This document shows positions 1 to 64,000 of a stretch of DNA of 64,000 nt, piece after piece. Numbering within the stretch: the first letter of the stretch is position 1; each line of letters begins with the position of its first letter. The notes under the pieces were generated by a model that did not search any database, was not told the DNA's origin, and saw only the letters and a list, made by a program, of their open reading frames with translations. Origin of the DNA: a virus; the IMG/VR virus record IMGVR_UViG_3300010048_000001, positions 1-64,000 of that record; one strand, 5' to 3'. The translations under genes and the position numbers were made by a program.

Positions 1-1617
1 GATGAGCCCGGCGGCCGACTTGCCGCCGAGCACTAAGCCCGAGCCGCCGCCGCCCGTGTTCCACCATCCCATCTGACACTTTTCAAACCGCGTGTTGAAG
101 ACGAACGCCGGACGAAAAGCCCCGATCGTCCCCGAGGCCACGGTCTGGGACACCGAGACGGTAAAGGTGTTGGCGCCGCCGATCGCCGTGATAAACGTGT
201 CTGAGGCGATTGCCGGGCCGCCAGATACTTGGCTGAGATAGTTGCCGACCTGTAGGCCCGGGCTACCCGAGGTCGTCAGAGTGGTCCCTGAGATCGCCCC
301 CGTGAAATTGCCCACGACAAACAAGCCGTCGCCGAGCGCTGCATTTCCGATGTTTTCAAACTGGCATTCGATGAACTCGCAGTCGTAAACGACTGCCCCG
401 GTGTTGAACGAATTGGTCGGGCCGAATCCGATCGAGGCGACATACGCTGGAGTCCACGGCTCCTTATAGATGCCGAACGGCTGTGCATCGAAAATGGACT
501 TCATGGCAACGCTGGTGACGATGCTCACCGCGGGCGCCACGGCCCAACCCGCCATATTATTCTGCGAGAAGGAGCAGCGCTCGATCACCATGTCGCCAAA
601 TTCTTGCGTACTCTGCTGCCAATAGGCTCCGTAGAAGTTAGACTGAAAGTTGCATAGCTGCCATTCGGTCTGACCGCCCACGACGTTCATGCCAGCATAA
701 AATCCGGTCGACGAAATACGGAACAGATTCGTCTTGTCGCAAGTATAGAGGCCGATCATGCTGGCCGTTGACACTCCTATTGTTGATCCGACGCCAGGCC
801 CATTCAGCCAAATATCTTGTATGTATCCGAAGTTTGAGGTGAACGTATCATCGGTGTTGCCGCACGTCAGACCTGATCGGCGCCCGGAGGGGTTGCCAAT
901 ATCGGTAAAGTCCGCCGTCATCGACGTGCTGCCAACCGTCTGTGAAATGTTGACCTTGTACGTGCCTGCGCCGTTGGCTGTCCCGGTTAACTGCTGGATG
1001 ATCTTGGTATGTGAAGCCGTACCGCCGCGGACCCACATGCCGGGAATGATCGGATGGGTTGGGGCGGAGACCGTCAGCGTCGTTGTCGAGATCGATCCAG
1101 TAAACACCGCGGCTGAGGGCTGCCCGAGATCAGTTGGCCAGGAAAGCTCCGAAGCGGCATTAAACGAGCCGCCCCATCTGCCGCCGCTTCCGAGAATATT
1201 GACCGTATTGCCAACCGTCAGTGAGTAGTCGCCGACGTGCAAAGTGCCGGAACCATCAAGCGGACTGCTACTATTGGACATATTGAAGATGCCGTAAGGA
1301 ACAAATACCGTGCCCCCTCCGGCCGCATCGGCAGCATTAAACGCGGCCTGAAACGCAAGCCAGTTGATCTCATTGGTCAAAGCGGTGGCAAACGGATAAG
1401 CAACCTGAAGAGCGGCGAGACTGCCATACACCCCCGATGCCGGGTGGCTCGCTCCATCGCCGATGGCGCCGAACGCAACGACATTGAAATAAGTAGTGAA
1501 ATTGAGATCGGGATTGAATGCTCCGCCAGGGTGGAACGGCCAAGTCGCCAGCGCCGGCTTCGCGACTAGCGCGGCAGTGCTACCCGCCATACTCCGGAGA
1601 AGATTGCGGCGGTTCAT
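1..1617 (-). CDS. Tat-signal tailspike-like right-handed beta-helix protein (partial, runs off window; absent from the ORF track)
   Basis: Manual translation is open from ATG 1617 to position 1 (539 codons). N-term MNRRNLLRSMAGSTAALVAKPALA; pectate-lyase-3-like cap FNVVAFGAIGDG...AFQAAFNAADAAGGGTVFVPYG; two inserted FTG(S/A)IS(T/G)TTLT...SQTV virion-type beta domains. Start overlaps the stop of the upstream gene (TGATG). Confidence 0.8.
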   Translation of the reverse strand, partial: MNRRNLLRSMAGSTAALVAKPALATWPFHPGGAFNPDLNFTTYFNVVAFGAIGDGASHPASGVYGSLAALQVAYPFATALTNEINWLAFQAAFNAADAAGGGTVFVPYGIFNMSNSSSPLDGSGTLHVGDYSLTVGNTVNILGSGGRWGGSFNAASELSWPTDLGQPSAAVFTGSISTTTLTVSAPTHPIIPGMWVRGGTASHTKIIQQLTGTANGAGTYKVNISQTVGSTSMTADFTDIGNPSGRRSGLTCGNTDDTFTSNFGYIQDIWLNGPGVGSTIGVSTASMIGLYTCDKTNLFRISSTGFYAGMNVVGGQTEWQLCNFQSNFYGAYWQQSTQEFGDMVIERCSFSQNNMAGWAVAPAVSIVTSVAMKSIFDAQPFGIYKEPWTPAYVASIGFGPTNSFNTGAVVYDCEFIECQFENIGNAALGDGLFVVGNFTGAISGTTLTTSGSPGLQVGNYLSQVSGGPAIASDTFITAIGGANTFTVSVSQTVASGTIGAFRPAFVFNTRFEKCQMGWWNTGGGGSGLVLGGKSAAGLI

Positions 1618-2918
1618 CACTGGCGACCCGACAACGTGCATTGTCCCGAAAGGGTGTCGGAACCCGTAGAATTTCTTAGTCGGATGCCCACAATCGCCCC
1701 CGTAGCCCCAAAATAATAAGAAGTCCCATGCACGATCCACAAATTCCCCGAGCCATCAGTTCCTGTTAATTCCCACGTAATCGGCTTCACCGCCGTGGTA
1801 GACCCTGCCCCATCTATATCAAGACGTAAATTAGCGGGAACCGTTGTGCTCGTCGGACTGAACCCCGCTGAAAAAATGTCTGTTGCCGTGGCGTTGTTTA
1901 GCCCTCCTGGGGCGGCACCCGCTCCTCGCCCTGAGCCCTGAAAATACGCGGCGACAAGATAATTGGCGTTCTGGAACGAGGCGCCGATTTCTACCTCACC
2001 GACCAGCTGGTCATTGCTAACAGACACCAGCAAACCCGTACAGTTTAGATGATAGGTTTTATAGGCTGAGGTCAGGCCAGTGACAGTAATGACTTGGCCG
2101 GAGGCCGCCGTCGTCGAGAGGAATGTCTCCGCGGTCGTGCCCGCGGCGACAGCATTGCACACTCCCGCAGAGCAATTAATCGTTGTTCCATCACCGCGCA
2201 TTATGCCTTGCGTGACATTCGTGGCGGCAGTCGAAGAGACTCCCTGCATTTCAAACGCATAAGAAGCTGGTGATGTCGTGTTATCCACGTCCACTGTTAC
2301 CGACGCTGCCGCCGGAACATTTAGGGTGGGGCCGCCGCCGCCCGGACCACCTAAAAATAGCGCGGCGCCACCAGTCGTTTGCACCGTGAAGCCGTTAGTC
2401 CCATCGCCTGTGAACTGATACGTCGTGCCCTGAGTTATCGCGAGAGGGTTAGGCAGCACCACCACACAGCCGGGGCTCGTGCATTTGACGAGCCTCCCAG
2501 AGTCCGCGCTGACGACGTTGTAAGTGCCGGAAACCGAATTTATGCATAACTGACTGTTGAGAGTCCCCGTGACGGTGATCGACTGCGATGTGCCGTTGCA
2601 GGTCCCTATCGTAGTACTCAAACCTGGCGGAAGCCCGATGGCAATGTTGCTGCTGATAACACCGCCTGATGTTGAGAGGGCCACCCCGTCGCCTTTTGCT
2701 CTCCCTGCAGCCCCAGAGCTCGCCAGCGGTACGAGCTGGTTCCCCGGGGCCTGCTTGCTGGTGCCGCCCTGAATCACCGGAACATTGTCGCCGGAACCGA
2801 GTGGCAGCGTTGCCGAGGGCAGGCTTGGCACAAAAACATTAAACCCCTCCGGCGTCACCTGAGCGTCAGCGTGAACCGCTGACAGCATCAAGACGAGGAT
2901 AAGAAAGAGACGTTTCAT
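1617..2918 (-). CDS. Sec-signal fibre-like protein
   Basis: Signal MKRLFLILVLMLSAVHADA; fibre-type segments (TYNVVSADSGRLV...VVLP; C-terminal TGLTSAYKTYHL...AIVGIRL...SGQCTLSG); 8 Cys. Confidence 0.7.
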   Translation of the reverse strand: MKRLFLILVLMLSAVHADAQVTPEGFNVFVPSLPSATLPLGSGDNVPVIQGGTSKQAPGNQLVPLASSGAAGRAKGDGVALSTSGGVISSNIAIGLPPGLSTTIGTCNGTSQSITVTGTLNSQLCINSVSGTYNVVSADSGRLVKCTSPGCVVVLPNPLAITQGTTYQFTGDGTNGFTVQTTGGAALFLGGPGGGGPTLNVPAAASVTVDVDNTTSPASYAFEMQGVSSTAATNVTQGIMRGDGTTINCSAGVCNAVAAGTTAETFLSTTAASGQVITVTGLTSAYKTYHLNCTGLLVSVSNDQLVGEVEIGASFQNANYLVAAYFQGSGRGAGAAPGGLNNATATDIFSAGFSPTSTTVPANLRLDIDGAGSTTAVKPITWELTGTDGSGNLWIVHGTSYYFGATGAIVGIRLRNSTGSDTLSGQCTLSGRQ

Positions 2919-3091
2919 TGTGGCGCCAGATAGTGAGCGCCGGAATCATCGGTGAGCGCAATGCTGCGGGAATCGTTGCCAAGAACCAACAACAGCAGCC
3001 CGCTAGCCCCCCCGCTGGGCGACAGCAAACGAGCCGATGCCGTGAAAGAGAATAGGATCATCGCTAGAGCGACAATAATTCTAGCCCGCAT
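2915..3091 (-). CDS. small secreted peptide (58 aa; absent from the ORF track)
   Basis: MRARIIVALAMILFSFTASA|RLLSPSGGASGLLLLVLGNDSRSIALTDDSGAHYLAPQ; the stop overlaps the next start (ATGA) and the ORF fills the gap in the operon. Confidence 0.7.
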   Translation of the reverse strand: MRARIIVALAMILFSFTASARLLSPSGGASGLLLLVLGNDSRSIALTDDSGAHYLAPQ

Positions 3092-3109
3092 GCTCTGTAT
3101 CCCCCGATG

Positions 3110-4174
3110 TCAACTGAACACCCATACGCCAAGCTGCGAAGCTCCGGCGCTAACTGTCATGCCGGCCGCAGTGACGCTGATATTGTAGGTAGTCTGAGTC
3201 ACGGCAGTCAGTGGCTTGGCGATCACAACGTTCCGGGTGGGGCCCGACCCGGATAAGGCCAGCTCGCCGGAGCCACCGGTAAAATTAAACGCCCCCGTAA
3301 AGGGCGAGCCGTCCGACATCACCACAGAGATGGTCGACACAACGGCCCCGATGGGAGATGAGGTCGTCAGGTCCTGTCTAAGATTCGGCGAGAAGTTAAC
3401 CTCGATCGGGATGGGACCTACCGGCACCGTTGCCCCGGCGAGATACCAGTCGAAATTAAGGTAGGCATACCATTGCAGGTTGGTGATCATCTGCGCGAAT
3501 AAGGTACCCTGCGCCGACGTGGCCATCTGCACGACATCAGAGGGCCTAACCGCAATCGTCACGCCGTTAAGATTGGGCGAATAAGCCGAAGCACTAGGCG
3601 TACCAAAAGTCCATACCCCATCCAGGGTAGTCAGAGAACCGACGTTCCTGGGGATGGCATTGCCATCCGGCGAGGGCGTATAAGGAGGGTTAAAGGTAGT
3701 GGGCGGGGCCGGCGAGGTTACCACTAAAGAAGGATCTATAAACGGAGATCCGACAAAGAACGCGTCAGCGTCATAGCCCACGTACTGGAACCACCACCGA
3801 TCATTCTCCGTTGTTAAGAAGAAAACATTGCCCCCAAAGTCGATGCGAATCGCTTGCGCGAAAGGCACACGAGGGCCAATGGTTTTCCCATTCAATTTGA
3901 CGTAGTTAAACGTCCCAAATGGACCCGGCGGACCAGCCCCGGTCGGCAGGACGATAGCAGGGCCGAAAGTCCACATCCCAAACCCGTTAACGACATTCCC
4001 CATCAGGCTATTGAGCGTATCGATTTGCGTGCCATCCGGTGATGGGACTAACACCATTGGGGCTACAGCACCCAAAGGGGGCAGAAGGCGTGCGCTAGCA
4101 GGCAGCGGAACTAGGAACGGCGCTGCAGCAGCGGCGGCTCCTTTCATGACGGATCGACGTGACGCCTTAATCAC
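3110..4174 (-). CDS. Tat-signal beta-rich protein with two internal repeats and a C-terminal cadherin/Ig-like domain
   Basis: MIKASRRSVMKGAAAAAAPFLVPLPASA; repeats PSPDG...G(M/V)WTFG...LNG; C-term IGAVVSTISVVMSDGSPFTG...YNISVTA. Confidence 0.7.
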   Translation of the reverse strand: MIKASRRSVMKGAAAAAAPFLVPLPASARLLPPLGAVAPMVLVPSPDGTQIDTLNSLMGNVVNGFGMWTFGPAIVLPTGAGPPGPFGTFNYVKLNGKTIGPRVPFAQAIRIDFGGNVFFLTTENDRWWFQYVGYDADAFFVGSPFIDPSLVVTSPAPPTTFNPPYTPSPDGNAIPRNVGSLTTLDGVWTFGTPSASAYSPNLNGVTIAVRPSDVVQMATSAQGTLFAQMITNLQWYAYLNFDWYLAGATVPVGPIPIEVNFSPNLRQDLTTSSPIGAVVSTISVVMSDGSPFTGAFNFTGGSGELALSGSGPTRNVVIAKPLTAVTQTTYNISVTAAGMTVSAGASQLGVWVFS

Positions 4175-7100
4175 GGGACGAAGACCTGGCTACTGTGCAC
4201 CGAGTTCCCGGCCATATCTTTCGCCACCGCAATCACGTACATGCTTTGGTTCGCGGGGCAATCGTGGATCGTTACTGAGTGCGAAGTCGGATAAGTGAGC
4301 GGTGCCACACTGACCCCCGCCGTCTCTATATCCGAGAATACCGGATATTGAACCGTCTGACCCTGCTGTGACGCCGACCCGGCGGCGGCGAAACCGATAC
4401 ACGGCTTACTGGTGCTCCAAACCACATTTATGGCTGTTGGGGACATACGTGTGGCCGTCATGCTGGTTATGGTCGGGAAATTCCCGGTGTCCGGGTCATC
4501 CGGCCCGGGTACTACGTTATTCAGCCCATTGGCTGAGCCCGCAACGGTATTGATCCGGATGAAGTAGATCAAATCTCGCATGTCGTTGCCGGAAATCTCC
4601 GGCCGCGGCGTGGACCCAGCCATCCCGCTCTGGATAAAGGCCGCCAGAGCCGCATCGGTCGGATAGGTTATGATCATCTCATCAAAAGAACTGGCTCCCG
4701 CAAACCGACCCTGATTGCCGAGCAGCCCATTCCCAGTGTCGCCATGAATGGCCTGGAAGGAGGGGCGGATATTGAACGGGAAAGGTCGCGGATAGCCTGG
4801 AGGCACTGGGTGCAGGCCATTCGGCATGCCATTTGTGCCGGCACCCCGGCCGGAAACAGTTCCTGTGTACCAGATCGAATACCCGGAGATCATGACATCT
4901 GTTGAAAGATTGGCCCCCGGGCTAGTGCCGGGCCCTATCCTTGGATCATTGGGCTGGTATGGGCGCACCTCGTGTAGCCCGCGATCCGAAACACCAGCAA
5001 AAATCGCACGGCCCTGCGTATTCCCTACCGCCACCGCCCACGGATAATGCCCCCATCCGTGGTAAAACCAAGTCGTGTCGCCGGACTGGTGCATTTCTCC
5101 CTGAATGCCGAAGGCGCCGCCGATCGCACCTATAAAGCCAGTTGTGCCGCCCCCGATGGGCAACGTCGCATAATTCTCAGCGCCACCTTCAATAGTTAAA
5201 GACTGAGCCAGATAAATTTGATCGACAGGGCCAAATGCACCCTGCGCGTCGACCGCCATCCACGCCCAGGCATCACCAACAACAACCTGATTTTGTCCCT
5301 CGAAATACCCGATATGAGTGACCGTGGAGCTGGCGAAGTTGACGCGCCGCACCTGAACATTCTCATTCTGAAGAATGAGGATATCCCCAGTGGAGGTAAA
5401 CCGGATCGTAAACGGATAAGGGATAAACGAAGTGGGGGATGGCCCGGCAAAGCTCGAGAACGGCAGATTCCCGGAGTTGGGGCTATAGGTATTGGGCGAG
5501 CCCTCAAAGGTTGGGCGAGACGGCCTGGCCGGCTGATACCCAAGGAATGTCGTCACTGCGCCCGCAACGCCTGCGCTCGGCGATGCGATCTTGCGGATTA
5601 CACAGTTGTTCGTATCGGCAACATACATCACGCCCGCTGGGTCCGGGCCGTGCACCCCGTCTGTCATAATGATGCTATTGGGATGATCGAACTGTGCCAA
5701 CGTAGCAGTGGCGCTATCGAGATAGCCAGGCTCTCCGGTGCCAGCATAGGGAGTAATGGTTGCAGGTATGGCGGGGAAACCTGACTTGTCGACTTTATGG
5801 ATGATACAGTCGCCCTGTAGACACACATAAATGATGTCAGCATTTCTTGGGTCAAAACACAGGTCTATTGCTGTGCCGAGGTCTTCAGCTCCTCCCGTAA
5901 AGTTGCCCACCAGGATCTGCCTAGTTCGATACATATCCTCTGTGGAGGGGTTTCCACCCTTTACTGGCCCAAAAGCTAATTTAGAGTAATCTTTTGTAAA
6001 CCCGGCGATAGTCGTGATCGTGCCATCGTAATCTGCCCGGAACAGCCGCCCCTGGAGTTCAACGCCGTACCAAGCCGCATCGTTTGGCTCCGGCATAAGA
6101 TTGATGATGCTAGAGACAAGGTTGACATTCCTACCACCGTCAGATGGATTAAGGGCTAGATTCACGAAGTAGGTGCTATCGGAAGAGGATGTGCCAGTAA
6201 CGCCGCCCCCATCCTCGACGCTGACGGGCAGTATGTAGACCCCGCCCTCAACACCACTCCCGGTTTGCAGAGGAGACAGCGTAGCCCATACCGGATCGGA
6301 TGCATACTCAGATGTGGTAGGATTCGTAATGCTTTGCTGAAAATATGGGCCCGTAGCATTGGCTGGCGTTGGGGCCATCACGCCGGCTTGCGGCGGAACG
6401 AACGCGTTATTCGCCGTGAGTGGGACAGCCGTATTTTGCGGGGTTCCGCCACCGCCTGGATAATGCACATAGTCAGGGCGATTGGAATACAAGACACGGC
6501 GTATATGGTCGCCCGCAGTGGCGGGCACAGTCTGTGGGCCGGTGCTAAATCCCATGTTGTGGACGACGATCGGCGAGCCGAAACATCGATAGGAATATGC
6601 TTGATCTGCCGTCTGATCAGTAAATTTCATCCAGACCATGTGCGTGCCGTCGGGCACGGTGGTCGTATCCCAAGTGATCGGCAACGGGGGTGCCCCGGAG
6701 GTAAACACGCCTGTCGCGCTAACCTGCGGGCCCACAGGGTTCTCATCAACATACCACTGACCCGTTAGCGTCCCTGAATTCGAGGTTCCATTAAAACCGT
6801 AGATCCAACTGTTCGTCAGCTGCAGCGTGATAGTCCCTACGGCTTGTAGGGGGGTTCCCGGGGTGGCGGCCCATTCGGTATCTCCGTCAAATGGATAGGT
6901 CGTCCCCTGAATAGTAGTCACCATCCCCGGAGGAACGACATTCAGCGTCAAATTCCCCGATACGTTTACAGAGTTCTCCGAGGCCTGCACCGAGATCGTT
7001 AAGTTGGTCCCATCATCCGCCCCAGTAAAATTGTGAGCCGGGACCACCTCGTTCCCTGATAAGACTACTCGACCTCCGGCATTTACCAAGAGCGATGTGG

Positions 7101-7341
7101 TTCCGCCGAATGCCAAACCATCACTGGTCGACACACTGACCGTGCTGATAATCGTACTGGTGGTTATGTTATCGAATACGGTGAGCGGCCCCGCGGGACT
7201 ATAATTGACCGCCAGTGGCGTCTGCGGTGAGGTCGCATTCACCGCCGCACTTGGCATAAATAGCCGTGCGAATGCAGGCTTAACTGCCGCCGCCAGGGCC
7301 CCGGATAGCCACCCGAGAATAGAACGCCGAGAAGGCCGCAT
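4171..7341 (-). CDS. Tat-signal multidomain protein (cadherin/Ig-like, NHL beta-propeller, C-terminal FN3-like)
   Basis: MRPSRRSILGWLSGALAAAVKPAFA; NHL-like YAGTGEPGYLD...AQFDHPNSI...MYVADTNNCVIRKI; Ig-like ITWDTTTVPDGTH; C-term YVIAVAKDMAGN. Confidence 0.75.
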   Translation of the reverse strand: MRPSRRSILGWLSGALAAAVKPAFARLFMPSAAVNATSPQTPLAVNYSPAGPLTVFDNITTSTIISTVSVSTSDGLAFGGTTSLLVNAGGRVVLSGNEVVPAHNFTGADDGTNLTISVQASENSVNVSGNLTLNVVPPGMVTTIQGTTYPFDGDTEWAATPGTPLQAVGTITLQLTNSWIYGFNGTSNSGTLTGQWYVDENPVGPQVSATGVFTSGAPPLPITWDTTTVPDGTHMVWMKFTDQTADQAYSYRCFGSPIVVHNMGFSTGPQTVPATAGDHIRRVLYSNRPDYVHYPGGGGTPQNTAVPLTANNAFVPPQAGVMAPTPANATGPYFQQSITNPTTSEYASDPVWATLSPLQTGSGVEGGVYILPVSVEDGGGVTGTSSSDSTYFVNLALNPSDGGRNVNLVSSIINLMPEPNDAAWYGVELQGRLFRADYDGTITTIAGFTKDYSKLAFGPVKGGNPSTEDMYRTRQILVGNFTGGAEDLGTAIDLCFDPRNADIIYVCLQGDCIIHKVDKSGFPAIPATITPYAGTGEPGYLDSATATLAQFDHPNSIIMTDGVHGPDPAGVMYVADTNNCVIRKIASPSAGVAGAVTTFLGYQPARPSRPTFEGSPNTYSPNSGNLPFSSFAGPSPTSFIPYPFTIRFTSTGDILILQNENVQVRRVNFASSTVTHIGYFEGQNQVVVGDAWAWMAVDAQGAFGPVDQIYLAQSLTIEGGAENYATLPIGGGTTGFIGAIGGAFGIQGEMHQSGDTTWFYHGWGHYPWAVAVGNTQGRAIFAGVSDRGLHEVRPYQPNDPRIGPGTSPGANLSTDVMISGYSIWYTGTVSGRGAGTNGMPNGLHPVPPGYPRPFPFNIRPSFQAIHGDTGNGLLGNQGRFAGASSFDEMIITYPTDAALAAFIQSGMAGSTPRPEISGNDMRDLIYFIRINTVAGSANGLNNVVPGPDDPDTGNFPTITSMTATRMSPTAINVVWSTSKPCIGFAAAGSASQQGQTVQYPVFSDIETAGVSVAPLTYPTSHSVTIHDCPANQSMYVIAVAKDMAGNSVHSSQVFVP

Positions 7342-8115
7342 TCAATGATCCCATGCGGTAAACCCGGATGAGATCGCCGCCATAAACGCGTGGCCGCTGG
7401 TCACAACGCCGGGGTTCAATACACATTGATCGGCGCCAGGAGTATTCCCCGGGGTTTGATTGTATGCTGAACAAGCGATCATCATCCCGCCCGTTGTGAT
7501 GAGCCCAGTTAGGTTCATCCCCCCCGTGTTAGTGGCGGGGTTGCCGGTGAAATTGTCGAGTGGCTCCGCGTAGCTCCATCCAGTGCCCGTCGTGGCGTCC
7601 TGCCACCACATCTTCTGATTATCAAGGTCTACCTCTATCGCCAGCCAATCGTTTACCGCAAACGTAAAATTCCAGAGACCAACCTGACTTCCATTAAAAT
7701 TACCAAGAATATTGCCAGACGTGCCGCTCCCCTGCATCTTCAGTCCGACATCCGAATTTGTCTGATATCCAATAGGATTCAGAAGATTGCTGGTATTATT
7801 AGTAACCCCCGTGACCCATCCACCACCGTTGTCGTAGGCCTTCACCTGAATCTCAAAATGCCACTTGCCAATAGTCTTGGCCGGGGAGGCAATGTTCGAG
7901 CGTATGGTATGCCAAGCGCCAACGATTGAGTTGGTTGTGGTGTCGTTCGCATAATTTGTCGTTGGCGTGGTAAAGCCGCCACCTTGATCGGCGGCGTTAA
8001 AAAATGTCGGACCCGTGCTGCCGCTAGGCGGTTTCTGCATTAAGAGGCCCGCGCTCGCGGAGAAGACCACGGTCAATACAGCCCACGCCGCGCCCCAAGC
8101 TAGCAAACGCTTCAT
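7342..8115 (-). CDS. Sec-signal SPRY/B30.2-like lectin-fold protein
   Basis: Signal MKRLLAWGAAWAVLTVVFSASA; GKWHFEI...WLAIEVDLDNQKMWW...SGFTAW pattern typical of phage SPRY-like domains. Confidence 0.65.
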   Translation of the reverse strand: MKRLLAWGAAWAVLTVVFSASAGLLMQKPPSGSTGPTFFNAADQGGGFTTPTTNYANDTTTNSIVGAWHTIRSNIASPAKTIGKWHFEIQVKAYDNGGGWVTGVTNNTSNLLNPIGYQTNSDVGLKMQGSGTSGNILGNFNGSQVGLWNFTFAVNDWLAIEVDLDNQKMWWQDATTGTGWSYAEPLDNFTGNPATNTGGMNLTGLITTGGMMIACSAYNQTPGNTPGADQCVLNPGVVTSGHAFMAAISSGFTAWDH

Positions 8116-8119
8116 GTGG

Positions 8120-9550
8120 CTACCTGTATGTGTACTGACACCGACCCGAGCCGGCGGTGGCCGAGCCCGATACCGTGCTGCCCACTGAATACGCCGCCGG
8201 CACCAAAAGTGGGCTCGAGGTCAGCGCGACGGTTTGCTCGACCCCAAGATTGGCATTCATATCGAACGGCGCGCTAGATATGGTCGTCCCGGCGCCGATG
8301 ACGCCCCCCGCGTCAGTCTGATATTTGAAGGTCATGGTTTGAGCCGCGCCGGCGAGCGTGTCATTTTTGCATTTTACTCCGTAAACCACACGCGGAGTTG
8401 CGAACCGGACGAATTCGATGCCGCCCGTATTCGTCGAAAGATCTATCCCCACCCCCCACGACAAAGGAGCATACTGGAGCGGCCCAAGAGGAGCGGTAAA
8501 TGCGGTAGCGCCAGTCACACCCGAGGTCTGAACCACCGTTGTGGTGTCGGCCGGGATAGTGATCGCGCCACCCGCCGAACCAGCCCCAACCTGTCCGCTA
8601 TTGATCACGTCTGTGCCGGTTGCCGACAACTGCACGGTAACATCACCGGTGGTTATTAGGATGTAGCCGTTGGGCGAAAGCCCAGACGCCGACGGCAGCG
8701 TCAACGTTTGACCGGCAGTCACATATCGATAATTGGTCCCGGTAGTCCAATCGGGCGTCGTTACGGAACCATTAAAATCAGTTTTAGTCGTCGACAGGGG
8801 GACGACCTGCATGACCCAGAAACTGGCGGTCCCATCAAGCTCAAAGCAAGTGCTTTGAACCTGTGCCGTGATATCGCCGCTGGTTAAGGCAACAAGGCCC
8901 GCTATCGTGTTCTTCCGTATTGGCAGAGCCGCGGCGGTCCCGACAGCTAAGGTGCTCGCTCCAGTATTGGTCGGAATGGTGGCCGGGAAAGTGCCGCATG
9001 CTCGATAATGAGCCGTGTTCGCGCTAACCGCGGGGGCTGGCGAGGCCATCGTATAGGCATTAGCTATCCCGCCGAATGCCCCGATGGACTCCACAGCCGT
9101 GGCGCTGCCCGCGGTCGCATTCAGAACCGTCCCGGCAAACGACAGATTGGTCCCGAGGGTAATCTCCGCGGGAGACGCCGGAGCTCCGGTCGGATTGCCC
9201 AGCAGAGTCAATCCAGTTTCATTTTGCAATTTCGCGTAGGTCACCGCGGCGGTGTTCAGCTTTGCTGTCGTTACCGCAAGGTTATTGATCGTCCCGACGC
9301 CGCTCGAATTTACCGTGAAATCGCCGGACATCTTTGTGAAGATATAAACGGAATTTTGTAGGGCTGTTCCGAGTACGAGCGGCTTGGAGAGCGATTGATC
9401 ACAACCCCCGACACTCTGGCACGCCACCAACTGTGTCGAGTCAGTCCATGCCGAAGCGCTGCCAAGGGTGTTCGCGGATTGTGGCGTAGCCTGCGCAAAT
9501 GCCGTCGCAGGGATACCAGCCAGGAATAGTGCTACGAGAGCTTTACGCAT
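8120..9550 (-). CDS. Sec-signal fibre-like protein
   Basis: Signal MRKALVALFLAGIPATAFA; phage fibre repeats AVTTAKL..AAVTYAKLQN, LLGNPTG..ASP.EITLGTNLSF, TLTLPSASGL; 6 Cys. Confidence 0.7.
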   Translation of the reverse strand: MRKALVALFLAGIPATAFAQATPQSANTLGSASAWTDSTQLVACQSVGGCDQSLSKPLVLGTALQNSVYIFTKMSGDFTVNSSGVGTINNLAVTTAKLNTAAVTYAKLQNETGLTLLGNPTGAPASPAEITLGTNLSFAGTVLNATAGSATAVESIGAFGGIANAYTMASPAPAVSANTAHYRACGTFPATIPTNTGASTLAVGTAAALPIRKNTIAGLVALTSGDITAQVQSTCFELDGTASFWVMQVVPLSTTKTDFNGSVTTPDWTTGTNYRYVTAGQTLTLPSASGLSPNGYILITTGDVTVQLSATGTDVINSGQVGAGSAGGAITIPADTTTVVQTSGVTGATAFTAPLGPLQYAPLSWGVGIDLSTNTGGIEFVRFATPRVVYGVKCKNDTLAGAAQTMTFKYQTDAGGVIGAGTTISSAPFDMNANLGVEQTVALTSSPLLVPAAYSVGSTVSGSATAGSGRCQYTYR

Positions 9551-9556
9551 ATCCTT

Positions 9557-10303
9557 TTACATCCCTGTGGCAAGGCAGTTGTTAGAGCTGCTGCTCCCTG
9601 TCGCGAGGCAGTTGGTGGCAGTGCTAAAGCCGGTCGCCAGCACATGGGGGCCGCCACCCCCACCGCCCGTGACCGACAGCACGTTACCGCTGAGAGTGAG
9701 ACCGGTACCCGCCGTGATGCAGGTGTAATTGGCGCCAGTCCCACCCAGCAGATTGCAGCTGGGAGGACTGCCCTGGGCGGTCAGCACATTACCGCTCAGG
9801 CTAAGACCGGTGCCTGCCGTGATACACGCGTAGCCGGAACCTGTGCCACCTAGCAGATTGCAGGTGGGAACCGCGCCACCCGTGACCGACAACACGTTGC
9901 CGCTGAGGGAAAGCCCCGTGCCCGCTGTAATGCAGGAGTAGTTAGATCCCGCCCCACCTAACAGATTGCAAGTGGGTATCGCCGCAGCCGTGGCCGTTAG
10001 CACGTTGCCGCTCAGGTTGAGGCCGGTGCCGGCTGTAATGCAGGTGAAGGAAGCCCCCGTCCCGCCAACTATGTTGCAGTTCGGAACCGAAGTAAGGAAG
10101 CTTGAGGCAGGCACGCCCACGGCCGAGCTAGCGGAGCTACTTGGCGCAGCCAATAACCGCAAGCCCGGGGAATAAGGCGGGCTGACGACCGGAGCAGTAT
10201 AAAGATATTGCTCGATCGGCTGGGTTTGCTGTTGCCCCCAAACCGCCGTCGGGAGTGCCAGCGCAACTAAGATGAGAAGCGCGCGAAACGCGGCAGCTGA
10301 CAT
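9557..10303 (-). CDS. Sec-signal Cys-repeat fibre-like protein
   Basis: Likely start ATG 10303 (MSAAAFRALLILVALALPTAVWG); four ~35-aa repeats P.CN(L/I)(L/V)GG.G..(Y/F).CITAGTGL.LSGNVL. Confidence 0.75.
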   Translation of the reverse strand: MSAAAFRALLILVALALPTAVWGQQQTQPIEQYLYTAPVVSPPYSPGLRLLAAPSSSASSAVGVPASSFLTSVPNCNIVGGTGASFTCITAGTGLNLSGNVLTATAAAIPTCNLLGGAGSNYSCITAGTGLSLSGNVLSVTGGAVPTCNLLGGTGSGYACITAGTGLSLSGNVLTAQGSPPSCNLLGGTGANYTCITAGTGLTLSGNVLSVTGGGGGGPHVLATGFSTATNCLATGSSSSNNCLATGM

Positions 10304-10310
10304 CAGCGCA

Positions 10311-10409
10311 TCCGCGCCGCGCATCTGCCTCGTGGAAACGCGGAGCCCGACCGCCCGTCAGCTCAGGACGGACACCTAAATTATAGCGAGCGCAAGAGTA
10401 TTACGCTAG
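10311..10409 (-). promoter_or_regulatory. late-type promoter plus two-hairpin leader, copy 1
   Basis: CTAGCGTAAT-N14-TATAAT, then hairpin GTCCGTC-CTGAGCT-GACGGGC and stem TCCGCGT...CCACGAGG...GCGCGGA; near-identical organisation at 35733-35830. Confidence 0.75.
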
Positions 10410-10416
10410 GCCTGCG

Positions 10417-11163
10417 TTACCTTGGTGACAATCCGGCCTGCAAGCAGGTTGCGACAACCGTATCGCCAGCCCCCGTACCGCCGGAGTTTAGGATAATACG
10501 CCACGCACTAATGGGCACGTCAGATAGATAACCGGCGGCATTGCCTGTAGCCCCAATGAGGTCCGCCATGGACCCGCCAGAACCATAAGGCGGGAACACG
10601 CCGGTACCCGTAGTCGGCAGAATAGCCGGCGGAATGGGGGCATTGCCGAGGATCTTGCTCCCCATGACGCTCTTGTTGTTGTTCAGATCATCGATCGTGA
10701 CCTGAATCGTCCAGTTGACTGTGCCGGTCACGACGACGTTCCAGACAAATTCTTCCGGAGCGATAAAGGTCCCGAGAAGCTGCCAAGGCGACGGCACAAC
10801 ACCGTTCGTCCCGAGCGTTACGGCAGCCGTAAAGCCGCCGCCCAGCGGCAAGGCCGACGTCACCGTCTTAAAAGATTCGGTTGTCGCTACGGTGCCGCTA
10901 GCACCCGAGGGAACAGCCAGCGTCTGCGAAATGATGCCGCCGTTCGCATTGGTCCCGGTGATGACCATCGTCCGGGCCGAAGCCTCATTCCCGTAGGTCA
11001 GCAAGACCTCACGAGGCACGTCGAGCGTCGCAACGCCGCCAGACACCGTGCTGCCATTCAACGTCAACGCCGTGCCGCTCGTCGGCGTTATGGTCGTAAC
11101 GATATTATTCGCCGAAGAGGCAGCGATGCTGGGACCTAGCTGGACGCGCTGCTGGATGGCCAT
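10417..11163 (-). CDS. putative virion structural protein
   Basis: Thr/Gly/Ala-rich beta protein (MVITGTNANGGIISQTL...FKTVTS) in the post-capsid position; no signal peptide. Confidence 0.6.
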   Translation of the reverse strand: MAIQQRVQLGPSIAASSANNIVTTITPTSGTALTLNGSTVSGGVATLDVPREVLLTYGNEASARTMVITGTNANGGIISQTLAVPSGASGTVATTESFKTVTSALPLGGGFTAAVTLGTNGVVPSPWQLLGTFIAPEEFVWNVVVTGTVNWTIQVTIDDLNNNKSVMGSKILGNAPIPPAILPTTGTGVFPPYGSGGSMADLIGATGNAAGYLSDVPISAWRIILNSGGTGAGDTVVATCLQAGLSPR

Positions 11164-11739
11164 CTAGCGCTTCACATTCTTGGCGAACTGGGCCATGTGC
11201 TGCAGGTGCGAATCGCCTGAATGCAACGCCTTCGAGAGCTTTTTCGCGGGGATCGGTTCTCCTTCCGGAACGTGCAGTGCACGGTGTAGTCGACCTTTGT
11301 GCCCCGGCTTGTCGACGCCCGTTCCTTGGATCCACTTTTCTGGCGAGCCACCGCGCGCCATTCCCGGTGGCCGCATCCCAGCGCCGGGCATAGCGCCAAC
11401 CGGCCCTTGGGGCATCCCTTGACCTTGCATCATCTGAGCCCTCCGAGCCTGCAGCATCTGCATCTGCTGCGGCGACAGTTGCGGAGGCGGAGCCCCACCC
11501 GGCATGCCACCAGGAGCAGCGCCCGGCATTGGCTGCCCCATTGGCATACCCACAGCCCCGCCCGCCTGCCGGCGAGCCGGGCGATCTAGCCGCCGGCGGG
11601 TTTTACCGCCGTCAGCCCGAACGTGCTTCTTGGGCTTGGCAGCCCCATGCTCATATTCCTCGCGCTCATGCTCGAAGCTTTCGCCCTCGAGTTCGGCTTC
11701 ACGGCGAATATGAGCGTCAGAGGGCATCTTCTTTGCCAT
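11164..11739 (-). CDS. low-complexity basic protein with [A/K]xGG motifs and a folded-looking C-terminal domain
   Basis: Likely start MAKKMPS (11739); RADGG, RQAGG, MARGG; Met/Pro/Gln/Gly tract; C-term KWIQG...KGRLHRALHVPEGEPIPAKKL. Confidence 0.65.
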   Translation of the reverse strand: MAKKMPSDAHIRREAELEGESFEHEREEYEHGAAKPKKHVRADGGKTRRRLDRPARRQAGGAVGMPMGQPMPGAAPGGMPGGAPPPQLSPQQMQMLQARRAQMMQGQGMPQGPVGAMPGAGMRPPGMARGGSPEKWIQGTGVDKPGHKGRLHRALHVPEGEPIPAKKLSKALHSGDSHLQHMAQFAKNVKR

Positions 11740-11791
11740 TGGCGCACCTATGAGGACTACGAGGAGACCAGGCGAATCGGAGTGATCCGCC

Positions 11792-12307
11792 TTATTCCTC
11801 GAGCTCGTCATTATCTGCCTTATGCATGCCGGCTTCGCGAACCCGGGCGGCAGTCGTTAGCGGCGTCATGTCGGAGCCCACTCCGCCGCCGCGCTTGCGG
11901 CCGGGGCGATCAAGCCGGTGATGGCCCTTGTGCCCATGGCCCTCGACTTCCTTCTTCGCGCGTCCGCCGCGAGCTAGCGCAATGGCCCCGCCATCAGCGT
12001 GGTGGTGATGCTCGGCATGCTCTGTCCCGTGATGAGATACGTGATGCTTGCCGTGGTGAACCGCGCCGCCGTGCTTGCGCTTCTTGCCCTCGGCCTCTGG
12101 CACGACATTGCTCTTGGCCGTGTAATCAAGCTCCGGATCCTTCTCCGGGAAATCTTTCTCGCCGTGCATGGCGCCGCCGTCTTTGCGCTCCATGTGGCCA
12201 CCACGCTTGTAGTGGTGGTGCTCGACGTGCTGCGACCCATGATGGGAAACGTGATGCTTCCCCTCATGCATTGCGCCAGAATGATGATGACCCCTTGCCA
12301 TCGCCAT
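11792..12307 (-). CDS. His-rich low-complexity protein with six [A/K]xGG motifs
   Basis: Strong RBS AAAGAGGAG; repeat GKHHVSHHG(S/T)xHxEHHH twice; upstream TATAAT at about 12402-12407. Confidence 0.75.
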   Translation of the reverse strand: MAMARGHHHSGAMHEGKHHVSHHGSQHVEHHHYKRGGHMERKDGGAMHGEKDFPEKDPELDYTAKSNVVPEAEGKKRKHGGAVHHGKHHVSHHGTEHAEHHHHADGGAIALARGGRAKKEVEGHGHKGHHRLDRPGRKRGGGVGSDMTPLTTAARVREAGMHKADNDELEE

Positions 12308-12402
12308 CTCCTCTTTAACCTCGGCGATCCGCGCCGACCGGTCCCGCGTTGGTTAGACCGCGGGCGGCCTGGGACCCGTCCCGTAGAGGGGCGAGATCTG
12401 CA

Positions 12403-13599
12403 TTATACATTAAATGCTTCCGCAGTGCCAGACGGCGGGCTCTTCAATATCGCCCGCACATCGTCTTTGGAAACCGTGGCCAGCCATGCCTCGCGATCAA
12501 GAACTCCGTAGGAGATTACTAGCCGCTTTCCATCCGGATGCTCACACATGCCGCAGACATACTCTCCGGCCGAATCGTGCCCGAACTCCCAACCCAATGA
12601 AAAGGTGCTGATCTGCAGTTCCCGATCGAACCAGACAAAGCGCTGTCGATAAGGCGGCTTGCACAAGACCGGGTCGAGATCCCTGGGGCACTCATGAATA
12701 ATTGCCAGGAAGCCGTCATCAAACGGAATAAGCTGGCTGCTGCCCCTCCAATGTCTCGCCGAGACGGGCGGCACACCAATCTCTCCCGGAGCTGGCGAGG
12801 GCCCATATCCACAAACAACAGTAGGATCACAGGAATAGACGAATCTCCCCGATCCATCAGATACAGGCATCCAATTCTTTTGGTGCCGTTTGGGCCCTGG
12901 GGGTTGCTGAAGAACCGTAAAGTTTGTCGCCTTCCCGCCCTCTATCGAGACGACCGTCATTTCGCACAGCCGCTCGTCATTGTGCTGACGGCTCGTAGCC
13001 GATGCACAAAGATTCCCGTCCAGATACCAGAGGCGCAGATCCTCCAACCCGACGACTTCGCGACTGACTATCGGGACATCCGATACATCCAGCTCGCCGA
13101 GGCAGGAATGTTCCAGGGAGGGCTCGACATGAAACAGAAAATTACGGGTGATGGTCGGACCGTGGTTCTTAGTGCCGATGAGGTAGTTGACGCAGCGGAC
13201 ATTCATGATGACCCCATCGGGACCATTCACGATCGATGGGTTCATTGGATAGAACCCGGCTGGCGGCTCAAAGCGAATCGGCAACCACCGTTGTAGCGAA
13301 GGGGCCAAATCGCCGAGCTTCTTCCGATACCGGAATAGATTGCGCCACGTCACCTCGCGGGCCGCCTCTGGGAATTCTCGATCTAGCGTCAGCTCTTCAC
13401 AAAGCCGCGCTCCCAGCGCACGCATGTACGGCCGTTTCGAATGGAATCCCGAAGTGGCGATCTCTGCTTTCACCCGCACGGGATCGCATCCGCCTAACAG
13501 GCCGCGCTGTGCGAAAAGAATCGCGACATCAGGAAGCCCACGCTGCCGGTACTCAGCGGCATGGGCGCATAATTCCGTTGCCTGAAGACGCTCAAGCAT
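12403..13599 (-). CDS. helical N-terminus plus five-bladed beta-propeller of GH130/beta-mannosyltransferase-like type
   Basis: Motifs MNPSIV, GLEDLRL, QKNWMP, WRGSSQL, YGVLDREA. Confidence 0.6.
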   Translation of the reverse strand: MLERLQATELCAHAAEYRQRGLPDVAILFAQRGLLGGCDPVRVKAEIATSGFHSKRPYMRALGARLCEELTLDREFPEAAREVTWRNLFRYRKKLGDLAPSLQRWLPIRFEPPAGFYPMNPSIVNGPDGVIMNVRCVNYLIGTKNHGPTITRNFLFHVEPSLEHSCLGELDVSDVPIVSREVVGLEDLRLWYLDGNLCASATSRQHNDERLCEMTVVSIEGGKATNFTVLQQPPGPKRHQKNWMPVSDGSGRFVYSCDPTVVCGYGPSPAPGEIGVPPVSARHWRGSSQLIPFDDGFLAIIHECPRDLDPVLCKPPYRQRFVWFDRELQISTFSLGWEFGHDSAGEYVCGMCEHPDGKRLVISYGVLDREAWLATVSKDDVRAILKSPPSGTAEAFNV

Positions 13600-14195
13600 C
13601 AGGCGACTTTCTGGTAGAAAGCGATGAACTCAGGATATTCCGCGACCTTGCGCCAACGACCTGCGGCCTCAACCGAATCGGCCCATGGCTTCACCGTCGG
13701 CGTCTCCGGACGCCCGTAATCGTCAAGCCCGATGATCGTCTGGCTAGTGATCAGGCGCTCGATCCCATTCAGCGTCGGCCCGAGGAATTTATCGATATCG
13801 AGGTCAAGCCACAAAAAACTCAGCGGGCGCGTCAGGTACATAGGAGCCGTCTTCCGCGCGTCCCCGCGAATCGGCACGATCGGCAGAAGAGCCGCCCATT
13901 TCCAAAGCTCCGCCTCCGACGTTTTGTCATCACCGTAGTCGCCGGCGCGAGGCCAGCCAGTCGGATGAGTCTCCGTAAATCCCTCAAACGTATCAAAGGC
14001 AAAGACGACCTTGTCCTGCCCCAACGTCTTCACATAACAGGCAAACTTCAGCGACATGGTGCCGCGATAGCAGCCCATCTCCGCTATGTCGCCCGGTACT
14101 GACAATGATTTTTCGAACCAGGGGATGACGACCGAAAGGTTCGATTCGGTCGGTAAGTCTACAATAGCCCGCGGAACAATTTGCTCAATCGACAG
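13599..14195 (-). CDS. TylF/MycF-family O-methyltransferase
   Basis: VPGDIAEMGCYRG, FAFDTFEGF, LSFLWLDLD, IGLDDYG; frame stays open upstream to CTG 14195, which follows GAGG. Confidence 0.8.
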   Translation of the reverse strand: MSIEQIVPRAIVDLPTESNLSVVIPWFEKSLSVPGDIAEMGCYRGTMSLKFACYVKTLGQDKVVFAFDTFEGFTETHPTGWPRAGDYGDDKTSEAELWKWAALLPIVPIRGDARKTAPMYLTRPLSFLWLDLDIDKFLGPTLNGIERLITSQTIIGLDDYGRPETPTVKPWADSVEAAGRWRKVAEYPEFIAFYQKVA

Positions 14196-14204
14196 AACTC
14201 AACC

Positions 14205-14579
14205 TCATGAATGCGTCGACATGACGTCTTCGTGAGTGATTATATACACGTCCTCGTCAACGGCCGTAATATGCATCATCTGGTACTGAGCCGTCGAGGC
14301 CGTAATGCCGTTGGCAATGCCGTTCACCGTTACCCCAGATCCTGTAACGGTAATGGTCCCAGTCCCAGCCTGGTACAGATCGCACGAGAAACCACGCATC
14401 AGTTTGATCGGCAACGTCACCGCAATGGCGCTGCTCGAGGTGAAGCTGATGATCTTGCGATTGTCCCCTACCCCCGTGCCCCCATTGGTATAGGCTAGGC
14501 CGGAGAGGCTCAACGTGTAGGTCGTCGCGTTTACGATAACAAGACGATCGAACGGGCCAGCGACAGCACCAACGGTCAT
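14205..14579 (-). CDS. small virion/fibre-domain protein
   Basis: TTYTL...DNRKII.FTSSSAIAVTLP...GFSC..YQAGTGTITV pattern common in phage structural proteins. Confidence 0.6.
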   Translation of the reverse strand: MTVGAVAGPFDRLVIVNATTYTLSLSGLAYTNGGTGVGDNRKIISFTSSSAIAVTLPIKLMRGFSCDLYQAGTGTITVTGSGVTVNGIANGITASTAQYQMMHITAVDEDVYIITHEDVMSTHS

Positions 14580-15628
14580 TATGAAGCGTCCTTTTTCAGG
14601 AGGGCGTGCCTAGCGGCCCATACCTCGATGTATTCAGCCGCAGCCCGCAGCCGCACGGGATCATCGTTAAAGCGTCCCAACCCATTGTTGCAACTACCAC
14701 ACAACAGGCCTCGATTCAGGCCCGTTCGATGGCAATGATCCGTTGCGATAGCCCGATCCATACTTTCAGGACGCTGGCAGATAGCGCACAGGCCGCCCTG
14801 CTCGGCAAATTTGAGATCTTTCTCGCCGGGGAGAAGATTGAACTTCCGTAGATTGTATTCGCGCCTGAGCGCTTTCCCCTCGGCCTTGCTCTGCTTTGAC
14901 CACGGCAAACGCCACTCTGCATTCTCTGGGCCAAGAGGCGGATGATCAGGAGTGGGGTGTTTGCGCATCAACACATGATCACCCGTTGGAGGGGGCCCCA
15001 TGGCGACGAGAAACTCATCGACCGAGGCCCAGCCAACGATAGTCGGATCAAACTGGATATCAGACCATTTGGCGCTGCGCTGCCGGCGCGAACTCTTCCA
15101 ATTAGAGTCTTTAGCAGACCCATTGCCAGGCATCTCGCCCGTCTCAGCGGCATGCCGATATGCTTCTGCAGCCTCTTCTTTGGTAGAGAACTTCCCGAGA
15201 TAGTGTTGCCGACCATTCCGGGTGATCATCGCCACCCATTTGCCCGCAGTCTTGCTCCAACTGACGCCCTTGATCCCACTCTGGTTCAGAGAATTGATCT
15301 TGTTGGTCGCCGACAGCTCTGCCTGCGAAACCGCCGCTATATCAGCGAATCGCACCGAGGGACCAGATGCCCCCCTATAGACTAATCTCGTTGGGGCGAC
15401 GGGCCATTCGCCTCTCATCCAGAACCATGCAAGATGCGTGGCGTAGTGAGCAACTCCGTCAATCGCCACTACCCAACGCCCGCCAGGGCCAGCATGCCCA
15501 GCAGGCAATCCGACACGGCCGGCGTGCCGCTGGTTTGTGGCTTGTAGCAAGGTGAAGATGCCTGTGTCGGGATCGTAGCTTACGACTTGGCGCAACCGCT
15601 CGGGGGTCAGGGCATGCTTCTTAGCCAT
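14579..15628 (-). CDS. free-standing homing endonuclease (degenerate HNH + AP2 + endonuclease VII domain)
   Basis: LTPERLRQVVSYDPDTGIF; SGIKGVSW...KWVAMI...HYLGKFSTKEEAAEAY (AP2); QGGLCAIC...DHCHRTGLNRGLLCGSCNNGLG (EndoVII). Probable start 15628 behind AAGGAG. Confidence 0.85.
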   Translation of the reverse strand: MAKKHALTPERLRQVVSYDPDTGIFTLLQATNQRHAGRVGLPAGHAGPGGRWVVAIDGVAHYATHLAWFWMRGEWPVAPTRLVYRGASGPSVRFADIAAVSQAELSATNKINSLNQSGIKGVSWSKTAGKWVAMITRNGRQHYLGKFSTKEEAAEAYRHAAETGEMPGNGSAKDSNWKSSRRQRSAKWSDIQFDPTIVGWASVDEFLVAMGPPPTGDHVLMRKHPTPDHPPLGPENAEWRLPWSKQSKAEGKALRREYNLRKFNLLPGEKDLKFAEQGGLCAICQRPESMDRAIATDHCHRTGLNRGLLCGSCNNGLGRFNDDPVRLRAAAEYIEVWAARHALLKKDAS

Positions 15629-15633
15629 GGCTC

Positions 15634-15691
15634 GTCTCTCCTTAGTGATAAACTCAGGAGAGACTATACCATCCGAAACCGCAACGGTCAA
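15634..15691 (-). promoter_or_regulatory. sigma70-like promoter and RBS-sequestering hairpin of the endonuclease gene
   Basis: TTGACC-N17-TATAGT (15691-15663); inverted repeat GTCTCTCCT/AGGAGAGAC (15634-15664) covering the SD. Confidence 0.7.
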
Positions 15692-15750
15692 TCCCCGTAT
15701 ATGTTCTGCCATCGCCGATGCCAGTCTAGACTAGCAAGCTACTGGTTTTA

Positions 15751-16665
15751 TTATGATGTTGGGTTCGTTCCAAAGCCGGCTCTAGGGTTATAATAGCTAA
15801 ATGAGTAGCGTTCATAGCCCTTAACTAATAAGTTGTCCGTCGTGAACTCGACCTCCATCGACATCTCAAACGGGATGCGCTCCATGTAGGAGAGCCCCGG
15901 AACGTTGGTGAGCAGGAACCAGGAGAAGCTGGAGGTGAGGAAGTCGTTTACGAAGTACGACTCCTTGAGGCCGCCGGTGGTGCTGCGGATGGCATTGACG
16001 TCGTTGTCGCCAGTGCCGGGACGCAGCTGCGACTCGAGGAGGCGAATGGCGACTGGCTCGAGCTCGGGCGGGATCAGAAGCATCTTCGCCCGGGCATAGA
16101 ACTTCAGGGCAGCCTGGTCGACGAACTGCCGGCGGATCTGGATCATTGCGGAGAGCAATGAGGTCTCGGAGAGATCGGCCGCCGTAGTGAAGGCGTTCGA
16201 GTAGGTGCCGAGATCGATCGGGTGTGCAGTCGAGAACAGCGGTTGCTGGTCACCACCAACGGCCACTTGCTGGACGAACCCGAGATTGAAGACGCTGGCG
16301 CCATAGATTTCCTTCGTCTGATTGAAGGACTCCTGGAGGCCAAGGTTCGACGGATTGAACTGCGTCTTGTAGAGGTTATCGTCGATTGCGGGCCGCGTGA
16401 TGGCGTAGCCGAGAGCGACCTCGAGGTGCGACTGGTTCCAGACGAAGCGCTCGCCGGCACGGTTGGCGAAGGTCGTGGATTGGCCTTCGTTGTTGAGGCG
16501 GGCCAACGGCAGGTAGCGATTTTCCGCGGTGCGCTCGACAGCCTGTTCCGATTTGATGAACTGGAACAGTTTGTCGTACTGCCTCGGGATTTGCTGATAT
16601 TTGCCGGTGATCGCGCGCAGCCCCGGGAAGAGCATGTCGCGGATATTGGAAAGTGCGACGGGCAT
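15751..16665 (-). CDS. major capsid protein
   Basis: 304 aa; LFPGLRAI, LGYAITR.AIDDNLY, GGDQQPLFSTAHP, ADLSETSL, LLIPPEL, GTGDNDVNAI; high GC3 codon bias; head-operon synteny. Confidence 0.85.
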   Translation of the reverse strand: MPVALSNIRDMLFPGLRAITGKYQQIPRQYDKLFQFIKSEQAVERTAENRYLPLARLNNEGQSTTFANRAGERFVWNQSHLEVALGYAITRPAIDDNLYKTQFNPSNLGLQESFNQTKEIYGASVFNLGFVQQVAVGGDQQPLFSTAHPIDLGTYSNAFTTAADLSETSLLSAMIQIRRQFVDQAALKFYARAKMLLIPPELEPVAIRLLESQLRPGTGDNDVNAIRSTTGGLKESYFVNDFLTSSFSWFLLTNVPGLSYMERIPFEMSMEVEFTTDNLLVKGYERYSFSYYNPRAGFGTNPTS

Positions 16666-16678
16666 CTGTCAGTCTCCC

Positions 16679-17314
16679 TTAGACGCCGGTCAGCTGCTTC
16701 TGGAACTGGTTGTTCCAGTTGACCAGAACCAGGTTAAAGGCGGTGGTGTTGTCGAGGCCGTTAGAGCCCGGGGCGCCGGTCCACGGATCCGATGGCAGAG
16801 CCATGATCCGGAACGGCAGCGCGGCGGTGACCGCCGGCGTGGTATGCAGATCGATGTAGGCGCCCGAGAGACCCGTCGAGGTGCTTCCGGTACCGTAGGC
16901 ATATGTGGCGTTCATGCCGACCATCGCCTGCGTCGCCGCACCTCCGGGTGACGTGCTGTACCCGGTCTGCACCCAGAAGGAGACACTCGGGTCATCGATC
17001 ACGAAGGCGGTAACGATCCCGTTAGTGATCGTGTCGCTGCCGGGGAAGTAGGGCATGAAAACCAGCTTCTGCTGGCTCGCACTGATGTACTGGCAGCCCC
17101 AGAAGATGCCACACGGCATAACCGTGCTGGAGATACTTCCTGGCGCCAGGGTATCAATGTACCCACTCGACAGCACCGTCACCGGATCTCCCTTGAAGAT
17201 CTGGTGCGTATTGGAATAGAGAATCTGATAGTTGCCGTTCAGGTTGCCCGACCAGGACGCGCCGTCTGAGCGGCTTCCCGGGTCGAACCCCAGCGGGTTG
17301 AAGGTATTCGCCAT
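16679..17314 (-). CDS. head decoration/cement protein
   Basis: MANTFNPLGFDP, IFKGDPV, GIFWGCQY, AFVIDDP; directly upstream of the capsid gene; high GC3. Confidence 0.7.
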   Translation of the reverse strand: MANTFNPLGFDPGSRSDGASWSGNLNGNYQILYSNTHQIFKGDPVTVLSSGYIDTLAPGSISSTVMPCGIFWGCQYISASQQKLVFMPYFPGSDTITNGIVTAFVIDDPSVSFWVQTGYSTSPGGAATQAMVGMNATYAYGTGSTSTGLSGAYIDLHTTPAVTAALPFRIMALPSDPWTGAPGSNGLDNTTAFNLVLVNWNNQFQKQLTGV

Positions 17315-17505
17315 CGAGTTTCCTCGGTGTCGACCCTTCCCCTATGATGTCGGTCTGGGTTACGGGGTCAGCGGCCCGTCTTCGTTTAGCCGCTTACTTC
17401 TCCGAAAAGAGCGTCTCGTGGCCGCTCACGGAATATGCCGAACACCCCGAGGGTTCGGTATTTGCCACTATATGATGTGTTGAAAGCCCGTCCGCGTCAA
17501 TAGCC

Positions 17506-17721
17506 TTATTTCTCAGGCAACATTTCGGCGAATCCACGATCATCGACTATCTTGCGAACGGCGCCCTTTATCGCTTCGCTCGGCGTCGACCCCGTACCGG
17601 TATAAGAGCGCGCCTTGTTGTCCCGGCTCACGACGACATCAACCTGATGCACCGGGGATGTATCGCCCTCATCTTGCGTCGTCTTTGTGTCGACAGTAAC
17701 GTCCGGGCGTGGCAAATCCAT
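17506..17721 (-). CDS. hypothetical protein
   Basis: 71-aa ORF tightly packed in the head operon. Confidence 0.5.
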   Translation of the reverse strand: MDLPRPDVTVDTKTTQDEGDTSPVHQVDVVVSRDNKARSYTGTGSTPSEAIKGAVRKIVDDRGFAEMLPEK

Positions 17722-17724
17722 TGT

Positions 17725-18279
17725 CTATGGCTCCGATGTAAGTGATTCTTCAATGGGAGGGCCGGGCGACCACTGCTGTTGAATGCTGGCAACCTTCCGA
17801 ACGCTCGGGTGATCTCGAGTAAACTGACCCTCGGGAGTGCCGTACAGTTTCTCCTCGGTGACCTGAATCGGCTTTAGCGCTTCCTGAATATCCTCCATCT
17901 GCGCTTCTTCGGTTAGGTACTTCGGCCGCTCCATCAGAATACAACCGCCGCGGCGAATCACCGTCTCACCAACGGAGGCCAGTTCGGGATGGCGATCAGC
18001 AGGGACAGCTGACCAATGGTTCTCCCGGAGGCCGATTTGATGTTCACGGTCGGGCTGCGCAAAAACGCTTTCGCGCTTCCATTCATAGCTGCGGCCGGGC
18101 GGGATGATGCTACGGTCGAACTCCAACGGATTGGTGGTTCGCCGGCGGCGAGTAAGCCGTGGCTCGTTAGTCGGCGGCATTGCCTGCCGCGTTGTGGCTT
18201 GCCGCGGCTGGGCAGGCTGGGGCGCGGCCCCGCGTGCCTCGGATCTGTAAGAAACTTCACTCACGTTTGCGTTTCCCAC
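17725..18279 (-). CDS. conserved head-operon protein
   Basis: PPGRSYEWKRESV...W.AVP...HPE...IRRGGCILMERP; alternative GTG start at 18264. Confidence 0.65.
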   Translation of the reverse strand: MGNANVSEVSYRSEARGAAPQPAQPRQATTRQAMPPTNEPRLTRRRRTTNPLEFDRSIIPPGRSYEWKRESVFAQPDREHQIGLRENHWSAVPADRHPELASVGETVIRRGGCILMERPKYLTEEAQMEDIQEALKPIQVTEEKLYGTPEGQFTRDHPSVRKVASIQQQWSPGPPIEESLTSEP

Positions 18280-18338
18280 GACGCGCAGCCTTCGTGGCAG
18301 ACGCGACGGAAACGAAGCCGCCCGGCTCGGGAGCGGCT
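18272..18338 (-). promoter_or_regulatory. two-hairpin leader, copy 3
   Basis: AGCCGCTC-CCGAGCC-GGGCGGCT followed by CGCGTCTGCCACGAAGGCTGCGCG. Confidence 0.6.
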
Positions 18339-18343
18339 ATTCT

Positions 18344-19387
18344 TTACCTTCTGGCATTTACGCCTATTAAGCCCTCGCGCTGCAGGTCACGCTTGTGCCG
18401 GGCATACTCCGTCTCATCGATCCCCTGTGATCGCGCGAAGGCTCTTTCCTCGGCCGTTAAGACAACCCGATCACCACCGCTGAGATTTGTGGTTGCCGAG
18501 GCACTCGGCACGCTGCCGCCGGCGGGAGCCGTCGTCAGTCGCCTATGGGCCTGATCTGCGCGCCGCTGATTGGCGCCGGTATCACGCGGCTCGTCCGGAT
18601 CAGCGTCTCGCCCGCGGCCGTTTGACTGCTCGCGCGGTTGCGAATCGGCTTGCCTACGCTCTGTAAGACCGACTTCGTCGTTGACGAAATCGATGTATTC
18701 CTGACTGCCGATATCGATGCCCTTGACTTGCGAAGCATAATTGGCGGCAGCAGCAACTCGTCTTTGGAACGCCGTATCGGTAAAATACTGCGGATGATCG
18801 CGCAGCCAATCCTGAACGATCGCCGGCTGATTGCGGATGAAAATGTCGCGCGGGTCATCGGGCACCGAAACTGGCTGCGCTGGCTGCTGCTCGCGGGTCT
18901 GTTTGCGCGCCTCGAGCGCTTTCTGTCCAGCTGTCAACTGCGCGATTTCGCCGCCGAGCACCGCCATCTTGGCCTGCACATCGGCCATCTTCCCACCGTC
19001 GCCGTCGGCGTAAGCCGCGGCTTGCTGGCCCTTTAGCGCCTCCATCTCGGCATTGCGCGCATTCAGCGAACTTACGATTTCGCTCAGCTGCGCATCTTCG
19101 GTCGAGCGGCGGCCGGTCTCTGCCTCGACGTTGGCGCGCTGATCGGCCTGCCGTGCCTTTGCCTCTGCAGCATCGGCCCTGGCTCTCTCCTCGGTACGCC
19201 GGCGACGTTCCTCAGCAATTTCCGCATCCCGCTTTCGATCACGCTCCTCGAGCTCGCGCAACGTTGCCCGGAGTCCCTCGATAACATCCTCGGGAGTTTC
19301 GATCGTGATTTCTTCAGGTGGGGGCTGATTGGCACGTACCGACTGGTCAACCGCATCGGAAGGCAGCGCTGCTCGATCGCCTGACAT
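18344..19387 (-). CDS. capsid scaffolding protein
   Basis: Acidic coiled coil; C-term VVLTAEERAFARSQGIDETEYARHK; position between GroES-like and capsid genes. Confidence 0.7.
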   Translation of the reverse strand: MSGDRAALPSDAVDQSVRANQPPPEEITIETPEDVIEGLRATLRELEERDRKRDAEIAEERRRRTEERARADAAEAKARQADQRANVEAETGRRSTEDAQLSEIVSSLNARNAEMEALKGQQAAAYADGDGGKMADVQAKMAVLGGEIAQLTAGQKALEARKQTREQQPAQPVSVPDDPRDIFIRNQPAIVQDWLRDHPQYFTDTAFQRRVAAAANYASQVKGIDIGSQEYIDFVNDEVGLTERRQADSQPREQSNGRGRDADPDEPRDTGANQRRADQAHRRLTTAPAGGSVPSASATTNLSGGDRVVLTAEERAFARSQGIDETEYARHKRDLQREGLIGVNARR

Positions 19388-19390
19388 CGC

Positions 19391-19900
19391 TTACCACCAT
19401 CTCCCCGGATATTTGACGACACCCCTGATGTGCGCATCCTGCAGCACACGACAGTGCGCCACGTTGTATTCCCCGGTCAGCTGGACGTGCTTGTCCCAGC
19501 CATCGGTGGCCCGATAGAGAACCCAATCTCCCGGTTTAATGGGCGGCGTACCGATCTTGTCGGTCAGCCCTGCCTTGATCCAGGCATCCCACGGGAATTT
19601 CGTGGCATTGTCGTCTTGGAAAGCCGTTGGGCCAACGATCAGGACCGCCCCAACAACCCCTTCGTAATAATCGGATTTCTGAGTTTCTGCTGCGGCGACA
19701 AGGTTCTCGGAAACCTTTTCCCGTTCATATTTTACGACGAGCACATCATTAAACAAAAACGTCACGTCGAGCTCACCAAGCCGCTTAAGAATGGCTTGGA
19801 TATATCCGCGCTCTTCATCGAAGACCGGCCCTCGAGCGGGGGCGATTGGTGCGCCGCTCAAGCCGACAAGAGGGGGCTTCATTACCTGCTGTAAAGTCAT
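19391..19900 (-). CDS. GroES-like co-chaperonin
   Basis: DVLVVK...VVGAVLIVGPTAF...KPGDWVLY...CRVLQDAHIRGVV. Confidence 0.7.
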   Translation of the reverse strand: MTLQQVMKPPLVGLSGAPIAPARGPVFDEERGYIQAILKRLGELDVTFLFNDVLVVKYEREKVSENLVAAAETQKSDYYEGVVGAVLIVGPTAFQDDNATKFPWDAWIKAGLTDKIGTPPIKPGDWVLYRATDGWDKHVQLTGEYNVAHCRVLQDAHIRGVVKYPGRWW

Positions 19901-20100
19901 TAATTCCTATCCATTTCTTGTCTAATTTCGTCGGCTATATCGATGACGCGGCGCATCCCCGCGACCTCGCCACAGGAATACCGATAGGAGCCAAAGTCTT
20001 CCGCTGTACCTTGGGCCAGCATGCCGGCCTTCTCGGCGGCTTCTTTCTCAACTCGGCGCGCGAGTTCTTCGTGAAAGAACGGGTTGTAAATGCCGATCAA
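19900..20100 (-). CDS. small conserved head-operon protein
   Basis: LAQGTAEDFGSYRYSCGEVAGM pattern; coupled to the GroES-like gene. Confidence 0.6.
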   Translation of the reverse strand: MIGIYNPFFHEELARRVEKEAAEKAGMLAQGTAEDFGSYRYSCGEVAGMRRVIDIADEIRQEMDRN

Positions 20101-20641
20101 CTAAAAAGCGGGAGTTCTTTCACTCGCGTCCTCTAACTCGAACGCGACGCCGCCTAGTGCGGCCGATTAGCGACCGCCAGTGAGACCCGAGTCTCGGCTT
20201 TCCCAGCTATCGGGGCTGAGGTTCGCCAGATGGTTGGACCGATTACGTTATTTTTTGTCAGGCGTCAAGGTACGTTTATGCACCTTGGTAGCGCCGCAGC
20301 CGCTCCGCCACCAGTTCCGCTGTATGCGCCCGCTGCATCTTCACCGCAGTCGGTCCGATACATTCGAGAGAGACGACGCAATCGTCAATCTCACACCGGC
20401 CAGCCCCGCAGCGCTCGCAGCGCTCATCAAGAGGATCAGCTAACGCGGATCGGAAGTGGTGCAGCATTCTTTAATTGTTTCATGTGAAACGTAGTTTGCG
20501 CCAGCCGTATCACAGCACGAGCTAACGCCGCCAATGCAGTCAGGGCACGGGTATCCAGCGGCGAGCGCAAGCGGCACTAAGAATGATGAGCGCATCTCGA
20601 CTGGCAACCGCCCGCTCCCGTGGCAGGTCGGACAAATCACC

Positions 20642-21196
20642 TTACGGCCTCTTGCCAATCTTCTCCAGTCGACCCACGCCAGATGCGGCGCCGGCATCGT
20701 CATGGGGGCCACCGAGCCGGCCACCGCGCGCCATACCGGGCGGACGCATGCCAGGCGGCGGCCCTGCGAGACCGGGAGGAGGACCGCCACCGCCGGGCGG
20801 CCCCATCATTGGAGGCCGAGGGGGTGGGGCCACCGCTTGCGGTGGCAGCACAGGCGGACGAGGCGGCATTGCAGGCGGAGCAGCCCCGCCTTGAGGCGCC
20901 CCAATGTTCACCGTAACGTGCGAGTTCTTCTTACCGTGCCCCTTGCCACCACGGCCGCCACGATCGAGCCGCCGGGCACCGGCTGGCCCTTCGGCGCAGC
21001 CGCCGTCTTTGAGCTTGAGCTTAGTGTGATGGCCTGGATGCAGCTGCGAATCATGCTCATGCATCGCTTCGCGTATTACCTTCTTTTCAGTCGCACCGCC
21101 CTCAGCGCGATGATGGCCGAGGATATGACCGACTCTGTGATGGTCATGCTTCGCCTCGACGTGGGCCTTAAGACTGCGATGTGAGTGTAGAGTCAC
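20642..21196 (-). CDS. His/Pro-rich low-complexity protein with [A/K]xGG motifs
   Basis: RAEGG, LKDGG, RRLDRGGRGG, GMRPPGMARGG (shared with 11164..11739), AGAASGVGRLEK. Confidence 0.7.
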   Translation of the reverse strand: MTLHSHRSLKAHVEAKHDHHRVGHILGHHRAEGGATEKKVIREAMHEHDSQLHPGHHTKLKLKDGGCAEGPAGARRLDRGGRGGKGHGKKNSHVTVNIGAPQGGAAPPAMPPRPPVLPPQAVAPPPRPPMMGPPGGGGPPPGLAGPPPGMRPPGMARGGRLGGPHDDAGAASGVGRLEKIGKRP

Positions 21197-21197
21197 G

Positions 21198-21473
21198 CTA
21201 TTGCCCTCGATTGCTTTTCAGCCAAGGCGTCCCTTCGGGGCCCTTGGGGATGCCGAGCGATTCGCGATCCTGGCGCTCGTTGCGTGTGAGTTGGCCACGC
21301 CAATCCTTGTCGGCAGCGGCGCGCTGTTGATAGTCGGCCGGCAAATCTGCGCGGCGACCGCCACCTTTGAACGGTGGATCGAGCTCACCGGTCTGCTGCT
21401 CGCTCGGACCACGACGCAAGTCCGGCTGGCCCAGAGGCTTTACCGGTGTGCCGCCTGATCTACTATTCGCCAT
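21198..21473 (-). CDS. small basic protein (FKGGG motif)
   Basis: RBS AAGGAGG; 91 aa. Confidence 0.6.
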   Translation of the reverse strand: MANSRSGGTPVKPLGQPDLRRGPSEQQTGELDPPFKGGGRRADLPADYQQRAAADKDWRGQLTRNERQDRESLGIPKGPEGTPWLKSNRGQ

Positions 21474-21506
21474 ATCGGCCTCCTTGTCTAAAGAATAGCA
21501 CGAATC

Positions 21507-21755
21507 CTAGTTGACGCGGAAGACGATGAAGTTGTTCGAGACAGGGAACCGCTCCTCATCATTGGGCGATGGGAATACTTGGCCGCGCACTATGAGCGGG
21601 AATTGCTCAAATTCCCGAAGCGGTGGTGCGATTTGCACCGGCGGGACCGGGATCGGCCCCGGCGGCGGGCCCGGGGGCGGCGGGGGCGGCCCCGAAGCTA
21701 CCTGCGGCGCAGCCCCGATCGGCAGCCCGCCGAGTGGGGCCGAGCCGAGCAGCAC
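21507..21755 (-). CDS. small Pro-rich putative virion accessory protein
   Basis: N-term MLLGSAPLGGLPIG resembles short anchor motifs of phage structural proteins; coupled to the upstream gene. Confidence 0.5.
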   Translation of the reverse strand: MLLGSAPLGGLPIGAAPQVASGPPPPPPGPPPGPIPVPPVQIAPPLREFEQFPLIVRGQVFPSPNDEERFPVSNNFIVFRVN

Positions 21756-21756
21756 G

Positions 21757-22365
21757 TCATGCCTTCGTCAGCGTGACGTTGAGATCGAGATTGGCGTTAA
21801 GCCAGTGCTTCCTGGCCTGCTGCTGAAACTCGTCGTTCCTGACCGCTATGTCACCGTCGACGGTCGTCCCGTATCCATAACTGCCGCCAAAATCACAGGT
21901 GAGCGGAAGATCCGTCATCTTCTCCTGCTCGCGCCACTGCCTGCTGTAGACCATAAAACTCGACTCACAGAGCGGCGGCCAGGGAGCCAGCGGATCAGTG
22001 ATCGCCCGCATCGATGACCAATGCGGAACTTGGACAACCAGCTGCGCACCGGGTTTCAGAATACGGCAGCATTCGTTCATAAACGCGTGGCGCTCTTCGC
22101 GCGTCAGCCGCTGGAAGTAGTAGGCGCAAAAAATGAAATCGACCACAGCCGAATCAATCGGCCAGGGGAATGATTTCAGATCGACCACATGGTCGACATT
22201 ATCGCTGGCAATCCGATCGACGTGGATGAAGCCATCCTCACGCGCCTGATAAGCGCCGCCAAGTTTCAGCTTGAAGAGTTGACCTTCCGGCGCTCTGATG
22301 CGCGCCGGCTTGGTTGCGAGACGCGCCACAGGTTTCGGCTTCTTTAATACGGTCGCACTCGGCAT
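21757..22365 (-). CDS. class I SAM-dependent methyltransferase
   Basis: LKLGG...GFIHVD...DL..FPWP...VDFIF...FMNECCRILKPGAQLVVQVP. Confidence 0.8.
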   Translation of the reverse strand: MPSATVLKKPKPVARLATKPARIRAPEGQLFKLKLGGAYQAREDGFIHVDRIASDNVDHVVDLKSFPWPIDSAVVDFIFCAYYFQRLTREERHAFMNECCRILKPGAQLVVQVPHWSSMRAITDPLAPWPPLCESSFMVYSRQWREQEKMTDLPLTCDFGGSYGYGTTVDGDIAVRNDEFQQQARKHWLNANLDLNVTLTKA

Positions 22366-22372
22366 TACTCAC

Positions 22373-22402
22373 TCACCACATTGTGTCAGTTGAAGAATCG
22401 TG
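22373..22402 (-). pseudogene. orphaned duplicate of the last 10 codons of the GT2 gene
   Basis: CAC GAT TCT TCA ACT GAC ACA ATG TGG TGA (HDSSTDTMW*) versus the gene end at 23047-23076, CAC GAT TCA ACT GCG GAT ATT ATG TGG TGA (HDSTADIMW*). Confidence 0.75.
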
Positions 22403-22406
22403 AGAC

Positions 22407-23042
22407 TCAAGAGGCTCTCCTTTGCCCATCGCGGATCATAGCAATCAAGCGACGAGATACATTATAACGAGCAGCTATCGGCACGGGATGCTCGCCACAC
22501 AATAGCGCGACCCTAATATCCGCCACCTGTAAGTCACTAAGTTTTGCCGCTCCGTTAGAACAGCCCACCCCTAGTCTCTTGGCCTTCATCGTCGCGCTGA
22601 TGTTCGCGCGCCGTATCATTTCTTTTACTGGGTCAAGCAACGCTTGTTGCATAGCTGTAACGCCACGCAAATCATTTCTTCGCTCTGGGGTCCGCGCCCA
22701 AGCACGCTTCAATGCCACAGAGGCCTTCGCCTTCGTAGCATCGGTATGATGCATGGTATCCTCGCCGCCACGGCTGAGATTATAACCATGCGGATGCTCT
22801 GTCATAAAGCGCAACACGGCACGACGCTCCATCAGGCGCAGATAACTCCAATCGTCTGCGATGATTAGCGTCCGCCTGAGAAATTTCTCAGAACCACATT
22901 TTCTCAGAGACCGATACAAAGGCCTTTGGTCCCCAGCAGACAGCCGTTCCAAATGCATAGCCCACCGATACTCTAGGTTATGCTTTGAAATTCCGAGATA
23001 CCGCTTGCCGCTTGGCGACACCAATTCATAAAGACAGCCCAC
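22407..23042 (-). CDS. GIY-YIG homing endonuclease
   Basis: GCLY...SGKRYLGIS...YRW..H, ME...GYNL..GG; NUMOD-like HTDATKAK; C-terminal HTH. Confidence 0.85.
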   Translation of the reverse strand: MGCLYELVSPSGKRYLGISKHNLEYRWAMHLERLSAGDQRPLYRSLRKCGSEKFLRRTLIIADDWSYLRLMERRAVLRFMTEHPHGYNLSRGGEDTMHHTDATKAKASVALKRAWARTPERRNDLRGVTAMQQALLDPVKEMIRRANISATMKAKRLGVGCSNGAAKLSDLQVADIRVALLCGEHPVPIAARYNVSRRLIAMIRDGQRRAS

Positions 23043-23046
23043 ATAA

Positions 23047-23775
23047 TCACCACATAATATCCGCAGTTGAATCGTGGTGCGCTACTCGGACGCCACAATC
23101 GACAGCGAAACGATATCCATGTTTACGAGCATCTCCGGCAAAATACAAGTCTTGGGTCCCGACGCCGTTCTTACTGTCGCCTACTGTCTTGAACCAGGGA
23201 CGCCGCAGACGCGGGTCTTTGAACATCGAGAGACGGAAGAGGGTAAACCCCATCCCGGTTCCATGGCATTCCTTTAGGCCACCATTTGGATCCGGCAACT
23301 GCGGCCGGAAATTCATCGGCATTTCCAGCGGATTACCCCATATCTGGGCGACGCCGCCCGGCCCTTTGGTGAAGTAAAGCCCCCCGATTGCGCCAAACTC
23401 CGGGTGAGCCTCCATCTGCTGGGCCAGCCTAACGAATCCATCAGGCGGCATGGCATTATCGTGCTCTCGAGTGAGAATATATTTCCACGTCGAAAGATCG
23501 GGGTGCCCGAGAATCGATTCGATGCATCTCGAGTAGGCCTCCCCGACTTCCGTATCGATCGTCGTCAACCGGGCGAATCGGTTGTTGGGCGGAACGATCA
23601 TGTTCTCCCAGGCAGCAACGACGCGAGGGTGGATCCCTCTGCCGCCTGCTGGAGTGATCATCACGCAAGACAAATCTTTCCAGGTCGCATCCTTATCGAG
23701 CCGAGAGACCGTCGCATTGAGGTCCGCATTGTGTCGGCCCGGATCGTAGGACGAGATTATTACCGGTTCAGGCAT
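23047..23775 (-). CDS. GT2-like glycosyltransferase
   Basis: Likely start MPEPVII (23775); YILTREHDN..PPD, GGLYF, GTGMGFTLF...PWF, QDLYF...GYRFAVD..VRVAH. Confidence 0.8.
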   Translation of the reverse strand: MPEPVIISSYDPGRHNADLNATVSRLDKDATWKDLSCVMITPAGGRGIHPRVVAAWENMIVPPNNRFARLTTIDTEVGEAYSRCIESILGHPDLSTWKYILTREHDNAMPPDGFVRLAQQMEAHPEFGAIGGLYFTKGPGGVAQIWGNPLEMPMNFRPQLPDPNGGLKECHGTGMGFTLFRLSMFKDPRLRRPWFKTVGDSKNGVGTQDLYFAGDARKHGYRFAVDCGVRVAHHDSTADIMW

Positions 23776-23785
23776 TGTCTTGATC

Positions 23786-24481
23786 CTAAGCAGTGTAGAG
23801 CCATACGGGAACACCTGAAGGTGCCGCCGATGGCGGCTTAAAGAACATCTGCAGGACAACGAAAGCGTGGGCCCCGCCCGTGACGGTCCACGTGGAGGTC
23901 ACGCTACCTGTCGTTGTTGTCACACCAGAGCCATCCGCGTAGCCAGCGTTTGCATCATTATTGTTCTGGATCGTCGGCGACGTAACTCCGGTAATCGCCA
24001 AAGATGAATAACCAACGTTCACCGTCCCATCAGAGCTGACCCCTGTTAATACTAGGTCGCCGTTGGTGGCGGTACCCGTACCGGAGTTTGGCGTCGAGGT
24101 GCCGGTCGAATTGTCTAGTCCGCTGTGCCCATCCAGCGTCGGAGTGCCGGCGACAGAGTTCGTAAATTTTATAACGCCAAAATTCTGAATGACCGGGGTG
24201 GTGGCGTAGGACGCCGTGATCGAGGTCGCCGAGTGGGCGCATGAAGCGCAATAAAAACTGGCAAGAAGCTGGCCAGAAGCGTCAAAAACATTATCCACCG
24301 GTATGTAGGTATTGGGCGGCGAAGCGTTGTCTGTGACCGAGATCGTGTCGGTCTGAAAATCCGAGTACTCCACAAATACCGCAATGCCATCGCCGATATT
24401 TATGGTGAGACCGCTTTTCGTGAGACTTGTTACAGTCGACAGAGTGCCGGCGGTGCCAAGAGCGGTGACGGTCCAGGTCAT
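23786..24481 (-). CDS. Thr/Ser-rich beta protein, putative virion accessory
   Basis: GDGIAV...ISVTDN...NTY...SFY pattern; no signal peptide. Confidence 0.6.
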   Translation of the reverse strand: MTWTVTALGTAGTLSTVTSLTKSGLTINIGDGIAVFVEYSDFQTDTISVTDNASPPNTYIPVDNVFDASGQLLASFYCASCAHSATSITASYATTPVIQNFGVIKFTNSVAGTPTLDGHSGLDNSTGTSTPNSGTGTATNGDLVLTGVSSDGTVNVGYSSLAITGVTSPTIQNNNDANAGYADGSGVTTTTGSVTSTWTVTGGAHAFVVLQMFFKPPSAAPSGVPVWLYTA

Positions 24482-24498
24482 TTATTTGTCTATCCTAC

Positions 24499-26853
24499 TT
24501 ATGGGACCAAATTCGAGGTGGCGGCGCTAATGTTGTTGGCGCTATCCATAGTCCACAGATACACGGTGTCGCCGTGCGTGGCGGACAGCGAGACGGGCGG
24601 CAGAAAGCTCCATGCATTCCCAGTACCCGACTGCCCGCCGGAGGTTGGCGTCGTCGACGAAGTCGACGCGAGCCACTTGACCGCCCCATACTGCGCCGTA
24701 AAGGTCGTCGTGTTGAACGGGACCACACTCCCAAGCCCGAGCGGGTTCAGCGTGAACGAAGCGGTCGGCAGCGTGGTGAAACCGGTGGTATGGCACCCAG
24801 AGAACGTGCCACTGGCACAAAAGTTCGTGTTCTCTGTAGGAGTAACGGTGTTGGAATCAGTTAAGTACTGTGCCGTTGGCGCGCTAAAATAGTTTTGGGT
24901 AGCAGAGCAGCTGACGCACTGCATGTCGTTTAAGGTGTTGGCTGGGCAATCAGCCGGCCCGGTACCAACATTATCAGTTGACGAAGGGTCTGGGCACCCA
25001 TTCCCTCGGAAATCAATATTTGCGCTAGACGAACCGATGACGCTGTTATTGGTGAATACCAGATTGTTGACTTGCATTCCCGGGCTGGCGCTGACCCCAG
25101 ATGGGCCACAACTCTCACCGTCTATGCCGCCGCGCCACGCGCACGAGCTAAGGAAAGCGTCAGCGCCCTTTAACCAGTTGCCAGTAAATTCCATGTCGTT
25201 GGTAATGCCATTTGTAGCCGGATCATTGACCCCCGGGGCTATCGCCGTATTGTTATCGCTCGCAGTTCCACCGGAGCCGGTATTAGACATACTGAAGTAA
25301 TTGTTCGTGTTGAAGAAATGATGGCTGCCATCCGGCTCGCTCGTGCCACCACCGGCATAGCAAAAGCCAAGTCCGCATCCTGCCCAGCCATAACCAGCCG
25401 CCGCAACGCTGCACGCTACATTATCACACCCATAATATACAAGGTTCCCCGTAAATGTCATATTGTCCACATCGATATTATTGGGCGTCTCCGCAACAAA
25501 TATATTGTTCTTGATAAGACCGTCGTGGAACTCCTGGTATTGTATTGTCTCTCCCTGAGCATAAAAGCCGCCACTGGCCGGCATGGCATCAACCGAGTTC
25601 AGAAGCGTGAAATTATTGGTATCGCGGACGAAGAACTGTGCGTTAGGGCCGTTGAACCCCACGTATCGAATATCATTAACGGTCGCGTTCGGGCAGCTCT
25701 GGAGGTTGAATGTACCATTGAAATCGCCGGCCTCGGAAAAGCCTCCCTCATTCCTTGAGGATTGCGCTATAGACCCATCAAAGTATATGTGAGACACGGT
25801 GGCCACAGGGCTGCCGTTATTACAGCCGAATGTGCCGAGAGAGTCGTAGTTCCCAAATGACAGGTACCCTCCAGCGGCGCCATTGGCTGGGCTGGTGCCA
25901 TTGGAAAACACGCGCGTATTAGTTCCGCTCGGACCGCCACTCCCGTTGTTCGGATGCCCCAGGTAGTCAAAAGTGTTGCCGCTACCTGCGCCAACCAAGT
26001 TTATCGATTTGGTTCCCGTTCTTATGCCCCACCCAAAACTAAAAGTGTCCCCGGTCCTCGTTGCAGTCACGTTTTGGCTTAACGTAACGCAGTTTGAGCA
26101 GCCGCTGTTTATCGCGGTTACCGTGGTGGGGGGCGTGTAATCTGGGATAGCTATGTTGCCGGCTCCGGCCGTTGCGTCCGTTACTATTTCGCCGACAGTT
26201 ATACCGGCGGTTGAAGACATTCCGGTTATCTTGTTGGGGTTGCTGCTGGTGGAGATGTTACCGGTAGGCGTGGCGGTTGACATATTAAGCGCCCAGTTGC
26301 CAGCCGCCAAGAACACGGTATCACCGTTGGATGCGGCGTTTATCGCGGCCTGGATGCACTGGTCGGTCCAGGGACTCCCGGTGGTACCACTACCGCCGCC
26401 ATTCGAGGCACAGTACGTCGCCGCCGCGTCATACAGGGTGCCGACGGTGATCGCGAAATTCTGCTTTAGTGGACTGCCCGTCGCTCCGGCCTGCGTAGCC
26501 GCAACGCAGATATTCTTGGTTCCTGCCGTGATCGCTCCGTTAGTCTCTAACGTGTCGTTTACGATCTGGAACGAAGCATTGTCGGCGCCGCTGCAGCCGC
26601 CGACGGTAGGTGTCAGCGACAAACCAGCGCTTGAGTAGCCCGCAAAAATTGGCGTTGTTGGGCTCATTGATACGCTGAGAATACCGACCGCGGTCCCAGA
26701 GGACAATCCGGTGGTGGTGGTGGCGTTGGACAGAACGATCGACGAGAGCGTCTGGGGAGCGCCGCCCCCACCAAATTGAGTCGGATACCACGTAAAGCCA
26801 GACCCGATCCCGGCTGCCGCGAACAGCGCAAACGCTATGAACCGCTTTCTCAT
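24499..26853 (-). CDS. Sec-signal cadherin-like plus beta-helix protein
   Basis: MRKRFIAFALFAAAG; cadherin-like ADNASFQI; beta-helix cap GSGTTGSPW..IQAAINAASNGDTVFLAAG; Asn-rich turns; 20 Cys; C-term YLWTMDSANNIS. Confidence 0.75.
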   Translation of the reverse strand: MRKRFIAFALFAAAGIGSGFTWYPTQFGGGGAPQTLSSIVLSNATTTTGLSSGTAVGILSVSMSPTTPIFAGYSSAGLSLTPTVGGCSGADNASFQIVNDTLETNGAITAGTKNICVAATQAGATGSPLKQNFAITVGTLYDAAATYCASNGGGSGTTGSPWTDQCIQAAINAASNGDTVFLAAGNWALNMSTATPTGNISTSSNPNKITGMSSTAGITVGEIVTDATAGAGNIAIPDYTPPTTVTAINSGCSNCVTLSQNVTATRTGDTFSFGWGIRTGTKSINLVGAGSGNTFDYLGHPNNGSGGPSGTNTRVFSNGTSPANGAAGGYLSFGNYDSLGTFGCNNGSPVATVSHIYFDGSIAQSSRNEGGFSEAGDFNGTFNLQSCPNATVNDIRYVGFNGPNAQFFVRDTNNFTLLNSVDAMPASGGFYAQGETIQYQEFHDGLIKNNIFVAETPNNIDVDNMTFTGNLVYYGCDNVACSVAAAGYGWAGCGLGFCYAGGGTSEPDGSHHFFNTNNYFSMSNTGSGGTASDNNTAIAPGVNDPATNGITNDMEFTGNWLKGADAFLSSCAWRGGIDGESCGPSGVSASPGMQVNNLVFTNNSVIGSSSANIDFRGNGCPDPSSTDNVGTGPADCPANTLNDMQCVSCSATQNYFSAPTAQYLTDSNTVTPTENTNFCASGTFSGCHTTGFTTLPTASFTLNPLGLGSVVPFNTTTFTAQYGAVKWLASTSSTTPTSGGQSGTGNAWSFLPPVSLSATHGDTVYLWTMDSANNISAATSNLVP

Positions 26854-26855
26854 AT

Positions 26856-27224
26856 TTAGCCCAGTATCACGTTGATTTGACCGTCTGAAACCTTGGCTGA
26901 AATGGGTGTGGCGCTATTCACGCCCATGGCAATCAGCTGCCCGGCGATTTGGTTCGTCAAATCGCGACGTTCCCAGCAGAAATAATCACGGCAAGTCTTC
27001 GGACGAAATGCATACACCGAACATCGACCCCGGTCAATAAACGGGCACCTCTCGACGTTCGATTTGATGATCATCTTGCCGTTTTCTTCTTTGACATATC
27101 GTGAGCGAAACGCCCGGCTTGCCAGCCCTACATGCGAGGCAAGCGAACGGATTTCGTGATCCGTCACATCGACGGAGCCGGAGATGGTGCAGCACACGCC
27201 AGGGCACTTGCTGCAATCCATCAT
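26856..27224 (-). CDS. YkgJ/FliB-like CxxCxxxCC zinc/iron-chelating protein
   Basis: CSKCPGVCC...CPF....CSVY..RPKTCRDYFC. Confidence 0.85.
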   Translation of the reverse strand: MMDCSKCPGVCCTISGSVDVTDHEIRSLASHVGLASRAFRSRYVKEENGKMIIKSNVERCPFIDRGRCSVYAFRPKTCRDYFCWERRDLTNQIAGQLIAMGVNSATPISAKVSDGQINVILG

Positions 27225-30200
27225 CAGGTGCTCCCGATGTTCATGTAGAGGCGGAAATTGCTGGCTGTGGTGCTTAATGCCGTGGCGGTGAAAGCTGTCG
27301 GCACGATGCTGGTGGTGCTCGTACTCAGCATGCCCACCGCATCAAAGAAATTACTCCCGGCTGCACCAAACGGACCGACCGCCGCATTAAGATGAGTGTT
27401 TCCGGCGAACGAGCACGACCAAGAAAGAGCACTGGCTCCGGCGCTGCCGGTCGTCCCCTGAATGCCCAGAGCATAGACGCCAGGAGGCAAAGTGCCGGAG
27501 AACGGCAAGCGAATCGCCCGCCATGAGCTGAAGTTGCTCGTCGCGGCGTTCGCCGTCGTCGTATTCGAAGTCACCGACAAGTTCGTTGACAGCGTCCCGG
27601 TTGTGCTCGAGTGCGGATAGGAAAGGCTTAGGCCGTTCGTTTGCGAGCTCCCGGACTGGCTCAGCGTCTGCGATGCACTCCACGTCAAAATTGTCGAAGA
27701 AAGCGACGCATATTGCTCAGCGGCATTCTGCGAATAGAGCGCCACCGACAACATCGATGCCATCGAGGCGCTCGCCGATTGACTCTTGGAGCTAGTAGCC
27801 GAAGTCATCGCAGAGAGGGTGAACGTGCCGAGCAGCTGCATCTGGTCAAATGCCACGGGCCGCTGCAACGTAAACGGCGCCATGAACATCGTCGCCCCGC
27901 TCGGGATCGACGTTGATGCGCTGGCAAGAAGCGGCACCGGCTCAAAATTGGAAATCGGCGTCTCGTAGATCGAGATCGTGCTGGCGTTAGTCGACAGAGA
28001 AATACCGGAGGTACCGATAAGCGACGACGTAGCCGGAACGGCAAAGACCAGGCTGCTGGCGGATATGCCGGCGCTCATAGCACCCGAGGCGCTGACAGAC
28101 AGCGTGCCCCCGATCGCCGCTGAAGTCGTTGTCCCGGCCTGAGTGTTGCCGGCCGCAAACAGCGACAGGCTGGCGGCACCCGGGCTGGGGCCAGAAATTA
28201 CCAGGGCGCCCGCTCCCGCAGCGGTCGTAGAGAACCCGACGCTGATCGCCCCCGCGCCTGAAATCGAGATGCTCGAGAGCGTCTGCGTGGTCGAGCTTGT
28301 GGCGCCGAGCGTATTGCCGATCACGTATTCGTTCTGGACGACGCCCGAGGCGGCCGGCGTGGGCGCCGAGACAATTAGAATGTTATTCGAGCTGTAACCG
28401 ACGGAGACGATGCCCGCGCCTGAGACAGTAACCGAGCGGGCATCGAAGGTCGTATTCGATGACGAGCCGGTCGTATTGCCAGCGGCAAAGCCTTCGATCG
28501 TCTGCACCGACTGGCTCGTGGTCGCGCTGAGGACAAAGGCACTCTGTCCCGCCGCCGTGGTCGAGAGCCCGACACTTATGATCCCAGCGCCCGAAAGGGT
28601 GAGCGAAGCATTCGTTGCGGATGACGTCGCGGCCGTTGTGTTGCCCAACGCGAACATGCTCAGCGTTGCGGCACCAGGCGCAGGACCGGAGATTACCCAG
28701 GCACCGGCCCCAGCGGCAGTCGTTGAGAAGCCAACGCTAATCGCTCCGGCACCGGACATCGAGACACTAGACAGCGTCTGCGTCGTCGAGCTTGTGGCAC
28801 CGGTTGTGTTCCCGATCGCAAACTCGTTTTGCACCACACCGGATGCGGCCGGCGTGGGCGCTGAAACGATCAGAATGTTGTTCGATGAATATCCGACAGA
28901 GACGATCCCCGCCCCAGATACAGTTACGGAACGGGCATCGAAGGTCGTGCTGCTCGAAGAGCCGGTAGTGTTGCCTGCCGCAACACCGCCGATCGTCTGA
29001 ACGCTCTGGCTCGTCGTTGCCGAGATGATCTGGTAGGAGATCGTGCTCGTCGTGCCGGCCGCCGTAGAGGTGCTCGCTGTCGAGAAACCGACCGAGACAA
29101 TCCCGGCCCCGGACACTTCGTTTGTCGAGAGCACCGATGGCGGGAATGGATAGGAAGAAATAGAAGAGGTTTGCCCGGTGGTATTGCCCACCGCATAGGC
29201 GCCGGCCGTCAGTGGCGCCGAAACGAGTGTATAAGTTGTGCTGCTGGTCGTACCAGCTGCAGTCGAAGACGTCGCTGTCGAATACCCGACACTGACAATC
29301 CCCACCCCGGAAATCTGGCGAACACCCAATGGCTGGGCGAACGGATAATCCGAGATGCTCGATGAAACCGTCGTGTTTCCGGTTGCCGATTGGCCGGCAG
29401 AAATCGGGGCCGAAATCACAAAGGCGCTCTGCCCGGCCGCCGTCGTCGACAGGCCGGCGCTGATAAGACCAGCTCCGGACACCGTTATGGAGCCGAGGTT
29501 CGTTCCCGAGGTCGTGGCCGCAGTGGTGTTGCCCGACGCAAAGAGGCTGAGAGAAGCGGCCCCAGGGGACGGAGCCGAAATGATCAGAATATTATTCGAC
29601 GAATAGCCGACACTGGCAGCCCCGGCCCCCGATACGGTAACCGACCTGGCGTCGAACGTAGTATTTGACGAAGAGCCAGTCGTGTTCCCAACCGCGAACC
29701 CCTCGATCGTCTGCACCGATTGATTCGAAGACGCCGAAATCACCAACGCGCCCGCACCAGCCGCGGTAGTCGAGAAACCGACAGAAACGATGCCGGCCCC
29801 ACTGATGGAGACGCTCGACAGAGTCTGCGTCGTCGAGGACGTCGCCGCTGTCGTATTCCCGATGACATATTCGTTCTGGACGACACCACTCGCCGCAGTC
29901 GTGGCGCCGGAGATCACCACAACGCCTTGGCCAGCCGCGGTGGTGGAGTATCCCACCGAAACGCCACCCGCACCGGACAGCGACAAACTGCCAAGCGTCT
30001 GAACGGTCGATGAGGTCGCTCCCGTCGTATTCCCGAGAGCAAACTCACTATTAGCCGTTCCAGAGGCTGCGGTGGTCGCTCCCGAGATGATCAGCACGCC
30101 GGAATTGGCAGCAGTTGCGAAACCGACGCTGACCCCACCGGCCCCTGAAACCGATAAACTTCCAAGCGTGGCTACGGCAGATGAGGACGCTGAGGTCGTA

Positions 30201-33200
30201 TTGCCAAGCGCGCGAATGTTGTCTGCCGTGCCGCTCGCAACCGGCGGAGCGACCGAGAGCATCAAGACACCAGAGTTCGCTGCCGTCGAGAAGCCGGCCG
30301 AAATGCCCCCGGTTGCCGAGACCGAGAGGCTAGCGAGTGTCGCTACCGCAGAGGACGATTGACCGAAAGTATTGCCCTGGGCACGAATACTGTCCGCGGT
30401 CCCGGATGCAGCAGTCGTCGCGCCTGAAATTATGAGCGCGCCAGCGCCGGCCGCGGTAGTCGAGAAACCGACAGAGACGCCGCCAGCGCCAGATACTGAG
30501 ATGCTCGATATCGTCTGCGTCGTCGAAGACGAGACCGTGGTGTTGCCGATCGCGTACTCGCTCTGGACAGTGGCGCCGCCGCCAGCTGCCCCTGAAACGA
30601 TCAGCACGCCCTGCCCCGCGGCCGTGGTCGACAGACCTACCGAAGCACCGCCGGCACCCGAAATCGAAAGTGCCGTCAGCGTCAACACAGACGAGGAAGT
30701 CGCCCCCGTGGTGTTGCCGAGCGCCACCAGGTTTTCGGCGGTCCCAGAAGCTGAGGTCGTAGCGCCGGAAATCACCCAGGCGCCGGCGCCGGCCGCGGTG
30801 GTCGAAAATCCTACGGAAACCCCGCCGGCCCCTGAAATCGACACGCTCGACAATGTCTGGGTCGTCGAGCTCGTCGCAGCCGTAGTGTTGCCGATCGCGT
30901 ATTCGTTCTGAGCGGTTGCCGCGCCCGCAGTATCGATAATCGTAATCGTCGAACCGGCCGTCGATAGCGAGATCCCGGCCCCAGCAACCAATGAAGACGT
31001 CGCTGGCGACGAGACAACGAATGCGCTTTGCCCGACAGCGGTCGTCGAAAGCCCAACGCTGATGGCTCCGGCACCTGACAGAGTAAGCGAGGAATTCGTC
31101 GCCGAGCTGGTTGCCGCCGTCGTGTTGCCCGAAGCAAATAAGCTCAGAGGGCCGCCCCCGCCGCCGCTCCCTGAGATGATGATCGAACTGTTCGATAGAC
31201 CGACGGAGACATTCCCCGCGCCGCTGAATGCCCAGCTGCCCGACTGGATTTCCGAAGTCGTGGTTCCGACCGTCTGGAGGCCTGCCGCATAGACACTGTC
31301 GGCCTCGTACAGCGTAACAGTACTGCCCACCTGAGATACGGCAATCCCGGATGCGGCCGTAACGACGGAACTCGCCGGCGCCGAGATGATTAAGGCACTT
31401 TGTCCGGCCGCAGTCGTCGAAAGCCCGACGCTTACCGCCCCGGCACCAGATACAGTAAGCGAGCCGGCATTTGTAGCTGAGCTGGTTGCCGCCGTCGTGT
31501 TGCCCGAAGCAAACACGCTCAGCGTCGCAGCTCCGGGCGATGGCCCCGAAACGATCACCACCCCCTGCCCCGCCGCGGTGGTTGACAGACCCACCGATAC
31601 GGCGCCGGCGCCAGAGACGGAGAGCGCCGTTAGTGTCAGGACCGAAGAGGAAGTGGCTCCCGTGGTGTTCCCAAGAGCCACTAGGTTCTCGGCGGTACCG
31701 GAAGCTGCGGTCGTAGCCCCCGAGATGATCAGCACGCCGTGACCGGCGGCTGTGGTGGAATACCCGACGGAAGCACCACCCGCCCCGGAAACGGACAGGC
31801 TTCCGAGGGTGGCCACCGTTGACGACGTGGCGCCCGTCGTATTCCCAAGCGCGAATTCAGAATTCGCCGTACCGGAGGCGGCCGGCGTGGGCGCTGAAAC
31901 GATGAGGACAGAGGATCCGGCAGCAGTGGTCGAAACCCCGACTGAGACAATCCCCCCACCGGAAATCGACAACGCGCTGACAGCCGATTCGGATGTCGTC
32001 GTGCCGGTCGTATTGCCGATCGCAAAGAAACTCGATGTTCCGGCCGCGGCGCTTCCCGTAGCACCGGAAATTATGATGCTGCTGTTGGAAATCCCGACCG
32101 AGACCCCGCCAGCACCACTAAATGCCCAACTGCCGGACTCGATCGCAGAGGTGGTCGAATTCGTCGTATTGCCAACGGCATAGACACTGGCATCCTCGTA
32201 GAGCGTCACGCTCCCCGCAGCCGTTGAGACCGCAACACCAGAAGCTGCCGTCACGACCGAAGATGCCGGCGCGGAGACGATCACAACCCCGGCGCCAGCC
32301 GCCGTTGTCGACATGCCGACGCTGACAGCGCCGGCGCCCGAGAGCGACCAGTTCGTCAGCGTCAATATGGATGACGACGTAGCCCCAGTCGTGTTCCCGA
32401 GCGCGAAGACATTCTCAGACGTAGCGCTAGCGCCGCCCCCAGCTGCAGCGGAAATGACGACGCTGCCAAGGCTGTACCCGACGGACGCCGCCCCCGCGCC
32501 AAAGAAACTCAACGATCCGCCGGTCTGGGCGGTCGACGATGACTGAGCCGTTGTGTTGCCGTCCGCATAGAGATTCTGTGTCGCCTCTATGGAAATGGTG
32601 CTGCCGGCGCTCGCGAGTGAAATGCCACTGGCCCCGACTAGAGACGAGACGTCAGGCGCAGAGACAATCAGCGTCGTGTTGCTGAACCCGAGGCTTATGG
32701 CGCCGGTACCCGATAGGGTAAGGGAATTCGATGTCGACTGTGAGCTTGTGGTCCCCGTCGTGTTGCCAACGGCGAAAAACGCCGACGAGGTCCCAGCGTG
32801 CGGAGAGGCAGAGATTGTGATCGAGTTCGACGAAGCGCTCAGCGTAATGTTGTCGCCGCCGACCAGATTCATATCGGCGCTCGGCCCCGAGCTCGTCCCG
32901 GCAGTATTGCCGCTAATGGTGTAGGCCAGGTCTTCGGCTAGGACTGTGATCCAGACTTGGGCCAGAGCCGAGGCATTTATCGCGGCATTGCCGTTGGAGG
33001 AGAAAAGCGGACCGCGGGTAATGCTCCATAGGCCAGCAGAGAGCGTTGCGGTCCCGCGCCCTACCTCGAATGCAATCTGATTCCCGGACGAGTCGAAATC
33101 CGCCAGGGTATAGGAAATAACGTTCCCGCTCAGAACACCGGCGGCGCCGAATGTCTGATAACCCGGGACCGCGGCAGAAGCCGTTATAACGCCGGTGCCC

Positions 33201-33247
33201 GGGGCTGCAGACACCAGCATCCGGGCCATATCGAATAATCCGGCCAT
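27224..33247 (-). CDS. giant Ser/Thr/Ala/Gly repeat fibre protein (2007 aa)
   Basis: Phage structural N-terminal domain (GTGVIT...AVPGYQTF...FEVGRGT...SSNGNAAIN); about 27 repeats of ~50-55 aa, A.GNTT...L(S/T)(V/I)SGAG.(V/I)SVG.ST; directly downstream of portal. Confidence 0.85.
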   Translation of the reverse strand: MAGLFDMARMLVSAAPGTGVITASAAVPGYQTFGAAGVLSGNVISYTLADFDSSGNQIAFEVGRGTATLSAGLWSITRGPLFSSNGNAAINASALAQVWITVLAEDLAYTISGNTAGTSSGPSADMNLVGGDNITLSASSNSITISASPHAGTSSAFFAVGNTTGTTSSQSTSNSLTLSGTGAISLGFSNTTLIVSAPDVSSLVGASGISLASAGSTISIEATQNLYADGNTTAQSSSTAQTGGSLSFFGAGAASVGYSLGSVVISAAAGGGASATSENVFALGNTTGATSSSILTLTNWSLSGAGAVSVGMSTTAAGAGVVIVSAPASSVVTAASGVAVSTAAGSVTLYEDASVYAVGNTTNSTTSAIESGSWAFSGAGGVSVGISNSSIIISGATGSAAAGTSSFFAIGNTTGTTTSESAVSALSISGGGIVSVGVSTTAAGSSVLIVSAPTPAASGTANSEFALGNTTGATSSTVATLGSLSVSGAGGASVGYSTTAAGHGVLIISGATTAASGTAENLVALGNTTGATSSSVLTLTALSVSGAGAVSVGLSTTAAGQGVVIVSGPSPGAATLSVFASGNTTAATSSATNAGSLTVSGAGAVSVGLSTTAAGQSALIISAPASSVVTAASGIAVSQVGSTVTLYEADSVYAAGLQTVGTTTSEIQSGSWAFSGAGNVSVGLSNSSIIISGSGGGGGPLSLFASGNTTAATSSATNSSLTLSGAGAISVGLSTTAVGQSAFVVSSPATSSLVAGAGISLSTAGSTITIIDTAGAATAQNEYAIGNTTAATSSTTQTLSSVSISGAGGVSVGFSTTAAGAGAWVISGATTSASGTAENLVALGNTTGATSSSVLTLTALSISGAGGASVGLSTTAAGQGVLIVSGAAGGGATVQSEYAIGNTTVSSSTTQTISSISVSGAGGVSVGFSTTAAGAGALIISGATTAASGTADSIRAQGNTFGQSSSAVATLASLSVSATGGISAGFSTAANSGVLMLSVAPPVASGTADNIRALGNTTSASSSAVATLGSLSVSGAGGVSVGFATAANSGVLIISGATTAASGTANSEFALGNTTGATSSTVQTLGSLSLSGAGGVSVGYSTTAAGQGVVVISGATTAASGVVQNEYVIGNTTAATSSTTQTLSSVSISGAGIVSVGFSTTAAGAGALVISASSNQSVQTIEGFAVGNTTGSSSNTTFDARSVTVSGAGAASVGYSSNNILIISAPSPGAASLSLFASGNTTAATTSGTNLGSITVSGAGLISAGLSTTAAGQSAFVISAPISAGQSATGNTTVSSSISDYPFAQPLGVRQISGVGIVSVGYSTATSSTAAGTTSSTTYTLVSAPLTAGAYAVGNTTGQTSSISSYPFPPSVLSTNEVSGAGIVSVGFSTASTSTAAGTTSTISYQIISATTSQSVQTIGGVAAGNTTGSSSSTTFDARSVTVSGAGIVSVGYSSNNILIVSAPTPAASGVVQNEFAIGNTTGATSSTTQTLSSVSMSGAGAISVGFSTTAAGAGAWVISGPAPGAATLSMFALGNTTAATSSATNASLTLSGAGIISVGLSTTAAGQSAFVLSATTSQSVQTIEGFAAGNTTGSSSNTTFDARSVTVSGAGIVSVGYSSNNILIVSAPTPAASGVVQNEYVIGNTLGATSSTTQTLSSISISGAGAISVGFSTTAAGAGALVISGPSPGAASLSLFAAGNTQAGTTTSAAIGGTLSVSASGAMSAGISASSLVFAVPATSSLIGTSGISLSTNASTISIYETPISNFEPVPLLASASTSIPSGATMFMAPFTLQRPVAFDQMQLLGTFTLSAMTSATSSKSQSASASMASMLSVALYSQNAAEQYASLSSTILTWSASQTLSQSGSSQTNGLSLSYPHSSTTGTLSTNLSVTSNTTTANAATSNFSSWRAIRLPFSGTLPPGVYALGIQGTTGSAGASALSWSCSFAGNTHLNAAVGPFGAAGSNFFDAVGMLSTSTTSIVPTAFTATALSTTASNFRLYMNIGST

Positions 33248-33250
33248 TGA

Positions 33251-35722
33251 CTACCCCTCCGGAGGTTGTTGCTCCGGCGGCGCCCCCAGGGGCTCCGGTG
33301 GCTTGGCGGCCTGCTCAACGTGCGGCCGGATAAAGGTGTCTCGTTGATGCTGCAGGTCCTGCGCCTGCACCTTCTCACGTTCCGTCTCGAGCCGAGTGTT
33401 GGCCACGCGCTCACGGCTGGCCCGATCGGCAGCCCGATCCGCGCTTTCCGTGACGGCTATCTGGCCCTGTACCTGGCGGTCGCGATCCTGGGCCGCAGTA
33501 TCCATCGCGGCCTCTTTCATCCGCGCGTCGTGCTCGGCCATCGTCTGCTGCAGCTTCATTCCCATCTCTTGCAGCCGCGCCTCATGCTCCTGCTGCGCCT
33601 GCTGAGCCTTCTGCTGGATCGCCGCCATTCGCGCCGGATCAGGCGCGCCGTCCTGCTTTCCGCCGGCGGCTTGGGCCTGAGCTGCCTGCGCCGCAGCGTA
33701 CTGTTCTTCTGTGACGATTAGGGTATCGGGGTCCGAGATACCGAGCACGATCGCGACTTGTCGAATCAGGGTGCGCAGATTGAAGAGAATCGGCTGTTGG
33801 ATCGCGAGCTGCACCAGCGCGTACCATTTCATCAGCCGGTGCATGTGCGAGGGTGTGTTGGGATCGGCTGCAGGAACAATCTCGCAGTCTTCAAGCGCCC
33901 GCAGGAAGACTGCCTCTTCCCAGTCGTAGCCTTTCTTGTTCCAGCGCCAGAAGCTCTCCGGATTGGCCTTGTAGCGCTCCTTCAGAAGCTCGAGCTCTTC
34001 GGCCTGGCTCGCATGCAATCCGATATGTGCTGCAGCCAGAACCTTGGTCGCCTGTTCGATGAGTGCCAGCGTTGTCCCTACTGGCGCATCCTGATGTCCT
34101 TCCCCGACGGGCAACTCTGCCGTGCCGGCGACACGATCCATCCGTTGCTCGATATGCTGGATCAGCGCGACAAAGCCCGCTGTCACATCCTTATAGGGGA
34201 GGAATTCGATGACGTTTTTCAGCGGCACCGTAGGTGGCAAGCCCTTAACGGGCAGGCTGCCGCCTGGCGGGATGCGGTTCTGATTTGTCCAGTTGCGGAT
34301 CGCCGCTTCGTTATGGATGGTGCCGGGGAAATTAGCGTACATCCCGGCATCAAGGGCCTCGCGCCAGGCTGCCGTCAGGGCCTGATCCCCATTGCCGATA
34401 AGGTGCAGCAGCCCAAGATCATAAAACCCCATTGCGGGGACAAAGCCGTACTTCACGAATACTCGGCGCGCCCGGAAGGTATCGTCGTCCTGTTCCCAGT
34501 TCCGACGCAGCTCGAGCATCTCGCGCGAGTCCTTGTCGATCGTCACCTTCCAGGGCAATTCGAGACCAGTGACCCGATCTTCTCCCGAACGAGGATCCTT
34601 GCGTCTGTGCTCATAGCCAGCGACGTCGAGTTCGACATAGGACTCGTACATCGTGCGGTCCTGGTCCTCGATGCGCTGCGGCCTCGCCTCTAGGCCTTGT
34701 GCACGGGCAACAGCCTCTTCCTGCGCATTCGGCTCCGACTGGGGATCATGCAGATCGACGTCGCGGTAGACGCCGAGGATCTGCATCCGCTTGACGAGCG
34801 ACTGCCGCATCTTGATGCGATGCGTCAGACGGCCGGCGTCGCCAATCTCCGACGCGGCATTGGACACGATCACATCGGAAGCATCGACAAACCGCGAAAC
34901 CGGGCGGTCGCGAATCGGGCAATCGTAGACCTTAACGAAGCCGCAGCCGCCGAAGGCGACCCAGAAGAGCATCTTGACCTTATCGGGCCGGTAGCCCCGA
35001 TCACCCACCGTTAGGTTGTGATTGAAGCCCCGCTCAAGGGCCTCGGCGATCTCCTCGCGCGAAGCCTGTTCCACGGCCTGCGCATCTTCTGCAGGACCAC
35101 CAAGACCAAGTATTTGTTCCTCGAGGGCTGGGCCACCGTTATGCCCGATGCCCGGAGGCGGAGCGACGCCGGCCGGCTTAACAGGCCGATCATCCCGAAC
35201 CTTGACGGGGCCGCTCGGGGGATAGAGCTCGCCGGCCGCGTTTGCCTGGAAGCGTGTAATGGCCTCGAGCAATAAGGGATGCCGGATCGTCGACATTCCC
35301 TCGAATGGCCCGGTGGAATTGCCGACATCGCCCTTCGGCTTTTCGAGCGACGTGCCGAGCATCTTGATGCCTTCGGCGCGCATCTCCAGCCATTCCTGGC
35401 GAGATTCGTCATCAGCGGCGACGCCGCGTAATACCTCTTCCACGATCCGGTTGCGGACATCGTCGTCGATCTTGTCCGCTAGGTTCGCGAACCAGTCGTC
35501 ATCGTCCTCATCAGCTTCCTCAGGCGGAGGCCGGAGGTTGATGACCACGCCGCCGTCCGGCGTATCGATGGAAACGGTGCCGTCGGGATTGATGCGCGGC
35601 TCACCCATGCCGGGCTCGTCGCTGACGACGACGATCTTTTCCGCGTCATCCTCACCGAGGAGGTCGGGTTCCGGAGGATCGGCGAGGCGTGTAAAGCCGC
35701 GAGCGAGACGCCCTTCGGACAT
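33251..35722 (-). CDS. portal protein
   Basis: 823 aa; DDESRQEW, HPLLLEAITRFQANAAGELYPPSGPVK, GCGFVKVY, GFYDLGLLHLIG, APVGTTLALIEQ; Gln-rich coiled-coil C-terminus; downstream of terL. Confidence 0.85.
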   Translation of the reverse strand: MSEGRLARGFTRLADPPEPDLLGEDDAEKIVVVSDEPGMGEPRINPDGTVSIDTPDGGVVINLRPPPEEADEDDDDWFANLADKIDDDVRNRIVEEVLRGVAADDESRQEWLEMRAEGIKMLGTSLEKPKGDVGNSTGPFEGMSTIRHPLLLEAITRFQANAAGELYPPSGPVKVRDDRPVKPAGVAPPPGIGHNGGPALEEQILGLGGPAEDAQAVEQASREEIAEALERGFNHNLTVGDRGYRPDKVKMLFWVAFGGCGFVKVYDCPIRDRPVSRFVDASDVIVSNAASEIGDAGRLTHRIKMRQSLVKRMQILGVYRDVDLHDPQSEPNAQEEAVARAQGLEARPQRIEDQDRTMYESYVELDVAGYEHRRKDPRSGEDRVTGLELPWKVTIDKDSREMLELRRNWEQDDDTFRARRVFVKYGFVPAMGFYDLGLLHLIGNGDQALTAAWREALDAGMYANFPGTIHNEAAIRNWTNQNRIPPGGSLPVKGLPPTVPLKNVIEFLPYKDVTAGFVALIQHIEQRMDRVAGTAELPVGEGHQDAPVGTTLALIEQATKVLAAAHIGLHASQAEELELLKERYKANPESFWRWNKKGYDWEEAVFLRALEDCEIVPAADPNTPSHMHRLMKWYALVQLAIQQPILFNLRTLIRQVAIVLGISDPDTLIVTEEQYAAAQAAQAQAAGGKQDGAPDPARMAAIQQKAQQAQQEHEARLQEMGMKLQQTMAEHDARMKEAAMDTAAQDRDRQVQGQIAVTESADRAADRASRERVANTRLETEREKVQAQDLQHQRDTFIRPHVEQAAKPPEPLGAPPEQQPPEG

Positions 35723-35732
35723 TCAAACTTAT

Positions 35733-35830
35733 TCCGCGCCGCGAATCGCCTCGTGGAGACGCGGAACAGGGCGGCCCGTCAGCTCAGGACAAGCACCTCA
35801 ATCATACCGGGAACAATCAAATTACGCTAG
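35733..35830 (-). promoter_or_regulatory. late-type promoter plus two-hairpin leader, copy 2
   Basis: CTAGCGTAAT-N14-TATGAT, GCTTGTC-CTGAGCT-GACGGGC, TCCGCGT...CCACGAGG...GCGCGGA, ending 10 nt before the portal ATG. Confidence 0.75.
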
Positions 35831-36158
35831 CCTATCTCTGAATGGGAGCCCTGGACAATCGGCCGCGGAGCAAGATTCGTTATTTGTGTTTTATGTCTAC
35901 AAGCAGGTACCTGACAGGATGTGACGCCGAAGTCCCCCCCGGCCAATCCACATTGGCATAATAAGTCAGTCGTTTTGAGCGCATGCTCCTTAAATGCTTC
36001 TAGCTCTCGAATAAAAGGTTCTTGCGCCACCGCAAAGGCAGCGTACAGCAGCCGATCGAGATCAACCTCAAACTCAGGCCGACGATAGTCCTTTAGCTGG
36101 GACGCCCAACGCTGCATAAACGCGTTGCGCAGCAGAGCAAGACTATCACTCTTTGCTG

Positions 36159-36917
36159 TCACCGCCGCCGGCCCCCGAAAACCGAAGCCAGTTCCTCTTG
36201 CGAGGGCGTATGCCCCCAAGAGGGCAGCCACATGCGGTTGCTCACAAACAGCCGCAGGCGCTCAAGACGCGTCTGCTCCGGATCCGGCTCCTGGAAGATC
36301 GCCTGCTCTTCTTCCTGCTCGAACTCAGCAAGCTCCTCCCGAAGCTCGGCATCAAAGGCGCTGCCGTCAATCCGCTCCGCAAGCGCCTCATCCCCGACTG
36401 TTACGGCAACCGTCGTGTCCTGCTCATCTCCCGCACGTATATCGGCCCGCGTCTCCGACTGCGGCGGCATCTTACGCGGACGGCCCGGCCCACGGCGAGG
36501 CGGCTGCAGTGTCTGCTCGATAGCGACACGCCGTGGATCATCAGGTGGTAACACTGGAAATTCCTCGAAGAATTGCTGGCCAAGAGGAGTCACCGGTCTA
36601 ATGGTCGCGACTGCGCCGCTCGGCAGCATCTGCTCGACCGGAATCTGGCCAGTCGGGAAGCGGCTCTGGATAGCGATCTTCTCCTCGTAGCTAGCCTCCG
36701 GCGGCGGCTCGAGCCCAAGGCGCTGGCCCTTATGTTCGGGACAACGTTTGCCGGTGGGGAGATAGCCGCTCGCCTGCTCGACAAAAAACGGCGCCGCGCA
36801 TGCCTCGCACTTTGAGCGCCAGACAGTCACCCCACCGTCACGGAGCTCAACTATCTCGTATCGTCTGCCTTCAAGATGAACCTCCGTCCCGAGAGGGCCG
36901 AAAACCAGTGTGGCCAT
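36159..36917 (-). CDS. hypothetical protein (Zn-ribbon-like, AT-hook-like motif)
   Basis: RBS GGAGG; CEAC...CPEH; RRGPGRPRK. Confidence 0.6.
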   Translation of the reverse strand: MATLVFGPLGTEVHLEGRRYEIVELRDGGVTVWRSKCEACAAPFFVEQASGYLPTGKRCPEHKGQRLGLEPPPEASYEEKIAIQSRFPTGQIPVEQMLPSGAVATIRPVTPLGQQFFEEFPVLPPDDPRRVAIEQTLQPPRRGPGRPRKMPPQSETRADIRAGDEQDTTVAVTVGDEALAERIDGSAFDAELREELAEFEQEEEQAIFQEPDPEQTRLERLRLFVSNRMWLPSWGHTPSQEELASVFGGRRR

Positions 36918-37096
36918 CTAACCTCCAGCGAGCAGAAGACAAAGGGCCGCGGTTTCTAGGAAATCGTCCATTGATCTAGGACGCGGCCACTAGTGTTATC
37001 ATGGACTTAATGTACCTTATGTGGTACTAAACGGGCACCGCGGTCGTTGACGCGATCGCGGCGCCCTAACCCTCGCACTCTTGGTAGGAGAGCCCG

Positions 37097-37663
37097 ATGG
37101 CTATTCCCAACATACCAGAAATCTGGCGCGCCATCCCCGATTTCCCAGATTATGAGATCAGCAACTTCGGCGGCGTTCGGCGAGCCGTGGATTGCGTTAG
37201 AACTTATTTTCGCCTTGGGCAGCCGAGGACAAGGACACAATATAAGGCCGGGAAGATTCTTCGCCCTAAAATAGGGAAACTTAAATATCCGAGATTGACC
37301 TTGTGGCGGCTCGGCATTCCCAAGGGCACCGAAGTTTACATACACATCTTGGTTTGCACGGCGTTTCACGGCCCAGCCCCATCTCCTCGTCATCAAGTTG
37401 CTCATTGGGATGGCGACCGTCGAAACATACGATCCGATAACCTTCGCTGGGCGACACCAAAAGAAAACAGCATGGACACCATCCGGCATGGACGAGGAGG
37501 ACGCGGCAAACACTCTGGCCGCAAATTAAGTCCTCCAAAAGTAAAAATAATAAAACAGCTTTTAAGAGCTGGAGTGTCACACAGCAATATAGCACTCCAA
37601 TTCGGAGTCTGCCGTGAGAACATCACCCACATTAATAACAGAAGGACTTGGGTAAGAGTATAA
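37097..37663 (+). CDS. NUMOD4-HNH homing endonuclease
   Basis: EIWRAIPDFPDYEISNFGGVR; HILVCTAFHGP...VAHWDGDRRN...NLRWATPKEN; C-terminal HTH; RBS AGGAG; convergent with terL. Confidence 0.9.
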   Translation: MAIPNIPEIWRAIPDFPDYEISNFGGVRRAVDCVRTYFRLGQPRTRTQYKAGKILRPKIGKLKYPRLTLWRLGIPKGTEVYIHILVCTAFHGPAPSPRHQVAHWDGDRRNIRSDNLRWATPKENSMDTIRHGRGGRGKHSGRKLSPPKVKIIKQLLRAGVSHSNIALQFGVCRENITHINNRRTWVRV

Positions 37664-39556
37664 TCATAATGGATATGGCAAGCCTGTCACAGGCCGCATG
37701 CGCTCGTAATTCATCAGATCTTCCTCGGCTTCATCATACTCTTCCGGACGCTCGAGCACGCCGCGCTGACGAAGCTCACTGAGCCCGGCCGTAAAGCAGT
37801 CAACCGCATCGTCATGCTTGCCTTTCGGAAAGATGCACAGTTCATCTACTATAGGTTGTAGCCATGCCGGGTATGTACCATCCTCAAATTGAGGAACATA
37901 TACCTGGTGGCTCGACACCAGATGCTCTACAGCGTTCGCGCGCATCCATTTGTCGTGCTTGGTCGTCGGCGCGATCTCCACGCCCCAGTCGTCGTCCGCG
38001 TGCAACCGGTGCAGTTCCTGTCCAAGGTGGGCACCGCCGCCCTGAAATTCGATCCTGAGATGGTCGACCTTATACCGCTTGCAGGTATGGCGGACCCACT
38101 CGACCAAGCCCCACGTCTCGCTGCGCTGATTGAAAAACAGCGGTGAATTCCACTCTTTTTCGGAAACGCCCTCGGGCCGGGCCGTCGGGGGGCCGTGCAA
38201 TAGCAGCCGCTTCGTCCAGCCGGCGATTATCATGATCTTCGGATAGCCAACCTCATCGGGCATGCGCACATAGGTGTCGCCGCGGCGTTCGATCCGACCC
38301 TTACCTTCCGATCTCCAGACCCCCATGACGAGCATGGCACTCGGGTCATTCTCTTCCTTTTCCGTGAAGGCGCAGTCAACAGTAGCGATCACGTACTCGA
38401 GGGCCGGGTACTTGATTACGCGGCGCCCTAGCGAATCGCGCATAACCCAGCCTTCCATCAGACGGGAGCCGTCGAGCTCCATCGGAGGCCAGGGCTGGAA
38501 CCATTCCCGCTTAAAGATGCCGCCACCGCGAGGCACAGGTTGCTGTTCAAATTGCCCGGCTTCCGCGTACCCACTTAGCTTAAGACGACCGTAAGCTGCA
38601 TCACTCCAGAAGCTCGGCCAGATGAGCTCACCCGGCTCCGAGCGCGGATCCCCCCAAGCGGCACGGCCGGGATCGAAACGCCGCGGATACATCAGGTGCA
38701 TCGGGTCGTTCCAATTCTCCAATGCCCAGCCAGTCGCATCGCCCTCGTGGAGCCGCTGCATAATCAAGACACGGGCCGAGGTACGCGGGTCCCTGATGCG
38801 AGTAGGGAGCGACTCCGTGAAGGCGTGCATTGTCGCCTCACGCTGAGTTTCCGACTCCGCGCCCAGGATAGAATGAGGATCGTCGACCAATTGAATGTCA
38901 CCACCACGACCGATCAAGCCGCCTTCGATCGAGGCGCTGTACCGCTCACCACCGGCCGTATTGCCGAAGTCAATGCGGCTGGCCTGATCTGGCCGAACCT
39001 GAACACCAGGATAAACGACTTTACCGTTCTCGATCCGCTCGTAACCCCATAGCGATCGATACCAATGCCCCTCGATGAGCCAGAGCATCTTTTGGGCATT
39101 GTTCTCAGCGAGGCGAGCAGAATACGAGACGGCCAAGAAGGATACTTGCGGCCCCGAGAGCGCGCTAATGCTACTTCTACACCACACCCACGCGGGAAAC
39201 ACAACCGAAACGAGCAAGCTTTTCCCGTGACGAGGCGGGATGTTAACGATGAGGTCTCTAGTCTGCCCGTCGACCAGAGACTCGAGCGCGTCGCACATCC
39301 GCTCAAAATGCCAATTGCTGACAAATGGCGCCTTGTCGATCTCCCGCCAGGCTCTCTTAAAAAACTCCAAGAGCGAGCCCTCGCAGCGAGCCCGCTCCTG
39401 GTCCTTCGCGACCTCTCGGATAAGGATCTCGTATTCAGCGTATGCCTTCGGATCGCAGAGCGCGAGGGCCTTGGCCAGCTGCTCCTGGGTGACCGGCTTG
39501 CGCGGGCGCTGAGGATTAGGCGGCGTCTCCGGCATCGGTCTCTTTGCGTTTGGCAT
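37664..39556 (-). CDS. terL: terminase large subunit
   Basis: Walker A NIPPRHGKS, Walker B QLVDDPH, IMQRLHEGD, nuclease TVDCAF...DPSA and FPKGKHDDAVD. Confidence 0.95.
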   Translation of the reverse strand: MPNAKRPMPETPPNPQRPRKPVTQEQLAKALALCDPKAYAEYEILIREVAKDQERARCEGSLLEFFKRAWREIDKAPFVSNWHFERMCDALESLVDGQTRDLIVNIPPRHGKSLLVSVVFPAWVWCRSSISALSGPQVSFLAVSYSARLAENNAQKMLWLIEGHWYRSLWGYERIENGKVVYPGVQVRPDQASRIDFGNTAGGERYSASIEGGLIGRGGDIQLVDDPHSILGAESETQREATMHAFTESLPTRIRDPRTSARVLIMQRLHEGDATGWALENWNDPMHLMYPRRFDPGRAAWGDPRSEPGELIWPSFWSDAAYGRLKLSGYAEAGQFEQQPVPRGGGIFKREWFQPWPPMELDGSRLMEGWVMRDSLGRRVIKYPALEYVIATVDCAFTEKEENDPSAMLVMGVWRSEGKGRIERRGDTYVRMPDEVGYPKIMIIAGWTKRLLLHGPPTARPEGVSEKEWNSPLFFNQRSETWGLVEWVRHTCKRYKVDHLRIEFQGGGAHLGQELHRLHADDDWGVEIAPTTKHDKWMRANAVEHLVSSHQVYVPQFEDGTYPAWLQPIVDELCIFPKGKHDDAVDCFTAGLSELRQRGVLERPEEYDEAEEDLMNYERMRPVTGLPYPL

Positions 39557-39772
39557 ACCGCACCGGCTTCATCGCTGACCGCTCAACGGCCGCCCCTGTC
39601 TTTGCAATCTCAGATGCCGTATCCTCGGCCACCTGCCGCATCGCCGCGATCATCGCCACCTGTAGAGCCACCCAGAAGGTCGGCCCCGGAAACTGCTCAT
39701 GCGGCGGCGCATCACGCGAGGTATCAGCTTTCGCCTGTTCCATCGCCTCGTTGTAATATTCGAGAAGAGCCT

Positions 39773-40333
39773 TCATGCTGCCCGTCCGTCTGTTGGGCGC
39801 CGCCACACAATAGGCGGCGTGGCGTTCTTCAAATATAACGGATGTCGCGGCTGGCCGCCCTTGGTCACACCCATACACCAGAGCGTCTTGTCCCCGAGCA
39901 TCAACTCGACAGCCTTCGCAAAATTGCACAACGGCTTTGGCAGTGCCCCCCAAGCGCAGACGACGCGAGCAGCGCTGGCGGCGCATTGGCGAATGGTCAG
40001 GAAGTTGTCGTCGCTAACCGGCACCGTTCCTCGCTCGAGCAACCTCTTCGGATCCGTTGCCCGGTAGTCCATGACGTTTACCTTGCAGTAGGAACTGAAG
40101 CCCCAGGATCGCGTCCAGCGGATCTCTTTGCGGATCGTCGGATCGTCGACGAACATATCCGCGGTGCTCGGGTTCATGCCTATCCACAACACATAGGGAT
40201 CTTCGGGTTTCCCCCATTGACGAGACAACCAATGCCGATACCGACCGCACACCGAGAATTCTGCGTCAGCAATGACGCCAGGCTGCAGTGGGATCCGGAC
40301 CTTCCCGCCGGGATCATGCGAAAGTTCGACCAT
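39773..40333 (-). CDS. DUF1643-family protein
   Basis: FSVCGRYRHWLSRQW, WIGMNPSTAD, DDPTIRK, RATDP, AWG, GQPRHPLY. Confidence 0.85.
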   Translation of the reverse strand: MVELSHDPGGKVRIPLQPGVIADAEFSVCGRYRHWLSRQWGKPEDPYVLWIGMNPSTADMFVDDPTIRKEIRWTRSWGFSSYCKVNVMDYRATDPKRLLERGTVPVSDDNFLTIRQCAASAARVVCAWGALPKPLCNFAKAVELMLGDKTLWCMGVTKGGQPRHPLYLKNATPPIVWRRPTDGRAA

Positions 40334-40437
40334 CCCGCACATCTAGCACCTTCGAGGTGGGTACACACAGGTAACCCACAGACGGCATTCCCCTACAGCC
40401 TTCATCGGGCTTTACTCGCGAATCATCGGTGTTCCTA

Positions 40438-41568
40438 TTAAGATGCTGGGCAGTTGGGGGCCGGCGGCGGTGGCGCAGGAGGCGGCGGGGTACTGGGCTG
40501 CGCCGCATCAAGCGTCGATATGATGTAGGCGATTGTGTTCGGCGAGAATTGATGCTGCGTGGCTGATGTGTCGATCATTTGAGTAAATTCGCCGGGCTGC
40601 AGACTGAGAACATTTGCCTGTATTAGCGTGGCATAGCCCGCCACATAGGTTGGCCAGTCCATCCCGTAATAGTTTTGGTACCAATCCCACTGCGCTACAC
40701 CAAAGCAACAGCTGTCGGAATAGTTCAGGATCTGGATATGATGACGTTTCAAACCCGCGGGCGTTTGTCCAACCGAGGCCATGATATACTGATCCAGATA
40801 ACCCGCGATCGTGTAATAATCTGGGGCATTCTGCTCAGCAAAGCATGGCGCGGCGCAATCGCCGTGGTCCGGCGCGGCTCCTGCGCCGGGGATAAATTGA
40901 ACACCTGGCATCGAACCGGCTACTTCTACCGATATATGGATTCGAGGATCGATTGCAGCTACGGTAGTGGCCGTCCACCCGCCGCCCGAAAGACCCACTA
41001 TGTTATAGTCTGAAAACATTTGGTGCCCGACCATATAATTGATCGCTTGGATCATGGGCTCGTGAAAATAATGCATACCCTGATCGCCGAAAGCGGTAAA
41101 TAGTGCGACGTGCTGATCTGTGTAGCCGCACGCCGGAATATTAAGGGCAAGAACGCTGTATCCGGCCGACAGCAATCCTTGCAGTAGCGGTTGGACATTA
41201 TAGCCTGGATAAAATTGCGACCAATCGCAGGTGCCCTGATGGCCAGGGTTCAGCGCTACCATACGACCATTAGCAATCGGACCGGCGACATAGAGATTGC
41301 TGACGTTTGTTTGATTGCCGGACTCGGTCGCCAGGTATTGATCTACCCGCGCGACGTTGGTCAGACCAGGTAGGGGATTGGCGATGGTCGTCACAGAGGA
41401 TTGTGTTGTCGGCAGAACTGGCAGGCCGAAGGAATCTTGTATAAGGGCTTGCCGTCGCGCTGTTACGTCGTCGATCGCTCCTATTGTCACGCTGTCGTCG
41501 ATCGCGTGCGCCTGGGCAGTGAAGCCCAGAAGAACGCAGAACGCCGTCGCAACCGTCCCGTTGCTCAT
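40438..41568 (-). CDS. secreted alpha/beta hydrolase
   Basis: Signal ending AQAHA; nucleophile elbow VGLSGGGW; own RBS and promoter. Confidence 0.75.
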   Translation of the reverse strand: MSNGTVATAFCVLLGFTAQAHAIDDSVTIGAIDDVTARRQALIQDSFGLPVLPTTQSSVTTIANPLPGLTNVARVDQYLATESGNQTNVSNLYVAGPIANGRMVALNPGHQGTCDWSQFYPGYNVQPLLQGLLSAGYSVLALNIPACGYTDQHVALFTAFGDQGMHYFHEPMIQAINYMVGHQMFSDYNIVGLSGGGWTATTVAAIDPRIHISVEVAGSMPGVQFIPGAGAAPDHGDCAAPCFAEQNAPDYYTIAGYLDQYIMASVGQTPAGLKRHHIQILNYSDSCCFGVAQWDWYQNYYGMDWPTYVAGYATLIQANVLSLQPGEFTQMIDTSATQHQFSPNTIAYIISTLDAAQPSTPPPPAPPPPAPNCPAS

Positions 41569-41611
41569 TGAGTTCTCCCCTGTTGAGATACGTACTTAGC
41601 GTATCCCAACA

Positions 41612-41628
41612 GGGTACACAAGGTACCT
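41612..41628. promoter_or_regulatory. palindromic operator GGGTAC-N5-GTACC(T) within a repeated promoter
   Basis: Flanking sequence also resembles 42246-42312. Confidence 0.65.
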
Positions 41629-41645
41629 GGACGATTTTTCCTACC

Positions 41646-41924
41646 TCATAAACACGCACCCCCTGACCCGCCCGCCGCTCGAGCAGCATTGACGTAGGCG
41701 ACGCACTCGATGTCAGAAAGATTAGGGATGGTCACAAAATGTGTACCATTCGGGAGGCACGCCGGGAATACATTTTGTCCCGCGCAGGGCAGATACCCGA
41801 CAAAGGTACGGATCCCGCCAACCCCAAAAATCCGCAGCAACCACTCGATCGAACTCTCTGAAGCCGCCGCGGGCCCAGCAAGAACGCCAGCCAACAACAG
41901 CCCCGCCACTATTCGCCTCACCAT
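41646..41924 (-). CDS. small secreted Cys-containing protein
   Basis: Signal MVRRIVAGLLLAGVLAGPAAA; 4 Cys. Confidence 0.6.
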   Translation of the reverse strand: MVRRIVAGLLLAGVLAGPAAASESSIEWLLRIFGVGGIRTFVGYLPCAGQNVFPACLPNGTHFVTIPNLSDIECVAYVNAARAAGGSGGACL

Positions 41925-42226
41925 GACAATCCGACAACATAGAGCGTCGCGTCAGAGCAAAGAGCATTTGGGGCGCCGACCACGTTGAATGTGATCGGAA
42001 ATTTGACCAGCCGTGAGGTGTTTAGGATCGCTTGCGCCTCGTCGGCACTAGGCTCGCTTACCGCAAACCCATACCACTGAGGCCCGCTATTCGTCTGGAA
42101 TTGAATGCAAGCAGGAAACCCGCCGCCTAGCGTCTTGATCTTTGTGACAACGCCCGGCCCGTCGGCATAAGCCGCGCTCGCCAGAGTGCAAATGGCAGCC
42201 GCAAAAATTAGCTGTCGCATCTTCAT
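41918..42226 (-). CDS. small secreted protein
   Basis: Signal MKMRQLIFAAAICTLASAAYA; RBS AAGGAAGGA. Confidence 0.65.
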   Translation of the reverse strand: MKMRQLIFAAAICTLASAAYADGPGVVTKIKTLGGGFPACIQFQTNSGPQWYGFAVSEPSADEAQAILNTSRLVKFPITFNVVGAPNALCSDATLYVVGLSW

Positions 42227-42274
42227 GAAAGCGTCCTTCCTTAGATTGAGAGTACGTACCTAACGACCCTCGAG

Positions 42275-42291
42275 GGGTACACAAGGTACCC
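42275..42291. promoter_or_regulatory. palindromic operator GGGTAC-N5-GTACCC
   Basis: Perfect palindrome upstream of 41918..42226. Confidence 0.7.
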
Positions 42292-42789
42292 GTGCAGGAA
42301 TGGACGATTTTTGGACGTCGAGGGCGCTATGTCCCGCGAATGCGCCACCTCATACTAGCGCTCGGCATTGTCGCCGTGATCCTCGAGGCCGCGATCTGCG
42401 CGCGGCGCCTTCACCGCGGTGGCAAAATCTCGATCGGAATGCCCGTCCAAGAGAGGACCGTAGGCCCCGGAGGAATACGGGCATACGGGAAAAGAACCTC
42501 AAAATCGTCGCCGTAAATCAGTAGCTTCTCCGGTAGCTCGCCGATCTGTCGAAGCCGCGCCGCAATAAAGGCGTTCACGTCCGCAATCGAACGGAAGCCC
42601 ATCAAACACCCCGCTCGATCGTCGCAATAAGCTCGCCCAGCACCTCAGTCGGCCGCGTCCGCAACATCCAGACCCGATCCGCCTTCAGCCATTCCCGAAT
42701 CGCACCCGCACACCGAGCTCGCTCAGCCGAAACCGCAGCCTCAGTGTCGATATCTCTTATGTAACGGCGCGGAGGGTCGCGATCGTCCA

Positions 42790-43227
42790 TCATAGAGCCG
42801 GCTCTCTACGCGGTGGATTGGGATTGTTCCAATCAAGTGCCCGCACATAGCGATTGTGCGTCCTGAACCACGCCATATTGTCCTCGACCTCAGAAACACG
42901 CTTATGGTGTACCCGCGGCCGAGGCGCCGCCTCCTCCGCCGCCACCGGAGGCATCATTACCGCAGCACCCGCAATCGCAGGCAACCCGGGCAAGCCGCCA
43001 GGACCCACCTGCACCGGCAACGTCGCATTAACCGGAGGACTCGCAGTCGCCATCCCGCCCATCCCCATCTGCGTGAACGTCAGACAGCTCGCCGACTGCT
43101 GACTCCCATCAGAGATCTTCGCGCAGTCGTAGACATTAATCGTGACAGGCGATATCCCCGGTGCTTGCGCACAGGCCGAGAGCCCAAGCATAGCCGCCGC
43201 CCCTAAACGCCAGATGCGGGGATGCAT
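42790..43227 (-). CDS. putative lipoprotein
   Basis: Lipobox LSAC after a hydrophobic stretch. Confidence 0.55.
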   Translation of the reverse strand: MHPRIWRLGAAAMLGLSACAQAPGISPVTINVYDCAKISDGSQQSASCLTFTQMGMGGMATASPPVNATLPVQVGPGGLPGLPAIAGAAVMMPPVAAEEAAPRPRVHHKRVSEVEDNMAWFRTHNRYVRALDWNNPNPPRREPAL

Positions 43228-43853
43228 GCGCGACCCTTTTTAAGATTATCGCTGCGCCATAAGGGCTGTAAATTTGTGTAGTGCACAGCGGCAAGAAATT
43301 GCGAACGATCAGAAAGATCAAAGGATGCTAATGGCCTTATGTGATCTAAGTGCCACCCATCGAAAGACCAGTTGTCCCACGTCATCCCCGACGAGAACTT
43401 AGATTCCATATATTCTTTAAATTGCTCTGGCGAGCACCCGAGGTCCTTGACCACAGAACCGCCTTTCATCCCCCGCTTTATCGCCAACCGCAAGCGGGTG
43501 CGAAGATAATGGGTTATCTTGTAGATAACATCATTCTTTAGGCGCTCTCGTGTATAACTAACAGCTGAGCTAATCCTAGCTCCTCTATTTCTATAATAAT
43601 TATCTCTACGCATAGCCCTGTTTTTCTCCAGATCTCTTCTATATTTATTTAGATCCTCCGCACGGACTGCATCGGGATGCATGAGCCGTCGTAGCTTTTT
43701 GTTCTTCCGATCGATTATACGCCGGCATTCAACACAACCATAATTGTGAACGACCCGTTGCGCGATGTGCCCTCTTCCGCACGGCTCCCCGGTAAAATAA
43801 TGGTATAGGCCTCTTGACTTTGCTGCAGATCGGCTGACGAGCTCTAACATCAT
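43203..43853 (-). CDS. HNH homing endonuclease
   Basis: Likely start 43853; YFTGEPCGRGH...CVEC; LGCS...YMESKF..GMTWDN...WHLDHIRPLASFDL...HYTNLQPLW..DNLKKG; AT-rich relative to neighbours. Confidence 0.85.
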   Translation of the reverse strand: MMLELVSRSAAKSRGLYHYFTGEPCGRGHIAQRVVHNYGCVECRRIIDRKNKKLRRLMHPDAVRAEDLNKYRRDLEKNRAMRRDNYYRNRGARISSAVSYTRERLKNDVIYKITHYLRTRLRLAIKRGMKGGSVVKDLGCSPEQFKEYMESKFSSGMTWDNWSFDGWHLDHIRPLASFDLSDRSQFLAAVHYTNLQPLWRSDNLKKGRACIPASGV

Positions 43854-43863
43854 GCGTTGTTTT

Positions 43864-44193
43864 CTAAACGCCAGAGGCGGGGACAAAACAGAAGACGAAC
43901 CCCTCACGAGACACAGCCGGATCCCGGCTAACAAACAAAACACCACGGCCCGTCGGGTTTACCCGGTCCCAAATCACCTTTACGGCCGGGACGTGCACAT
44001 CAGCCGCGCCCACCATTGCCTCAAAGCTGCCGTCGGCGTTCTCCATATACGAGTCCGGGTAATACTGATCGGCAGGGCCGCAACACGGCCCAGCAAAATC
44101 CGGCCGCATCAACGAACCCATCCACTCGGCGAAGGGGTCATCCGCGCTGTGGACAAGCACAAACCCAGCCAGCGCAATCGCCGAAACCCTCAC
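43864..44193 (-). CDS. small secreted Cys-containing protein
   Basis: Hydrophobic N-terminus; CCGPAD, NPTGRGVLF, FCFVP. Confidence 0.6.
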   Translation of the reverse strand: MRVSAIALAGFVLVHSADDPFAEWMGSLMRPDFAGPCCGPADQYYPDSYMENADGSFEAMVGAADVHVPAVKVIWDRVNPTGRGVLFVSRDPAVSREGFVFCFVPASGV

Positions 44194-44507
44194 CGCCGCG
44201 GCTCACACATCTTGCAGACGCAGTTCGCCGCATACCGCGGGCTAATATGCCCACGCCGACACGGACGCCCCGTGTAGTACGTCCGATCCCCATTCTCCAA
44301 CGCCGCCTCTCGCTCCGCACACCGCGGCCGTCCCAGCTTCGCTCGAGCCTCGTCCAGAAGACGCAGCAGAAACACCACCTCATCGCCCCAATAAACGGTC
44401 GGCGGATCTGGCTCGGCCTCTACCGCGGCCCTCAAACACGCCTCATACTCCTCGTCAGTCAGGACAGGGGCCGGTCTCCCACCACGGCCGGTCGTCTGCT
44501 CAGTCAT
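44190..44507 (-). CDS. small protein with a Zn-binding domain like the HNH N-terminus
   Basis: YYTGRPCRRGHISPRY....CKMC, paralleling 43203..43853. Confidence 0.6.
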   Translation of the reverse strand: MTEQTTGRGGRPAPVLTDEEYEACLRAAVEAEPDPPTVYWGDEVVFLLRLLDEARAKLGRPRCAEREAALENGDRTYYTGRPCRRGHISPRYAANCVCKMCEPRR

Positions 44508-44782
44508 GGTTTCTCCGGAGCCTTCAACCCCGCCACATACGACGCCCACCACGCCGCTAACTCCCCAGCACGCTGCTCCTGCAAACCAACCAGCCCACGC
44601 AAATACTGGTTCGCCCGCTCCATGCTCGTCACCGCAGCCTGCAGCGCAGCAACACGATCCGCCTCAACCTGAGCCGCCGCTACCTGCGCCGCACTCAACC
44701 CAGGAACCGACGCCGGAGCCTCCTGCCCATACGCCGGAAATCCAAAAACCAAACCACCCACCAAAAATAATATTTTTTTCAC
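44504..44782 (-). CDS. small secreted coiled-coil protein
   Basis: Likely GTG start after GAGGAG: KKILFLVGGLVFGFPAYG. Confidence 0.5.
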   Translation of the reverse strand: MKKILFLVGGLVFGFPAYGQEAPASVPGLSAAQVAAAQVEADRVAALQAAVTSMERANQYLRGLVGLQEQRAGELAAWWASYVAGLKAPEKP

Positions 44783-45559
44783 CACTCTCTCCTCTAAGGG
44801 GCCCCCTCCGTTTTCAGAGGCCAGCACTAACCAGAATCCCTCACCTCTCCCGAATCCCCAGCGGGAAAATAACCTCGCTCTCCCCAGCCGGACCACATTC
44901 CCACTCCTCAACCAACATCCCAGCTCCACTCTTCCGGTCAAATCCCCCACACGCCCTCATGTGCCCCAGCGCCTCAGTCTTGTCCCCAAATACCGCAACC
45001 ACCCGCTCACGAAAGTCGCCGTCCCACCACCGCTCCAATACTAAATATACCCGCCCCACCCCACTCATTTCCGCGCAGCCTCTCGCGCCATCTCCTCGTC
45101 AACCAAACCATCCTCAATAAATACCGGATTCCCACAATCATCGTGATACAATGCCCGCCCGCTGTCCCGCAGCCACCTGTACCGAGCCGCTTCCCGCCAC
45201 AGCCTAAACCAGTCCGCAGACTCCCAGCCCTCCCACCAACTAGTGCGCTCCGACCCTTGTACCCGCACCTCACTCACCCCGATTCCAAGCGACACGCATC
45301 CCGAAATTCACCCCAGCAAATACATTGCCGGAATTATTCCCAGCACTACCGGACTCCCCTTTTTCATCAACTCAACCATCCCCACGCTAGCCGTGAATCA
45401 CCACAACCCAAACCCACACCGCCAGCAACGCACCCCACACCGCCGAAACCGCACACGCAGCCGGTGACTTCCGATACCCCCCATCAGTCACAGCTATTAA
45501 ATTACCCAGAACAATCACCACCGACGATGCCACCCAAAACCATGCCATTATCGCTTCCA

Positions 45560-45860
45560 GAGCTATTGCAGAGTGTGGACGAAGGTGCAGTTGGATGCGC
45601 CCGCCTGCCTGTGCCAGCGGCCCCCACCGTACCCCGGCTTGGGACCCATTGCGGGCCTGGCTGAACCCTGTGGGCTGGGGATACCTTCCGGCGAGGGCGC
45701 CATCAGAGGAAGCTCGCGATCGCCAACAGCACGCATGCAATGATCGTCACGACAATCGCAAACAGGATCAATATTCCACCCGCATATTCCACCACACCGC
45801 TCTCAAGCCGTTGACGTAGTTTCATTTTTCTCAGCCATTCCTCAGATGGGCTATCTGCCG
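45560..45860. other. GC-skew inversion; candidate packaging-initiation/genome-end region
   Basis: Plus strand is C-rich to the left and G-rich to the right although genes on both sides are minus-strand; just downstream of terS. Confidence 0.5.
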
Positions 45861-46249
45861 TAATGATCTGGGGTTGCGAAACGATTCGGCCCTGCCACCC
45901 TTACTCGCATGATAGACTCACGCCCAGCGGTTCTCGAGGATGGCTGATGTCAGCTGGGGCCGAAGCAGCTGAAGGAGTACGGCCGGGCGTATCTGGGTCA
46001 TGTGCGCGCCGGAGGTTTAATCATGCGCATCAGGTTGAGACCTCTGTTAGGGTCTTTCTCATCATCGAGCGGTAGCGGGCTATTGCGGACGGGCGCGATC
46101 GATGACATTGACGGTTGGGCCGAGATTCTTCCGAATGGTGCTGAGGATTTCCTGCTGTATTTCCGTGCGAATATCATCGGCTATGCCGTTAGAGCAGCCG
46201 CGGTCATCGAGGGCGGTATGAATCGCAATGGCTTGTTGCTCTTTGGGGC

Positions 46250-46852
46250 TCATTGGTCATCCGGCTGAGGGGTGACGTCGATCATTTCTGCTGCATCGTC
46301 TGGGCCGACGTTTTCGAGTTGGGGAAGGTATTCGATGGCGCCTTGGAGGAGGGCCTCGACGCGCTCGAAGCGTTGGGCGGCGGTCATTTGGGTAACGATG
46401 TGCTCGACGGAGCCGGTATGTTGATGCTCGACGCGATCACGCCAAAGGTGTGGTTGGCGGTTACGGAGCCAAAGCGAGCACGCGTTGACATCGGGCGGTG
46501 CGTGTTGTTTGACCATTGTGCGGACGAGATCGCCGTCTTTGGTGATGAACACTTTTTCGGTTTCGTAGTCGTATCCGATACCGCGCTGATAGAGGCTTTT
46601 GGCCATTTTGCCATCGGCTTCGCCTCTACCTTTAAGAAGCGCGGCTTTAAAGCTTGGTTTATGTCTTTTCCAATAAGTGATGGTTGCTGGCGAGACGCCG
46701 AATGTCTCGCTAATTTCGATATCTGTGTATCCGAGTAGGGCGTATTGAAAGGCGCGCTGAGCGAAGTCCGGCTTATACTTTGATGGTGGGCCGGACGTCT
46801 TGATAGCGTCGAGGGGCTCGACATCGATTATCTCGATCTCTGTGTCGCTCAT
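46250..46852 (-). CDS. terS: terminase small subunit
   Basis: GPPSKYKP...LGYTDIEIS..FGVS..TI..WK, SLYQRGIGY, PPDVNAC..WLRNRQP..WRD. Confidence 0.85.
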   Translation of the reverse strand: MSDTEIEIIDVEPLDAIKTSGPPSKYKPDFAQRAFQYALLGYTDIEISETFGVSPATITYWKRHKPSFKAALLKGRGEADGKMAKSLYQRGIGYDYETEKVFITKDGDLVRTMVKQHAPPDVNACSLWLRNRQPHLWRDRVEHQHTGSVEHIVTQMTAAQRFERVEALLQGAIEYLPQLENVGPDDAAEMIDVTPQPDDQ

Positions 46853-47484
46853 TTCAGGATATTTGGTGTATCGCCGCGGAAGTGGATTCTTGGGGTATCA
46901 GGCATAAGGAAAGCGAAGCCGCCGTCTTCGTGATGGACGGTGAGGATGTGGGATTTATGGAAGGGGTCGAGGAATTCGAAGCCCTGCTGGACGTGTCGCT
47001 TCACGTAGGAATCGGGGGATGGGACACCATCGCCGACATTTACGAAGAGCTTTAGGTCATCGATTAGGACGGCGTAGTTGCCGTCTGGGCGCAGGTTACG
47101 GATGCGGCGTAGCTCCTCATGGAGCGGCACCCAGGCTTCGACATCGGCATCGAGGTCTCGGGGATCATCCTGTATGTCACCGCTGGCGAAGTGAGCGTCG
47201 AGGAAGAAGAACACGCCGCGTCTAGCGCAGTCGTGGTTTGTGGTGAGAAGTGTGTGCAAGAGGTCGACGCTTTTGCCTTGGAGGATTGTGACGCGGGGAT
47301 CGCACTCGAAGCGCTGGATGGCGCGGGCGTAGTTGTTGGGTTCGAGTTCGAGCGAGAAGAGGCGTTCGAAGCCGTGCAGGGCGGCATAGGCGAGGGAAGT
47401 GCCGTTACCGACGCCTGTTTCCACGAAGATGGGGAAGCGAGCGACGAACTCGGGGGGGATCGTCCATTGTGTGAGGCAGCCCAT
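46849..47484 (-). CDS. class I SAM-methyltransferase-like protein
   Basis: IFVETGVGNG, FSLEL, LQGKS, FFLDAH, VLIDD; coupled to terS. Confidence 0.7.
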   Translation of the reverse strand: MGCLTQWTIPPEFVARFPIFVETGVGNGTSLAYAALHGFERLFSLELEPNNYARAIQRFECDPRVTILQGKSVDLLHTLLTTNHDCARRGVFFFLDAHFASGDIQDDPRDLDADVEAWVPLHEELRRIRNLRPDGNYAVLIDDLKLFVNVGDGVPSPDSYVKRHVQQGFEFLDPFHKSHILTVHHEDGGFAFLMPDTPRIHFRGDTPNILK

Positions 47485-47637
47485 CGGTTTTATTTCAGGG
47501 GCCTGTTGCAGATGTGGCAGGTGTTGCTTGAGGCCACGAGCACGAGGAGCGTGACGAGGATCGCTATGCCAATTAGCGCGACGGCGATAGTTTGCTCAGG
47601 GCTCATGACGAGTTCGGTGCAGGGCACGCTGCTCATT

Positions 47638-48237
47638 TTATGGGTCTGGAATGGTCGCGGTTACGTGGATGCCGAGGGTGATTTCTCCACCGGGCGCTGC
47701 GGGATAGGCGGTTTTTGGATCGTGCATGTAGGCGCCGCCTGGGCAATTATTCCCGCGACGCTGGACTGCCCACACTAACACATCCCCCGCCTTTACGGTG
47801 GAATGGATCTTTGGCGGCTGCAGCGAAGTGTAAAGCGCTCGACAAAGCCCGCCGTCTAACCCACAGCTGGGCCAATCGACAGGCTTGGCTACCTGCACCT
47901 GCGCAACCTCGGGGATGAGGTTGGGATTGACCACCCCAACATTGTTGCCGGAGTGAAAGCCGTTGGGCTGCGGTCCGGCGTTGTAGATCGCGACGGCCGG
48001 ATAATTCGTGAAATCGTTCTCATCGCCGTTAGTGCCGAGACACATCCAGTTCTGGCCGAATTCCTTAAAGACCCAATCGACAACTCCGTCGTGATCAACG
48101 ACTTGGGCTCGCAAGATATTACCGACCGCCGGCAACAGCGCCGGCCCCATCGCGGGAATGACCTCAGTGTAGTTCTCGGCAAGGGCTGGTGTCGTCACAA
48201 GCAACGCGGTCGCGAGGGCGAGCGGAAGATAGTTCAC
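47638..48237 (-). CDS. secreted protein
   Basis: Likely GTG start after AGGAG: MNYLPLALATALLVTTPALA; 4 Cys. Confidence 0.6.
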   Translation of the reverse strand: MNYLPLALATALLVTTPALAENYTEVIPAMGPALLPAVGNILRAQVVDHDGVVDWVFKEFGQNWMCLGTNGDENDFTNYPAVAIYNAGPQPNGFHSGNNVGVVNPNLIPEVAQVQVAKPVDWPSCGLDGGLCRALYTSLQPPKIHSTVKAGDVLVWAVQRRGNNCPGGAYMHDPKTAYPAAPGGEITLGIHVTATIPDP

Positions 48238-48436
48238 TACGTCTTCTCCTTCTCGTTCTTGGATTCGACATAGGCGGTGCGCTCTGTGTCCTCGCCCTTT
48301 AGGGCTGCGGCGAGGCAGGCAAGCAGGATCAGGCCGAAGCCGATTATCCCGCAGCAGAGGACGATATCGAGCGTCATAGCGACTCGGCTTTAGCACAAAA
48401 TGTACCCGTCTGTGAAGGGAGGGAGAAAAAAGTAAT

Positions 48437-48474
48437 GGGTACGACTTGTACCCTGCCACGGCCGTGGTTATATG
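48437..48474 (+). promoter_or_regulatory. sigma70-like promoter of the plus-strand island, overlapped by a GGGTAC-N5-GTACCC operator
   Basis: TTGTAC (48446)-N17-TATATG (48469); palindrome at 48437-48453. Confidence 0.7.
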
Positions 48475-48516
48475 TTGTACCGGAGAAATCCGATACGGCC
48501 GCAGAAGGGAAATCCG

Positions 48517-51335
48517 ATGAAAATCTGGTACGGGGCCACGCCGATGACCGACATCGAAATGGTCTGCCGTCTTATGATCGCTCGCGCCGCCGCGAAGACT
48601 TTAGGCGGCGACAAGCTTGATTGGTTTGACACGATCTTAGCCGCTGCCGGGTATTGGACTCTGCCTGAGTGGGTTCCTGCATTACCCAACGCTTAGGCTA
48701 TGACCAATCACCCTAACCGCAACCGGCGTTATACGCTGCCCAACAGCAAGCGGGTTGCCCAGCGGCACACCTACGACAATGGCTTGGTCGAGATATACGT
48801 GGTGGGAACGGACGGCGTCCGTGCCTGTATTACGCGGCAAGAGCCAGGGATGGCGTGGTGTCTGTACGTAAACGGCAGACTCGTGGTTCGTAGTTTCACG
48901 CTGGGCTTCATGTTGCGGCAACTCGACATGGCGTTAACCGAGGAAGAACACCGATGATCGATAAACCTCATAGCTGGCTAACGAACTGTCCAGAAGCTGC
49001 CGCTGCTCTGCGGCGAGCGGATGCAGCTTACGAACAAGAATGCGCGAATGCCGCACATCTCAAGCTAGCGGACAAGGTGATTTCCTACCGCTGCGCCAAA
49101 CAACGCTGGCGTCAGGCTTACGATCGCATCGCCAACGGCGATTACACCTGAAACCGAGGGAGTTAAGCAATGAGCCGAGCGGTCTGGTTAGGCTGTATCC
49201 TGGTAGCGCATCGCCAGCGCACCGGATCGTATAAAGGATTATCCGACGCGCAAATGCGCGACTTGCTCGCTGCGGTCAGCGCGGGCACCAGCTGGACGAT
49301 GACCTCGCCCAACGCGGGCTATCACTCATCCTCTCCCGTAGTGTGGGCCGTCCCATGAGCCGCGATTACAACGTCGACCTGTTGTGGAGCGACGGCACGC
49401 TAAGCGAGCGCGTGCTGGTCCGCACCACGTCACCCGAGCGCGCTGTTGATCTAGCGGCACGCGTTGTGCGGCAATTCGGTCCAGCGCCTGAGGTGGGCGC
49501 GGCGATCGAGGATAGCGAAGTGAGGATCGGATGAACGCGATCCAGATCTCAGATCACCCCTCAAACCTAGACCCTACTGCGCGCCTCGTATCGACCCCGA
49601 GAGAAGAGCATTCAATTTTCTCAGTACGCGGCGGCTTCATTGCTTGCGTAGGCGCGGCAATGGCGCTGGAAGGTTTGTTTAAGACTGAAGCCGCGGCACG
49701 CGCTGCAATCCGAGCATATTGCGAGGGATGAGAGCCATGCGCACGCCACCCACCAAGATCATCGACAGCGAGAATTACGTGGTCGCTGAGGTCACGCGGA
49801 TGCGCGACTTCAAGGACTACGATTACGTTGCTATCCGGAAAGGGGACAACGTAATTACCGTCGAGATCGCCCAGGTGCCGGACCTGCTGCGCGCCATAAT
49901 GAAGGCGGCAAACACATGACCCATTACGATACATCCGCGAAAGCGTTTCTTGCGGAGCGCAAACTCAACGGCTCGCTGGTGCTCAAGATGACTGCGGAAG
50001 AGCAAAAGGCTCTCAACCGTGATTTTTTGTTCTGGCGCCGGGCGCGCGAATTAGCGAACTTAGTTCAGGAGTGAGGCTATGACCGTCGATCCCGATCACA
50101 CCCTCGTCCTTGCTATCCGCAAGCTATTAGACGGCCAGGAGTGGTCAAGCGACACCCTTGACGAGATTGCTTGGCTGATGACCGAGCACGGATACGCCAT
50201 CCGCGAGCCCACCAACGAAGAGGAGGATGCAGAATGAAGATCACCCTAAACCCGCGCCTCCAGTACGAGACGCGCGACGATGCGGAGCGGATGATCGAGG
50301 TTCATTGCCCTGCTGGATACCTCTACGAGGTTTATCCGGTCAGGACCACGCTCGTGCAGGTGCCGCTGTCGTTTGCCGTCAAGGTTTACGATGGCGACGA
50401 TTGCCGCTTTATCGGCTTCGCGTATGACGCAGAGGCCGAGGCGGATTTCGTAGCAACAGAGGAGGGGTTGCATGGCTAAGTTCATCATCGAATGGACCGT
50501 TATGGTCACAGTCGAAGCGGAGAACCATGAAGCTGCCGATAATCTCGTAAGCGAGTGGACGATCTTCGACGCACTCGACCACAACGCCACCGTCACACAC
50601 CCAACCGCAGCGGTCGAAGGAGCCACGTCATGAAGGAAATTCAATTCGACCAGCAATGCTGGCACCAAGCGCGCGGCCGCAACGGCTTTCTCAACTGCCA
50701 CGGAGTGGCTGTGTCCGATATGTCCGCCAGGGCGCACCTCTCCGATAACCACGCCGAGATTCATCTAAACCCCATAACGAGCAAGGGGCTGGCGAGCGAA
50801 TCCTGTCGCATCCCGATCCGCAAAAGCGCTATCCCGGAGCTTATAGCCGCCCTGCACGCAATCTGGATGGAGACAGCCGCATGAAATCAAGATTGGTAGC
50901 GGCTTGTGTTGTGGTCGCCGCACTCACTAGATGCGCACCCGCGCACAACTGGCAACCGGGGCCGCAAGTCGCCGTGTCCGACTTCGAGCGCGACAAAGCC
51001 AGATGCGATTTCCTAGCACGCCATTCGGGCGGTGGCGGGTTCGCTATAGGCGGGCCGGCATTCCTGATCGGCTATGCCGTGGGGAACGCCATCGCGAGCA
51101 CAAACCGCGTTCAATCGGATTTCAACGACTGTATGATCGACCGAGGATGGGAGGTTGCGCCGTGACCAAGCGTCAGAAGTGTACTGAGTGCGGCCAACTA
51201 TCGCTGCCAGGCTTGGTGCGCGGGCACGGCAAATGCTGGTTTCACTGGGCCGCTGGTTGTTGCTGGGGCCGCACTTGGGCTGAATGGCTCCAATATGGTG
51301 GGTCGAGGCTAATCGCGCACTTTCCCGACAAGTAA
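48517..51335 (+). other. operon of about 14 tiny ORFs (early/host-interaction-like)
   Basis: Overlapping stop/start codons and SD sequences (e.g. 48700-48957, 48954-49151, 49170-49358, 49531-49731, 50234-50479, 50630-50884, 50881-51165); bounded by a promoter and a terminator. No families recognised. Confidence 0.7.
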
Positions 51336-51343
51336 AAAACTCC

Positions 51344-51369
51344 AGCCCGCCTTCTCGGCGGGCTTTTTT
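51344..51369 (+). terminator. rho-independent terminator
   Basis: AGCCCGCC-TTCTC-GGCGGGCT followed by a T-run; A-run upstream; lies between convergent genes. Confidence 0.85.
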
Positions 51370-51775
51370 ATTTCTCACTCGGGAACGGTGTGGATTGGGC
51401 AGCCCGCTCTTGCAGATGCTCGTCGAGCATCGGACGAGGCAAGGGCTTGACGCACTCATGGAGATATCCGAAGGCGTTGAACAACACACCGCAAATGGCG
51501 TCGGTGTCTGGGTGCCGCGCGTAGTGACTCCGCCACCATGCGTGCAGATGCCGCCAAGCAGATTTCATGAAGGCGCTCAGCGGCATCCCCTTTTTCCAAT
51601 TATCCTCATGACGATGAACGTCGGAATTATGACGGCGTAGGTAATCAACATAGACCTCGAGCGCATACGGCGAGAGGCTGCCGTCGAAATCCAATTTCCC
51701 CTCTGTGGTGTCCCGCGCAGCGCCCGAGGCGAATCGGCGCATCAATTCGCGCATTTCCTGTTTTTCTGCATTCAT
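51368..51775 (-). CDS. dATP/dGTP diphosphohydrolase-like (DUF5664) protein
   Basis: FASGAARD...GKLDF, NWKKGMP.S....SAWRHL..W, AICGVLFNA. Confidence 0.7.
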   Translation of the reverse strand: MNAEKQEMRELMRRFASGAARDTTEGKLDFDGSLSPYALEVYVDYLRRHNSDVHRHEDNWKKGMPLSAFMKSAWRHLHAWWRSHYARHPDTDAICGVLFNAFGYLHECVKPLPRPMLDEHLQERAAQSTPFPSEK

Positions 51776-51973
51776 GCGTCGTACCCAATTTGCTCCACCA
51801 AACTGGCTAGTATCGCCACCACATCGTCACGCGTGACAAAAAAATACATTTTCGTGTCGCTCTCTTGGTTCTCCATGACGAACGCGAATCGCTCGGCTGT
51901 ACCTTTGGGGAACTCCACCAAGGCGGTGCAGAACGCGTCAGCTTCCAAGCGGACGGTCATCCCTCATCCGCGC

Positions 51974-53035
51974 TCATTGGATGGCACTATAGATCTTTCC
52001 CTGGTGCTCCCAATGCAGGGCATCGTGAATCAGCACCAATTCCGGCATCAGTAGCTCGCCATCGCGAAATCGTAGGATGACGAACCCGGAGCGCCAGTTA
52101 ACGGGATTCCCTTCTGTGTAATTGAATTGCGGACCATACGGCTGCGCCAGGGTGCCAGTTTCCACGCCCCAGCGAGTCCCATTGTAGTCGGTCCAAGGAA
52201 CGGCCTGAAGTCTGTGCAAATGGCCGGTAACCATGGATTTACCGGCGTCTTTAGCGTTGTTGTATGCCGCATGGATGCCGCCCTTGAACCTATGTTTTAC
52301 AATTACCGAATTATTTATCCATATCGACCAAGCGCACTCCCAATCAGGCAAGTGGTCTGAGAGGCTTACCCCTAACACACCCTCAAGCTCAGGAATACCG
52401 GCAACAATTTTCGTGTCGAATCTTATGTCATGGTTGCCGACTGTCCGGACCCAGCGAATCGCGTCCATACGTGTACGAGCGGCCCGGCGTAAAGCCGCTA
52501 GCCGCTGCTGACAGGCGCCAAGCTCCTCGACAACTGTCGGGCGTTTTTCCCACCCGAGCGGCGGATGGCGGCTAATGCTCGCGCCGTCGAATATGTCGCC
52601 ATTCAAAATAACCGCCTGAATCTCAGGCGCCATAGAAGCGATCACAAACTGAAACGCCCGCATCGCGGGCGTTGGTTCTCCAGGCCAGATGTGGGCGTCA
52701 GAGCCCACAAGGACAATTCCACTGTTGATTTTCAGATCTATCCGGCCAAGATGCGCAGGAACATAACTTTCTGCTTGCTTTTTCTTCGGCTTCTCTGGCT
52801 TAGCCTTTGCTGTTCTTCCCGGTGGATTGTATTCCGGAATAGGAATGTTGCGTGACTTAGCAACGAAACAGGTATGACGAAGCGCGCCGGTGGAAATGCC
52901 TAAAGCGAGCGCCGCCTTGGTTTGCGAACGATGCTCAGCTAATGCCGCCAAGCGGCGCTCAAGTTCCTCGCTTGAGATCGGTTTTTGGCCAACGGCCATC
53001 CGCCAATCCTCCTCGTCGAGGATCATATCACACAA
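51974..53035 (-). CDS. calcineurin-like metallophosphoesterase
   Basis: SDAH, NGDIFD, GNHD, KH, VTGHLHR; N-terminal HTH-like segment. Confidence 0.85.
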   Translation of the reverse strand: MCDMILDEEDWRMAVGQKPISSEELERRLAALAEHRSQTKAALALGISTGALRHTCFVAKSRNIPIPEYNPPGRTAKAKPEKPKKKQAESYVPAHLGRIDLKINSGIVLVGSDAHIWPGEPTPAMRAFQFVIASMAPEIQAVILNGDIFDGASISRHPPLGWEKRPTVVEELGACQQRLAALRRAARTRMDAIRWVRTVGNHDIRFDTKIVAGIPELEGVLGVSLSDHLPDWECAWSIWINNSVIVKHRFKGGIHAAYNNAKDAGKSMVTGHLHRLQAVPWTDYNGTRWGVETGTLAQPYGPQFNYTEGNPVNWRSGFVILRFRDGELLMPELVLIHDALHWEHQGKIYSAIQ

Positions 53036-53213
53036 ACTGTTACAAAATCAATACGTTATGTTATAACGGCAAGATGTTAAGACGTTACGTACCCTACAGG
53101 CTCGGAAATCGATTTTAGCGCCCTCTGGTAAGCGAAACGCTCTGACCCTACTCGGACACGTCCGAGAGACGTTTTGCTCACAGGCGCCCGCCGCCGCGGG
53201 CGGGAAGCGATTT

Positions 53214-53792
53214 TCAGCGAAAGGAGACCTGGAAAACGTTCGACGAGGCCAAGCCCACAAAGCCGCTCGAATTCGCGGGGGCAGCAAGCGTGCCATCGGC
53301 GCGGATCAAAGCCGAGCCTTGCAACACAGCGGGAGCCTGTGGAACCAGCACGATCGAGGTTTTGCCATCGGTCGCGACCCCGATGGTGTTTCGGCCGATG
53401 CTCGTCATCGTAGGCAGCGTTATGGTGACGGTCCCGCCGCCCGAGGCTACCAAAACCGAGCCCCACTCGTTCGCCTGAACGGTATGTGCCCCGGTCACCG
53501 GCAGGAATTGGATAGGGCAGTTAATCGCATCGGTCCCGTTAGAGTACGCGTAAACCTGACAATCGCTGTTTGCCGGGCCAGCAAACGGCATCCCATCAAG
53601 CGTGGGCACACGAGTCGCGCGTGAGGCTCCTCCCGGTGTGATATCTTGAGCTGCCGCTCCCGCAGCCAGGACTATGACGAGCCACCACACGCCAACGGCT
53701 AGGGCGACCACGCCAACCATGCAAGCGCCCATGATTGCGTAGAAGCGCAGACGAGTCGCGCTCGCCCATCTGGCAAATCTCTCGGCGTTCAT
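53214..53792 (-). CDS. membrane/secreted protein with a fibre-type domain
   Basis: Long hydrophobic N-terminus ending AAA|QD; HTVQANEWGSVL...TVTITLP. Confidence 0.55.
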   Translation of the reverse strand: MNAERFARWASATRLRFYAIMGACMVGVVALAVGVWWLVIVLAAGAAAQDITPGGASRATRVPTLDGMPFAGPANSDCQVYAYSNGTDAINCPIQFLPVTGAHTVQANEWGSVLVASGGGTVTITLPTMTSIGRNTIGVATDGKTSIVLVPQAPAVLQGSALIRADGTLAAPANSSGFVGLASSNVFQVSFR

Positions 53793-54904
53793 TAGAGAAA
53801 CAACGCTGACAATTTCGAGGCGATCGGGGTCCCAAGCCCGGTGCATGGATCAGGCCCAACCTTTGCACGGTACAGGCCGTTATTCCCCATCGTGATGTCG
53901 TTGAAGGCGAGATGGTTCTGCCAGAGCGTCGGCGAGACGAAGCCTAACTTCTGTCCGAGAGCGGCAAATACGCCGGCGTACAACGGCGCAACGCAGCTTG
54001 TGCCGCCAAACACGTTATCCGTGCCGCCGAGGGTGATGTAGTAGCCGGTGCTGGGGTCGGCATTTCCAGCCACATCAGGCACCATCCGCATCGTCCCGGT
54101 CGCGCCTGCCATCCAAGTCGGCATAGGGAAGAATTTCGAATAGCCGCCGCCGGTCCCTTCTCCGTCAGGATTGCCGGGATTGTCGTTCCAGACCGTCTCC
54201 GGGTTCGTAAGGCTGGAGTTGTGCGGACGGTTTGTTCCGCCGCAGCCGATGACATGCGGCGCCGCCGCGGGAAGATCGACATTAGACCGCCCGGGTCCGC
54301 CGTCAGCGCTGTCATTGTCGCCTGACGCGGCAAAAATCACCATCCCATTTTGGGTTGCCGCAAGGGCCGCGGCCTCGAGCTGCATCGACGCAGCCTTGCC
54401 CCAACTGACTTCGTCTGATCCCCAGCTGATGCTGCACACATCGCAACCGTCCGCCGCAGCCCGCATAATCCCGTTCGTGATCGCGTCCAGGGTGTTAGCT
54501 GCCCAATACACCCGGATCGTAGCCGGCAAGCCAGAGGCAGCGAAGAAAGCCGCGGCGGCGATCTGGATGTCCAGCGTCACCTCAGCCGAGGCGGGGTCCG
54601 TGACGTCCTGGTTGTTCATCGCCGTACCGTCAACGGAGAAATCCCCGATCTTCGGAAGCGGCTGGCTGAGTCCTCCAAAAAAGCGGCCCATGTCCTCCCA
54701 TTTCCAGCCACCGCCGAGCTCGATAATCCCGATGCGGCCCGTCTTTGCTACGCCGGCCGGCCACGTTTGCCACCCGTAGGATGCCATCAGCTGCGGCACC
54801 CGCCACGGAGCGCGAGAGGAGACGCGCGGGAATTTGATGTACGGGTGCATAAGGCCCCGCCGCTTCAGGTCGGCGATGTAAGCGCGATGGGGTTCGTAGT
54901 TCAT
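53792..54904 (-). CDS. S53 (kumamolisin/sedolisin) peptidase without prodomain
   Basis: IGIIELGGG, EVTLDIQ, SISWG, AASGDND, PDVAGNADP, GGTS.VAPLYAG, FNDIT.GNNG...DPCTGLGTP. Confidence 0.9.
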   Translation of the reverse strand: MNYEPHRAYIADLKRRGLMHPYIKFPRVSSRAPWRVPQLMASYGWQTWPAGVAKTGRIGIIELGGGWKWEDMGRFFGGLSQPLPKIGDFSVDGTAMNNQDVTDPASAEVTLDIQIAAAAFFAASGLPATIRVYWAANTLDAITNGIMRAAADGCDVCSISWGSDEVSWGKAASMQLEAAALAATQNGMVIFAASGDNDSADGGPGRSNVDLPAAAPHVIGCGGTNRPHNSSLTNPETVWNDNPGNPDGEGTGGGYSKFFPMPTWMAGATGTMRMVPDVAGNADPSTGYYITLGGTDNVFGGTSCVAPLYAGVFAALGQKLGFVSPTLWQNHLAFNDITMGNNGLYRAKVGPDPCTGLGTPIASKLSALFL

Positions 54905-55245
54905 GTAATCACCGCTGTTTCTGCGTTGAAATTGCCCGTCTCGTGCATTCCCACTTCGATGCAGTGCACGAGGAGCTTGGTCGGCCCGTAGGGGAAGGTG
55001 GCGATGTATTTCTTGAACTCCGGCGGCACCGGCTCGCCGTCTGGGACTATCTGGAACATCCGCGTGTGCGTTCCGGTAACGACTGGCGGATCGTCGACCA
55101 ACAGAATTACCGCAATCTGCTGCCCGACATCCTCCGGCGCGTTCTCGTAGAACTTCAGCGACACGCTCTCCGCATGGTTCGGGATCACCAGCGTCGCGTT
55201 CCCGCTCGCGTCAAAGGTCGAGATCACTCGGGTGATGATCTTCAT
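54901..55245 (-). CDS. conserved phage hypothetical protein
   Basis: Likely start MKIITR; RMFQIV..GEPVP...YIATF...LVH.IE. Confidence 0.55.
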   Translation of the reverse strand: MKIITRVISTFDASGNATLVIPNHAESVSLKFYENAPEDVGQQIAVILLVDDPPVVTGTHTRMFQIVPDGEPVPPEFKKYIATFPYGPTKLLVHCIEVGMHETGNFNAETAVIT

Positions 55246-55937
55246 AGGAGAAGTTCCAGCTTCGCGTGCTTCGCGATATTTTCCTTTGCCCAGAGCGGGC
55301 GAAGGTTGGTGAAACGAAAACACGCTTTCTGTTGGTTAGGATCGGTTAGATCGAAGGAGGCACACGGGCGGATGTGTTCGATATGCCACGCCGCACGGTT
55401 GTCCCAAGACATCCCCTTCAGGAATTGGCGCTCAAGGTGGGCCATCAATTGTTCGATTGAACAGCCGACTAGCTCAGCAGTTTTCTTGTCCTTGCGGCCG
55501 TTCCCGTGATCCCTCACGGCCCTTCCTATACGCTTGCGGAGCCGGTCGGCTACAGCATAGGCAGGATCTTCTGCCTTCCTCTGACGCCGGGTCGCATTTC
55601 TCTTCTCTTTGTATTCCGGCGTTCTTTTGCGCGCATTCTCGATTTCACGGATCGATTTTTTATAAGTCCTGATTTTCTCTTTATGGCGCTGAGCATGTGC
55701 TCGGTATTCTTCTGCGTGGCCCTCGCATAAAGTACGGCCAGGTACGGCGGGACATTTGCATTTAACGCAGAGCCCAGCCGCCTTATGGCGAGCAATCCTC
55801 ATCAGTCGGTTGGAGCGGTCTTTTGCTGTAGGCTGCTTTTTGTGGTTCCCACACAAGATGCGGCCAGGGATCGCGGGCTTGCCACATTGCGGGCACAGAC
55901 CAGCGTCTCGCCGTTGTATGTGCAAAGCCCTCATCAT
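55242..55937 (-). CDS. HNH homing endonuclease
   Basis: Two GLC..C..PA.PGR.LC..H repeats; VGCS...HLERQF..GMSWDN...WHIEHIRPCASFDL...FTNLRPLW..EN; same family as 43203..43853. Confidence 0.85.
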   Translation of the reverse strand: MMRALHIQRRDAGLCPQCGKPAIPGRILCGNHKKQPTAKDRSNRLMRIARHKAAGLCVKCKCPAVPGRTLCEGHAEEYRAHAQRHKEKIRTYKKSIREIENARKRTPEYKEKRNATRRQRKAEDPAYAVADRLRKRIGRAVRDHGNGRKDKKTAELVGCSIEQLMAHLERQFLKGMSWDNRAAWHIEHIRPCASFDLTDPNQQKACFRFTNLRPLWAKENIAKHAKLELLL

Positions 55938-55939
55938 CC

Positions 55940-57061
55940 CTAATGTCCCTGCGACCACAAGTCCAGGCGCGTAAGCGTCCCGTCCTCATCCCGGCTCTTG
56001 GCGATCTGACGGAGATTGTCCCGTAAAATCACATACGCTTCGGACCCGTCATCATGGAGAATCGGCAGCCCCTGAGCATCACGTCGAAGATGGACTATCG
56101 GATCAAATCCGGCCTCTCCCAGCAAGATATGCTTTCGTGCGTAAGCGCGCCGCCGTTTATCTCCGTGGAAGTTATGCAATACGGTGCCAGAAATACTGCC
56201 AATATTTCTTCTAATATAACGCTTACATCTGTCGGCCCACGCCATTACCATGGCTTTGTAGTTTGGATGCAGACCCGCATGCAGCCCATTCTCGGGCTTG
56301 TCAAGCAAACACCAGGCTTGTACGTGATCTGCCCCGCCCCAAATGTGATGCTCCTGGAACCCCCCTACCGCCTCAAAGGCTTTCTTGCTAAAGGCCCACG
56401 CAATGCCCGGCCATACTCTTGGGGGATACGGGATCGTGCCGGTGGTCGCCAGATTAATGTTTAGCGAATCCAGCGCTCCAACTTCATTTACTTTTTGCTC
56501 TACGGTGCCTTTTACCTGATATATTTGATTCGTGTGAAAGTGAACGAAACCAGGCCCATCCGCATGCGGGAAATCCTGAGGCATCAACTCGTAGTCGGAG
56601 GTAATGTCTCGCGCATGGGAAAACATCTGGACAAAATCGAATATTTGCAGAGCTTGAATCGTGTGACCAATCACGTTCGGCCTGACAAACTGCGTATCCG
56701 CGTCTATCAAGGCGCCGTTTTGCCAATCATACGGGAAATGCTGAACCCCGATATTGGCGGATGCTTCTTTGAGCCACAATTCCGATAACGAGCGGAGTTG
56801 GATGTACCTGTGCCTAAACCTATGATCCTGCCCAAGGACACCGCAATTGGCAGGCATACCATCGAGGCCGCTATCTGTAAAAACGAATTCGCGCCGATTA
56901 AAGGCGATCTCGATTAAGTAAACAACGGCGCCGGCATCCATAAGATGCTTGATCGCACGTACCGCATGCTTATAGCGGCTGCGCCAGCGCCAAACATTCT
57001 GAACGGGTACCAAGCAATAGAGCGGCTCCCGAACTTCGTCTTTCGAAATAAGTACAGACAT
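55940..57061 (-). CDS. GT-A fold glycosyltransferase-like protein
   Basis: LWLKE...NIG, LIDAD (DxD), FVQMFS, PGIAWAF...F.AVGGF, GGAD, VLHNFHG. Confidence 0.65.
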   Translation of the reverse strand: MSVLISKDEVREPLYCLVPVQNVWRWRSRYKHAVRAIKHLMDAGAVVYLIEIAFNRREFVFTDSGLDGMPANCGVLGQDHRFRHRYIQLRSLSELWLKEASANIGVQHFPYDWQNGALIDADTQFVRPNVIGHTIQALQIFDFVQMFSHARDITSDYELMPQDFPHADGPGFVHFHTNQIYQVKGTVEQKVNEVGALDSLNINLATTGTIPYPPRVWPGIAWAFSKKAFEAVGGFQEHHIWGGADHVQAWCLLDKPENGLHAGLHPNYKAMVMAWADRCKRYIRRNIGSISGTVLHNFHGDKRRRAYARKHILLGEAGFDPIVHLRRDAQGLPILHDDGSEAYVILRDNLRQIAKSRDEDGTLTRLDLWSQGH

Positions 57062-57191
57062 ATCTTAAAGCCTTCCCCGAACAGAGCCTGCGACGCTTCG
57101 TGAGCGAGTCCCGAAGGGGTGACGCGACCCACTCTGCCGGGGAAGCAAGGGGAGCCGCGCGTCGCAGTTTCGCGGCTGGTTCATTGCGGGA

Positions 57192-57503
57192 TTACGGACC
57201 GGTAATAACCGCTGTGTCCGGGTTGAAATCGCCAGTTTCGGCAACCGGAACGGCTTGCACGATGACGACCATCGGAGCAACAACGCAGGGCCCGACAAGC
57301 GGCGCTACGCTGGTACCGGTATAGGTCATATTCGCAGTGCCGGGGCTGACGGCCACGACCGTCCAGGTAACCATGTCGGCTGCTAGCGCGATGGTGGCCA
57401 CTGCGGCATTGTCGCTAGCAACGGCGCCGTCGGGCGGCGGGGCTGCGCTAAAGGTGAGCGCGTTAACGGCCTGTTGGCCTACAGTCAGGGTCGGAAGTGC
57501 CAT
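57192..57503 (-). CDS. Ig-like (Big-2-like) small protein
   Basis: SDNAAVATI...VVAVSPGTANMT; RBS AAAGGA. Confidence 0.55.
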   Translation of the reverse strand: MALPTLTVGQQAVNALTFSAAPPPDGAVASDNAAVATIALAADMVTWTVVAVSPGTANMTYTGTSVAPLVGPCVVAPMVVIVQAVPVAETGDFNPDTAVITGP

Positions 57504-57577
57504 GGAGGGTACGTTTCCTTTCTCCTCTCGTCTTCGAGAGGCCCCGAATTGTACCCGATTTTCGTTACGATGTCATG

Positions 57578-57847
57578 TCAGGGTCCGGCCGGCGCCGCGC
57601 GCTTCAAATGCCTCTCGACGTGGTTCGACAGCTCGTCGACGCTCTGCTGTACCTTGTCGATCGCCTCCAAGGCCGAATCGTCCTCTTCAGGGGAGGCGTC
57701 GTCGGGGACATCTCGCTTTCGGTGATGCCGCGGCGGCGGCTCGTCCGGCAACGCCATCTGGGGCAACGCCGGCGGGGGTAAGGCCCCTTGCTGGCTCGCG
57801 CAGCCCACCAACAGCAGCGCCAGGAGAAGAGCAATCCTCATGTGCAC
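57578..57847 (-). CDS. lipoprotein (possible o-spanin-like)
   Basis: Lipobox LLVGC followed by a Pro-rich stretch. Confidence 0.5.
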   Translation of the reverse strand: MHMRIALLLALLLVGCASQQGALPPPALPQMALPDEPPPRHHRKRDVPDDASPEEDDSALEAIDKVQQSVDELSNHVERHLKRAAPAGP

Positions 57848-58188
57848 GCCGGCTCCCAGACTGGCAATCCGGCACGACGGGATCTCATAATCATGTCCGC
57901 AGTTCCCTTGCCCCCAGGAAAGGCAATCACGCCGTCCGGCTTACCTTCATCGATCATTTGCTGGTTCCGGACCACACCTGCCCGCCGTCCGTGTTCGTCC
58001 CATTGCGCTGGATACGAGACACAGGGGATACCCCTCTCCTCAGCCCACTGACACGCGAGGTAATCCGCACCTCTTGCCGCGCCCTGAATGACGAAGTCTA
58101 TCCCACGTCTTGAGTGCACTCGATCCAAGGCATTGAACACCGCTCGACGATCACGGAAATCACGACCACCGCAGACCAGTATCCTCAT
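57838..58188 (-). CDS. DUF2493/YspA SLOG-family protein
   Basis: ILVCGGRDF, IQGAARGAD, PAQW..HGRRAG..RNQQM, AFPGGKGTADM. Confidence 0.9.
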   Translation of the reverse strand: MRILVCGGRDFRDRRAVFNALDRVHSRRGIDFVIQGAARGADYLACQWAEERGIPCVSYPAQWDEHGRRAGVVRNQQMIDEGKPDGVIAFPGGKGTADMIMRSRRAGLPVWEPACT

Positions 58189-58538
58189 TTGCGCTTCATC
58201 GCCTGCATTTTCAGATCGGTGCGCAACTCATTCAGTGCAGTGTTTATTTTGTCGAGCGAGTCGCGCAAATACGTCGAGAGATCGTGATCCTCTGCCTTTA
58301 ACTCGGCCAGCGATTTCTCAGCAATCGTCACTCGGACATCCATCGCCCCATATCTCGCGCTCATGTCCTGATGTAGCGCTTCGAGTTCCTGGTGCGTTAT
58401 GACGAACGCAGTAGCCAGGCCCAGCAGGAACACAATCTGCAGAACATTCACGACATGAGCATAGCCGACGTTGTTGGGCTGCTTAGCCGCAGAGATTTGG
58501 TCATCGATCATATTGTCGGCCATCTTGTTCGAGTTCAT
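58185..58538 (-). CDS. single-TM coiled-coil protein
   Basis: Hydrophobic segment followed by heptads; lysis-cassette-like context. Confidence 0.55.
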   Translation of the reverse strand: MNSNKMADNMIDDQISAAKQPNNVGYAHVVNVLQIVFLLGLATAFVITHQELEALHQDMSARYGAMDVRVTIAEKSLAELKAEDHDLSTYLRDSLDKINTALNELRTDLKMQAMKRK

Positions 58539-58782
58539 GGAGAAGTCTCATATTCTGTCTCTGCAAGAGCTGGCGCTCACGTTCACATTGCCTGACATGC
58601 TCGAGGGCTTCGTCGCGCTCACGGCGCGCATCATCCCGATCTTTCCGCATACGCTCGAGCTCGTCACTCAGCTCGTCCTCCGAATCTTTTTTCGCGGTCC
58701 GCGATAATTGGAAATATCCGTTGAGCAGCGTCAGCGCCGCCACAACAAGCGCTCCCCCGGAAATGATCAGTGATGCGTCCAC
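58501..58782 (-). CDS. N-terminal TM plus coiled-coil protein
   Basis: LIISGGALVVAALTLL followed by a charged coil. Confidence 0.55.
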   Translation of the reverse strand: MDASLIISGGALVVAALTLLNGYFQLSRTAKKDSEDELSDELERMRKDRDDARRERDEALEHVRQCERERQLLQRQNMRLLHELEQDGRQYDR

Positions 58783-59181
58783 TTAGCGCCCACTCGAACT
58801 ACGGATCACCGCGCCCGTATGGGCGAAAGCTAGGCCAATCCAGCCGATCTGATCGTTCAGGATAAATTCCCAGGGCCGCTGGGTTCCATCCGCGTAGGTC
58901 TGCTGAACCACACACCACGCGACAAATCCGGCAACGATCACAAGGATGAATTGCTGCGGACCTAGCAATGCGAGCCGGACAAAGGGCGAAAGCCTCCGAT
59001 TGAAGACCGACAACAGGGCTATGTCCGCACACGCCATCATCGCCAGCGACACGAACATGCGATCACTGCCATCGGCCGCAAGGTTGTCCGCTACCCACAT
59101 CAGGCTCGCCAATGCGATCCCATCGCCCGAATGCGGGAACAGCAAAAGCAGCCACGCCTGGATAAGATGAACCAGCGACAC
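58783..59181 (-). CDS. multi-TM membrane protein (possible holin)
   Basis: About 4 hydrophobic segments; start uncertain. Confidence 0.45.
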   Translation of the reverse strand: MSLVHLIQAWLLLLFPHSGDGIALASLMWVADNLAADGSDRMFVSLAMMACADIALLSVFNRRLSPFVRLALLGPQQFILVIVAGFVAWCVVQQTYADGTQRPWEFILNDQIGWIGLAFAHTGAVIRSSSGR

Positions 59182-59827
59182 CGTCGCAATCGTGAACGCG
59201 CCCGGATGGCCGATCGCTTCCCGTATTTCAGCCAGGAATTTCAGTGTGTACCTTCATGCCCGAAAAATTCTCCGGTGGGAGGATTTTAGGGCCGAGGTGT
59301 CGGGCTCAGCCGTTAATCATTTGAACTAGCACGATTAACGGGATTGTGTCGAGAGAAGGCTTACGCCGCAGGCTTATGCCGCCCCAGCATATCGATCGCT
59401 GTAGGTGCCGAAGCTTCTTGACAGGGAATATGGCCGCCGTCATCCCTGGCGTTGAGGCACCAGCAGCCGGTGTTGGTCCCCTTAATGATCGTGAAACAGA
59501 TCCGACGAAGGCGCCACAGAGCCTCTATGTCGAAGGAATCGGCTACGGGCTCCGGCATAACTATGCATCCCGGTATGAGTAGCGAGCGTCGCCTACCTTA
59601 CCGGGATCAATCACCAGGACTCGGCTCACGCACTGCAGCGTTACGTCGTTGCCATTGTCATCGCGCGAATAGCACCAGCATCTGCCATATTCCGCGCTCG
59701 CAGCATTGGAGAGATTGCTTTTCGAGAAGCAGCATCGCATCCGTATGGCAGCTAACCGCGCCATCCTTTCGCCGATGAAATCGGCATCGTGGCACACCTG
59801 GTCCCCCATAGCACAGCCTACCAACCG

Positions 59828-60295
59828 TTAGAACGGCACATCATCGAGATCATTGGCTTGATACTCCGCAGGCAAATCCCCGGCCGTAGCGCCATTCTGT
59901 CGAGACGGTGGACGAGTGCCTGAGCGCTCAGACGATTGGGAGCGCCCCGGACCGTCAAGCATCTGCATCTTCGCATCAAACCCAGACAGCACGATTTCAG
60001 TGGTGAAACGATCCTTGCCGGTCTGGTCAGTCCATTTTCGCGTTTGAACTTTGCCCTGGACGAAAAGCTTGGAGCCTTTGGTGACGTAGGCTTGCACCAC
60101 CTTGATGAGCCCTTCACTCCGAATGATGATGTTGTGCCATTCCGTCCGTTCCTTGCGCTCACCGGTGTTGCGATCCCGCCAGCTCTCCGTTGTTGCGAGA
60201 CTGAATGTCGCAATTTGCGTGCCGTTACTCAGCGACCGAATTTCCGGATCCCGCCCGACGTTTCCGATCAGCATCGCGCAGTTCAAGGATGCCAA
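59828..60295 (-). CDS. ssb: single-stranded DNA-binding protein
   Basis: LIGNVGRDPEIR, ATTESWRDRNTGERKERTEWH, acidic tip LDDVPF. Confidence 0.95.
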   Translation of the reverse strand: MASLNCAMLIGNVGRDPEIRSLSNGTQIATFSLATTESWRDRNTGERKERTEWHNIIIRSEGLIKVVQAYVTKGSKLFVQGKVQTRKWTDQTGKDRFTTEIVLSGFDAKMQMLDGPGRSQSSERSGTRPPSRQNGATAGDLPAEYQANDLDDVPF

Positions 60296-60296
60296 G

Positions 60297-60797
60297 TCAT
60301 GCCTCCAAAAGAATCTCGGATAGATCTTTGTTCAATGCAGCATTCGGCACGAACCACGCCGGCGGCCGGTTGGACTCAGATCGCAGCCAATGGTCCTGCT
60401 TGGCATCAGCCCCGGATATCCATCCGAGGACCCGAAAATGGGGAGACCGCCCCGCAACCAGGACGAAATAATCAAGCGGATGGTCGGTATCTCGTACAAT
60501 CAATGTTCCAAATCCATCGGGCGGCTTTGGTGCCCGACAGGGTGCGGTTCTGATTTGCAGATTGTGCCTGACATCGGCGTGCTTGAACGTGTTCACCGAC
60601 TCTGACCAGACAATCCCTGTCGCTTTGCAGAAAGCCGCCTCACCGGCCGCACCGGGCAAATCCGGAGCTAGCGGATCTCCCACATAGCCGTGCCGCTGCG
60701 TAAATGTGCAGGACGCAGCATTGCGTTTCTCGGCAACCTTAACGCTCCGAGCCACCTCGTCGTCAGTCAACGTCACATCGATCGGAGCCACTAACAC
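60297..60797 (-). CDS. conserved phage protein, possible PD-(D/E)XK fold
   Basis: GAAGEAAF...ADV...QIRT...VLGWI...WFVP..AL. Confidence 0.55.
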   Translation of the reverse strand: MLVAPIDVTLTDDEVARSVKVAEKRNAASCTFTQRHGYVGDPLAPDLPGAAGEAAFCKATGIVWSESVNTFKHADVRHNLQIRTAPCRAPKPPDGFGTLIVRDTDHPLDYFVLVAGRSPHFRVLGWISGADAKQDHWLRSESNRPPAWFVPNAALNKDLSEILLEA

Positions 60798-61085
60798 CAG
60801 CTGACTTTCCCTATGGCGGATTCGATCCCCTCAGTTTGCTCGGACGCAGCCGCGCCAGTGCGGCGCGGCGTGGGGCGAAGCGAGCCTAGTCGCGAGCGGA
60901 GCACGAAACGGGACGGCTCATTTTGTACCCTCATAGACTCTCTGTACCACAGACTCTGGGTAATTAGTACCCTTTATTTTTTATACTCTCTCTTGAGAGG
61001 TAAGAATCCTTAATCCGCGCGCCCGCTATATACGCGCACGCGTATCAACCGTGACGAGTGAGTGGTTTGGGAAATTGCTCTTAAT

Positions 61086-61445
61086 GCAAGCGCAGCGCAA
61101 GCGCAGCGACGCATCTGACATAATTCCTCCTAACTTCAATGTGTTAAGCATTGTACAGAAAAATTATGGCGCTTTGGAGAAAACTGCAAGCGCAGTGCAA
61201 GCGCAGGCGCAAGCGCAGACAATACGCCCCGCCACACCCAAAACTCACAACTACAGATGGAAACCATTGATTTACTTCATAAAAGCGCTTGCGCTTACGA
61301 ATCGATATATCTTTTCGTAAGCGCAAAGCCGGTTGCAGGCAATTCGCTAGAGAAATCCTGGCGATTCCGTATTGTACAGAAAAATAATGGCGCTTACGGA
61401 ACTTAAAGTTGTAAGAGAAAAGCGCCAGTAAAATTATGTACAATA
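61086..61445. repeat. iteron-like repeats; putative replication origin
   Basis: GCAAGCGCAG x5; 13-bp inverted repeat; 25-bp direct repeat; AT-rich; directly downstream of the helicase. Confidence 0.7.
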
Positions 61446-61475
61446 GGAACGCGGAGGGGCCTTTATGTCCTCCGA

Positions 61476-62675
61476 TCACGTCGATTCTTTCTCGTCTGAA
61501 TACCGCATGTCGGCGGGCCGCAGATACTTATGAATGTGCCTCGATGGCCCTATGAGCTCCACAACAACCACCCGACCACTCTCAAGCAAGCGGGCTTGAG
61601 ATGCCTCTATGTCATAAGCCGATACGCTCGCAAGCTCCCGCCGCTTCTTAGCGAGTTTCGCAAGACAATTAGGAGCCTGAAAATTGAGAGCAACGCGAGA
61701 GTCCATGCTGATTAACCAACGGAGAAACTCGTATACATCACGATCAAGCGCTGGTTTTTCATACTGGTAGAGAGTGCGATCCTGCTCACGAACGAAGACG
61801 CCGTCTTTCCAGGTTAGGTCTATTTCGCCGCTCCCAGGCCCCTGATTGTTCTTCATGGTACGTAGGATGCGCCGATTGTCGTCCTCGAGTTCCTCGGGAT
61901 CGTTGTCAGCAGCATCACGCCGAGGTCGCGTTAGATACATGCGTGAGCGCACCGAATTATTCCAAGCCGTAGAGCCGGAAATGCCCGAACCGCTGCTCAT
62001 CCCCATAACGCTAGGGTGCGCGGTAATGATCACCACGCCCTGGATACGCATCGCGAATTGGCGCAGCATTGTAATGAACCGCCGCACCTGCACACGCACA
62101 TATTCTTGCCCGCCGAAGGCGTCCGCTACTGTGTCGATGACGGCATATTGGACGCCGAAATCGAGCGCTGCTTCTTGAAACTGATCCCACAGTGGCGTTG
62201 GCTCGATCCGGTCGGTCCGACGCTCAAATTCCGCCAGGATATTTTCCATCCCGACACGGGAGGAATATAGGACCTCAACGTCTGGGTGCTCGCAGCCATA
62301 ATGATCGTTGATTTTTTCCTGACGACGATGCAATTCGTCCTCATCATCTTCGCAGAATAAGGCGATTCCCTTACCTTTTTTGGTCTTTCTTCCGAACCAA
62401 TTGGCACCTATAGAAGCAGCCGTCAGGAGCTGCTGCATAATCAAAGATTTGCCCAGCCCGCCATCGCCCGACAGCATCACTACGGTACCCTTGAGCATGC
62501 AGCCCTCGACCATCCAGTCATAGCCTTGGGCGTCCTGCTGGTACCATTGAGCCGGAGAGAAAGTTTCAAACCGTTCGAATATCAGGGGCTTTGGTTTGAA
62601 CGGCTGATAAAATCCGCCGCCCGGGAAATTGGTTATGGTGCCGCGGTCAGATCCGCGGCCGTTGTTGTTCGGCAA
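61476..62675 (-). CDS. RepA-like (AAA_25) helicase
   Basis: Walker A GDGGLGKS, CEDD, Walker B VIDT, AHPS, SGSTAWNNSVRSR, KNN. Confidence 0.9.
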   Translation of the reverse strand: MPNNNGRGSDRGTITNFPGGGFYQPFKPKPLIFERFETFSPAQWYQQDAQGYDWMVEGCMLKGTVVMLSGDGGLGKSLIMQQLLTAASIGANWFGRKTKKGKGIALFCEDDEDELHRRQEKINDHYGCEHPDVEVLYSSRVGMENILAEFERRTDRIEPTPLWDQFQEAALDFGVQYAVIDTVADAFGGQEYVRVQVRRFITMLRQFAMRIQGVVIITAHPSVMGMSSGSGISGSTAWNNSVRSRMYLTRPRRDAADNDPEELEDDNRRILRTMKNNQGPGSGEIDLTWKDGVFVREQDRTLYQYEKPALDRDVYEFLRWLISMDSRVALNFQAPNCLAKLAKKRRELASVSAYDIEASQARLLESGRVVVVELIGPSRHIHKYLRPADMRYSDEKEST

Positions 62676-63627
62676 GTGCTTCCCTCCGATACCGTTCGGC
62701 GATCAGCCAATCGTCGAAATCCCCATACTCTTCGGGAGGGAACACGACCTCAGAATCGAGCCCTTGCTCGATGTATGAATCTCGAGCCTTGTAGGCTTCT
62801 CTTTCCCCCACCTTACCACTACCATCACGATCGCCGAAGATCACGATTCGCCGGACGTGCGGCGGTATCTCTACGCGGCCCATGCGATACACTCCTAGCG
62901 CGGCCCAAACCGGGATCCCATAGAGGCACTTCGCCGCGAGCGCTGTCTCGATGCCTTCGGCGATCCCCAACGTAGCGACCCTGGCTGGCCCGAGATGGAC
63001 CGCGCCGGCATCGAGCGGACCTAGCGACATTTTCTCCGATTCGATCGGAGCTTTGGTGTTGGGCGTTATAGGGCGCCCGTCATCGAACCAGAATTTATCC
63101 TGCAGCCAAATCCTTTGGATCGCGATAACCCGCCCCTCGAGGTTCTGCACCGCAGCCACAAGCGCTGGCCAACTTGTTTTTGTCTTGCTGTGCCACAATT
63201 CAGGCACGTAGCGAATCGAGACAGGGATTGTCCGCAGCTCGATCCCACGAGTATAGAGATAAAGCGAAACCGGAGTGCGCTCCGGCGGCTGCGCGTTCAG
63301 GAAAATCTTCCGTGCAGCCTCACGCAGCGCCCTCTCGTCATTGTCGAGTTCGCCCGTGGGCAGCGGCAATTTCTGCGGCTGAATGCGGACGCCAAAATAA
63401 TCCCGGTCCGGCCATAGGCCTCGGGCTCGGAGCGCATCAAGAACGCGCTCTTGGGAACACCCGGCGAAGCATCTAACTAAGACGCGCCCATACTTCTCGT
63501 GAACACTGAGACTGGGCGTCCTATCATCGTGCGCTGGGCACCGGCACATGCCACCCCGAGAGCCCCGCCACTTCCCCTTGAGAGAAGTGACAATTTGCCT
63601 GCCGCTGGCTTGGTCGACGAACGCCAT
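62647..63627 (-). CDS. Zn-finger plus Toprim primase
   Basis: CRCPAHDDRTPSLS...CFAGC; YLYTRGI; AEGIETAL; IFGDRD; GDFDD. Confidence 0.9.
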   Translation of the reverse strand: MAFVDQASGRQIVTSLKGKWRGSRGGMCRCPAHDDRTPSLSVHEKYGRVLVRCFAGCSQERVLDALRARGLWPDRDYFGVRIQPQKLPLPTGELDNDERALREAARKIFLNAQPPERTPVSLYLYTRGIELRTIPVSIRYVPELWHSKTKTSWPALVAAVQNLEGRVIAIQRIWLQDKFWFDDGRPITPNTKAPIESEKMSLGPLDAGAVHLGPARVATLGIAEGIETALAAKCLYGIPVWAALGVYRMGRVEIPPHVRRIVIFGDRDGSGKVGEREAYKARDSYIEQGLDSEVVFPPEEYGDFDDWLIAERYRREALAEQQRPRI

Positions 63628-64000
63628 TGGTAGTCAGGAAGAGTGCTGGCTGCGGCGTCTCTCGCAGCCTGATTTCACACAAACCCAGAGATCGCAGGTC
63701 TCATGACAAGACCAGACTTGCTCATCCGTGAGCGCAGCTCTGCGACGCTCGCACGCGATCTCGTCGCGCCTCGCGCGAATCGCCTCAAAGTCGTCTGCCA
63801 CGCGAGCTCTCGCGGGTGGCTCCTCTGTCACTGACCGTACCGCAGTTGCGCAGGGCCTGCGTGGTGCCAGTCCCATACAAACCAGGAAAAATTATGACGC
63901 GGCGAGGCCGTATGGAGTGCTGCCCATCGTGGTCGCTTCGTCAACACCAGCTTCAGCGCGAATGGCTCGCACTCAAAGAGATCTACCCGGCCGCTGGCAC

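Follow-up and report, generated by a model that had tools for sequence, protein, structure and literature searches.

Three related copies of a promoter-like, hairpin-bearing cassette ahead of virion-gene blocks in an uncultured soil phage

Introduction

The late region of an uncultured soil phage (genome 105,196 bp; IMG/VR record IMGVR_UViG_3300010048_000001) raises the question of why several of its virion-gene blocks open with what appears to be the same intergenic leader. The window analysed here comprises positions 1 to 64,000 of that record. A sequence-only reading of this window had proposed a repeated late promoter followed by a covarying two-hairpin RNA leader that coordinates morphogenesis genes. 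We asked whether the leaders are copies of one element, which of their parts behave as RNA structure, what lies around them in related phages, and which known phage elements they resemble.

Results

Three related copies in one genome

The cassette occurs as three related copies of ~65-100 bases, each heading a block of virion genes. Copies 1 (10311-10409) and 2 (35733-35830), placed at these coordinates by the sequence-only reading, were recovered on the minus strand both by a repeat search (83 nt at 77% identity) and by BLAST within the genome (79% over 98 nt, E 3e-18); they span 98-99 nt and are ~78% identical overall. The same BLAST search found no further full copy in the 105 kb. The third leader that had been noted at 18272-18338 proved to be homologous to them: a leave-one-out covariance model, trained on copies 1 and 2 only and run against the whole genome, placed 18263-18340 at the top of the remaining genome positions (16.5 bits, E ~0.0024), with the runner-up at 8.4 bits. 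Because a model of copies 1 and 2 alone ranks it best, copy 3 is, on sequence grounds, a true paralogue of these copies, without the promoter. In the model alignment the start codons of all three copies stand in register at the cassette end, and orientation and start-codon register are identical throughout.

Copies 1 and 2 match each other in blocks, with the upstream box and the loop plus 3' arm of hairpin 1 fully conserved (10/10 and 14/14) and the spacer poorly so (6/14); this clustering is weakly significant by permutation (p ~0.03). A 17-nt block comprising the loop plus 3' arm occurs exactly twice in the genome against an expectation of 0.22. A partial fourth copy had also been suggested ahead of the decoration/capsid genes; the motif is present there (Table 1), but both covariance models missed it at E up to 10, and we rejected it as a member of the family.

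Table 1. Positions of the cassette elements and adjoining gene boundaries in the window.
Feature	Position	Strand	Remarks
Copy 1 upstream box (CTAGCGTAAT)	10400..10409	minus	10/10 match to copy 2; centred near -31 of predicted promoter
TAA stop of gene upstream of copy 1	10417-10419
Copy 1 -10-like hexamer TATAAT	10380..10385	minus	predicted; transcription start predicted at G 10373
Copy 1 hairpin 1	10353..10373	minus	7-bp stem, 7-nt loop CUGAGCU at 10360-10366; all pairs kept, one G-U
Copy 1 helix 2 (CCGCG...CGCGG)	10317..10343	minus	encloses TCCACGAGGC at 10327-10336; invariant pairs
Copy 1 distal CGCGGA (weak SD) and likely start ATG 10303-10301	10301..10316	minus	signal-peptide-like repeat protein
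Copy 2 upstream box	35821..35830	minus	contains TAG stop of possible 96-aa Cys-rich ORF (35827-36117)
Copy 2 -10-like hexamer TATGAT	35801..35806	minus	predicted; transcription start predicted at G 35794
Copy 2 hairpin 1	35774..35794	minus	loop 35781-35787; two G-U pairs
Copy 2 helix 2	35739..35764	minus	TCCACGAGGC at 35748-35757
Copy 2 distal CGCGGAA and portal start ATG 35722-35720	35720..35738	minus
Copy 3 hairpin 1	18316..18338	minus	loop CCGAGCC at 18324-18330; U-rich run after
Copy 3 helix 2 (CGCGU...GCGCG)	18282..18305	minus	encloses GCCACGAAG at 18290-18298
Copy 3 weak SD region and start GTG 18264-18262	18262..18281	minus	180-aa head-region protein
Proposed copy 4	17409..17427	minus	5-bp hairpin, 9-nt loop, then UUUU; in leader of decoration/capsid genes

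Hairpin 1 and helix 2

The three hairpin-1 stems and the CYGAGCY loop conserved across them are as the sequence-only reading had quoted them, and its claim that the stems pair fully only on the minus strand, via G-U, was likewise borne out. All 21 of the 21 stem cells (7 pairs in three copies) are paired on that strand, with both partners changed in 2 pairs and a single partner in 3; compared with copies 1 and 2, copy 3 has two of its pairs flipped. The four G-U pairs form on the mRNA strand only (read on the plus strand, they would be A-C mismatches), an agreement in sense expected ~1 in 16 times by chance. Hairpins with a C-N-GAGC-N loop and a stem of at least 6 bp number 4 in the genome, and the three of them on the minus strand are exactly the intergenic sites of copies 1-3 (shuffle mean 1.04). 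The compensatory changes and the sense-strand-only G-U pairs thus support the view that hairpin 1 behaves like an RNA-level structure. The covariation score of the whole structure, computed from three paralogous sequences only, was reached by 58/500 shuffles and is not significant. Hairpin 1 does not fit the pattern of an intrinsic terminator: copies 1 and 2 have no U-tract, and copy 3 was not listed by the terminator scan despite its borderline U-rich tail.

Of the two covarying helices originally claimed, hairpin 1 stands by its compensatory changes, but helix 2 does not: it consists of invariant CGCG/CGCG pairs only (4-5 pairs, with many alternative folds) and displays no covariation across the three copies. 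Since its pairs are invariant, helix 2 of copy 1 is uninformative for or against structure. Nor is its enclosure of CCACGA distinctive, this hexamer occurring 37 times on the minus strand and comparable CCGCG...CGCGG hairpins at 17 places in the genome; helix 2 of copy 3, taken alone, resembles those of copies 1 and 2 at background level. The minimum free energies of the three copies do not differ from those of shuffled sequences (z = 0.06, -0.9 and -1.4).

All three copies adjoin weak GGA-type ribosome sites, unlike the neighbouring genes, which have GAGG or GGAG. The predicted accessibility of the SD and start codon is ordinary, ranking 9, 25 and 17 among 41 control genes. Copies 1 and 2 share a tandem CGCGG-CGCGGA (11/11 identical), which gives the upstream CCGCG two alternative partners, the proximal repeat and the repeat overlapping the SD. 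The gene downstream of copy 1 has an alternative in-frame ATG at 10324.

The predicted promoter

The 10-nt upstream box has exactly two occurrences in the genome, each 14 nt ahead of TATAAT or TATGAT, which agrees with the arrangement box-N14-TAT(A/G)AT proposed for copies 1 and 2. Both copies have a good -10 hexamer, a -35 region matching no sigma-70 consensus and no extended -10, and a sigma-70 scan called the promoter of neither; it misses that of copy 1 because of its non-consensus -35 region. We infer promoter activity and the transcription start of copies 1 and 2 from these sequence features. Hairpin 1 begins 6-7 nt past the -10 hexamer in both, and a hairpin near the predicted start is mildly enriched among putative late promoters (3/5 versus a background of 0.13). 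Searches for Q, Mor, Com, sigma or phage RNA polymerase genes detected none. The possible Cys-rich ORF that ends in the box of copy 2 belongs to no Pfam family.

Gene context and synteny

The late genes form a one-strand block of >35 kb, and the claim of a repeated cis-element ahead of morphogenesis genes holds: copy 2 precedes the portal gene, copy 3 a head-region gene and copy 1 a fibre/adhesin block of ~11 kb. The portal was identified by phrog_1216 and 2004 homologues, its N-terminal MSE being common to relatives, and the N-terminus of the head-region protein read from the GTG aligns with homologues in the related phages L110, G001 and G003. Homologues of the gene at 10417-11163 occur in G001 and G003, where the next gene, 9 nt and 1 nt further on, respectively, is the homologue of that at genome coordinates 103093-104406; copy 1 therefore marks the 5' border of a block of ~11 kb that these two relatives lack at this site. 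Hairpin 1 of copy 3 begins 5 nt past the TAA stop (18344-18346) of a 347-aa gene, between genes that are joined differently in relatives, and at the same junction L110, G001 and G003 lack the copy. This position of copies at synteny breakpoints, unremarked by the sequence-only reading, points to a possible regulatory or recombination cassette like the PeSLs discussed below.

A -10-like hexamer and a leader of ~80-100 nt likewise precede the portal genes of relatives with 60% identity or more, and most of those leaders that were folded form hairpins; where portal leaders of relatives are near-identical, the sequence immediately upstream still differs. No repeated cassettes were found in G001 and G003. 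On the minus strand, few terminator-like sites lie downstream of the cassette copies.

Searches for homologues

No Rfam family matched at the gathering score, with chance-level matches alone at E up to 10. The covariance-model and pattern searches yielded no cassette homologue in five related near-complete phage genomes, in 80 portal loci or in viral, metagenome and bacterial collections, and the covariation hence rests on the three paralogues of this genome.

Discussion

A promoter/stem-loop cassette at module junctions

The repeat, the paralogy of its copies, the conserved pairing of hairpin 1 and the position at synteny breaks are the demonstrated part of this analysis. With moderate confidence, we explain them by a lineage-specific, PeSL-like cassette of promoter, 5'-hairpin and ribosome-binding site that heads late modules. 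The full unit (copies 1 and 2, ~100 bp) would combine a phage-specific box at the -35 position, the -10 hexamer, the hairpin, the GC-rich helix 2 and a weak ribosome-binding site adjoining the start codon, with hairpin 1 beginning at the predicted first transcribed base, and copy 3 would be the transcribed part alone, lodged between two genes. Host RNA polymerase would start at copies 1 and 2, probably aided by a putative box-reading factor, such that the portal, head-assembly and ~11-kb fibre/adhesin blocks would have one structured leader in common at their start. Most likely the hairpin, be it 5'-terminal or intercistronic, guards the mRNA against 5'-end-dependent decay or else marks a boundary for processing, and its conserved loop may double as a common handle for a factor. 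Located at module junctions, the cassette probably moved with the modules that it heads or acted as a recombination linker. Both the RNA-stabilising and the recombination roles are ones that we infer.

Stabilising stem-loops at the 5' end of mRNAs, such as that of the E. coli ompA leader, need no conserved loop; hairpin 1 is like them in its place at the very 5' end of the predicted mRNA. A PeSL measures ~100 bp and combines a promoter, a stem-loop (in one subclass downstream of the -10) and an SD/start codon; such units are situated at indel junctions (PMC2839356). In T4-type phages they are numerous, and their early promoters follow the sigma-70 consensus and have AT-rich tracts upstream; they occupy hyperplastic early-gene regions, and their stem-loops act as terminators (PMC2839356; PMC4122927). 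The present cassette shares with them the repeated ~100-bp intergenic unit ending in an SD/start codon, albeit in 3 copies only; the stable stem-loop, here a hairpin 1 of 7-8 bp kept in all copies; the non-canonical pairs (G-T in PeSL stems, G-U here); and, for copies 1 and 3, the location at insertion, deletion or replacement junctions, where recombination at the element itself may have occurred. It differs from them in its non-consensus -35 box, its conserved loop, its association with late virion genes and the lack of a U-tract in copies 1 and 2. Moreover, the group to which this phage belongs is unrelated to the T4-type hosts of PeSLs, its capsid protein being 35-39% identical to those of HTVC023P-type and Roseobacter phages. 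Judged by its sequence, the cassette looks functional and resembles known phage promoter/stem-loop cassettes, with no relatives elsewhere to mark a new kind of RNA.

Alternative explanations

We think it rather doubtful that hairpin 1 and the adjacent conserved blocks constitute a previously undescribed phage cis-RNA, a docking site for a putative phage factor (translational regulator or antiterminator) that would synchronise the portal, head-assembly and fibre modules. One form of such regulation, also unlikely in our estimate, would make hairpin 1 the operator for a phage-encoded RNA-binding protein that reads the conserved loop with its closing pairs and coordinately represses or activates translation of the three genes. 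Precedents are the coat-protein operators and the Com protein of phage Mu, which acts on mom mRNA, where a protein-binding hairpin stands just upstream of a structured ribosome-binding region. Conservation of the loop together with covariation of the stem is what a hairpin recognised by a protein usually shows, and the invariant loop and 3' arm of copies 1 and 2, the weak ribosome sites, and the tandem repeat with its alternative pairing over the SD would all suit an operator. However, the predicted accessibility is ordinary and shows no unusual sequestration of the ribosome site, helix 2 lacks covariation, the sites number only three, and neither a Com homologue or Com-type zinc ribbon nor any candidate binding protein was found. 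An operator or scar at the level of DNA, be it the target of a DNA-binding regulator just 3' of the start site or a selfish repeat or recombination remnant devoid of RNA function, strikes us as quite improbable. Its restriction to one genome, the position at insertion junctions, the conservation of the loop and 3' arm as sequence beyond structure, and the weakly significant block clustering would fit such an element, but the wobble pairs all favour the sense strand, the half-sites are not kept in the flipped stem of copy 3, and every copy retains the same orientation and start-codon register.

Antitermination, in which a two-hairpin nascent RNA would, by itself or aided by a small N-like protein, modify RNA polymerase to read through the long late operons, appears very unlikely. 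Lambda-type nut sites comprise a boxA followed by the boxB hairpin, with a 5-bp stem and a GNRA-like pentaloop bound by N. The cassette is like them in pairing a small conserved-loop hairpin with a conserved single-stranded block, near operon starts and in several copies, but it has a 7-bp stem and a 7-nt loop, and its conserved block is on the 3' side of the hairpin; no boxA-like block or N-like protein was identified, N-like proteins being not reliably searchable, and no Q-type factor was found. The putL and putR sites of HK022 resemble the cassette in layout (~70 nt, two stem-loops, at least two similar copies in the genome, one at the transcript 5' end), and put acts in cis, suppressing termination and pausing by binding the beta' zinc-binding domain of RNA polymerase through two long stems with a triplex (PMC9378689). 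A one-strand late block of >35 kb would profit from such a signal, and the promoterless copy 3 could re-load polymerases. Yet nearly all of put is paired, in two long stems with bulges, whereas here the first stem is short and the second ill-defined; neither sequence nor Rfam similarity links the two, few terminator-like sites await read-through, and every copy is tied to a start codon, something for which an antitermination signal has no need. The put/nut-like antitermination or translational operator envisaged by the sequence-only reading gained no specific evidence.

Significance

The wider importance of the cassette is limited for now by its confinement to one uncultured genome. If the PeSL-like explanation is true, units of promoter, stem-loop and ribosome-binding site are not confined to T4-type early regions and also stand at the front of late virion modules in ~100-kb soil phages of an unrelated group. 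Gene regulation would then be tied to module exchange, the cassette edging a host-recognition block of ~11 kb. A new RNA-protein pair could also come to light through the conserved loop; a hairpin that merely stabilises its message has no use for such a loop, and its conservation hints at something more specific.

A repeated predicted promoter and leader ahead of late genes

The phage record of 105,196 bp, of which the window is the first 64 kb, has a terminal repeat of 123 bp and was found in a single sequencing run, a soil DNA metagenome that is probably its source, and in no RNA run. The genes around the cassette copies run on the minus strand and include those for the large terminase, portal and major capsid protein (see table). 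The last is 35-39% identical to the capsids of HTVC023P-type pelagiphages and Roseobacter phages, and its comparison revealed no close cultured relative.

A repeat search identified copies 1 and 2 of the cassette as direct repeats with 77% identity over 83 nt, and BLAST within the genome aligned them at 79% over 98 nt (E 3e-18) with no further full copy in the 105 kb. Each occupies the stretch just ahead of a start codon: copy 1 makes up the entire 92-nt gap between the stop of gene 10417-11163 and a signal-peptide-like repeat protein, which most likely starts at ATG 10303, and copy 2 runs up to the portal ATG at 35722. Both carry the same 10-nt box 14 nt upstream of TATAAT or TATGAT, a pairing found nowhere else in the genome with up to two box mismatches allowed. 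Hairpin 1 begins 6-7 nt past this -10-like hexamer, which puts the predicted transcription start on the first base of its stem. The blocks conserved between the two copies comprise the box (10/10), the loop and 3' arm of hairpin 1 (14/14), the 5' side of helix 2 (17/18) and a tandem CGCGG (11/11), with spacers that are near random (6/14 and 4/9). Because a permutation test on run lengths gave a p of only about 0.03, selection on these blocks is likely from the alignment but unproven. A possible Cys-rich ORF of 96 aa lies immediately upstream of copy 2, with its TAG stop inside the conserved box; it belongs to no Pfam family and could be either a small zinc-binding regulator or spurious.

Features of the phage record discussed in the text (positions beyond 64,000 are genome coordinates)
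Feature	Coordinates	Strand	Remarks
Cassette copy 1	10311-10409	minus	
Cassette copy 2	35733-35830	minus	
Cassette copy 3	18263-18340	minus	
Hairpin proposed as copy 4	17409-17427	minus	5 bp, 9-nt loop, UUUU tail
Promoter-like site	17472-17500	minus	TTGACG-N17-CATCAT, followed by two hairpins, the second at 17409-17427
Rejected intergenic candidate	12308-12402		
Extended -10 site	12395-12410	minus	perfect match (TGTATAAT); overlaps the stop codon of 12403-13599
Possible Cys-rich ORF	35827-36117	minus	96 aa
Large terminase	37664-39556	minus-strand region	Terminase_6C
Portal	33251-35722	minus-strand region	phrog_1216; 2004 homologues
Major capsid protein	15751-16665	minus-strand region	
Repeat protein	27224-33247	minus	2007 aa
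Gene bridging the record ends	1-1740 joined to 104468-105145		
Large protein outside the window	77572-89196	minus	3874 aa

A third copy and rejected members

In copy 3 the hairpin comes straight after the TAA of a 347-aa gene and is followed by a helix-2-like segment and then by GTG 18264, a start that N-terminal homology to genes of the related phages L110, G001 and G003 confirms. To avoid circularity, copy 3 was left out of a covariance model trained on copies 1 and 2 alone; when the entire genome was searched with this model, copy 3 came out as the highest-scoring match besides those two, aligned over its full length (16.5 bits and an E of about 0.0024, against 8.4 bits for the runner-up). 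Its helix-2 half by itself is at background (score 15 vs 16 for the best unrelated match), and the assignment thus depends on both halves combined. Hairpins of at least 6 bp with a C-N-GAGC-N loop number four in the genome against 1.04 expected; the minus strand accounts for three of them, one in each cassette copy.

The sequence-only reading had also counted a partial fourth copy ahead of the decoration and capsid genes. This hairpin was missed by both covariance models and is rejected as a family member. Of the 37 sites of its shared hexamer, CCACGA, on that strand, 9 are intergenic against 8.4 expected, which is no enrichment genome-wide. The hairpin lies in the leader of these genes, about 95 nt ahead of them, and may be an attenuator, given its UUUU tail. 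A second candidate, the intergenic region 12308-12402, was likewise rejected; the GC-rich words that it shares are widespread ones, and it was missed by the models.

RNA structure of the leader

Hairpin 1 is the sole well-supported structural element of the cassette. Its seven pairs are formed in all 21 of 21 cells across the three copies; in copy 3 two pairs are flipped on both sides and three further pairs are altered on one side, and five of the seven loop letters are kept. Four cells are G-U pairs, all on the coding strand, where the opposite strand would give A-C mismatches; that they fit the coding strand only argues for an RNA, at about 1 in 16 by chance. Of the two covarying helices proposed earlier, only this one is borne out: helix 2 consists of CGCG pairs that are all invariant, and the GC-rich genome has CCGCG...CGCGG hairpins at 17 sites. 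With only three sequences, and hence low statistical power, the whole-structure score was equalled or beaten by 58 of 500 shuffles, and folding energies showed no advantage over shuffled sequence (z = 0.06, -0.9 and -1.4). In copies 1 and 2 the upstream CCGCG can pair with either unit of a tandem CGCGG-CGCGGA, the second of which overlaps the weak ribosome-binding site. Thermodynamic sequestration of the Shine-Dalgarno sequence was rejected, as its predicted accessibility and that of the start codon are unremarkable, with the three genes ranked 9, 25 and 17 against a set of 41 control genes.

Position at module junctions

Gene-order comparisons place the copies at synteny breaks. Downstream of the homologue of gene 10417-11163, G001 and G003 have the homologue of gene 103093-104406, at a distance of 9 nt and 1 nt respectively. 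In this phage the two genes are separated by about 11 kb, spanning 10409 via the record origin to 104468; the 5' edge of this block coincides exactly with copy 1, and the block is absent at the same position in G001 and G003. It encodes fibre- or adhesin-like proteins with apparent signal peptides, including the first protein of the block; the two block proteins that we compared have no counterpart in either genome. One gene bridges the record ends here. In L110 a single base separates the stop and start codons of the genes flanking copy 3, and in G001 and G003 another small ORF lies between them. The source soil run gives further evidence that this junction is variable: a related phage is represented there by a 3.3-kb contig that matches both flanks of 17941-18938, but 996 letters, copy 3 among them, are replaced by 937 different ones. 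For the portal leader, the sequence upstream varies even between contigs in which the leader is near-identical.

Search for homologues

The cassette is confined to one uncultured genome among the collections searched. No Rfam family matched at the gathering score, and at E values up to 10 nothing beyond chance level appeared; the covariance model gave nothing below E 0.2 in five related near-complete genomes. Scanning viral, metagenome-derived and bacterial collections with sequence patterns yielded chance matches only. Across IMG/VR, exact patterns of hairpin 1 and of the box with its -10 matched only unrelated AT-rich or coding sequences; a gapped pattern joining hairpin 1 to helix 2 gave at least 119 matches, with no more than three stem pairs in any of the matches listed. 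The 21-base pattern of helix 2 and the distal repeat was absent from viral contigs and had 37 matches in bacterial genomes, all high in GC and at chance level by the covariance model. Among cultured phages the sole match was a chance 40 nt in a Gordonia phage gene.

Portal-based locus searches of IMG/VR and JGI found only two closer relatives, and a profile search yielded 80 loci; in other sources the nearest portal proteins, P0002 and P0004, show 72% and 65% identity. The portal leaders of the 80 loci could not be aligned with that of this phage, the best model match being 11.5 bits at the expected place in the related locus L003. Relatives' portal genes of at least 60% identity do show a -10-like hexamer, with leaders of about 80-100 nt, and the majority of those folded give hairpins; none of these leaders can be aligned with the cassette. 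The portal leader of the group of locus L028 has no second copy within its own genome, and self-comparison of G001 and G003 revealed no repeated cassettes. For the gene that precedes copy 1, a peptide-pattern search recovered no relatives, and contigs of the source soil run show no variants within copies 1 or 3.

Interpretation and comparison with known systems

We favor, with moderate confidence, a lineage-specific unit of promoter, 5' hairpin and ribosome-binding site. The cassette would supply the same leader to three late modules, with which it probably travelled or whose joining it mediated; hairpin 1 would most likely act as a 5'-terminal or intercistronic stabilizer or boundary, and the box would be read by a putative factor. 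The earlier observation is largely correct, with three copies in place of four and one covarying helix in place of two, and its reading as a cis-element heading morphogenesis modules is reasonable. No match to sigma-70 regions 2 and 4, Mor, Com or Q was found in the genome, and a blank search for a T7-type RNA polymerase is uninformative, its control having also matched nowhere. The 3874-aa protein was dropped as a marker of N4-like hairpin promoters; among PHROGs it matched methyltransferase-like, DarB-like and minor-head pieces and no virion RNA polymerase.

By our comparison, the nearest known kind is the promoter/stem-loop regulatory cassette. The PeSLs of T4-type phages are repeated units of about 100 bp that combine a promoter, a stem-loop, sometimes 3' of the -10, and a Shine-Dalgarno sequence with start codon; they lie where indels join and mediate the exchange of modules (PMC2839356; PMC4122927). 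The layout and junction position of our cassette fit this description, but it has only three copies, late genes downstream, a non-consensus box in the -35 region, a conserved loop and, in copies 1 and 2, no U-tract.

The conserved loop would also suit two more specific readings, a protein-bound translational operator at hairpin 1, which we consider unlikely, and a put/nut-like antitermination signal. The HK022 put RNA is about 70 nt long, has two stem-loops and occurs in several copies, one of them from the 5' end of the transcript (PMC9378689), a layout similar to that of the cassette leader. However, put has long paired stems, which suit the cassette poorly, and antitermination signals do not have to adjoin a start codon as the cassette does; we consider this reading quite improbable. 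A DNA-level or selfish repeat is also improbable, with the strand-specific wobble pairs and the stem flipped in copy 3 counting against it.

Other features of the late region

Compared with its counterparts in G001 and G003, the major capsid protein shows 86-88% identity and the portal only about 62%, a gap that indicates a strongly mosaic head module. The 2007-aa protein, which has no PHROG match, contains many diverged repeats with spacings that are multiples of about 171 nt; it is located between the portal and head genes, an interval of only about 2.7 kb in the relative L003/L110. The extended -10 site at 12395-12410 is followed by a GC-rich leader of 95 nt with a strong GAGGAG ribosome site and is probably another late-region promoter.
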